Positions 1 to 30,553 of a stretch of 30,553 nucleotides of DNA are shown piece after piece. Below the pieces are notes generated by a model. That model was given only the letters and a program-made list of their open reading frames with translations. It had not been told where the DNA came from and ran no database searches. Made by a program: the position numbers and the translations under genes. Origin of the DNA: a virus (Duplodnaviria; Caudoviricetes); IMG/VR virus record IMGVR_UViG_3300020276_000004, positions 1-30,553 of that record. The stretch is one strand, 5' to 3'. Within the stretch, counting starts at the first letter, position 1; the number at the start of each line of letters is the position of its first letter.

Positions 1-399
1 TGCAAGATTAGAAAGCCTTGCTCCTAAACCCTCCCAGTTGTTCTGAGAGTTTTTGATAATAGATGAGTTAGCCTTATCAACAGCTTCTTGAGCAATAAAG
101 AAGATTTGGTCTGCAGAATTATCAAGGTCTGACTCTGAGAGAACAGAACCATCTTGGAAATCAACAACTCGACTTGCGTTAGGGGTTTGTCTCTCAATTC
201 TTATGGCTGTTCCGTTGGGTGGATGAGATACAAAATCAATTGTATTTGCATCTGTAAAATCCCAATCAGCAGGTCTAGTCTTTTCTACACCACCTACAAA
301 GACTTTAATATCGCTTTGGTTTAGATAACTAAAGTTAAACGATATATCTTGTGCAGGGTCACCATTAGATGTGATTTCTTTGATTGATAATAATGTCAT
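1..399 (-). CDS. Tail fibre protein, N-terminal T7 gp17-like attachment domain (runs off the left edge)
   Basis: Not in the ORF track. Manual translation MTLLSIKEITSNGDPAQDISFNFSYLNQSDIKVFVGGV...IRIERQTPNASRVVDFQDGSVLSESDLDNSADQIFFIAQEA matches the gp17 N-terminal pattern (F.YL....V.V; R.T.....VDF.DGS.L...DL). RBS AAGGAG; follows the gp16-like gene. Confidence 0.9.
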   Translation of the reverse strand, partial: MTLLSIKEITSNGDPAQDISFNFSYLNQSDIKVFVGGVEKTRPADWDFTDANTIDFVSHPPNGTAIRIERQTPNASRVVDFQDGSVLSESDLDNSADQIFFIAQEAVDKANSSIIKNSQNNWEGLGARLSNLA

Positions 400-407
400 A
401 TTGCTCC

Positions 408-3400
408 TTACCTATTTGACTCTAAAAATTGTTCTAGATAATTTATTCCAGTAGCTTTACTTCTTTTTGAAAGGAATATCTTCTCTCTTAGTGATGGATG
501 TGTTTTCATTAATTCTGCTCTAGCAGCACTTCTATATTTAGAAAAAATGTCAGATATCATTTTTATTTCTGGTGATGCAAACATTCCGTCATAAATTCTA
601 TCTGGGTCATCTTTCCTATACATAGAACTATCCATTGCTCTTTTTACAGTTTGAAGTAATGTTTTTCCATTAATTTTTATTGTACCCATAAATCTATTAA
701 AATCAGAAAATTCTTGAGTAGTTAATTCGACTTTATTTATTTTCTTTGGAACTCCTTGAAACCCATAATTTAAATCAAGTAGTTCTGTTGCTATTTCATC
801 TGAAAAATTATCTGGTTTTATTGGAAAGCCAGTTGACATAGGGTCATAGTTCAATAAAGGTTCACCAGTTAACCAATTGTATTTTGCAGGTAATTCTTCA
901 TTTAATTTAGGAAGTCTTCTACGAACTTTATCACTTAAACCAATAGCTTCTCTTAAAGGTGCATATTCACTTTCAGAAAAACCATATTCATTATAACTAC
1001 TACTAAAGAACATTTCAGTTAATTGTTGTGGTGCAGCAGGAATAAAAGATGCAACTGTATTTTCTCCAAAGGCTCTCAAGTCTGTAATTCTATCTGGGTT
1101 TGATTCAGAGATAGCACTAAGTAGATTTGTTATACCTTGAAAGTATGCCTTATCTTGTAGCACAGTAGACATACCATATATTGTAGCAACTATAGCATTT
1201 TCTGATGCATCAAAATCTTGAGCCTCTGCTAAGTTTGCCATTGCCCCTACTGGCATAAATAAAGGGTCAAGTCTATTGTAGCCAATCCAGTTACCTCCCA
1301 CTTTTATTGAGTAAGGCTGATTACCTGCCATTCTCCATAATCTATTTTGTTGTGGGTCTGGTGGTCCACCTCCAGTTACTCTTCCCTCTGATATAAGAGA
1401 AAAGATTCCAAAACCAATTGCTGATGAAGTAGTCAATCTACCAATAGCTAAAGCTTTTTGCTCTGGTGTACCATTAACTATATCATTTCTCATTCTTTTG
1501 CTTAATAAAGCTAGAGGTCCACTTCTTTGGGCTGCTCTAATAATTAAGTTACTTGGTGTTCTAACAAAAGGTAAGAACAATTGTAATGCAGGTGTTTGAT
1601 TAGCTAGTCGTTGTATATTTTTAAATAAAGCTATTTCTAAATCTTCAGTAAAAGTAATTTGTCTAGCATACTGCAAAGCTTCTTTGTTTGTAGCCATTCC
1701 GTTTGAGTCAAATGCATCATCTACTTTTTTTAATGCATATTTTTTTAAAGCTTCGCCTTTTTGACCCATTTCTAAGCCCTCAAGGTAACCATCTGAAAAT
1801 ATCTTAGCACGATAATTAATCTGCTTAATAAATTCATCCTCAGAACCTAATAGTCTTAGTGACCCTCTGGTTGTTTTTCCAATACTGTCCACAAATGAGC
1901 CTAGCTTACCTTTTGACATATTTAGATATTCAGAGGTAAGTTTGTTAATATCTTGATGTTCAAGCTGTCTGTTTAAAGGGTCAAGAATATTTCTTTCATT
2001 CTTAAAAGCTTGTTTAGCAAAGTATAAAGCTTGTTTTCTAGCTAAAGATACTCCCATATAATGTGCTTTGATTTGATTTGTTAATTGCTTATATTCAGCA
2101 GCATCTATTTGTCCAGTCACTCTTGCAAATATTGCTCCTACTCTTTTTTCCAAAGGAACAAACCCAGTCTCAACAATACCAGACAAAGTATTAGTTATAT
2201 GTGTTTTTAAGTTGAACAGAATCATACTTCTAAATAACTCTGACAATACTGCTTGGCTTTTATGTAGACCACTAGGTTCTAGTAGTTTCATATTTTTACC
2301 AAAGTCTCTCATATTAGAAGATGAGTTAGATAAAGCAAACTTAAATTTCTTTAGTGCCTCTTTTCCACCCAACGCATCTTCAGCAGCTTTAAATCCAGTA
2401 ATTATAGAATCTGTGTCCATAATTTTTTCTCTCTGCATTCTTAATGCTCTACCAATAGGGGCTTGTATCATTTTAGATGCAGCAAGATATTTTTGTAAAG
2501 CTTCAGTCTCTTCAATAAATTTTCTTTCTAATAATAATTTTTCATTAGCATCTTTTGCAGCAGAGTCAGCTTTAGCAATATTCTTTAAAGTATTTAACTG
2601 GTTTGCAACTTTTGATTGTATACCAATAAGAGCAGACTGTGCTTGTTCAATCCCTTTTCCATAAGTGTATGCAATCTTTTCCCAATCCTTTGCTTTAGTT
2701 CCAGTCATATCTTGTAAGAACTTAGCAGACTCTTGAAAAGCTTCTTCTATACTCTGTTTATTTTTTATACCTTTTAATGTTGGTGCTAAAGTTTTTATAG
2801 ACTCATTAATTACATTAACCATTTCGTCAGTTGCATCATTTGCAAACCTTGAGAAATACTTATCGTCTTTTTTAGTATGGTTAGTAAAATTCATTATATT
2901 CTTTTGAGAATTAAGAGCAAGTTTCAAAGACTTAGGGTCTTTTATAGATTTCTTTAAATTTTCTACTAATTGAGTATTTATAGCTTTTGGTGTTGCAACT
3001 TTTTTAATACCACTTGTTTTAGTGTCTTTTACTTTTACTTTTGTAGTATTTCTAAGTTTTTCTGTATCTTTAACAACCTTATTTAATTTATCTAGTATTT
3101 CTTTTTTTGTAGTCTTTGTATTATATTTAATACCTAACTCATCAGCAGATTTTTTTAACCAATCTCTATTCTTAGATTTTAGATAGTCTCTAGTTTGCAT
3201 ACCATCTTTAGCTGCTTGTTGCTCTACATTTTCAGTAAACAATTCTTTTGTATTTTTTAAATCTGTTTGCTTACCTTCTTCTTTTAACTTTTGTTCTTTT
3301 TCAGCAGCTTTAAATTTCTTTTGTTTTTCAGCAGCTTTTTTCTCTCTAGCTTTTACAGTTTTTTCTTGGTTTTTCTTTATAGCCTCATCAGTTACTGCAT

Positions 3401-4208
3401 CTGGCTCAGTATCTTTACCTGCTCCTCTCCCTTTAATTTTTGTAGCAAGTTTTAGTACTCCCTCAAATATACCACCAAGAGCAATGTCTTCAACAGCAGC
3501 TTTAAATCTATTTAATGCTTGTCCATCTGTTGGGTCAGATGCTAACCATTCATTTACTGGATTCGCTAACGCAGGATTTTCTTGGATTATATCTGACAAT
3601 CTTTTTGCATAAGGGTCGTGGGCAACACTAGCAGATACAGCAGATTTAAACATACTACTACCTACTCTAGTATCTAAACCTTTCTCTACTGCTTTTGCAG
3701 CTTTGTTAATACCCTTACCAGTTACTTTACCTAGTTTTTGAACTGTTTCAAAGTCACTACCTTTTAATGGTTTACTAGCCCCATAATATCTAGCTGCTCT
3801 TGTTCCTGCTTTTGCAGCCTTTAAAGCTACACCCCCTGGCAAAATATAACCACCTATAAACTGTGTTAAGTCTTGAGCAACTTGTCCTGCTGTTGAACTA
3901 GGAGCATCAATCCAATCAGATACTCCTGCAATATTTTCTCCCTCAGTTAAGTCATCCATAAAACCATCTGCCTCATCATTACCAAAGATATACTTTTGTA
4001 CTAACTCTAATCCAGAGTCTGCAGTAGAGCCAATAAAATCAATAGTTTCATCAGCAGCTTTAAGAACACCTCTTGCTGCTCCAGAAGTAATATCTCCAAC
4101 TGTTTCAAGAAAAGGAGCATCTTCTTGTAAAACTGTGTTTTCTTCTATTTCCTTTTTTTTGAAAGTGTTGCGAATTCGTTCTATCTCTTCTCTAGTTAAT
4201 TCTTCCAT
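408..4208 (-). CDS. Large internal virion/ejection protein (T7 gp16 positional equivalent)
   Basis: 1266 aa; RBS AAGGAG; last core gene before the tail fibre; C-terminal PFVRTP.N, G..TG.GP, QPYSIK.G..W..Y.R.DP motifs typical of large podophage ejection proteins. Confidence 0.8.
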   Translation of the reverse strand: MEELTREEIERIRNTFKKKEIEENTVLQEDAPFLETVGDITSGAARGVLKAADETIDFIGSTADSGLELVQKYIFGNDEADGFMDDLTEGENIAGVSDWIDAPSSTAGQVAQDLTQFIGGYILPGGVALKAAKAGTRAARYYGASKPLKGSDFETVQKLGKVTGKGINKAAKAVEKGLDTRVGSSMFKSAVSASVAHDPYAKRLSDIIQENPALANPVNEWLASDPTDGQALNRFKAAVEDIALGGIFEGVLKLATKIKGRGAGKDTEPDAVTDEAIKKNQEKTVKAREKKAAEKQKKFKAAEKEQKLKEEGKQTDLKNTKELFTENVEQQAAKDGMQTRDYLKSKNRDWLKKSADELGIKYNTKTTKKEILDKLNKVVKDTEKLRNTTKVKVKDTKTSGIKKVATPKAINTQLVENLKKSIKDPKSLKLALNSQKNIMNFTNHTKKDDKYFSRFANDATDEMVNVINESIKTLAPTLKGIKNKQSIEEAFQESAKFLQDMTGTKAKDWEKIAYTYGKGIEQAQSALIGIQSKVANQLNTLKNIAKADSAAKDANEKLLLERKFIEETEALQKYLAASKMIQAPIGRALRMQREKIMDTDSIITGFKAAEDALGGKEALKKFKFALSNSSSNMRDFGKNMKLLEPSGLHKSQAVLSELFRSMILFNLKTHITNTLSGIVETGFVPLEKRVGAIFARVTGQIDAAEYKQLTNQIKAHYMGVSLARKQALYFAKQAFKNERNILDPLNRQLEHQDINKLTSEYLNMSKGKLGSFVDSIGKTTRGSLRLLGSEDEFIKQINYRAKIFSDGYLEGLEMGQKGEALKKYALKKVDDAFDSNGMATNKEALQYARQITFTEDLEIALFKNIQRLANQTPALQLFLPFVRTPSNLIIRAAQRSGPLALLSKRMRNDIVNGTPEQKALAIGRLTTSSAIGFGIFSLISEGRVTGGGPPDPQQNRLWRMAGNQPYSIKVGGNWIGYNRLDPLFMPVGAMANLAEAQDFDASENAIVATIYGMSTVLQDKAYFQGITNLLSAISESNPDRITDLRAFGENTVASFIPAAPQQLTEMFFSSSYNEYGFSESEYAPLREAIGLSDKVRRRLPKLNEELPAKYNWLTGEPLLNYDPMSTGFPIKPDNFSDEIATELLDLNYGFQGVPKKINKVELTTQEFSDFNRFMGTIKINGKTLLQTVKRAMDSSMYRKDDPDRIYDGMFASPEIKMISDIFSKYRSAARAELMKTHPSLREKIFLSKRSKATGINYLEQFLESNR
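1876..1891 (-). promoter_or_regulatory. Candidate phage RNAP promoter, TGGACAGTATTGGAAA
   Basis: 16-bp exact copy of the intergenic sequence at 16286-16301; same orientation as transcription. Confidence 0.45.
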
Positions 4209-4221
4209 AGCTACTCCTTAT

Positions 4222-6270
4222 CTAAAATAATTCTTTGTATTTTTCATAGGTTAAAATAATATCTTTCATTGGTAAATCATCTATTGGTAACATAGGCACT
4301 TGTTTTGGGTCTTTACCAGTAAGATTTTGATTTAGTACTTGTATTGTATTGTTCTTATCTTTTCTATTAGCAATCATCATTCTATAAAAATTAGTATTAC
4401 GAATACCTTTTGATATACTCTGTAACCTACTAACCACCATTCCATAATCGTGTGTATTTTGTTTACCTTGTTCTTCTAAAAGTAATTTTCTATCTAAAGT
4501 ATTCAGATAATTACTTATTAGCCCTACACCTCTTGAATATTGAGATTTCATAGCTGCAGGAGAATTATCTTGTTTTAAATCTGGGTTTTCCCAAAAGTAA
4601 TCTTTCTTTTCAAGTAATATACTCCTTTGCTCAACTTCTGCTATTTTAGCTGTATGATTTTTTCTAAATTCATTAATTTTTCTATTAAATTCTATTGCTG
4701 CATCTTCTTTCGAGATTTCTTTATTTGCTACTTTTCTCATAAGACTTTGTGCTTCAAGTGTAGCATCCTTACGAATTTGTTCTCCATATTGAAACATTTC
4801 AGTATTATAAGTTTCATTTAGATGCGAATAACTCTCTGCCTTTGTAAAGTCTTTAATTAATTTACCCAAATTTTTACTTGGGTCAATTGAGTCAAAGATG
4901 CCCTCTTCTGCTTTATCTATTGCTTCTCTGTAATTAGCATACACTACTGGGTCAAGTCTATTATTTTCATTAGCAGTTTCAAGTTCTGTTCTTGCTTCAT
5001 CAAACTTATAATCTCTGTATATAAGGTTATTTAGACTTTCTGTTGTATCTTGGTCATTAATAATCTCATTTGGATTTGTAATAAAGTTTTTCAAATGTTT
5101 AAATGTTGTATCGCCTAGTTCAGTTGAATTAACTGTCCAATAATTATAAGCATCTTTTATATCTTTTGGTATACTTTCATCAGTTGCAAATGTTGATAAA
5201 TTAAAATTTACTGTTGGGTTATCTGTAACATATTTTTTAATTTTTGCAGCAGCTTTTCTTCCCTCTTCTATTCTAAGTTTTTTTTCATTAGTAAGTTTTT
5301 TAGATTGGTCTTCAAGTGCTTCTTTTTGAACCCCCTCCCACCAGTCTTCTAATGTGTCTCTTTTGTAATCACCAAACTTTCCCTCTTTGCCTCTTAATTC
5401 TAGTAATCCTTTTCTATATAAATGTTCAGCTAATTGTGTATTTCCATCGTCATATTCATCTTCTATTTCAGCTTTAAACATTTGTTCTGCTGCATCTAAA
5501 ACTTCCTTTGGGTCATTACCCTCTGTAATATAAGTTTGAATTTTTGAATTAACTCCTTTAAGATACTCCCCAGTAACTGTATCTCTTTGTAAAGGGTCAG
5601 TTATACCACTTATACTAGTTAAATAACTATTGTGTACTGCTGTTAACCCTTTCATAAAATTCATTTTGTTTTCGTCTTTTATTTGTCCAACTCTAAAAGC
5701 TGTATGTTTCTGAAGTGTGTTTTGTTCAAACTGTCTAACTGGAGTCATAAAGTGTGACTCTAAAACATCTGGTGCAAAACCCTCTAATCCATTGGCTTTT
5801 ATAAACTCTGCTTTTTTACTTGCCATCCAATTAAAAAGAGAATTACCATCAGCAGTAACTTCATTCTTTTGTTTCTCATAATCAATTGCTAAAGACTCTC
5901 CAAACTTATAAGCTTCAGAAGCTAATAGATTTTTAGCAAAACCTCGTACCCAAAACGGAGATTCAACTTCACTCATCTTACCACTTTTAATATCAGCTAA
6001 AGCTTTCTTTCTGTCTTCTGGAGACATTAAATCATATTCTTTTTGCCCTGCTGCAAATTCTGTATCAGAAGCAACTTTTGAAATTCTGTCTCCATATTTT
6101 TCTAAAGCAGGATTAACCATTTTTAACGCATTAATAATTCCTGCTACTGCTTCATTTTCTGGTGGTGTTTGTTTTATTGGGCGATAATATGTATCTATTG
6201 GTGTAGCTGCAGGTTGTATGTTACCACCAAAATTTGCTAAGTTTCTTCTATTTACAATTGTTCTGCTCAT
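4222..6270 (-). CDS. Internal virion protein (gp15 positional equivalent)
   Basis: 682 aa, helical-looking; N-terminal 'QPAATPIDTYYRP...ALKMVNPAL' style; lies between the gp14-like and gp16-like genes. Confidence 0.7.
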   Translation of the reverse strand: MSRTIVNRRNLANFGGNIQPAATPIDTYYRPIKQTPPENEAVAGIINALKMVNPALEKYGDRISKVASDTEFAAGQKEYDLMSPEDRKKALADIKSGKMSEVESPFWVRGFAKNLLASEAYKFGESLAIDYEKQKNEVTADGNSLFNWMASKKAEFIKANGLEGFAPDVLESHFMTPVRQFEQNTLQKHTAFRVGQIKDENKMNFMKGLTAVHNSYLTSISGITDPLQRDTVTGEYLKGVNSKIQTYITEGNDPKEVLDAAEQMFKAEIEDEYDDGNTQLAEHLYRKGLLELRGKEGKFGDYKRDTLEDWWEGVQKEALEDQSKKLTNEKKLRIEEGRKAAAKIKKYVTDNPTVNFNLSTFATDESIPKDIKDAYNYWTVNSTELGDTTFKHLKNFITNPNEIINDQDTTESLNNLIYRDYKFDEARTELETANENNRLDPVVYANYREAIDKAEEGIFDSIDPSKNLGKLIKDFTKAESYSHLNETYNTEMFQYGEQIRKDATLEAQSLMRKVANKEISKEDAAIEFNRKINEFRKNHTAKIAEVEQRSILLEKKDYFWENPDLKQDNSPAAMKSQYSRGVGLISNYLNTLDRKLLLEEQGKQNTHDYGMVVSRLQSISKGIRNTNFYRMMIANRKDKNNTIQVLNQNLTGKDPKQVPMLPIDDLPMKDIILTYEKYKELF

Positions 6271-6273
6271 ATT

Positions 6274-6918
6274 TTATGGTCCTCCAGTATTGTATACATC
6301 TGGTAAATACCCTCCAGTTCTTTCCATATATTTATCATAACCTGCAAATAAATCTCCTCCTATTTGTAAACCAGTACCGATGATTGTATTTGTAAGACTA
6401 GGCATAACTCCTTGAGGTACACTTTGTATTCTTCCAATAGCTTTTTGATAAATACCCTCATTTCTATTTTGTAAGTCTTTATTTACATACTCAAAGTTTC
6501 TGTTAATTGTTTGCTCGTTGTTAAGTGACATTCTCTCTATATCAGCAAGTAGTAAAACTTCTGAAAGACCTGCAACATTAGAGTCTCCTCCTGCTGCTAA
6601 GAAAGTGCCCATAGTCTGAGCCTCTTTAATTTTATTTTCTCTTAGTAGCTGTGATGCTCTTAAATCTTCTTGTCTTTGTCTTTCTATAATTCCTCTGCTT
6701 TCAGTAAGCATAGCTTGTTGTACAAGAACTTTGTTTGCATCAAATTGTTGTTGCTGAAACTGTGCTGCTGCTTTTTTATCTTGGTATCCTTGATACTGTG
6801 TCATCAAGGTCATACCAGTAGAAACAACTCCACCTACAATAGTTACTCCTAAAGATGTTGCTGCTGCTGTAGATGCCCCTGCTCCTAAAAACAATCCTCC
6901 TATTGCTGCAAAACACAT
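6274..6918 (-). CDS. Internal virion protein B (gp14-like)
   Basis: Starts MCFAAIGG with a Gly/Ala hydrophobic stretch (T7 gp14 starts MCWAAA), then a Gln-rich coiled region; position after gp13-like gene. Confidence 0.75.
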   Translation of the reverse strand: MCFAAIGGLFLGAGASTAAATSLGVTIVGGVVSTGMTLMTQYQGYQDKKAAAQFQQQQFDANKVLVQQAMLTESRGIIERQRQEDLRASQLLRENKIKEAQTMGTFLAAGGDSNVAGLSEVLLLADIERMSLNNEQTINRNFEYVNKDLQNRNEGIYQKAIGRIQSVPQGVMPSLTNTIIGTGLQIGGDLFAGYDKYMERTGGYLPDVYNTGGP

Positions 6919-6923
6919 ATAAA

Positions 6924-7385
6924 TTAACTCCTTATTTTTATAAATTCATAGAATGGTTTTTTACCTACTCCGTGTTCTTTATCTAAATTAACAAAAGAAA
7001 ATCCTAAGTACTTTAACCATTTTATTGCTTTAGTATTATCAGCACTAACAAAATTAGTTAGTATCATATACCTTAACATAGTCGAGTCAATCCATTGTTT
7101 ACTTTGAATAAGAAACTGTCTGGCTATTTTATTTTGATAAATTCTTTCGCTAGACAACATCCACGGAACACCAAGTTCACCGAACTTAGCTACACCGAAC
7201 ATTCCTATAATGTCCTTATTATCATCAATCATTGTATTCGATTCTTCAGATGAACCCATACAATAAGCTAAAGCAGGTAAAGGTTCTAATCCGTGAGATG
7301 CCATTACTTCATCTCTATCTGCTTGTCTTACATCTGGGGCTAGTCTGTTAATATCCTCAAGACAACTTGGTCTGTAGTGAGCCAT
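6924..7385 (-). CDS. Internal virion protein A (gp13-like, acyltransferase-like fold)
   Basis: R.AD..E..A, GMFGV, PWMLSS, L.N.V...N..AIKWLK.LGF motifs; directly after tail tube B. Confidence 0.85.
   Translation of the reverse strand: MAHYRPSCLEDINRLAPDVRQADRDEVMASHGLEPLPALAYCMGSSEESNTMIDDNKDIIGMFGVAKFGELGVPWMLSSERIYQNKIARQFLIQSKQWIDSTMLRYMILTNFVSADNTKAIKWLKYLGFSFVNLDKEHGVGKKPFYEFIKIRS
7203..7215 (-). promoter_or_regulatory. Candidate phage RNAP promoter variant GGACATTATAGGA
   Basis: Matches GGACANTATWGGA; inside gp13-like gene, upstream of the core genes. Confidence 0.35.
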
Positions 7386-9700
7386 TACAATCTCCTAGAA
7401 CGCAGAGTATAGAAACCCTCCCACTCAGCAGACTGAAATATGCAGGGGAGAAAGCTATTACTTTCAATCTCAACTTTTACAGAGTCTGCTCTAGATAAAA
7501 CTGGAAAAGAAAAAGTACCACTATCTATTGACACCTTTCCTATCACATTGTTCAAGCTACCAATATTTCTACCAGTAAATCGTCTAGTTTTTGTTGCTCG
7601 TTTATCTGGTGTTACTTTACATTCAAAGAACCCACTATCGTTATATACAATGTTCCAGTTCTTAATAGATAATCTACCAATAGTTATTGGAGCATTATCT
7701 CTTTTAATTACTTGTTCAGAGAACTCATATTTAAATGTAAAAGGTATACCTGCATAAACAACTTTATTAGCAGCTAAATCAGTTGCTACTTGAGATTGTG
7801 TTATTTGTTGTCCGTCTTGTCTAACATAAATAGTATTTGAATCTGTATAAGGTACAGTAGTTGTACCACCACTTGTTAATTTTACTCGTCTATCTAATAA
7901 AATAGGATGATTAGCATCTGTTACATCAACTGCTTCATCTTTAGATAAATTTATTTTTTCTAAACAAACATCTGTTCCTCTTTTAATTAGAATAAAAATT
8001 TCTGACAAGTTAAAATCTACATTCAATAAGCTTCCATCAAACTTCCATTTTGACCAAGCTGACTGTAATTTATCTGTGGCACTCCAATAATACTTGTATA
8101 CATAAAGAGTGTCAGAAGAATCATCAGTAAGAAGTAATAATGCATCTTCATTGGATGATGCTTTAAGTGAAATAACCTCGCCTTGAATATAAGATGGGAT
8201 GTGAGCAGTAATATCAGCAGCATCATTAACTGTGTTTGTATTTGATGAATTGTCAACAAAGTACTCTCGTACACCAGAGAACTTACCTCTATTAGTTGGA
8301 AAGAAAACATATTTACCTGCTCCTACTGGCTTGGCTCTTAGACTAGCCTCAAATTGTGTTGTTACATCAATAGAAACTGTATCTGGGGCTAAGAACTGTT
8401 CTGCTCTTAAAACAAACTGAGTCAAGTCAGAAAATAATAATAATTGTTCGGAAAATGGTACTGCGTGTCTAAGAATTGACACTTGATTATTTGAGACTGC
8501 TACATCAATAGGAGCAGAATCTACAAATGTAATTACAGTATTTTGAAAGAAATTAAAGTATTCGCCAACTTCTGAAAGAATAACATTTTCATCAGATAGC
8601 ATTCCTAGTCTATTTCTGTGAAAGAATAAATCATTTACTTTAAAACCAGTAAAAGATGGAAAGGGGTTTGTGTCATCATCACCTGCTTTTCTATCTTTCC
8701 AAGATGCTTGTGTAAATAAAAAAGTTCCATCAGCTTGTCTAATAAGTTGATGAGGCATTGTTGTTTTATCAAAATTAATTTCTAAGTCTGGTGCTACTCT
8801 TTCTTTCCATACTAATTGACCATTACCATCTGGGTCACTAAGTTGTACATAATAATCATCTTGTCCTTTTTCATTGTCACCTATAACTTCTATAAGAAAT
8901 CCCTCTTTACCTCTTGGTGGTAAGTCATCAAAGTTAGCTGTCTGTCCTTTAAAAGCATAAATAAAAGTATCACCTCTAGAATCAGAAGCTTCTACTTCAA
9001 ATGCAGCATTATCATCTCTTTTTACATAAAAAACATTATCTAATAATTCTGTAGTAAATCCTGCAGGTAAAACTCCAGTAAGAGTTGTAGCTAAGTCTGA
9101 CATAATAGTATTAGTTCTCACATCTCCTTGGTTAGATGCAACTGAACTATCTAAAGTTGTTTTACTAGCTGAATAAGTTGTACCTTGATATTTTACTCTT
9201 ATAGTAAAGTCAGTTTTATAATCACCTTGCCTTACATAAAACATAGCCTCTTCTGGTCTTACTGGTGATTTATTTGTTGTATCTTTTGCTACTACTTTAT
9301 TTTTATTAACAATAAAAGTAAAATCAGCTATTGTTGTTGCCGTTAATTCTTTTGATGGGTCAGTTAATCCACTAAGATAACTTATTGCTCCACTTGGACT
9401 TTCTGTAACTGTTTGTTCTAAGCCATTTTTGTCGTATACTTTTAATACATTATTTGTTATTACTAATATATAAAACTCATTCTCATCTCTACGAATTGTA
9501 TGAATAAAACCACTTTCTATATTTGATGGAACATTAGATAAAGTTTTTATGTGTTCACTACTAGGTCTTTTTTTTAATCCATCTACAACAGTTGAAAAAC
9601 CATTTTCTTGTATTTCTGCTTGAGTTTTAAGTCTTAGAGATGGAGGCTGTTGAGATACACCATTGATAAGGTTTGGGATTGATGCAGATACTAGAGCCAT
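7385..9700 (-). CDS. Tail tubular protein B (gp12-like nozzle)
   Basis: MALVSASIPNLINGVSQQP...GLKKRP, PFPSF.G, FHRNRLG.LS.ENVI.S, QSAWSKW, SAEWEG C-terminus. Confidence 0.95.
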   Translation of the reverse strand: MALVSASIPNLINGVSQQPPSLRLKTQAEIQENGFSTVVDGLKKRPSSEHIKTLSNVPSNIESGFIHTIRRDENEFYILVITNNVLKVYDKNGLEQTVTESPSGAISYLSGLTDPSKELTATTIADFTFIVNKNKVVAKDTTNKSPVRPEEAMFYVRQGDYKTDFTIRVKYQGTTYSASKTTLDSSVASNQGDVRTNTIMSDLATTLTGVLPAGFTTELLDNVFYVKRDDNAAFEVEASDSRGDTFIYAFKGQTANFDDLPPRGKEGFLIEVIGDNEKGQDDYYVQLSDPDGNGQLVWKERVAPDLEINFDKTTMPHQLIRQADGTFLFTQASWKDRKAGDDDTNPFPSFTGFKVNDLFFHRNRLGMLSDENVILSEVGEYFNFFQNTVITFVDSAPIDVAVSNNQVSILRHAVPFSEQLLLFSDLTQFVLRAEQFLAPDTVSIDVTTQFEASLRAKPVGAGKYVFFPTNRGKFSGVREYFVDNSSNTNTVNDAADITAHIPSYIQGEVISLKASSNEDALLLLTDDSSDTLYVYKYYWSATDKLQSAWSKWKFDGSLLNVDFNLSEIFILIKRGTDVCLEKINLSKDEAVDVTDANHPILLDRRVKLTSGGTTTVPYTDSNTIYVRQDGQQITQSQVATDLAANKVVYAGIPFTFKYEFSEQVIKRDNAPITIGRLSIKNWNIVYNDSGFFECKVTPDKRATKTRRFTGRNIGSLNNVIGKVSIDSGTFSFPVLSRADSVKVEIESNSFLPCIFQSAEWEGFYTLRSRRL

Positions 9701-10302
9701 TACAAGACACCCCCACCAGTTCTATCAAGAACAGAAACTACAGAATAGTTATCAAATATGGTGGTGTCTAACACTTGGTTGTCAGAGTCTTTTAATTCTA
9801 CTAATGCCATTAATTCATCTCTCTCTTGATAAATATGTAAGTCATTAGAAGAAACAACTCTGTCTTGAAAAATTCTAGCTGCTCTTATTGTTATATACCT
9901 ACGAGCAGCTTCTGGTAAATCTTCAAAATCTAATAGTACTACTGCATTCATCAAAACTTGTGTAATATCATCATCCATAAAAAATGAACTAGATGCTCTA
10001 TTATATAATTTTGTTCCTCGTTGTACAAGTTCTAATTTATCAGTTTTATCTTGAGCCATATCAATTCTTAAAATATTTGATGGTATTTGTATTTGTTTAT
10101 TTGTATCTGGCACAAACTGTCTTTTTAAGTCAGTATTAAAAGACCAACCCATAGACTGCACTTCACGATTTACAGAGTTAAGAATAGTTTCAGCTTGTTC
10201 AGCATCAACCAAACCAGAAGTAAGTGAGTTAACTGGACTCTCGCCAATAGCTGAGAGCATTGTATTTATAGCTTCAAGTTTAGTTGTTGTTGTCTGAGCC
10301 AT
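9700..10302 (-). CDS. Tail tubular protein A (gp11-like)
   Basis: LEAINTMLSAIGESPVNSL, VQSMGWSFN, F.DLPE.ARRYI..RAAR.FQ. Confidence 0.95.
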   Translation of the reverse strand: MAQTTTTKLEAINTMLSAIGESPVNSLTSGLVDAEQAETILNSVNREVQSMGWSFNTDLKRQFVPDTNKQIQIPSNILRIDMAQDKTDKLELVQRGTKLYNRASSSFFMDDDITQVLMNAVVLLDFEDLPEAARRYITIRAARIFQDRVVSSNDLHIYQERDELMALVELKDSDNQVLDTTIFDNYSVVSVLDRTGGGVL

Positions 10303-10637
10303 TATGCTTTATTCCTTTCTTTTGCATTTTTTGCTTGTTCAAGAAGTCTTCGACCTTTTGCTACTGCTGATGCTTTATCACCAGAGTGCCCCCAAGCTTC
10401 TAATGAGAGCTTCAATCTCGTCTTCTTCCCATCTTTGTTTAGTGGTCCTGCAGAAGACCCCATCCTCACTAGGAAAGAGCCTTTGCGTTTCTTTTTTTGT
10501 GGGCTATCTGCTGCACCTCCTACTGGTGCTTTTAAGTTACCACCAGTTTTTTTGTTATAAGATGCACGACCTTTTGCGTTAAGTCCTCCCTTTGGGTTTT
10601 GCCCCTCTTTTCGTTGCCACGCAGGTGTCCTAGCCAT
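10302..10637 (-). CDS. Small, very basic phage protein (resembles DUF6321 family)
   Basis: AWQRKEGQNPKGGLNAKGRASY...NLKAPV...SF..RM...GP...L.LSL.AW. Start moved to MARTP (10637), which overlaps an upstream TAA (TAATG). Confidence 0.75.
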   Translation of the reverse strand: MARTPAWQRKEGQNPKGGLNAKGRASYNKKTGGNLKAPVGGAADSPQKKKRKGSFLVRMGSSAGPLNKDGKKTRLKLSLEAWGHSGDKASAVAKGRRLLEQAKNAKERNKA

Positions 10638-10684
10638 TAGAACACCACCCATAATAATGTTGATACAAGAATGTAAGTAATCAT
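10637..10684 (-). CDS. Putative 15-aa hydrophobic minigene MITYILVSTLLWVVF
   Basis: Fills the gap exactly: ATGA overlap with the upstream stop and TAATG overlap with the downstream start. Confidence 0.5.
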   Translation of the reverse strand: MITYILVSTLLWVVF

Positions 10685-10875
10685 ACTCTATACTTCCTCA
10701 TACCAGAATTAGTTCTTTGTTTTGGCTTATCTTTAGCAGCCATAATTTTTGTTTGTATTTGTTTTGGCAAAGTTTTTTGTTTAGCAGTTAGACCACTTTT
10801 CTTTGCTTTATCTTTTTTATGTTGTTCTTTTCCTGCTTTAGTGTAAGGATATTTTTTTCCGTCTAATTTTGGCAT
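10681..10875 (-). CDS. Small Lys-rich phage protein
   Basis: 64 aa, MPKLDGKKYPYTKAGK start; TAATG coupling to the upstream gene. Confidence 0.75.
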   Translation of the reverse strand: MPKLDGKKYPYTKAGKEQHKKDKAKKSGLTAKQKTLPKQIQTKIMAAKDKPKQRTNSGMRKYRV

Positions 10876-11243
10876 TATACTCTGTACCTCCTAGTTTTGT
10901 TTGAGATTGATTTTGGTTGTTTACTAAATTGCTTTCCTGCTCTTGTGTCTGCTTTTTTCTTCCGATTAGTCGCTGCCCTTTCGGATGGCGATAACGCAGC
11001 AATCGCTTTTTTAGGTAAATACCTTGATTCACCTTTTTTACCTGCATACTGCCATTTTTGTTTGCCCCACTTTCGTAATTTATTGTTTGATTTTTTTGGT
11101 CCAGAATATGAACCACCTGCATCTTTATAATACTTTACTGCAAGTTGCATAGCCCTTGCTGAGTGTTTACCACCCATTTTGGCTTTTGCTCTGGCTTTAG
11201 CAGCAGCCCATTTTCTAGGGTCTCGCTTTGTGGCAGTACTCAT
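10875..11243 (-). CDS. Basic phage protein (resembles DUF5872 family)
   Basis: SARAMQLAVKYYKDAGG.Y.G, W.KQKW, RYLPKKA...LS..E.AATNR.K, GKQFSKQPK. Start at MSTATK overlaps the stop of the PqqA-like ORF (ATGA). Confidence 0.75.
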   Translation of the reverse strand: MSTATKRDPRKWAAAKARAKAKMGGKHSARAMQLAVKYYKDAGGSYSGPKKSNNKLRKWGKQKWQYAGKKGESRYLPKKAIAALSPSERAATNRKKKADTRAGKQFSKQPKSISNKTRRYRV

Positions 11244-11317
11244 TGTACTGCACACGCATAAGCATTGATTTCAAGACCAACACTTACCTCTGTTACTTGT
11301 GGTTTATTCCAAGACAT
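11240..11317 (-). CDS. pqqA: PQQ precursor peptide PqqA-like, MSWNKPQVTEVSVGLEINAYACAVQ
   Basis: 25 aa; GGAG RBS 7 nt upstream; W-x-K-P, E-x-x-V-G-x-E-x-x-x-Y with the invariant ExxxY (EINAY) and a YAC tail as in alphaproteobacterial PqqA; ATGA overlap with the next gene. Confidence 0.88.
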   Translation of the reverse strand: MSWNKPQVTEVSVGLEINAYACAVQ

Positions 11318-11331
11318 ATTTTTCTCCAAGT

Positions 11332-11359
11332 AAAAAGAGGAGTCCTTTCGGACTCCCCT
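11332..11359 (-). terminator. Intrinsic terminator after the capsid gene (T-phi equivalent)
   Basis: Minus strand GGGGAGTCC-GAAA-GGACTCCTC-TTTTT, about 12 nt after the capsid stop. Confidence 0.92.
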
Positions 11360-11370
11360 AGTTAGTATTA

Positions 11371-12480
11371 TTAGACACTAGATAGTGCGATAGCAGCAGC
11401 AGGTCTAAGAATGTTGTGACCCATTGCATACTTAGCAACCATCAATGTACCTTGACGATTAATTTGGTACTCGCTTTCTACTCCAAGGTCCATAAGTTTA
11501 ACAGTAGCTACAGCATCTTTAGTCATTACTAGTCCTTTTACTTTAGCAGCTAGGTCAACTAAGTTAACACTATCTACAGTTGTATTAGTAATGTCATATG
11601 CAGTAGTTCTGCCAGAACCTGCAGTATTAGCAAGTGGTCTATTACCTTTAGACTGACCTTTAGATGTACCAGATGTTTCAAGAACATCTGCAACTACTAA
11701 GTGGTTAGACATATAAATAGGCATACCTGCAATTTGTGGAACAACTGCAGATGCTACTGAGCCAGTACCACCAAAGTCACGATTCATATAGACCAGTTTA
11801 TTACCATCAGTTACATCCAATAACGCATAGTATTGGTCTGGTGGTAATACTACAAACGCACCATCAGTTGGAACATTTTTCTTATCGAATTCTTTCTTCG
11901 CATCAAAGATAGACTTTGCTAATTTAGCAGGGTCTGTAACATCTCCAGATGCTGCACCGATAGTCACATTGTCTGTGAAGTCTTCTTCAGAGAATGCTTT
12001 GTAGTCTTGAACAAGAGCAGCAGCCCTTGTTGCGTTAGTTGCTAGAGCAGCTTTTAGTGCTGTTCTAATTATGTTTTTGTCAGCTTCAGTTGCCAAGGCA
12101 ATTCCTGCCTCTTTACTGTATGTTGACCTTACATCGTAATGATTGATTGCCTCGTCAATGTTTGGCACAAATTGAGCCGAGATTAACAAATCGTCAATTG
12201 TTACGATTCTTTCCGATGCTCGTATCTTACCACCAGTAATTTCATTTCCAGGGGTGTGATACTCAGCACTTGTTCTACCTAAGAATGGAAAGGACGCTGA
12301 CTTCCCTTTAGTAATAGTTCGAGTCCTCATAAGAGGCATCATAATGTTTTTTGCTTCAAATGCAGTAAGAACTTCTCCTGCATACAGCTTTAAAAACAAA
12401 TCACGAACATCACCAGTAAGGTTAGTCTGTCCTAATCTACTCACATCATAGGCAGGATTGGATGCACCTTGCATAGCCAT
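11371..12480 (-). CDS. Major capsid protein (gp10-like)
   Basis: LFLKLYAGEVLTAF, RTI.KGKSASFP.LGR, ITIDDLL, YDVRS.YS.E.G.ALA, AKYAMGH..LRP; RBS AAGGAGG. Confidence 0.97.
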   Translation of the reverse strand: MAMQGASNPAYDVSRLGQTNLTGDVRDLFLKLYAGEVLTAFEAKNIMMPLMRTRTITKGKSASFPFLGRTSAEYHTPGNEITGGKIRASERIVTIDDLLISAQFVPNIDEAINHYDVRSTYSKEAGIALATEADKNIIRTALKAALATNATRAAALVQDYKAFSEEDFTDNVTIGAASGDVTDPAKLAKSIFDAKKEFDKKNVPTDGAFVVLPPDQYYALLDVTDGNKLVYMNRDFGGTGSVASAVVPQIAGMPIYMSNHLVVADVLETSGTSKGQSKGNRPLANTAGSGRTTAYDITNTTVDSVNLVDLAAKVKGLVMTKDAVATVKLMDLGVESEYQINRQGTLMVAKYAMGHNILRPAAAIALSSV

Positions 12481-12548
12481 AGTTATCCTCCTTATTAGTT
12501 ATAGCAAGTTGATATTGATTTATTATTACAAAGTTCTGCAAGTTTCGT

Positions 12549-12592
12549 TCTCTAAGATTATCCCTCGCAAGGGGTCAGAGATACTAGTCTCT
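12549..12592 (-). promoter_or_regulatory. Structured capsid mRNA leader (hairpin with internal loop)
   Basis: Minus strand TCTCTGA-C-CCCT-TGCG-AGGG-ATAATC-TTAGAGA; an alternative AGAGA/TCTCT pairing overlaps its 5' arm. Confidence 0.5.
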
Positions 12593-12610
12593 TTTAGTAT
12601 TTGTAACTTG

Positions 12611-12625
12611 TGTCTCATTGAGACA
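12611..12625. repeat. Palindrome TGTCTCAWTGAGACA, copy 1 (intergenic, 1 nt after scaffold stop)
   Basis: tgtctcattgagaca read directly. Confidence 0.95.
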
Positions 12626-12626
12626 G

Positions 12627-13391
12627 TTAGAGTACAGAAGATTTTCGTAACTTTTCAGCTACTTGACTTCTATACGCAGGGTCTTTTTCGTATCTTGGGT
12701 CAGACATCGCTGCAGTAATTTCTGCCAGACTTTGAAAGTTCCCTACTGTTGCATCGCCTACCTCACCTTTTACAAGGGTTGGTTCGACACCTACACCAGA
12801 ACGATAACGAGAATGGAGACCTTGAATTGCAAACACAGCATCTTGAGGGTTGCCAGTATCAACAGTTCTGTTAAATACTTCTTGCTCATCTGCTGTTAAG
12901 TTATTTGCAGCCCAATCCATCATATTTTTGTAGGATTCTTCTCCTCCTACTAAGTTATAGGCTTGTTGCCTAGTTTGGTCTACAAGAGCCATTTGTCCAT
13001 CTATAAATGAGTCTACCACATCTGATGGTATACCTGCATCTTCTAGTTGGTCATACTGCTCATCTGAGAGACCACCTTTTTCCCAAAAATCTTGAGACAT
13101 AGAACTATAGTCAATTCCGTGTGCTTCTAGTTCATCAATAGCTGCATCTTTGGTTTCCAAAGCTGCCTCATTGTCTTCTTCTCGACTTGAGTGAAACTGT
13201 TGCTCCAGTTCAGAATAAGCTTTTGCCATATCTTCTGGAGTGTTAAATTTTTCTGGTAGCCATTCTGGTCTATCTTGGACTTCTTCTGTAGCAGGTGGCT
13301 GTATTGCAGCTTCTGCTTTTTCTACCATTTCTTTTTGATAATTAGGGTCTTCTTGAGTTTCCCCTTGATATGTATTTAATTGTTCAGCCAT
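12627..13391 (-). CDS. Capsid scaffolding protein (gp9-like)
   Basis: Acidic; RPEWLPEKF...EDMAKAYSELE, VGGEE.Y..M..WA..NL, AMSDPRYEKDPAYR..V..KL. Confidence 0.95.
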   Translation of the reverse strand: MAEQLNTYQGETQEDPNYQKEMVEKAEAAIQPPATEEVQDRPEWLPEKFNTPEDMAKAYSELEQQFHSSREEDNEAALETKDAAIDELEAHGIDYSSMSQDFWEKGGLSDEQYDQLEDAGIPSDVVDSFIDGQMALVDQTRQQAYNLVGGEESYKNMMDWAANNLTADEQEVFNRTVDTGNPQDAVFAIQGLHSRYRSGVGVEPTLVKGEVGDATVGNFQSLAEITAAMSDPRYEKDPAYRSQVAEKLRKSSVL

Positions 13392-13396
13392 AATGT

Positions 13397-14989
13397 TTAT
13401 TCAACTCCTTGGTCAGTTTGTTGCTGTACTTGTTCCATTGCTTTCTCGGTTATTGGTAATGCACCTTTTTGTGCCATACCAGAAATAGTGTCTTCTAGTT
13501 TATTCATAGATTGTTGTTGCATCATTTGTTCTTGTTCTGCTTGTTTTTGCTCTGGTGTTTTTATTAAACCTCCAGTATCAATTCCTAACGATGCTCCTAG
13601 TCTATCTATATAATCATCAACATTAAGACTAGATGCGATAGTTTCTGGTCCTAATGGTTGTAGATATTGTAAAAATTGTGCTAATTTATTTAAATCTTGT
13701 CCTCTTCCTAAAGCCTCAAGCCCAGTTACAATCTGTGGTTTGACTGTATCTTTTGGCATTTTAGGCATCTTTTTCTTTTTCTCTAGCCTATCTAATAGTA
13801 ACTCAACTAGTGGATACTGAAACTCTTGACTAAGAATAGAATAAGTACCACCAAGTGCACTTTCTAATTCTTGTGCCATAAATCTTATTTCTTCTGCAGT
13901 CACTCGTTCAGCTTGTCTTTGTACAGAAGAATTAAGTAAGAAAGCAAAAGATAATCGTTCAGTAATTCTTAATCCAGTTTCTTGTGCTACTCTAAAATCA
14001 TTAAATTTGTTTACCTGCAAAGTTGTTACATCATTTGCATCACCTTGTACAATTGCTCCATTAGGTGCTTTTGCTAGTGTATTTTGTTTTGTTGTTCCGT
14101 TAGGTCTAACTAAGAATAATACTTTAGAAGAAGCAGCACTACCCTCTACAATGGCTCTAGTTAAAGCTTCAAGACTTCTTAAATCTCCTATATATTCTTC
14201 TACAAACCCACGACCATAATCTTCTCCATCAATTCTAGTAAATCGTAATGGTATAAATGGATTTTTATTTAAAGGATAAAAACCCTCTGAGTCTGGTACA
14301 ATCATACCTTTTACTTCTTGATGTATGTGAAACTTATCTTCTTTACGACAGACATAAGTATACAAATCAAGATTTTTGTTATTATAATCTGCTTCTCTTT
14401 CTTGAGTAATATTATCTGCTTGAGTAAGCATTAATCGTGCTTTTTCTGGTAACATAATTGGAGATACAGACTCTTTAGTTATAATCTCCATTACATTTCC
14501 CATAGTATCTCTTTTTACAACATATCTATCTAACCTAAATACTTTCATTGCTCCCTCAGTTTTTGGGAAAAACAATAAAGCATTACCTGCTACAATCAAT
14601 TGTTTTAATGCTTCATACACTGGAACACGAATTGCAGTTGATTCTATTTCCTGCATTGATGTTCTTTCTATTCTAGACAGAGCCTCTTCAATTGCTCCTC
14701 TTGCTTCTTTACCTGCTATTTTTTCTATATCAAAATCATCAATAATTAATCTAAAGAAAGGTGAGTTAGGTGGTAAAAGAGTAAGTAATAATTTACTAGC
14801 GAGGTTGTTTACTCCTCTTGCACCAACAGCTTGGTAAGGTGTTTTATAATTAGTATAACCAGTATGACCCTCTGGTGGCATAAGAGTTGGTACAGTCAAC
14901 TCTGCTGCATCTCTTGCTCTTTGCAGAAAAGAGTCTCTGGCAGCAGCAAGGTTTGCATATCTACTAGCTATAGATTTAATTTTCTCCAT
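13397..14989 (-). CDS. Portal / head-tail connector (gp8-like)
   Basis: PYQAVGARGVNNLASKL...LLPPNSPFFRL, GEDYGRG.VEEY.GDL.SL, RVTAEEIR, TGLEALGRGQD. Confidence 0.97.
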   Translation of the reverse strand: MEKIKSIASRYANLAAARDSFLQRARDAAELTVPTLMPPEGHTGYTNYKTPYQAVGARGVNNLASKLLLTLLPPNSPFFRLIIDDFDIEKIAGKEARGAIEEALSRIERTSMQEIESTAIRVPVYEALKQLIVAGNALLFFPKTEGAMKVFRLDRYVVKRDTMGNVMEIITKESVSPIMLPEKARLMLTQADNITQEREADYNNKNLDLYTYVCRKEDKFHIHQEVKGMIVPDSEGFYPLNKNPFIPLRFTRIDGEDYGRGFVEEYIGDLRSLEALTRAIVEGSAASSKVLFLVRPNGTTKQNTLAKAPNGAIVQGDANDVTTLQVNKFNDFRVAQETGLRITERLSFAFLLNSSVQRQAERVTAEEIRFMAQELESALGGTYSILSQEFQYPLVELLLDRLEKKKKMPKMPKDTVKPQIVTGLEALGRGQDLNKLAQFLQYLQPLGPETIASSLNVDDYIDRLGASLGIDTGGLIKTPEQKQAEQEQMMQQQSMNKLEDTISGMAQKGALPITEKAMEQVQQQTDQGVE

Positions 14990-14990
14990 A

Positions 14991-15104
14991 TTAAGATACC
15001 AATAATAGAAGTAAAAGAATAGCTATAATACCTAAATACATAGGCTGACGGCAACTCATACATTGCATCTTATTTTTTATTTTATTCCAATATTCTTCAA
15101 TCAT
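14991..15104 (-). CDS. 37-aa membrane peptide MIEEYWNKIKNKMQCMSCRQPMYLGIIAILLLLLLVS
   Basis: Not in the ORF track; fills the gap before the portal; GAGAGGG upstream; CxxC followed by a C-terminal hydrophobic helix. Confidence 0.65.
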   Translation of the reverse strand: MIEEYWNKIKNKMQCMSCRQPMYLGIIAILLLLLLVS

Positions 15105-15106
15105 AT

Positions 15107-15517
15107 TTACCCTCTCGGAATGTTAAGCCCACCCATAGTCAAAGAAACATTTTTAGATTTTGTAGAACCACCACTTGATTGTATACCTAGTCCTACTACT
15201 TTTCTAGGTTTAATCAAACGATTATCTGTTTTTTTCTTTTGTTGTGGATTAGCAGTTGTTATATTTATCCCAGTTTTTTTCTTTTTCTTAGTATCTTTAA
15301 ATTCATTAGGAACAACAGCACTAACGGCTCTAGTATTGTTCTTATTAATAATATTACCAGAAAAAGCCATATAAGGTATACCCATATCTTCTACATACTT
15401 TTTTTGTATTGTTGATGCAGATTTCATATCTTTTGCTCCTTGACTTAGGGCAAAAGCCATACCTTTTAAATTTGAAACTGGTATTGCTTGTGCAATATTT
15501 TTATATTTTTTAGCCAT
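15107..15517 (-). CDS. Basic virion-associated protein, gp7.3-like C-terminus
   Basis: Lys-rich; ends GGLNIPRG (T7 gp7.3 ends GGGINI); pre-portal position. Confidence 0.6.
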   Translation of the reverse strand: MAKKYKNIAQAIPVSNLKGMAFALSQGAKDMKSASTIQKKYVEDMGIPYMAFSGNIINKNNTRAVSAVVPNEFKDTKKKKKTGINITTANPQQKKKTDNRLIKPRKVVGLGIQSSGGSTKSKNVSLTMGGLNIPRG

Positions 15518-15522
15518 ATTGG

Positions 15523-15828
15523 TTAACTAGACTCTGGTATATTGATACCAGTTTTTCCAGTCCCTCCAACATTTGCTACATTGACATCAAGACCAACTCT
15601 GAATCTTCGTTTTCCCATTCTGTCTTTTCGTCTTTGTGCTGATGGACTTGGTACTGCATCATCGTCAGCATCTACTGCTTTTGCAGAACCTCTTCCCTCA
15701 ATAGCAGCTACTGGTGTAGAAGCTTGTCTTTTTGGTTTTGGGGCAGGTGCTCCACCACCTCCACCTCCTCCTCCACCACCACAATAGCATATAGTTTTGG
15801 AGAGGATTTTGTCTTCATAATCAAACAT
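15523..15828 (-). CDS. gp6.7/gp7.3-like small virion protein with poly-Gly tract
   Basis: CYC then 10 Gly; GKRRFRV; ends GINIPESS; RBS GAGGG. Confidence 0.65.
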   Translation of the reverse strand: MFDYEDKILSKTICYCGGGGGGGGGGAPAPKPKRQASTPVAAIEGRGSAKAVDADDDAVPSPSAQRRKDRMGKRRFRVGLDVNVANVGGTGKTGINIPESS

Positions 15829-15842
15829 TTATCCCTCGCTTG

Positions 15843-16091
15843 TTAAGTTGTTGTTTTAGTTTGTTTTTTTGGTATAGATAGACCAGTTCCCTCAGATAAA
15901 TTAGTTCCCAATGTATTTTGTTTTCTATCTACTCGGAACTGTTTTTTACCATCCCTTTTCTTTTTCATTGCTGCTGAATCAGTATCAATAGCTTCAAAAT
16001 CAACTTCCTTTGCAGTTACTTGTGGTACTGCTGCAGGAGGTGCAGGGGGTGGTGGGGGAGCAGGCATCTTTGGACTTTTCATAAAGCACAT
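15843..16091 (-). CDS. gp6.7-like small virion protein
   Basis: MCFMKSPKMP start (T7 gp6.7 starts MCFSPK), poly-Pro, GKKQFRV, GLSIP. Confidence 0.7.
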   Translation of the reverse strand: MCFMKSPKMPAPPPPPAPPAAVPQVTAKEVDFEAIDTDSAAMKKKRDGKKQFRVDRKQNTLGTNLSEGTGLSIPKKQTKTTT

Positions 16092-16097
16092 AGTAGT

Positions 16098-16280
16098 TTA
16101 CTCCTCATCATCTATGTTAGTTAGTTGTCTTACCTTTTCAATTACTGACTGCTGACCTTGTAAAAATCTTAGCTTTTCAACAGAAATATTCTCGTCTTTA
16201 GGTAGCTTATCTGGAAACTGCCTTTCTAAGTAATTCAACACATCGTTTGATATTAAAGGTTTATCCGTCAGTAATTTCAT
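16098..16280 (-). CDS. Conserved small protein at the start of the late block (gp6.5 positional equivalent)
   Basis: P.IS...L.YL...FPDKLP...GQQSVI; start reassigned to MKLL because the longer ORF runs through a terminator. Confidence 0.75.
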   Translation of the reverse strand: MKLLTDKPLISNDVLNYLERQFPDKLPKDENISVEKLRFLQGQQSVIEKVRQLTNIDDEE

Positions 16281-16285
16281 AGGTA

Positions 16286-16301
16286 TTTCCAATACTGTCC
16301 A
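16286..16301 (-). promoter_or_regulatory. Candidate phage RNAP late promoter TGGACAGTATTGGAAA
   Basis: Intergenic, right after the terminator and before the first late gene; resembles the GACACTATAG core of SP6-type promoters; repeated elsewhere in the window. Confidence 0.55.
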
Positions 16302-16339
16302 AAAAACAGAGAGGATTACTATTACATAACCCCCTCTGC
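16301..16339 (-). terminator. Intrinsic terminator after RNR
   Basis: Minus strand CAGAGGGGGTTA-8 nt-TAATCCTCTCTG-TTTTTT (12-bp stem with two G-U pairs). Confidence 0.85.
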
Positions 16340-16367
16340 CCACTATTTTGACAAGAAAGAAATATAA

Positions 16368-18248
16368 CTATAATTCACACGAATCACCAGTACAAGCTAA
16401 CTCTTGAGAACTAGTAGTCATATCCTTGACTTCCCTATACTTTGAGAAATCAATTATAGGCATATTATCAGATAACTTTTTAAATTGCAAGTTATTTATT
16501 TTTTCATATGGTGCTTGTACATATGAGTGAGAATCATCTTCTTTTGGTAAAAATGAAACACCACATATATCATCAAAATGCTCATATACATATGAACCTA
16601 CTTTCATCCATTCTTCTTCTCCTACATATACAGTAATTGATGGATTATGCTCGCACCAATTTTCTCTATAAGCTTTCCAAAGTTTAAGTTGGTCAATAGC
16701 ATTTAACTGCTCTTTCTTTTTACTATGTGTTGGACTTTGTATTGGAAAAGAGAATACATAGTTATGAGGGTTGTAAGAATCTTTTTCATACGGCACTCCC
16801 TCTTTTATCATCCACTCTGCAAGAGGGTCTTTAGTATCTGTTCTTACTCTTCTAATATAATAATCAGAATATCTTGGATGTATACCAGATGCACAATCAG
16901 CTAATTGAGATACTGTACCACTAGGTTTAACACAAGTTGTAGCAGTACTCTGATTCACTCCTAATATTTTTGCCCACTTTTTATTTGTGTCTATAACTAC
17001 TTGTTTTAATTGAGTTAATACATCTGTGTTAGTAACTTTATCGACATCAGCTAATAACTCATTATCTAAAATACCAGTCATAGAAACACCTAACAATCTT
17101 TCTTCTTCCATATTCTTTTTCCATATAGGTCTAAGATATCTTATGTCAGTAAGAGTAGATTGTATTGTACCAAGAAAAGATGCAACCTCTGCTTTTACTT
17201 TTAGAGTTTCTAAATCATCTTTTGGTTTAATAATTATTTCAGAAAGATTACAACATTGAGATGGTCGTAAAATTATTTCACCACAAGGGTTAGTTCCAAA
17301 ATAGTAATCGTGGTTTCTCCTGCCAGTTTTTTTTGATTGTTCTTTAGCTGCTTGTCTGTTAAACACTCCTCGTTCTCCAGATTTAGAACTATATAGAGCA
17401 GACCATTCTTTTATAAATCCACCCATTTCTGGTTTTCTGTTGTAAGCAATACTATTATTAGCATATGACCTATTAACATTCTCAGTCCACCAGTCTCCCA
17501 TTTTACAGTTACGCATCCTATCATCTACCATATCTGACAAACTAATCATTGCTGACCTACGGACACCACCTACTACAACTGCAGCAGCTACTGCACACAT
17601 AACATCGTGTGCTTCTATACTTGTTAGCTTTCTTCCTGCAGCCTTTTTAAATACATTGACTGTAAACCTAAATAAATTTTCTAGAGGCTGTGGACCACTT
17701 GCTCTACCACCAAATGTTTTAAGTCTTGCACCTGCAGGTCTTATCTTTGACAAATCCCATTTTGGAATCTCTCCTGCATACAATCTAGAAATTAGTTTTC
17801 GCAAACCTTTTGCCCAACCTAATTTACTATCTTCTACTACAAAGACTTCTTCTGTCTCATTGAGACACTCTGGTATATCTGGTAATTTTTCTACGCATTT
17901 TCTTTCAACAGAAAAACCAACACCAGTACCACACATAAGAACATACAGACATTCATCAAATGCTTTTGGGTCATCAACAGTCATATAAGAACAGTTATAA
18001 CCTGCAATATTATCTCTATCTAACGCAGGACCTGCTGACATAATGGCTCTCATTGATGGCACTACTTCAAGGTCTTTCATAAAGACAGAGTATTGTCTTA
18101 GTTGTTTTTCTGCCTTGGGTAACTTCTTAGCAAAGTAATCAACATATCTGTCAACACTTTCTTCCCAAGTTTCTCGCCTTTGTTCTTCTTCAATAAATCT
18201 AGCATAGCGAGATATTGCTATAAATTTCTGGTAAACATTCATCATCAT
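16368..18248 (-). CDS. nrdJ: Class II (adenosylcobalamin-dependent) ribonucleotide reductase, monomeric type
   Basis: PSMRA, YNCSY, LMCGTGVGFSVE, GGVRRSAMISL, TNPCGEI, TCVKPSGTVSQL, C-terminal ACTGDSCEL cysteine pair; no beta-subunit gene nearby. Confidence 0.9.
   Translation of the reverse strand: MMMNVYQKFIAISRYARFIEEEQRRETWEESVDRYVDYFAKKLPKAEKQLRQYSVFMKDLEVVPSMRAIMSAGPALDRDNIAGYNCSYMTVDDPKAFDECLYVLMCGTGVGFSVERKCVEKLPDIPECLNETEEVFVVEDSKLGWAKGLRKLISRLYAGEIPKWDLSKIRPAGARLKTFGGRASGPQPLENLFRFTVNVFKKAAGRKLTSIEAHDVMCAVAAAVVVGGVRRSAMISLSDMVDDRMRNCKMGDWWTENVNRSYANNSIAYNRKPEMGGFIKEWSALYSSKSGERGVFNRQAAKEQSKKTGRRNHDYYFGTNPCGEIILRPSQCCNLSEIIIKPKDDLETLKVKAEVASFLGTIQSTLTDIRYLRPIWKKNMEEERLLGVSMTGILDNELLADVDKVTNTDVLTQLKQVVIDTNKKWAKILGVNQSTATTCVKPSGTVSQLADCASGIHPRYSDYYIRRVRTDTKDPLAEWMIKEGVPYEKDSYNPHNYVFSFPIQSPTHSKKKEQLNAIDQLKLWKAYRENWCEHNPSITVYVGEEEWMKVGSYVYEHFDDICGVSFLPKEDDSHSYVQAPYEKINNLQFKKLSDNMPIIDFSKYREVKDMTTSSQELACTGDSCEL
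17853..17867. repeat. Palindrome copy 2 (inside RNR, encodes CLNET)
   Basis: tgtctcattgagaca read directly. Confidence 0.95.
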
Positions 18249-18499
18249 TTGCCCTCCTCTTTAAGTGTTATTAAACGATTTAGATACCAATTTGCTTTTT
18301 TCAAATCTTCTACTGGACTTTTGTTTTTGTGGTTACATCTCCACAAATACTTTATGATGTTACCTCTAAGGTAATGTTCAAAGCCCTCTCCAGTCATTTC
18401 TTTGATTGCATCAATACACTCCAACTTAGAATGTGTATAATGCGATGGACTATTTATTTTGTCATCTTCTCTCATAGCTTCAACTATATTATAATACAT
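18245..18499 (-). CDS. DUF3310 / T7 gp1.7-like protein (putative nucleotide kinase)
   Basis: D.INSPSHY...ECIDAI, GNIIKYLWR...K...EDLKKA.WYL. Confidence 0.88.
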   Translation of the reverse strand: MYYNIVEAMREDDKINSPSHYTHSKLECIDAIKEMTGEGFEHYLRGNIIKYLWRCNHKNKSPVEDLKKANWYLNRLITLKEEGK

Positions 18500-18500
18500 A

Positions 18501-19322
18501 TTATTCGCCTAAGTCAAATACATCTAGCATATTAGCATTCTTATGTATTTTCATATTATTAGGAGAAGAAAACTCAATAATATCTAACTGAGCCATAGGA
18601 GGACTCCATAGAGTATTCATTGTGTCTACAGTTAAAATATGTGCTAACCTTGCAGTCCTAATTGCATCTTCTTCTGACATCTTAGCTTTTTTGTAAGCAT
18701 TAGTAACTTGTGACCAGAACCAGTTTTCATCTGCTTCTGTTCCATCTTTTGGTGTCAAAAGTTTTTCAGCAGTAACTTCACCAATACCTCTAACTCCTTT
18801 ATAGTTATCAGCAGCATCACCAGTCAATATTTGTTTATAAAAGTTTTTCATAGCAACATTCTTTTCTATTGTTACTACTTCTCCATTTATAAGATGCTGA
18901 CCTGCGATTTGTCTAAGGTCTTTATCTGGTGACCATATAATATATTTATCTGGGTCTTTTGTGGCATAAATACCAAGCAAATCATCAGCCTCAAGATGTT
19001 CCATAGATTTTGCTCTATACTTCTTTTTTAGATGAGCACGAACTGCAGATAAACCCATAGGTTTTCTTTTATCAATTCTGTTTGCTTTATATTCAGTATC
19101 TATTTCTTTCCTAAATACTTTTTTACCAGAAAGAAAAACCATTTTCTTTTTACAACCAGACTGCTCCATAAGACTATCTATAATCTCATCAGCTTTCTGA
19201 TTAGTCTCAGACTCATAACTATGTAGAGTCCAGAGGTCATCATCCCATTGTATAGGATGTTCTGAGCCAGATGCAGCTTGATAAGCTACAATGTCTCCGT
19301 CAATCAGTAGTACTTTTTCCAT
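18501..19322 (-). CDS. 5'-3' exonuclease (gp6-like)
   Basis: LLIDGDI.AY, FRK.I...YKANR, LEADDL.GI, S.DKDL.QI, LTGDAADNYKGV.GIG. Confidence 0.93.
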   Translation of the reverse strand: MEKVLLIDGDIVAYQAASGSEHPIQWDDDLWTLHSYESETNQKADEIIDSLMEQSGCKKKMVFLSGKKVFRKEIDTEYKANRIDKRKPMGLSAVRAHLKKKYRAKSMEHLEADDLLGIYATKDPDKYIIWSPDKDLRQIAGQHLINGEVVTIEKNVAMKNFYKQILTGDAADNYKGVRGIGEVTAEKLLTPKDGTEADENWFWSQVTNAYKKAKMSEEDAIRTARLAHILTVDTMNTLWSPPMAQLDIIEFSSPNNMKIHKNANMLDVFDLGE

Positions 19323-19761
19323 TTTTTTCTCCAATCTTTGGTACTAGGTTTTTATAAAGTTTTAGTGTGTCTTTTGCAAATAGTTTTGATAAATTAATTA
19401 AATACATTTTAGATGCATAGTTATCACCACCATTTACTATTTTTTCGTAATCTAAATTCTTTATAACTTGTTTCAATACTTTTACATCAAACACAAGTGT
19501 ACAAAAAACTTGACTACCTACTGAAAGATTGTGAAACCAGTAGTCAGCTTTAGTAGCTGCAATGCCACTTGGTTTACCATAACTTTCAAATTCGATTGCT
19601 ATATTACCAGAACGAGTCCACACATCTCTTTCTGTTTTTACTTCAATCTTTTTATTCTCAAGCATATCGAGAATCTTATCTTCGTGTAGCTTTCCAAAAG
19701 CAAGGTCAATATCAAAGTCCTTGCGAGTCTCTTTAGTGGGTCTCAGCCCAGTTCTTTCCAA
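19300..19761 (-). CDS. Conserved phage protein with PD-(D/E)XK-like nuclease signature
   Basis: FDIDL..G..HE...IEVKTERD.W..SGNIAIE.ESYGKPSGI..T.ADYW; probable TTG start at 19761 after GGAGAG. Confidence 0.7.
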   Translation of the reverse strand: MERTGLRPTKETRKDFDIDLAFGKLHEDKILDMLENKKIEVKTERDVWTRSGNIAIEFESYGKPSGIAATKADYWFHNLSVGSQVFCTLVFDVKVLKQVIKNLDYEKIVNGGDNYASKMYLINLSKLFAKDTLKLYKNLVPKIGEKNGKSTTD

Positions 19762-21505
19762 TTTTGAACTCTCCGTCAAGGGGTACTCTGAGGTTGTAAT
19801 ACTCTCCTGCTTTTTTGATTGCTTCGACACAGATTTTACCAATTTCTTCTCCTTTATGTTTTTTAACTAATACTTGCACTTCATCGTGTACATAGGCTAC
19901 TTGTTTATAACAACAACCATCTATATAGCCTCTTTCTTTTAACAAATCGTGAAATATAACAATCCATCGTTTTGTTAAAATTGCTCCACAACTTTGGAGA
20001 AGAGTATTTAGTGCTGCGTGTGGGTGCATAACTGGTATTCTCCTTTTATCAATACCAAAAATATACCCATTCTCTGCAGTTTTTTGAACAGATTCTGTTA
20101 GGTTTTTTAATGCAGGTATCTTTTTAAAGAAATCTGCTTTTATCCTGCTACCCTCTTGGCTACCTTTGCCAATAATCTTACCAAGTTTTTCGTTCCCTGC
20201 CCCATAAATGAGAGCATAGATAAAAGTTTTGGCATTATCACGAGTTGGTAACCCTGCTGCATTTTGGTTAATTGTATGGATGTCATCGTTAACAACCTGC
20301 TTACCATATCGACCATCATCCCAGTTAGCCATATAGTGGGATAAGCAACGCAACTCCAAACTACTAGCATCGCACCCCATAAGGCTGTAGTCATCATTAG
20401 CATAAAACAAACTACGACAATCCACCCCATATTCAGCTTTGACACTAGGTATTTGAGCCATATTTGGGTTCTTGTGTGTGCATCTCGAAGTGTATGTTCC
20501 CATTGGGTTAACATATCCATTTATCTTTCCTTTCTTTACTAGTTTCAACCAAGCTTGTTTACCCTCTGCAAGTTGTCCTAGCCTTTTTTGTATTGTTAAA
20601 TATTTAGTTAGTACTTTTGCCTCTGGATAATCCAAAGAACTAAGAACTCGTTCATCTACTTTAGGTAATCCAGTCTCTGTAAAAACTTTTGGCTTCCAGT
20701 CATACTTTTCTTGTAGCATTCTGGCTATATGTTCTCTACTATTTGGATTAAACTCAGTAACAGTTCTCTTTATAATAGGTACACCTTTTTCATATCCATA
20801 TTTTTTACTATTAACTTTTGGTACAAACTCTTCTTCGTGTACCCAAGCAGTTATGTCTTTCTTCAAGTCTGTCTCAATGAGACACCTCTCGTCATTCAAT
20901 TTAGAAAAAAGCTTTTGTGCTGCCTCTTCATCAAATGGAAAGCCGTGTTCTTGTTGTGCAAACAAAATTTCTTGAATTCTATGTTCCAACTTAACTGCAT
21001 CTTGAGAGTATTTTATGTTCTCAAATTTTTTATACAGACAAGTATTTAGCCAAACATCTTGCTGACAATATTGTAACATATCTTCAGAAAAAACAGAGAA
21101 GTCACTTTCTTCTGCAAACTTCCCTTTGCTTACACCTATTCTATACCCCCAAGCTTTTAGACTGTGTGAGCCTATAAGTTGTGGTGGTAAATTACCTTTT
21201 CTAAATAGTTTAAAATCTCTATTTTTTCTATCTGGAAAATATAATCTACCCAATACAAGGGTATCAACCACTATTGCTTTTGGTTCTACATCATATAATT
21301 TTTTTATGACTGGTAAGTCAAAACATATAATATTATGACCAATTAGAACTTCTGCTTTCTGTAGAAATTCTATACCATCTCCAATAGTGTCCTTTTTAAA
21401 AATGTACTCTTTATCATTGTCGCTAACATCTCTGGCAACGATACAATGTATCTTAGTAACACTCTCTAAAAGTCCGTCAGTTTCTATATCAAATACTAGT
21501 TTCAT
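19733..21505 (-). CDS. DNA polymerase family A (gp5-like) with 3'-5' exonuclease
   Basis: FDIETDG, GHNI..FD, motif A DASSLELR, motif B RDNAKTFIYALIYG, motif C VHDE. Confidence 0.97.
   Translation of the reverse strand: MKLVFDIETDGLLESVTKIHCIVARDVSDNDKEYIFKKDTIGDGIEFLQKAEVLIGHNIICFDLPVIKKLYDVEPKAIVVDTLVLGRLYFPDRKNRDFKLFRKGNLPPQLIGSHSLKAWGYRIGVSKGKFAEESDFSVFSEDMLQYCQQDVWLNTCLYKKFENIKYSQDAVKLEHRIQEILFAQQEHGFPFDEEAAQKLFSKLNDERCLIETDLKKDITAWVHEEEFVPKVNSKKYGYEKGVPIIKRTVTEFNPNSREHIARMLQEKYDWKPKVFTETGLPKVDERVLSSLDYPEAKVLTKYLTIQKRLGQLAEGKQAWLKLVKKGKINGYVNPMGTYTSRCTHKNPNMAQIPSVKAEYGVDCRSLFYANDDYSLMGCDASSLELRCLSHYMANWDDGRYGKQVVNDDIHTINQNAAGLPTRDNAKTFIYALIYGAGNEKLGKIIGKGSQEGSRIKADFFKKIPALKNLTESVQKTAENGYIFGIDKRRIPVMHPHAALNTLLQSCGAILTKRWIVIFHDLLKERGYIDGCCYKQVAYVHDEVQVLVKKHKGEEIGKICVEAIKKAGEYYNLRVPLDGEFKIGKNWAETH
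20870..20884. repeat. Palindrome copy 3 (inside DNA polymerase, encodes CLIET)
   Basis: tgtctcaatgagaca read directly. Confidence 0.95.
21380..21392 (-). promoter_or_regulatory. Candidate phage RNAP promoter variant GGACACTATTGGA
   Basis: One mismatch to the 16288-16300 copy; same orientation. Confidence 0.4.
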
Positions 21506-23126
21506 TTAGTTCATCCTTTTCATTAAAAGTAATATCATCTATATCATCTTCATCAGTAATAGTCAACTCACTCATACGAGCAGTATGTTTATCATAAGCT
21601 AGTTTACAAGCTACTCCAGTTTCTCCAGTCCACCTATTCTTTAATACTCTTACAGTTGTTGTAGGAGAATTATCAGATAAGTTTCTTTCACAACCAATAC
21701 AAATATCTGTTAGTTGTGCAATACCACTAGAACCTCTTAACTGACCAAGACTTACTCTTGCTCCATCAGTATGGTCTTTACCATCTGGTCTTTTAAGATG
21801 CGAGACTAATATCAAGCCAACCTTTAGTTCTTCTACTAATCCTCTTAGTTTTGTCATAGTATTATCAATAGTTCGTCTTTCGTCTCCCTCTGATATACCA
21901 GACACAACAATACTAATATGGTCAAGAACAATAAAAGAACATCCACAACCATTTGCAAGGTATCTAATCTTAGCCAACAAATTATCTGACTCAGTAGAAC
22001 CCCAATGGTCATAAAGATATACTCTACCAGTTCCTAGTGTTTCTTCAAAGGATTTTTTTAGTTCCTTGTCAGTTACATCTACATTACCTAGGTGTAGTGG
22101 TTTATTTAATGCAATAGACATAAGCCCAAGGGCTGACCTCTTTACACTTTCCTCAAGAGCAATATAACCAATTGTCTGTCCTTGATGTAATAAGTAATGG
22201 GCAATCTCTCTACAGAGTTGACTTTTACCTACACCAGAGCCTGCAGTTATGGTTACAATCTCTCCCTTTCGTAATCCAAGTGTTTTACCATTTAAACCAC
22301 TAAATGGATACTCAAAAGATTCAGTATCATCTGTCGATGAGACTAACTCCCATAAATCTGCTCCATTGACAATACCATCTGGTCTAAAGTCCTTGGCATC
22401 CCACATACAATCAATAAGTTCATTTACCTTTCCTGCTACCAACATTTCATTGGCATCTTTCATTGGTAAACTAGCAATCTTTGCTTTGTTGGGTGGTAGT
22501 ATGGATGCACAATCTTGAGCAGCTTTTCTACCTGCCTCATCATTGTCAAACATAAAAACAACTTTGTCGAACTTACTTAACCACTCCAAAGCTTTAGCGA
22601 CATCTTTTTTTGCCCCTGCTGCTCCGTGAGGTACAGAGACAACAGCCCACTTATTATTTAAGGCTTGGCTCATTGACAGAGCATCAATCTCTCCCTCGAC
22701 CACAGTTACTTGTTTACCACCATCTCTCCATAGCCATTGACCATACAAAGATACTTTTTCAGTCTTGCCAATAAATAAAAAATCTTTATTAGGAAATCTT
22801 AATTTTTGTGCAATGACTGTTCCTTGATTATCTTTATAGTTAGCAATCTGTACTGCTTTACCATTGTAGTTACCTACTTGATAATCCCACTTCTTGATTG
22901 TAGCTTGATTAATACTTCTCTTAGCTAATGGTTTTTGTTCACCATCTGTAATTAATCCTGCATTCACTTTTTCTCTCCTTTCTGTCTCATTGAGACAATC
23001 TTTTTCTATATACCCACACGAGAAACAATATCCGTGCCCATCGTCATAGATAGCAAACGCATCAGACGATGGGCAATTCGGACAAGGATTGTGGGTTAAG
23101 AAGTTGCTTTCTTCGTGCTCCACCAT
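21489..23126 (-). CDS. Primase-helicase (gp4-like)
   Basis: Zn finger CPNC...CFSC, TOPRIM VEGEIDA / FDND.AG, Walker A AGSGVGKS, LDHISI, LRGS..IAQL, LKNRWTGETG. Confidence 0.97.
   Translation of the reverse strand: MVEHEESNFLTHNPCPNCPSSDAFAIYDDGHGYCFSCGYIEKDCLNETERREKVNAGLITDGEQKPLAKRSINQATIKKWDYQVGNYNGKAVQIANYKDNQGTVIAQKLRFPNKDFLFIGKTEKVSLYGQWLWRDGGKQVTVVEGEIDALSMSQALNNKWAVVSVPHGAAGAKKDVAKALEWLSKFDKVVFMFDNDEAGRKAAQDCASILPPNKAKIASLPMKDANEMLVAGKVNELIDCMWDAKDFRPDGIVNGADLWELVSSTDDTESFEYPFSGLNGKTLGLRKGEIVTITAGSGVGKSQLCREIAHYLLHQGQTIGYIALEESVKRSALGLMSIALNKPLHLGNVDVTDKELKKSFEETLGTGRVYLYDHWGSTESDNLLAKIRYLANGCGCSFIVLDHISIVVSGISEGDERRTIDNTMTKLRGLVEELKVGLILVSHLKRPDGKDHTDGARVSLGQLRGSSGIAQLTDICIGCERNLSDNSPTTTVRVLKNRWTGETGVACKLAYDKHTARMSELTITDEDDIDDITFNEKDELNETSI
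22983..22997. repeat. Palindrome copy 4 (primase Zn-finger linker, encodes CLNET)
   Basis: tgtctcattgagaca read directly. Confidence 0.95.
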
Positions 23127-23521
23127 TCCCTCACATCGAAGCAAGGGCACTCTTTATCAGAAAATTCGTTATGTCCAACTACTTCTGCATCTGCATAAGG
23201 TAGTTTACATTGCCAAACTAACTTTTCAAGAGAATCCCATTGCTCCTTGGTAAAATTGTTTTCAGCTTTGTTATGTTCATCGAGTCCACCTACAAGACAA
23301 ATCGAGACACTCTTGTCATTCATTCCCTTGCAATGTGCACCAACTGCATCCATATCTCTGCCAGTTTCAACTTCACCATTTCGCCTTATGACATAATGAT
23401 ATCCAATTTTTCTCCAACCTCGTTGCCTATGCCATCTGTCGATGTCAGCAGCACCTATGTCCATATCGGCTCTAGTTGCAGCACAATGAATCATTATGTA
23501 CTCAGTAGATTCTCTACTCAT
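23096..23521 (-). CDS. N-acetylmuramoyl-L-alanine amidase (gp3.5-like lysozyme)
   Basis: IHCAAT, WH..RGW..IGYHYVI.R.G, GAH..G.N, ICLVGG, GH......CP.FDV. Confidence 0.95.
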   Translation of the reverse strand: MSRESTEYIMIHCAATRADMDIGAADIDRWHRQRGWRKIGYHYVIRRNGEVETGRDMDAVGAHCKGMNDKSVSICLVGGLDEHNKAENNFTKEQWDSLEKLVWQCKLPYADAEVVGHNEFSDKECPCFDVREWWSTKKATS

Positions 23522-23907
23522 AACCACTCCTTTGGTATTAGTTTACTTGCGAATTTGAAGCCATATTTCTCGCACCATTCAGAACAAGTCATACGGCTTC
23601 CTTGCACCCTAACATTTGGATTTTGGAAAACAAACCTAATATCAATATTAGGATGTTGTTTTTTAATAATCCTATGTTTGCGTTGGTCAGCAGACTTGAA
23701 CCACCCTTTAGCTTCAATGAATATTCCAGAGGGAAGTTTAAAATCTGGAAGATAATTTCTCTCCACAGTATATTGTAACTTCTCACTTTCATATTCATAT
23801 TTAACTTTTTGGTTGTCCAAGTCATTTGCTATACTCTCCTCAAACTTTGACCTAAAAGTCTGCTTCTTCTTTTGGTTCTTCAAAAGAGATGTCTTCTTCT
23901 TCATCAT
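23518..23907 (-). CDS. Endonuclease I / Holliday junction resolvase (gp3-like)
   Basis: FRSKFE, Y.PDF.L..GI.IEAKG, DIRFVF, WC.K.GF; start uncertain. Confidence 0.93.
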   Translation of the reverse strand: MMKKKTSLLKNQKKKQTFRSKFEESIANDLDNQKVKYEYESEKLQYTVERNYLPDFKLPSGIFIEAKGWFKSADQRKHRIIKKQHPNIDIRFVFQNPNVRVQGSRMTCSEWCEKYGFKFASKLIPKEWL

Positions 23908-24475
23908 TTCCTCCAGTAGAGTTAGTATGTGAATATCCATCTTCTTTCTTGAAACCTAAAGACTCAGCAGACTCATCGTTGTTGTCGTAAGGTACAAGAT
24001 TCAATATTTGAACCCCAACAAGTTTGAGTGATACTGAAGCCCCCATTGTAGGAGTGTAGTACGGCATTGGGTTATATGCCACTTTGACATCAGACCCATT
24101 ACCAATCAATAGTTTTTCGACTATTGGTTTATTATTAGCATCAAACATAACGACCTTTTTTTCAACTTGACCATTTTTTGTTTGAATAATTTTTTTCTGT
24201 TTGAACTTAAAGTCAAGTTCTCCAGTTTGTTTGCCATCTTGGACAACCTCAACATAAGGTACAGTACCTCTTTTAATTTTTTTGTTGGGATTGTCTGCAA
24301 CAGCTTTAGCTACAGCTTGCTCGACTGCTTTATCAATATTAGCTTGTAGCTTTGTAGCATTTTCACCTTTGAGCCTCAAGCGAATAGAATATTCACCATC
24401 AGCTACAAATTTGGTATCTGCTACTGCTATTTTTGCCCATTGGGATTTACCCATAGGTGTTACTTGATATGCCAT
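23852..24475 (-). CDS. Single-stranded DNA-binding protein (gp2.5-like)
   Basis: TP.G...WA, IGNGS.VKV, VSLKL..VQ..L, acidic tail ending in F; RBS AAGGAGA before MAYQV. Confidence 0.9.
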   Translation of the reverse strand: MAYQVTPMGKSQWAKIAVADTKFVADGEYSIRLRLKGENATKLQANIDKAVEQAVAKAVADNPNKKIKRGTVPYVEVVQDGKQTGELDFKFKQKKIIQTKNGQVEKKVVMFDANNKPIVEKLLIGNGSDVKVAYNPMPYYTPTMGASVSLKLVGVQILNLVPYDNNDESAESLGFKKEDGYSHTNSTGGNDEEEDISFEEPKEEADF

Positions 24476-24476
24476 A

Positions 24477-24638
24477 TTATTTTCTCCTTTCATCAATAAT
24501 TTTATCAAGTTCGCTTACATCTACACCAAACTCTAAGAGTTTAGCGATTATATCAAGAGGTACTGGTATGTATCTCTCTCTACAATTCTCATATAACAAA
24601 ATTAAAAAGTCTTTGTTCACTTTATCTAAATCTAACAT
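24477..24638 (-). CDS. 53-aa hypothetical protein MLDLDKVNKDFLILLYENCRERYIPVPLDIIAKLLEFGVDVSELDKIIDERRK
   Basis: Not in the ORF track; open frame filling the RNAP-SSB gap, stop 1 nt from the SSB start; start codon uncertain. Confidence 0.6.
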   Translation of the reverse strand: MLDLDKVNKDFLILLYENCRERYIPVPLDIIAKLLEFGVDVSELDKIIDERRK

Positions 24639-24657
24639 AGTCAATTCTCATAGTCAA
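24629..24657 (-). promoter_or_regulatory. Putative host sigma70 promoter for the replication block
   Basis: TTGACT-17 nt-TAGATT; tandem TTGACTATG repeats; palindrome copy 5 lies 15 nt upstream of the -35. Confidence 0.5.
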
Positions 24658-24672
24658 CCCCCTCAGAACAAC

Positions 24673-24687
24673 TGTCTCATTGAGACA
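24673..24687. repeat. Palindrome copy 5 (intergenic, abutting the RNAP stop codon)
   Basis: tgtctcattgagaca read directly. Confidence 0.95.
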
Positions 24688-27150
24688 CTAGCTAAAAAAG
24701 TAATTAGATTGTTTTACTACTTCCAAATCTAAATCACCTTTTTCTGGTTGAGGAGGTATCTCATCTGTTACCTCTTTCGCAAAAGTTTCAAAATCAGTTA
24801 AGACATCATTATTCTGATACATTTCAGAAAAACTTTGTCTGGTTAATTTATGTAGTACTGGTACATAACTTGCGTGTACTCCATAAGAATCGTGCACCAT
24901 TGCAAAATCTTTTATTCCTACTTCTACACACTTGTTAATTGTTATTGTCATAGCTGCAGAATCCATAGAATGAATAAAATTTGGAGATGCTCCATTTATA
25001 CTTCTTCTTCTGTCAGCTTTTGAAAAGTCTTGTTCTCTTACTTGTGGTTTTATCAATGTGTTATCTATGTATGTTGTTATTCTTCTTGACTTAGTCTCTG
25101 GATACATTTGTTGTACTAAAAATCCAGTAGGTGTCATCCACATAACTGGTAAATTTAATTTAGATATATTTGAAGATACTTGTTGCAACCAATCCATAAC
25201 TGTTCTAGCAGAAACAATAACTTTTCCAATACACTCCCACACTATCTGTGCCAGATAAAAAGTTGGTTGCCATAAATCATTTCCCCAAGGATGTGTAATT
25301 CCTACATCCATTTTATCAACTATATAATCTTCAATATATTGTCTAGTTGAAAAAAGTTTACCACCATATGGAACTACCATAACTGGTCTTTTTGTAGTTT
25401 TTCTATTTATTCCAAACTCTAACCATTGCCTAGCCATCTCATCGTGAGACTTTCTAGTTTCTAATACTTTTATAACTTCATTTGCAACATCTTGATAAAT
25501 ATCATTGGGTGTTTCTGACGGCACAAGATTTGTACTTATTGCTCCTACTCTGTCTCTAGCTATTGCTGAAAGATGTTGTAGTCCATTATTTGAACCATCA
25601 AGTGAAACTGGAATTCTAGAATTTATATCTCCTAGTTTTAAATTCTTTGACAACTTACTTTGTATTTCTTTCCATTCAAAACAAAAAGCTAAAAACTGCC
25701 AAGGGCTGTCTGCATCTTGCCACCACTTATACTCATAGGGATTTGTAGCAGTCTGGAGAATTTTATCTGTGTTCTCTTCTACCCATCCATTTCTATTATC
25801 AAAAGAAACCTTGTCTTCACCAAAACAATTTGCTCCGTGAACAGCTAACCAATACATACCCTCTCTGGTCAACGGAGCAGTCTCAGCAAAACATAGTAAT
25901 CCTTTTGAATAATCTGGACCTTGTGGTGTTAGGAATGATGAAGCAACATACTTTCTACCTCTAAAATCATTTTGATACACATAATAAAAACAATCAAATT
26001 CTTTAAATTTATTAGCCATAGAGATTGTACGGATTACTTGTAATCTTTTTGATGCCATTCTGGCATTTGCTTGATGTACTTTTGATGCTGCGTGTTTCCA
26101 TTCTTTCAGTTGTAAAAGTTCAGCTTCATTCATATCAGCTTTCTTTTTGTTAGGAAAAGGAGATGGTGGAAGTGGTGCATCATCTTTAGACGGAAGTCCA
26201 GACCAACTGTCTCCAGACTCCCATACTGTTTTCATAACTTCTAATACATCTTTGTTTACTGCCCATTTTGTTTTTTGTAAGGCATTTATAGCATTGTACT
26301 CCTCATCCATTTTATGGTAGTCCATCTCAGTCAAATACTTTCTGTTAGATGTCTTAATCATAGGTAAAGGTTTTATATGCCTTGTATGATATCCTCCAGA
26401 GTATGGACTAGTCCAGTCTCTAGGCTCAATAACACAAGGCATATATTTAGGAGACAATACTTCACCACGAAGATTGACGGAATTTATCCAATTGAGTGTT
26501 GTTTCAGTTGGAGCAATGTGTAACACTTTTTTATTTTTTCCGTAAGTATGTGTTACTTGTTTTATAATACCAGTTTTTGAAACAATGAGGTCAAGCACCT
26601 TGCAACCCAAGTGAAGTTTTTCTTGTATAGACCACACCTCATAATCAATCAAAGCTTTTTTATTCATAGTGTGTATGATTGCATACCTACGATAATATCT
26701 ATTTGATGTTCTGGTATTTACATCTTTAACTAGTCTCTTAAACCATTTTGGTTCATTCTTTTCAAACAAAGCAAACTTGCATTGGTCTTCCAAGGCATTC
26801 GCAATGCTCATCGCACACTTAGTCAATGTCTGATTTTTAGAAAGACTATCGACCACTTGTTTCAACCCAATATAGGCAGTCTCTTCTGGGTCTACTAACG
26901 AGAGTAGGTGAGCAGAGGAACTTAATCTACCTGCCTTGCCTTTAAATGATTCTGCAAGGAATTCATCTATGCCATTGGCTACAGAATCGACACTCTTTTT
27001 CATTGCTAGAATTCCATAAAGAGTTGTAGACTCGTTTCCCTTTTCGATAGCCTTTCTAACTTCAGAACGATAATACTCAACACCTCGTGTTTGCATATCT
27101 GACTCAAGTTCTCTTTGTATGCTATATAGTTTATTATTATATTTCATCAT
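24688..27150 (-). CDS. Single-subunit DNA-directed RNA polymerase (gp1-like)
   Basis: PC.IEP.DW...GGY, DFRGR.Y, motif A DGSNNGLQH, motif B R...KRPVM..PYG, PNFIHSMD, motif C HDSYG, C-terminal YFFS. Confidence 0.98.
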   Translation of the reverse strand: MMKYNNKLYSIQRELESDMQTRGVEYYRSEVRKAIEKGNESTTLYGILAMKKSVDSVANGIDEFLAESFKGKAGRLSSSAHLLSLVDPEETAYIGLKQVVDSLSKNQTLTKCAMSIANALEDQCKFALFEKNEPKWFKRLVKDVNTRTSNRYYRRYAIIHTMNKKALIDYEVWSIQEKLHLGCKVLDLIVSKTGIIKQVTHTYGKNKKVLHIAPTETTLNWINSVNLRGEVLSPKYMPCVIEPRDWTSPYSGGYHTRHIKPLPMIKTSNRKYLTEMDYHKMDEEYNAINALQKTKWAVNKDVLEVMKTVWESGDSWSGLPSKDDAPLPPSPFPNKKKADMNEAELLQLKEWKHAASKVHQANARMASKRLQVIRTISMANKFKEFDCFYYVYQNDFRGRKYVASSFLTPQGPDYSKGLLCFAETAPLTREGMYWLAVHGANCFGEDKVSFDNRNGWVEENTDKILQTATNPYEYKWWQDADSPWQFLAFCFEWKEIQSKLSKNLKLGDINSRIPVSLDGSNNGLQHLSAIARDRVGAISTNLVPSETPNDIYQDVANEVIKVLETRKSHDEMARQWLEFGINRKTTKRPVMVVPYGGKLFSTRQYIEDYIVDKMDVGITHPWGNDLWQPTFYLAQIVWECIGKVIVSARTVMDWLQQVSSNISKLNLPVMWMTPTGFLVQQMYPETKSRRITTYIDNTLIKPQVREQDFSKADRRRSINGASPNFIHSMDSAAMTITINKCVEVGIKDFAMVHDSYGVHASYVPVLHKLTRQSFSEMYQNNDVLTDFETFAKEVTDEIPPQPEKGDLDLEVVKQSNYFFS

Positions 27151-27295
27151 TATCTCTTTTAGGTAATCGCACTACAACAAAGGAATTACAGTTAGGACAA
27201 CTCAGATGAGTCTCCATACAATATTCTTCACATTCACTCCCTATATTATAATCATTATTCCAGATTAGTTCTGTGTTACAATGCCAACATTTCAT
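27137..27295 (-). CDS. 52-aa zinc-ribbon protein MKCWHCNTELIWNNDYNIGSECEEYCMETHLSCPNCNSFVVVRLPKRDNDEI
   Basis: Not in the ORF track; two CxxC pairs; AGGA RBS; overlaps the RNAP start. Confidence 0.8.
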   Translation of the reverse strand: MKCWHCNTELIWNNDYNIGSECEEYCMETHLSCPNCNSFVVVRLPKRDNDEI

Positions 27296-27330
27296 ACGGA
27301 ATTCCTATCACATTTCCTATCACTTTGCAA

Positions 27331-27361
27331 CAACTACTTGTTTCGCATCACAAAGTAGTTG
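27331..27361. other. 9-bp inverted repeat (CAACTACTT-13 nt-AAGTAGTTG) next to a tandem GTGATAGGAA repeat (27302-27323)
   Basis: Read directly; no U-tract, function unknown. Confidence 0.45.
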
Positions 27362-27552
27362 CGTATGTGTGTGCCGACCATAAAAATGCACAATATTAGC
27401 ATTGGGTAGTGGTTTCCTTGTATTGTCCAAGTTATCCAAAACACTTGACAAAATAATCCAAAGAGTGGTGCATAACGACTTCCATTGCCATACAACCAAA
27501 CACTAATTACTGCTAATATTGCACAAGTTATTTCTAATATTAATATGTTAAT
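27334..27552 (-). CDS. About 72-aa three-helix membrane protein (PnuC/SemiSWEET half-like), no canonical start
   Basis: Open frame INILILEITCAILAVISVWLYGNGSRYAPLFGLFCQVFWITWTIQGNHYPMLILCIFMVGTHIRNYFVMRNK; AAGGGAGA followed by ATT at RBS spacing. Confidence 0.65.
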   Translation of the reverse strand: MNILILEITCAILAVISVWLYGNGSRYAPLFGLFCQVFWITWTIQGNHYPMLILCIFMVGTHIRNYFVMRNK

Positions 27553-27782
27553 TCTGTATCTCCCTTTGAAAGACCATAAAAAGATTTTTTATGTTCCCAC
27601 AGAGGCTCATCTATACACATATATCCCCACATTTTTTCTGGGTACTTTTCTTTTAATTTTTTTGTGAGTGGTTCAAGTGTCTCAATGAGACAGTCTGGTA
27701 CTTTTGCAATAAATTTTTCTGTGTACGGAGCATCTTTGTATCCGTGTAATATAATTATGAGAACCATTGCAGTTTTTATCAT
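27540..27782 (-). CDS. Hypothetical protein with hydrophobic N-terminus
   Basis: 80 aa; ATGA overlap with the GNAT stop. Confidence 0.7.
   Translation of the reverse strand: MIKTAMVLIIILHGYKDAPYTEKFIAKVPDCLIETLEPLTKKLKEKYPEKMWGYMCIDEPLWEHKKSFYGLSKGDTELTY
27678..27692. repeat. Palindrome copy 6 (encodes CLIET)
   Basis: tgtctcaatgagaca read directly. Confidence 0.95.
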
Positions 27783-28225
27783 TTTAACCCTTTCTTGTAA
27801 ATTGTTCCTTGTTTTGTGTAGCCAAGTCTTTCCATAACATCATCATACTGAGAAGTTGTTGCTCCTCCATATGTTACAGAATAATTTACTTCTCTACAAT
27901 TATTTTTTATTGCCCACTTTTCAAAATCTTTTAACAGTTTAAAACCTGCTAGTTGACTTTTACCATCAGTAAACAAGAGTTCTTCTTGAGCAAAAATATC
28001 ATCACCCCACAGATAATTAGTTATGTATCCAAGTAAGAAAGCAACTGCCTTTTCTTCTCTGCAATAAACACGAAAGTAGCTGTGGTCAGAATCAATATAA
28101 CCTTTAGCCCAAACACGAATATTGTCATCAGAATAATGGCTATTCTTATAAATACTTGTGGAATGCATCTTACGAGCCAAGGGAAGAAGATATTCAATAT
28201 CACATTTTGTCGCATCACGAATCAT
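27779..28225 (-). CDS. GNAT-family acetyltransferase-like protein
   Basis: MIRDAT..DI start, G.KLLK.FEKWA...C.E, ERLGY...G..Y; start reassigned to MIRD. Confidence 0.75.
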   Translation of the reverse strand: MIRDATKCDIEYLLPLARKMHSTSIYKNSHYSDDNIRVWAKGYIDSDHSYFRVYCREEKAVAFLLGYITNYLWGDDIFAQEELLFTDGKSQLAGFKLLKDFEKWAIKNNCREVNYSVTYGGATTSQYDDVMERLGYTKQGTIYKKGLK

Positions 28226-28370
28226 TGGACTTACCTTTATTTTTGACATTTTGTAAGTCTGCTATAGTGTACCCATATTTATTCATTAACATTTTTGTAG
28301 CATAACTAGAGTCTGTTATACAATTCAAAAGTAATGTTTCTTCAAACTTTTTAAAAGTATCATTCATCAT
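28215..28370 (-). CDS. 51-aa hypothetical protein MMNDTFKKFEETLLLNCITDSSYATKMLMNKYGYTIADLQNVKNKGKSNDS
   Basis: Not in the ORF track; strong RBS AAGGAGG; overlaps both neighbours. Confidence 0.7.
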   Translation of the reverse strand: MMNDTFKKFEETLLLNCITDSSYATKMLMNKYGYTIADLQNVKNKGKSNDS

Positions 28371-28497
28371 CTTCCTCCTTATCTAAATCAAATCTAATCC
28401 ATACTGATGCACCTGCTTCATCACTAAAGTGTTTTACTTCTTCCCAAGGCACACTAGCATTATTGTCTAACCATTTATTAAATTTTTTATAAGTCAT
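28360..28497 (-). CDS. 45-aa acidic hypothetical protein MTYKKFNKWLDNNASVPWEEVKHFSDEAGASVWIRFDLDKEEDDE
   Basis: Not in the ORF track; RBS GGAGGT. Confidence 0.7.
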   Translation of the reverse strand: MTYKKFNKWLDNNASVPWEEVKHFSDEAGASVWIRFDLDKEEDDE

Positions 28498-28711
28498 TTT
28501 TACCTCCAATATAATATCTCATACTCCAAGCTAGGGATTCAATTTGCTCCCATATAAATTTAGGGTCTGCATATTCAAAATAATGCCAAGCATTGGCTTC
28601 AAGGAATTCGTCAACCTTTTCTTCTTCCCATTCATCATAGTCTGATGGCAAGTTTGTACCTAAGTAATGACCACTTGCCCATATGATATCTTCTTTAGTT
28701 ACTTTAGTCAT
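28487..28711 (-). CDS. Acidic, aromatic-rich early protein
   Basis: 74 aa; RBS AGGAGGT; ATGA overlap. Confidence 0.75.
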   Translation of the reverse strand: MTKVTKEDIIWASGHYLGTNLPSDYDEWEEEKVDEFLEANAWHYFEYADPKFIWEQIESLAWSMRYYIGGKNDL

Positions 28712-29046
28712 CGCTTACCTCCTACTCCTAATTTTTTTAACAGTCTTTGTTCTGTCTCCTCATCACTAAGATGCCAACTAGCAGTCATATTAGTTGTCCA
28801 ATAACCATCCTCTGTTGGGTCGCACTCATACACAACACAAACAATCTTATAGTCTGCCCAGTAAACACAAAGGTCAAACATTCGTTTGTCAAACTGAATG
28901 CCATACCAAAAGCTATCGCTTTCGTCTTCAGGTGTTTCATTATCTACTTTAAAACTTGGCAATGCTTCTTCCTTGTAAAACTGTATCAGTTGTTTCTTTT
29001 CTAGTTCTGAGAGTTGTAGTTCTTTGTCATACATATTAGTCATCAC
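28708..29046 (-). CDS. Acidic early hypothetical protein
   Basis: 112 aa; RBS AAGGA; packed in the early operon. Confidence 0.75.
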   Translation of the reverse strand: MMTNMYDKELQLSELEKKQLIQFYKEEALPSFKVDNETPEDESDSFWYGIQFDKRMFDLCVYWADYKIVCVVYECDPTEDGYWTTNMTASWHLSDEETEQRLLKKLGVGGKR

Positions 29047-29197
29047 TATTCCTTTCTAATTCTTCAAGATGTTCAACAAGCATATCCAAACCACTGCATA
29101 CACCATTATGTTCTGCTTTGGTATGACTATCGTTAACCCATTCATCATCAGATTTAATATCTATTACTATATTTTTTATTCGTTCTAGTGTAAACAT
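29036..29197 (-). CDS. 53-aa hypothetical protein MFTLERIKNIVIDIKSDDEWVNDSHTKAEHNGVCSGLDMLVEHLEELERNSDD
   Basis: Not in the ORF track; fills the gap; AAGGA upstream. Confidence 0.7.
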   Translation of the reverse strand: MFTLERIKNIVIDIKSDDEWVNDSHTKAEHNGVCSGLDMLVEHLEELERNSDD

Positions 29198-29212
29198 ATT
29201 TTTCTTGTCCTT

Positions 29213-29428
29213 TTAGTTAATTAGTTTATTATAATCTAGTGTTGCTTCTTTTACTTCGTCAAGCAACTGTCTCAATGAGACACTCATATCAGATTCTAAA
29301 ACTTCATCGTCAACAGCAGTAGCAAGGTCAGACAGAAGACCAACAAAATATGCATTGTCCTCTGCCAAACCTTGTACTATATTTCTGAGAATCGTAATCT
29401 CAGTCTTATGAGTTAAATTGTTCTTCAA
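29213..29428 (-). CDS. Helical hypothetical protein (probable TTG start)
   Basis: GAGGT before the TTG at 29428 reduces overlap with the upstream gene. Confidence 0.6.
   Translation of the reverse strand: MKNNLTHKTEITILRNIVQGLAEDNAYFVGLLSDLATAVDDEVLESDMSVSLRQLLDEVKEATLDYNKLIN
29268..29282. repeat. Palindrome copy 7 (read in a different frame, VSLRQ)
   Basis: tgtctcaatgagaca read directly. Confidence 0.95.
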
Positions 29429-29732
29429 TCCAACCTCTAAGTTTCTTTTGTGATGCAGTATGCTGAACAAGATGCCATAAGTCTTCATTGTCCTTGTCTC
29501 TTACTGCAACAATGTCGTGAGAATAAACACTACCTGCTTCTTTGTAGATACCCTCTACCATTGCAAGTCTAGTTTGTCCTCGTAGATTGTCCATCATAGT
29601 TGCATACCACCCATTAGATAGTAATACTCTATGACCTTTTTTTATTTCATTTGTCTTCACAAATCCTCCACTTAATTCAAGACTATGAGCATTTGCCAAA
29701 GCCCAATTTATACTTTGTTGAGCATTATTCAT
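29406..29732 (-). CDS. Early hypothetical protein (beta-rich)
   Basis: 108 aa; RBS AGGAGGT; ATGA overlap with the HTH gene. Confidence 0.75.
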   Translation of the reverse strand: MNNAQQSINWALANAHSLELSGGFVKTNEIKKGHRVLLSNGWYATMMDNLRGQTRLAMVEGIYKEAGSVYSHDIVAVRDKDNEDLWHLVQHTASQKKLRGWIEEQFNS

Positions 29733-30085
29733 TTTGACCTCCTAAATGCAATAGTTGTGTTATATATAGAATCCTCAATGTACCTGCCATCTCTCCAGTC
29801 TTTCAACCAGTTGTAAAATGTAGGTAGTGAGATGAAGTAGTATTTAGCTAACTCTACAACCTTAACTCCATTGTCTTGATTAACTAGAAAGTATTCTACA
29901 ATTCTCTTCTGCTCAGACTTTGAGTATCTAGAGTAATGCATATACTTACCAGTTCTCTTTGGATGTTGAGGTTTTGGTAACTTGTGAGCACCGATGGTTA
30001 GCCTTTTTGGTGTCTCAATGAGACGAGGGGAATCCTTAAACATATCTAACTGTTTTGGATTGTTTGTAGTAGGTTCTAGCAACAT
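29729..30085 (-). CDS. Helix-turn-helix DNA-binding protein
   Basis: RYSKSEQKRIV...KVVELAKYYFISLPTFYNWLK fits a homeodomain-like / transposase-type HTH; RBS AAAGGAGA; first gene behind a consensus promoter. Confidence 0.75.
   Translation of the reverse strand: MLLEPTTNNPKQLDMFKDSPRLIETPKRLTIGAHKLPKPQHPKRTGKYMHYSRYSKSEQKRIVEYFLVNQDNGVKVVELAKYYFISLPTFYNWLKDWRDGRYIEDSIYNTTIAFRRSK
30011..30025. repeat. Palindrome copy 8, one-mismatch variant, inside the HTH gene (RLIET)
   Basis: tgtctcaatgagacg read directly. Confidence 0.85.
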
Positions 30086-30126
30086 AATATATCTCCTTTT
30101 ATTTAGTTAAAATTGCTATTATAGTT

Positions 30127-30154
30127 ATTATACCACAACCAATGAGGGAGTCAA
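30127..30154 (-). promoter_or_regulatory. Strong host sigma70 early promoter
   Basis: TTGACT-16 nt-TATAAT with extended -10 (TGG-TATAAT); intergenic. Confidence 0.85.
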
Positions 30155-30161
30155 CTAGCAC

Positions 30162-30553
30162 CTAACACCAGTAAACTTGCTCCTCTTCAGTTATGAACCA
30201 CTTGGGTGGTTTGCCCTTGTGGATTTTACTCCTTGTCCACTTTGCAAAATATGCCTTTTCATTTATGTAATAGTTACGATATGCAGTTACTGTATCATCG
30301 CACTTGTACTGGTCTGGCATACATTGTGGTGGTTCAATCCAATCTCCGTCTGGACAAGGATTGAGTGCAAGGAATTTTCTAAGTGTGTCGCATTTGTGTA
30401 CTTTATGGAATCGTTCAAAGTATTCGTGCAACAAATCAAGAAATAAACGATATGTAAATTCATATGTACGAGAGTTCTTTCTCACCCACCTAGTTGTAGG
30501 GTGGTTTTCGTAGGCTCGTTTGTATACGGAATTTGAATGTACGGAATTATGAT
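30162..30553 (-). CDS. Pyrimidine-dimer DNA glycosylase (denV-like) family protein, 5' end outside the window
   Basis: Frame is open to the edge: YKRAYENHPTTRWVR...L.EY..R..K.H...PPQCMPDQYK..D.V.AYRNYY..EK..FAKW...P.WF. Confidence 0.75.
   Translation of the reverse strand, partial: HNSVHSNSVYKRAYENHPTTRWVRKNSRTYEFTYRLFLDLLHEYFERFHKVHKCDTLRKFLALNPCPDGDWIEPPQCMPDQYKCDDTVTAYRNYYINEKAYFAKWTRSKIHKGKPPKWFITEEEQVYWC

Follow-up and report, generated by a model that had tools for sequence, protein, structure and literature searches.

In bacteria, the cofactor PQQ is made from the peptide PqqA. PqqE cross-links a Glu and a Tyr residue of the peptide, with PqqD acting as chaperone, and PqqB and PqqC complete the molecule (PMC9851590; PMC10906245). 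In the numbering of M. extorquens PqqA these residues are Glu-16 and Tyr-20 (PMC10906245). One methylotroph has five copies of pqqA, three of them orphans, and pqqA is highly expressed (PMC9851590). The bacterial family is represented by the models PF08042 and TIGR02107 and includes alphaproteobacterial members, orphan copies among them.

Copies of the gene in viruses are already in print. In 2020 the PqqA of a Lake Baikal viral population, VP_266, was proposed to be the product of an auxiliary gene that boosts PQQ-dependent oxidation, in this case that of methanol (Coutinho et al. 2020, PMC7678222). An earlier note on the DNA described here could not say whether a phage pqqA had been described; both the gene and the reasoning attached to it had been published for the Lake Baikal virus. 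A paper on reservoir sediments names viral pqqA, pqqD and pqqE among phosphorus-cycling auxiliary metabolic genes (AMGs), where they are listed but not analysed in the part that concerns them (PMC13188868). These two papers were the only relevant ones found in a search for phage or viral pqqA as an AMG, and none was found on pqqA in T7-like phages (Autographiviridae); most subscription journals lay outside both searches. A further copy, unannotated, was detected in the cultured Methylophilales phage Melnitz EXVC044M (MZ577097, ~76135-76209; L484), where it scores 31.6 bits with TIGR02107, above the cut-off. It adjoins a tRNA-Leu gene and lies beneath a hypothetical gene called on the opposite strand in GenBank. 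Melnitz is cultured with Methylophilales H5P1, for which the medium in print has PQQ at 1 nM.

The sequence analysed here, referred to as the window, is a stretch of 30,553 nucleotides from a virus record estimated to be 74% complete. It belongs to an uncultured marine phage of the T7-like kind, which encodes an RNA polymerase and a DNA polymerase of its own, a primase-helicase, and portal, scaffold, capsid, tube and nozzle proteins. Cultured relatives are distant, none exceeding 44% identity in the capsid or 40% in the RNA polymerase. A PqqA gene lies directly behind the capsid gene (Table 1). The Melnitz peptide resembles the window copy in being encoded by a stand-alone frame with a Shine-Dalgarno (SD) sequence in a phage and in exceeding the TIGR02107 cut-off; it differs in being of the Methylophilaceae type and in belonging to a T4-like phage with a cultured host. 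VP_266 is likewise T4-like. It comes from fresh water, is predicted to infect Methylophilaceae and is reported to carry a methanol dehydrogenase gene (PMC7678222), whereas the window phage is T7-like and marine, and has an alphaproteobacterial-type pqqA alone.

Table 1. Features of the pqqA region in the window, in order of transcription.
Feature	Position	Strand	Remarks
Major capsid protein, T7-type	11371..12480	minus	upstream neighbour of pqqA; PF21703, E 7e-66
Terminator-like hairpin and T-run	11359..11332	minus	3' of capsid gene; stem 11359-11336; five T's end at 11332
SD-like GGAG	11327-11324	minus	6 nt 5' of pqqA ATG; from sequence
pqqA	11317..11240	minus	25 aa, 78 nt; matches PF08042 and TIGR02107; Glu16/Tyr20 are the predicted cross-link residues
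Predicted RNA hairpin	11229..11255	minus	AUGA stop/start overlap in loop; fold prediction
122-aa Lys/Arg-rich gene (phrog_14910)	10875..11243	minus	overlaps pqqA stop; no SD of its own in carriers

The peptide scores 30.6 bits with PF08042 (E 3.3e-7, cut-off 21.1) and 40.2 bits with TIGR02107 (E 2e-10, cut-off 20). The window has a single match to its motif, W..P...G.E[IV]..Y, and 200 codon shuffles gave none; with both model cut-offs passed, this rules out a chance reading frame. The frame is short and stands alone, with an N-terminal W-x-K-P leader, its own ribosome-binding site and a conserved Glu-x-x-x-Tyr core near the C-terminus. Translation of the plus strand at 11240..11317 gives an unrelated frame. 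The ATG lies 14 nt past the end of the terminator T-run, and the pqqA TGA shares the letters ATGA at 11243-11240 with the ATG of the next gene. All 14 same-species loci, L474 included, keep the frame intact, and all 14 retain GGAG and E16/Y20. The earlier note had called the gene a PqqA from its letters, and its translation, ribosome-binding site and spacing agree exactly with what was found; it gave no strand, which is the minus strand. Like bacterial PqqA, the window peptide passes both family cut-offs, has 25 residues and places Glu16 and Tyr20 in the M. extorquens register; unlike it, the gene is borne by a phage, is without pqqB-E and overlaps a phage gene. It is a real PqqA gene, likely functional, and one that adds a T7-like carrier to the phage pqqA already in print.

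Viral genes flank pqqA on both sides, capsid upstream and tail tube and nozzle downstream, the placement looked for in an AMG. Host DNA mis-joined to a phage is ruled out, since the identical junction occurs in 14 other loci with viral genes on both flanks. The PqqB-E families had no match among the 35 window proteins scanned, in keeping with the earlier note, nor did TIGR02109, the PqqE model, match in the window. Searches there for the PQQ alcohol dehydrogenase family and for the SoxYZ-like carrier were negative too. Two records almost identical to the window, G006 and G007, continue the genome as far as the terminase and into the early region; among the 17 ORFs scanned in these extensions there were no pqq enzyme or PQQ dehydrogenase families. 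A pqqABCDE cluster is therefore not present, pqqB-E being absent from the window, from these extensions and from 80 viral loci described below.

Some other features of the genome were noted. A 15-nt near-perfect, operator-like palindrome occurs in eight copies, one of them mismatched and some intergenic, others intragenic (12611-12625, 17853-17867, 20870-20884, 22983-22997, 24673-24687, 27678-27692, 29268-29282 and 30011-30025). It lies 5' of the capsid gene in six of seven conspecific loci, the seventh (L006) having a different palindrome, and other relatives are without it. At ~12530-12570, before the capsid gene, lies an element containing a short GC-rich hairpin. It is conserved in most relatives (L001-L080), down to 72% capsid identity, and is a candidate phage promoter or processing site. 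In the conspecific record G006 (L476:923-4775), the genes after that for the T7 tail fibre encode two RCC1-repeat proteins.

Comparison with the best 80 of 456 capsid relatives revealed pqqA 3' of the terminator in seven, whose capsids all have an identity of 97.8% or more. The remaining 73 (capsid 72–91%) are without it; two of these end early downstream. TIGR02107 matched both conspecific records tested and had no match in any of 25 non-conspecific records, five of which are at least 90% complete. In L014, L015, L018 and L021 the 122-aa gene comes directly after the terminator, and the alignment has a gap of ~70 nt at the pqqA site. By these alignments pqqA is a recent insertion of ~70 nt behind the capsid terminator, with empty-site relatives present, and its absence from the 73 relatives and from all 25 non-conspecific records means that it is dispensable for the clade.

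The terminator-like hairpin after the capsid stop is present in relatives also. With six T in eight nt, that of the window is, read by eye, within the range of non-carriers. In five alleles (L001-L004 and L469) a C interrupts the T-run, which might raise read-through. The region between capsid terminator and tail tube, 10302-11243 in the window, holds small Lys/Arg-rich ORFs, including a DUF6321 protein, in a cassette that varies among relatives and is 250–1750 nt long in them. Its small basic proteins are possibly DNA-condensing.

A degenerate motif scan of viral contigs gave at least 119 pqqA loci of an estimated 220 or so, in contigs whose architectures are of several unrelated kinds. Among the matches listed there are 48 distinct peptides, and an SD-like word precedes 118 of the 119 copies. 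Eighty loci with flanks were sorted by common gene families into 11 groups, which are not equivalent to proven independent acquisitions; annotation used one representative per family, with 103 proteins scanned. The largest group, of terminase-portal-Cpn10-capsid type, has 38 loci, and a holin-ribonucleotide-reductase group has 12. Others include T4-like viruses with gp59, gp33, gp32, PhoH and Fe-S genes. Among the matches listed, pqqB, C, D or E occurs within ~5 kb at none of the 80 viral loci, compared with 50 of 80 cellular loci.

Since the first motif fixed Glu and Tyr, the scan was repeated with both codons free. Both residues were present in 76/76 distinct viral cores, so that the conservation of ExxxY proposed as a check by the earlier note was found to hold. 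Both synonymous codons are in use for each (58/18 for Glu and 52/24 for Tyr), and the other free positions of the motif have three to eight residues each. The remaining positions were fixed by the search pattern and carry no evidence of conservation.

In the main T4-like group, 8 of 15 loci have a SoxYZ-like fusion near pqqA (L159:2863-3615, L082, L100, L103, L121, L122, L128 and L135, all marine). The one tested, that of L159, narrowly passed TIGR04557, the quinoprotein dehydrogenase-associated carrier, at 140.7 against a cut-off of 140. Some of these carriers also have IscA- and IscU-like genes. Neither the SoxYZ-like protein nor a pqqA region from group 1 had a match among cultured phages. 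A tblastn search of cultured phages with the pqqA peptide gave no match; a 25-aa query is weak, and this one missed Melnitz. No PqqA was found in two cultured T7-like marine phages tested.

The explanation that best accounts for these findings, at a probability of roughly 0.6, is that pqqA is a substrate-only AMG that feeds the PqqD, E, B and C of the host. It has direct support in HMM family membership, the insertion, the missing enzymes and the conservation of Glu and Tyr in phage copies; the remaining steps are inferred. Also in its favour are the SD-like words before nearly all listed viral copies, the frames kept intact within the species, the mainly synonymous variation of pqqA in another phage lineage, the SoxYZ-like fusions of T4-like carriers, the several pqqA copies of low-GC marine alphaproteobacteria, the orphan copies and high expression in the literature, and the RNA-library contigs across the gene. 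Read-through of the capsid terminator would give late expression. Host PqqD would bind the leader of the phage peptide, PqqE would cross-link Glu16 to Tyr20, and the host enzymes together would convert the peptide to PQQ. The extra precursor could then keep periplasmic PQQ dehydrogenases for methanol, alcohol or glucose supplied once host transcription declines. The logic would be one of dosage. As one peptide is consumed per PQQ and the enzymes are reused, a gene of 78 nt would be the cheapest handle on the pathway. Counting against this reading are the five non-synonymous and no synonymous variant codons in pqqA, the lack of the gene in most of the clade, the lack of a cellular genome or metagenome contig, other than those of the phage, with its exact AT-rich variant, RNA evidence that consists of contigs, and the lack of a PQQ enzyme or a SoxYZ-like carrier in this phage. 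Furthermore, PqqA need not limit PQQ formation; an order of pqqB > pqqA for the effect of overexpression in G. oxydans is cited in one paper (PMC7936290).

With respect to expression, RNA libraries holding the phage are mostly of marine, seawater or salt-marsh origin, with one from fresh water. In two of four runs, examined as contigs only, a single contig spans the end of the capsid gene, the terminator and pqqA (X2, 10621-11787; X4, 11079-12746). Another (X11) enters pqqA, and one (X1) stops at 11355, inside the terminator, as happens in a single study. X2 covers 28 of 30 bins of the remaining window, so DNA would give the same picture; X4 covers 13 of 30. The contigs X2 and X4 thus establish the presence of spanning sequence, short of proof for read-through. 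At 10327 and 19337 the loose ends of X4 are poly-T, which, given usual library practice, would fit poly(A)-tailed coding-strand RNA.

Variation within the species bears on why the gene is kept. In 13 same-species loci compared with the window as reference, a small set of related alleles, the counts of synonymous and non-synonymous variant codons are 0 and 5 in pqqA against 37 and 19 in the capsid gene (Fisher p=0.007) and 11 and 7 in the 122-aa gene (p=0.04). In a contrasting phage lineage pqqA has 17 synonymous and 3 non-synonymous variant codons. The 122-aa gene is under purifying selection within the species, with a pN/pS of 0.18. An SD-like word precedes it in the non-carriers L015, L017, L021 and L022 and is missing in carriers; that it is nevertheless conserved indirectly suggests that pqqA is translated and supplies a second possible reason for its retention. 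In the present lineage, then, pqqA might be an approximately neutral passenger, retained chiefly because its translation, as that of a leader, opens a hairpin and brings ribosomes to the next gene, whose ribosome-binding site was lost at the insertion. The counts in pqqA would agree with this, as would the predicted hairpin around the AUGA overlap, in which two of the five amino-acid changes create additional pairs and one, in L474, is accompanied by a matching change on the other side. With fixed flanks the fold beats 300 of 300 synonymous re-codings, in a test whose design is biased towards the real sequence; taken by itself, the coding region does not exceed its re-codings in structure (z -0.6). 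The five changes, at positions 2, 8, 21, 24 and 25, lie outside the core and all miss W3, K5, P6, E10, V13-N18, Y20 and C22. L474, a single short contig of 1.2 kb, has an intact pqqA and SD although its downstream gene has decayed or been lost, and a role in coupling fails to explain the other phage groups. Retention as a leader is considered unlikely.

The peptide may also lead to PQQ with some benefit other than dehydrogenase-derived energy, the cofactor serving as a redox scavenger for the infected cell or the virions or being exported as a shared cofactor. The sequence evidence is equal to that for the substrate-only gene acting through dehydrogenases, many bacteria import PQQ instead of making it (PMC12124388), and no dehydrogenase-linked gene was found in the present phage. 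Against this, the T4-like carriers pair pqqA with a quinoprotein dehydrogenase-associated carrier, and common marine cellular carriers of this PqqA type include MED657, named within Clade X of the methylotrophic order TMED127, whose xoxF5 ranked first among the transcripts of a time series (PMC12542740). Such a benefit is regarded as quite unlikely.

A decoy, as the earlier note had also suggested, would tie up host PqqD or PqqE and lower PQQ, for example limiting formaldehyde or sparing SAM. Late, possibly abundant expression 3' of the capsid gene would suit this role, as would the unusual Ala19 and C-terminal tail and the excess of amino-acid change within the species. A decoy that leads to no product would need its leader but could dispense with the residues that react; Glu and Tyr are nonetheless invariant in all 76 viral cores. 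Cellular peptides with Ala at the same position or Val in the tail exist (e.g., L236 and L268), and the tail may derive from the insertion site, as the spacer of L021/L022 matches its last 5 nt. Of the two roles proposed in the earlier note, substrate supply fits better because it is the two residues incorporated into PQQ that never vary, and the decoy is improbable. A function in defence or counter-defence is highly improbable. It might be suggested by a marine family of RiPPs, annotated as PqqA, whose expression is reported to go with that of defence systems close by (PMC11118758), but this is a host-side correlation only, no defence-type gene occurs among the annotated direct neighbours here, and conservation tracks PQQ chemistry.

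The substrate-only reading calls for a host that makes PQQ, as the earlier note predicted, and this would be a marine alphaproteobacterium. In a cellular scan, from which 121 of about 220 loci were taken, carriers of the motif were almost wholly alphaproteobacterial (80 titles among the matches listed), which bears out the type assigned by the earlier note. Among these matches, low-GC marine alphaproteobacteria have the types closest to most viral copies, and MED657, one of them, is among the commonest marine carriers. The window peptide shares 15–16 of 21 core residues with such copies. At the nucleotide level the closest sampled copies are other viral ones (50/63 nt), ahead of the cellular ones (47/63); 63 nt cannot resolve the donor or the order of transfer. 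Two low-GC marine alphaproteobacteria with this peptide type, G003 and G005, have three and four copies of pqqA, respectively. PqqE is present in G003, G004 and G005, and in G005 pqqABCDE lies beside a PQQ dehydrogenase and a SoxYZ-like gene.

The exact window variant, with Ala19 and AT-rich codons, had no match in cellular genome contigs. It had eight in viral contigs and six in metagenome contigs, all from its own phage species, and therefore a TMED127 host cannot be claimed. Two bins with capsid relatives (L321, 87%; L322, 73%) were rejected as hosts, neither having a pqqA over the cut-off and G001 having no PqqE over the cut-off; they are regarded as phage sequence that was binned or co-sorted. 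The contig L203, placed in a Maricaulis bin, is probably also a binned phage: its GC content is 36%, it lacks pqqB-E, and both its peptide and its leader are those of the largest viral group.

Known AMGs mostly encode enzymes or replacement subunits. A gene that gives only an expendable cofactor precursor would, if the reading is true, be a very cheap means of steering host energy metabolism. Being below normal gene-calling limits, pqqA is missed by surveys. Tentatively, and with somewhat less than an even chance of being right, a broader proposal can be made: that pqqA alone has been acquired repeatedly by marine phages unrelated to one another (of T7-like, T4-like and two or more other architectures), that it is a widespread and mostly unannotated type of auxiliary gene supplying a consumable peptide substrate and not an enzyme, and that viruses thereby set how much PQQ is available to streamlined alphaproteobacteria of the surface ocean, such as TMED127, for lanthanide-dependent oxidation of methanol. 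The window copy contributes a carrier of the T7-like kind and an insertion that is recent, the empty site being seen in relatives; it is by itself no proof of function. The copy in cultured Melnitz makes the idea testable. The type of PqqA peptide may help to indicate the hosts of phages that are uncultured, and the occurrence of the gene in hundreds of viral contigs from the sea would link infection there to PQQ-dependent oxidation of methanol and sugars.

Follow-up and report, generated by a model that had tools for sequence, protein, structure and literature searches.

Palindromic sites rewritten together between strains of marine T7-like phages: a possible operator array for a phage-encoded dimer

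What does a short palindrome do when it recurs along a phage genome, mostly within genes? We addressed this question in the window, by which we mean the whole stretch of 30,553 nucleotides that was analyzed, and which belongs to an integrase-less marine T7-like phage. Seven exact copies of TGTCTCAWTGAGACA were found (12611, 17853, 20870, 22983, 24673, 27678, and 29268), together with an eighth site at 30011, a variant with one mismatch. Shuffled versions of the window contained on average 0.00 exact copies, and 0 of 100 reached 7, which confirms the count made in an initial annotation of this sequence. Similarly, a mismatch scan of the window gave no match with two or fewer mismatches in positions 1 to 12600, where the annotation had reported no copies. 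The three-mismatch matches at 6012, 18581, and 22666 are at chance level (shuffle mean of 1.62). The sites and the features around them are the following, L148 and L150 being two relatives of this phage:

12611..12625, no strand: 15-bp dyad, 1 nt past the scaffold stop codon; the capsid start is 130 nt further.
17853..17867, no strand: 15-bp dyad in the class II ribonucleotide reductase (RNR), read as CLNET (aa 128); old spelling kept in L148/L150.
20870..20884, no strand: 15-bp dyad in the DNA polymerase, read as CLIET (aa 208); rewritten in L148/L150.
22983..22997, no strand: 15-bp dyad in the primase/helicase ORF, read as CLNET (aa 52), upstream of an internal SD-like stretch; a 16-bp dyad instead in L148/L150.
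24673..24687, no strand: 15-bp dyad, 0 nt after the RNA polymerase (RNAP) stop codon; a 55-aa ORF is 28 nt further; lost in L148/L150 through a 17-nt deletion.
27678..27692, no strand: 15-bp dyad in an 80-aa early ORF, read as CLIET; rewritten in L148/L150.
29268..29282, no strand: 15-bp dyad in a 91-aa early ORF, read in another frame (VSLRQ); rewritten in L148/L150.
30011..30025, no strand: one-mismatch dyad in the N terminus of the HTH ORF, encoding RLIET, with a sigma70-like -10 box 102 nt before it; rewritten in L148/L150.
30127..30155, minus strand: sigma70-like early promoter, TTGACT-17-TATAAT, upstream of the 30011 site; consensus match only.
24688..27150, minus strand: T7-like RNA polymerase, whose specificity loop shows no covariation with the palindrome.
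29729..30085, minus strand: HTH ORF of 118 aa; rejected as the binder.

Six of the eight sites are coding, and the two intergenic ones directly follow stop codons, as had been annotated. The center base on the coding strand is T in four sites and A in four, in agreement with the proposal that the motif is independent of orientation. When we aligned relatives, the CL(N/I)ET peptide was carried by 0 of 5 RNRs (a sixth relative is gapped here), 0 of 8 DNA polymerases, and 0 of 8 primases. Together with the copy read as VSLRQ, this supports the view that the dyad is under selection as DNA and not as protein, as the annotation had argued. Furthermore, orthologous positions in separate assemblies that are 90 to 98% identical to the window hold the same sites, and the center base flips between strains. 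Because of this, we rejected an assembly or adapter artifact, which had already been judged unlikely.

The array extends beyond the window. A record nearly identical to it carries 16 copies; ten fall in its first 4.5 kb, and several separate a sigma70-like promoter from a ribosome-binding site. The span formed by G001 and G005 holds 17 sites. As had been noted from the window, the gaps shrink toward the early end: they measure 0.1 to 0.7 kb there and widen to 5 kb, after which 20 kb are devoid of sites. Of 103 sites examined, 43 (about 42%) were followed within 40 nt by an SD-like motif plus ATG, compared to 7 to 8% of random positions; many lie 10 to 31 nt ahead of start codons. Additionally, in G001, sites lie 29, 35, 77, and 102 nt downstream of sigma70-like -10 boxes, and some sites in the clade are upstream of the first promoter.

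The array is a trait of the clade, in which we found nine significant dyad spellings; relatives hold at least eight dyads other than that of the window. The clearest view of a change in spelling came from L148 and L150, which are 94 to 95% identical to G001 and the window over 10.7 to 13.7 kb. There, eight orthologous sites were changed in place to TGTCGCA-N1-2-TGCGACA, one site was deleted, and one kept the old spelling. The changes are symmetric in both arms, and some are nonsynonymous. Spacer as well as spelling differs between strains 94 to 96% identical. A scan for the L150 spelling returned at least 119 loci from 27 of the 64 parts of the database, and the 80 loci listed among them were all single matches; no P0005 locus was found.

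Which protein reads these sites? The most likely candidate is gp1, the uncharacterized product of the first early gene, which lies just outside the window (238 to 774 in G001; 3223 to 3927 in L150). The gene is flanked by sites: upstream of its promoter, ahead of its ribosome-binding site, and past its stop codon. It co-occurs with the array: it was found in 10 of the 10 array loci that cover its position, whereas none was detected in any of the 8 array-less loci spanning terminase to RNAP; all eight new loci reached through gp1 homologs had two or three dyads just upstream. Some three lineages account for the array-less loci, and both the gp1 subfamily and the motif are passed on by descent, so that this co-occurrence reflects few independent events. 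Between G001 and L150, gp1 is 26 to 32% identical, compared to 81 to 99% for the 32 of 39 query ORFs that had a tblastn match. No other gene examined in this comparison, which covered L150 outside its portal-to-tail-fiber genes, combined presence in every array genome with a change between G001 and L150. Genomes with different motifs always have gp1s that are at most 37% identical, and the helix most conserved within gp1 subfamilies (about residues 81 to 97 in G001) differs between half-site classes. However, gp1s 31 to 37% identical also occur with the same motif: L081 and L298 share half-sites and flanks that are 93% identical, with gp1s only 37% identical, and G006 and L302 share half-sites with gp1s 31% identical. 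Since gp1 thus diverges without a change of motif as well, its replacement in L150 is no proof.

In a leave-one-out analysis of the gp1 profile with 13 sequences, G006/G008, L081, and L115 were missed; with 22 sequences, in profile columns aligned with the left-out rows still present, G006/G008 were recovered, the L081 group was linked by profile-profile comparison only (97%), and L115 was missed. L115 has three to four AT-rich dyads around its first gene, which the gp1 profile does not recover. The net charge of gp1 is mixed. It had no match among annotated phages, PHROGs, or Pfam, nor among PDB sequences (best E of 0.08). Two AlphaFold models (mean pLDDT of 77 and 82) are helical; Foldseek gave nothing at an E of ≤0.001 in the PDB for the first model or in a viral library for both, and the best VIA Z values (6.6 and 5.1) are nonspecific. 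No DNA-binding fold was recognized by these sequence and structure-model searches, which do not establish whether the fold is new or already known. In the ESM Atlas, both gp1 types match the same unnamed viral clusters at 0.92, and the nearest named families, DUF3102 (0.80 and 0.85) and PF25746 (0.78, a level often reached by chance), are leads only. The family is thus predicted to be all-helical and has no match in the libraries searched. Neither the spelling switch between relatives nor gp1, which lies outside the window, was within reach of the initial annotation.

We propose, with a probability of about 0.47, that the palindromes are genome-wide DNA sites under selection that are rewritten together, and that they serve as operators for a phage-encoded dimer, likely gp1, which represses or roadblocks transcription and confers immunity. 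The parts of this proposal differ in strength. The binder is very probably a phage-encoded DNA-binding dimer; given such a dimer, gp1 is a somewhat better than even choice; and if gp1 binds, repression is quite probably its function. Host RNA polymerase would make gp1 first, and gp1 would bind the dyads flanking its own gene, giving negative feedback, before damping the early operons and the RNAP, replication, and capsid region. The effect would be immunity against phages with the same spelling, and a phage that swapped gp1 and rewrote its sites could escape a resident repressor. In integrase-bearing relatives, array and gp1 may keep the prophage silent. In the integrase-less type to which the window belongs, they may set the timing of early shut-off, exclude superinfecting kin, or maintain a nonintegrated quiet state; as a counterpoint, it is not obvious why a phage lacking an integrase would need a repressor. 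As for the initial annotation, its reading of a dimer-bound, nonpromoter array with an early-end gradient, for which repression or roadblocking would be the best role, appears to hold, whereas its suggestions of parS/ParB or a host factor and of the HTH protein as binder do not, for the reasons given below.

An unlikely alternative is that gp1 or an ejected virion protein binds the sites without regulating anything and instead protects or tethers the DNA as it enters, for instance by blocking host nucleases that translocate along it. Sites would then be expected to be densest on the end entering first, and the steep gradient described above agrees with this, as do the six window sites in mid-gene and the retention of the array by several integrase-less lineages. 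However, about 42% of the sites lie just before ribosome-binding sites and after promoters, and protection offers no clear reason why strains would differ in the spelling of the whole set. Internal virion proteins also fail to vary with the motif: those of G006 and G009, which share a spelling, are 33 to 55% identical, no closer than those of G008 and G009.

Less likely again is a repressor system in which another phage protein is the binder and gp1 merely a regulated, fast-evolving target. This would fit the hypervariability of gp1 at constant motif and the lack of a recognizable DNA-binding fold in it, and a virion protein in the L150 structural region, outside our gene comparison, could have changed with the motif. 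Each other candidate examined fails, nevertheless. The HTH ORF of the window is 86% identical in L150, with changes mostly around the site and the HTH part nearly unchanged, and it is absent from G006, a complete array-bearing genome. The 55-aa ORF after RNAP is 95% identical in L150, and G012 has no room for it. A GP88-like ORF is present in the array-less G013/G014, and one of its clusters is common to different spellings. Finally, arrays occur in genomes without the MarR-like protein and the integrase.

It is improbable that the sites imitate a motif of the host chromosome and attract or titrate a ParB-, MatP-, or SlmA-like protein of the host, each spelling corresponding to a different host. 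The dyad resembles the sites of such proteins in size and symmetry, and the parS half-site cited in the annotation is one base away from that of the window. Against this, spelling and spacer differ between strains 94 to 96% identical, and only one copy of the window motif was found in 1 of 301 bacterial genomes, which represent the class to which the only cellular bin with a relative belongs; the true host may be another. Among 19 genomes, the tRNA-Leu of the relatives matched only the phage contig itself in that bin. Additionally, no match to ParA, ParB, or KorB was found in 39 window ORFs (PHROGs), in 22 ORFs (Pfam), or in 15 ORFs from the ends and relatives (Pfam). The array is of similar dyad size to parS/ParB and KorB/OB arrays but differs from them in this respect, in its unstable spelling, and in a gradient that follows the early operons.

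RNA hairpins that control processing or translation ahead of early genes, like the RNase III sites of T7, are very improbable. The position of many sites 10 to 31 nt before start codons would suit them, and a 6-bp stem with a 3-nt loop is possible. However, mismatched pairs on the coding strand are not enriched in G-U (A-C 49, G-U 28), the center base is neutral, spacers are 0 to 2 nt in several spelling classes, sites occur upstream of the first promoter, and Rfam gave no match. Action as DNA therefore fits better.

It is hardly credible that the phage RNA polymerase uses the palindromes as its promoters. T7 promoters lie after RNAP, before capsid, and before internal virion genes, and sites at these places match; but the specificity loop is identical across different dyads (G007/G008 and G009/L074; L078 and G011/G012), TGGACAYTATMG, a distinct T7-like motif found on one strand, is conserved throughout the clade, including in the window, and the dyad has no orientation, unlike the asymmetric coding-strand motif of T7-type promoters. 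This agrees with the annotation, which had set promoters aside. Equally hard to credit are operators of a MarR-like lysogeny-switch protein persisting as relics after its loss. Many array-bearing relatives carry a MarR-like gene plus integrase, and the parts of PMC10134795 available to us propose MarR repression, but arrays occur without MarR or integrase (window type, L148/L150, L158, L129, L122), MarR occurs without array (G013, L161), and both genes are absent from the window, G001, G005, L070, L148, and L150. Since the switch in spelling occurred between two MarR-less strains, the sites are not decaying relics.

Dispersed palindromic operators, autoregulatory ones included, are bound as conserved inverted repeats by repressor c of the Streptomyces phage phiC31, a siphovirus whose operator sites are intergenic. 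Binding by a phage repressor is only proposed for our array, and in the Pfam scan, gp1 had no sequence-level match to PF25746, the family noted above among its nearest named clusters in the ESM Atlas.

As far as the available parts of PMC9283540 and PMC6550527 go, Cluster A mycobacteriophages (L5, TipsytheTRex) carry many operators or stoperators genome-wide, at promoters and between genes; the site motif varies among related phages, and integrase-free members (parABS) exist. Our array is similar in its many repeats in promoter regions and short intergenic gaps, in its varying motif, and in a role in repression and immunity, which here is only proposed. However, the Cluster A site is an asymmetric 13-mer that follows the direction of transcription and is recognized by a monomeric repressor with an N-terminal HTH plus a Stoperator domain. 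Our sites are perfect 14- to 16-bp dyads, many of them within genes, and the T7-like phage that carries them encodes its own RNAP; in the searches made, the candidate gp1 showed no similarity to the Cluster A repressor. Cluster O mycobacteriophages, in the accessible portion of PMC4351075, have 17-bp dyad repeats (34 copies in Corndog) with a 3-bp spacer and one spelling across five genomes, with no binder proposed. Both arrays show 7-bp invariant arms, an orientation-neutral A/T center, genic and intergenic sites, no integrase, and a predicted dimeric binder; the window dyad differs in being 15 bp with a 1-bp center and unrelated arms, in switching spelling between strains, and in co-occurring with a candidate gene. 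Finally, the temperate T7-like phage LUZ100 belongs to the same phage group, in which array relatives carry a MarR-like gene plus integrase; the MarR-like lysogeny switch proposed there, from what was available of PMC10134795, uses local sites around the RNAP promoter, unlike a genome-wide array distributed independently of MarR. The main text of that paper never uses the word palindrome, and we found no array of this kind in T7-like phages in the literature covered, mainly the main texts of open-access papers.

The standing proposal for control of the lytic program in T7-like phages with or without integrase is a MarR-like protein, and the array points elsewhere. Matched natural pairs are provided by two strains with 94% identity whose sites and gp1s both differ. 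More tentatively, marine T7-like phages may own an immunity system in which the first-injected gene encodes a site-specific DNA-binding dimer of an undescribed all-helical family, which silences the genome through a graded operator array without integrase, either in a nonintegrated quiet state or by excluding superinfecting kin specifically; its specificity would change by gene swap followed by site-by-site rewriting, here seen in mid-course. If gp1 does bind the dyads with a preference for its own spelling, this would add a new DNA-binding family along with protein-operator pairs that may be orthogonal, and it would give a direct view of an operator array changing its spelling, even within essential genes.

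The main genes of the window all lie on the minus strand and follow the T7 order: RNA polymerase (RNAP), SSB, endonuclease, amidase, primase/helicase, DNA polymerase, exonuclease, class II RNR, portal, scaffold, capsid, tail and internal virion proteins. The closest annotated match of the RNAP, that of LUZ100, is 39% identical. Written into this genome is the 15-bp palindrome (dyad) TGTCTCAWTGAGACA, which we found at all seven positions reported in the initial annotation (12611, 17853, 20870, 22983, 24673, 27678 and 29268), compared to a mean of 0.00 in 100 dinucleotide shuffles. The copy at 30011 is a variant with one mismatch, and matches with 3 mismatches (n = 3) were at chance level. Six sites are in coding DNA and two touch stop codons, also as first described. 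The residues CL(N/I)ET, which the dyad was said to force into RNR, DNA polymerase and primase, were found in 0/5, 0/8 and 0/8 aligned relatives, respectively. Because the relatives harbor other residues there, the dyad represents a DNA word written into genes. The array is real and strongly selected.

Two near-identical records extend the array: G001, 97.7% identical to the window over 20.5 kb, runs about 3.2 kb beyond its early end, and G005 covers the right end. Their span contains 17 sites distributed in a gradient, with ten in the first 4.5 kb (gaps of 127 to 737 nt), then gaps of 1.7 to 5.2 kb and finally 20.6 kb without sites. Early sites of G001 are located 29, 35, 77 and 102 nt downstream of sigma70-like -10 boxes. 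In eleven records, 43 of 103 sites are followed within 40 nt by an SD-like motif plus ATG, which is the case for 7 to 8% of random positions in three of those genomes; other sites lie beside terminator-like hairpins or mid-gene.

In many relatives, the RNAP gene is preceded by a MarR-like gene, a tyrosine integrase gene and a whole tRNA-Leu (G006 13886-15355, compared with the window region 27150-28249). This module was lost in several lineages, and the window type lacks all three. Other genes were noted in the window:

10302-11255, minus strand: a trio of small, highly basic ORFs following capsid, one of which is DUF6321; two of the three are strongly conserved among relatives; possibly DNA-condensing proteins
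19300-19842, minus strand: 180-aa ORF (phrog_13596) with a nuclease-like KIEVKTER motif; in array-bearing relatives, absent from G013 and G014, yet 96% identical in L150
27779-28249, minus strand: acetyltransferase-like early gene (phrog_1249); C-terminal part differs in L148 and L150

Relatives were gathered by RNAP-based retrieval. Seventeen of 35 loci harbored 5 to 16 copies of one dyad, matched by at most 1 of 100 triplet shuffles, four had 4 copies (L115, L122, G014 and L117) and 14 had at most 3, among them L078, in which a 16-bp form occurs twice; many loci are near-duplicates, and the counts are of loci rather than independent events. The dyad array is a clade trait with changing spelling.

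Spellings of the dyad in related loci
RTTAACT-S-AGTTAAY: G006, G009, L074, L153
RTTAACC-RY-GGTTAAY: G007, G008, L151, L168
CGTTACA-N-TGTAACG: G011, G012, L081
TTAACA-N-TGTTAA: L158
TTTACY-NNN-RGTAAA: L129
TTTAACATGTTAAA: L138
GTTTA-N6-TAAAC: L122
TGTCGCA-N1-2-TGCGACA: L148, L150

The array-less L117 has, near its genome end (767-834), four tandem units each containing CGTGATCACG. L115 has no more than three or four AT-rich dyads, located around its first gene (3798-5276); the product of this gene contains a VAE repeat and escapes the gp1 profile described below, and this is possibly a minimal or unrelated version. In the window-type strain L149, the site in the 80-aa early ORF (984) has a degenerate center, with the TGTCTC arms kept and the inner bases changed. 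The distant relatives L121 (534-1278) and L164 (1907-3207) carry, before terminase, small ORFs that from sequence reading resemble IscA/IscU-like Fe-S assembly genes and genes of small heat-shock proteins.

L150 and L148 share 94-95% identity with G001 (over 13.7 and 10.7 kb, respectively) and carry a different spelling. At 8 of 16 G001 sites, both arms of the aligned L150 site have changed symmetrically, which alters amino acids in DNA polymerase and in other ORFs. L150 has lost the site after RNAP through a deletion and retains the old spelling at the RNR site. Of the other G001 sites, one could be aligned on its downstream side alone, and for five no good orthologous alignment was obtained, with one of the five located past the locus end. 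The new spelling is absent from the window and G001; L150 has 12 new sites and one old, L148 eight and one. A changed binding protein would be expected to select for such a concerted in-place change, which speaks against an artefact, a relic or the imitation of a fixed host motif. The window motif occurred once, in 1 of 301 bacterial genomes of the class of the sole cellular bin holding a relative, which may not be the host's class. The new dyad comes in 15- and 16-bp versions (5 and 7 in L150, 3093-16257; 5 and 3 in L148, 213-11460), suggesting that the binder accepts both spacings; this may be how the 15- and 16-bp classes of other relatives are connected.

A phage promoter is an unlikely role for the dyad, since RNAPs from loci with different spellings have an identical specificity loop and the clade conserves another, T7-like motif on one strand, TGGACAYTATMG, while the dyads change. 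This motif is the likely phage RNAP promoter; some dyads abut it in G008 and G012. In the window it is found at:

7202-7222, minus strand: TGGACAYTATMG
1877-1897, 16287-16307, 21379-21399 and 28259-28279: weaker TGGACAYTATMG

An RNA hairpin is also unlikely, because mismatched site pairs on the coding strand showed no G-U excess (191 Watson-Crick, 49 A-C, 28 G-U and 43 other) and the dyads had no Rfam match. As for binders, the MarR-like gene and integrase are present without an array in G013 and L161 and missing from the array-bearing window type, L148, L150, L158, L129 and L122. The 118-aa HTH ORF is missing from the complete G006, its HTH part being nearly identical in the switched strains, and no ParA/ParB match was found among the ORFs scanned.

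The candidate binder is gp1, encoded outside the window:

G001 238-774: gp1 gene, 178 aa, first early gene

Sites in G001 precede the gp1 promoter and the gp1 RBS and follow the gp1 stop codon, and the same arrangement is seen in L150, G006, G008, L129 and L138. The first genes form one remote family, each left-out subfamily returning as top non-member match (G001, 4e-8; L150, 6e-4; G006/G008, about 1e-11; L129, 5e-6; L138, 5e-5), with the L115 first gene not recovered and three groups unrecovered in a smaller leave-one-out set; profile-profile comparison joined the L081 group (97%). gp1 co-occurs with the array: it is present in 10/10 array loci covering its position and undetected in 8/8 array-less loci spanning terminase to RNAP, which represent about three lineages. 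Conversely, 8/8 new loci fetched via gp1 homologues had two or three dyads just upstream. Between G001 and L150, compared outside the structural region, 32 of 39 query ORFs had matches of 81-99% identity. The other seven, including gp1, had no tblastn match, and the positional homologue of gp1 is 26-32% identical (RNAP, 98%). The family is a small one, with 18 clusters in a set of 1.84 billion representatives, and the longest contigs of the clusters looked up are about 42 kb.

gp1 models are helical, and fold comparison gave no informative match and no DNA-binding fold. One helix, a candidate recognition helix, keeps its residues within each half-site class: LSTYR in all seven full-length rows of the RTTAAC type, LKxYxSYL in the CGTTAC types and LRxxRSAI in the TGTC types. 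This conservation also follows descent. Counting against gp1 as the binder, it diverges strongly without motif change (L081 and L298, 37%, with flanks 93% identical; G006 and L302, 31%). Furthermore, an integrase-less T7-like phage would need a role for a repressor.

We give slightly less than even odds (about 0.47) to gp1 being a dyad-binding dimer with repression and immunity functions. Most likely, gp1 would be made first, bind the dyads as a dimer, limit its own synthesis and repress or roadblock host-RNAP transcription of the early region, and the sparser sites would extend its effect to the genes for RNAP, replication and capsid. Relatives that integrate would use it for prophage maintenance. 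In phages of the window type, it would time early shut-off, keep out kin or sustain a quiet state without integration. The spelling switch would then be an immunity escape.

The inverted repeats of phiC31 are a known comparison for such an array. Cluster A stoperators are asymmetric, oriented 13-mers (PMC9283540, PMC6550527); the array would work alike, but consists of dyads, and no relative of their repressor was found. Closest in form are the Cluster O dyads, for which no binder was proposed (PMC4351075). For temperate T7-like phages, local MarR control was proposed (PMC10134795). Among openly accessible main texts, our search turned up no report of a comparable array in T7-like phages. The change between near-identical strains is an unusually clean natural switch, and gp1 provides a concrete candidate protein that is cheaply testable.
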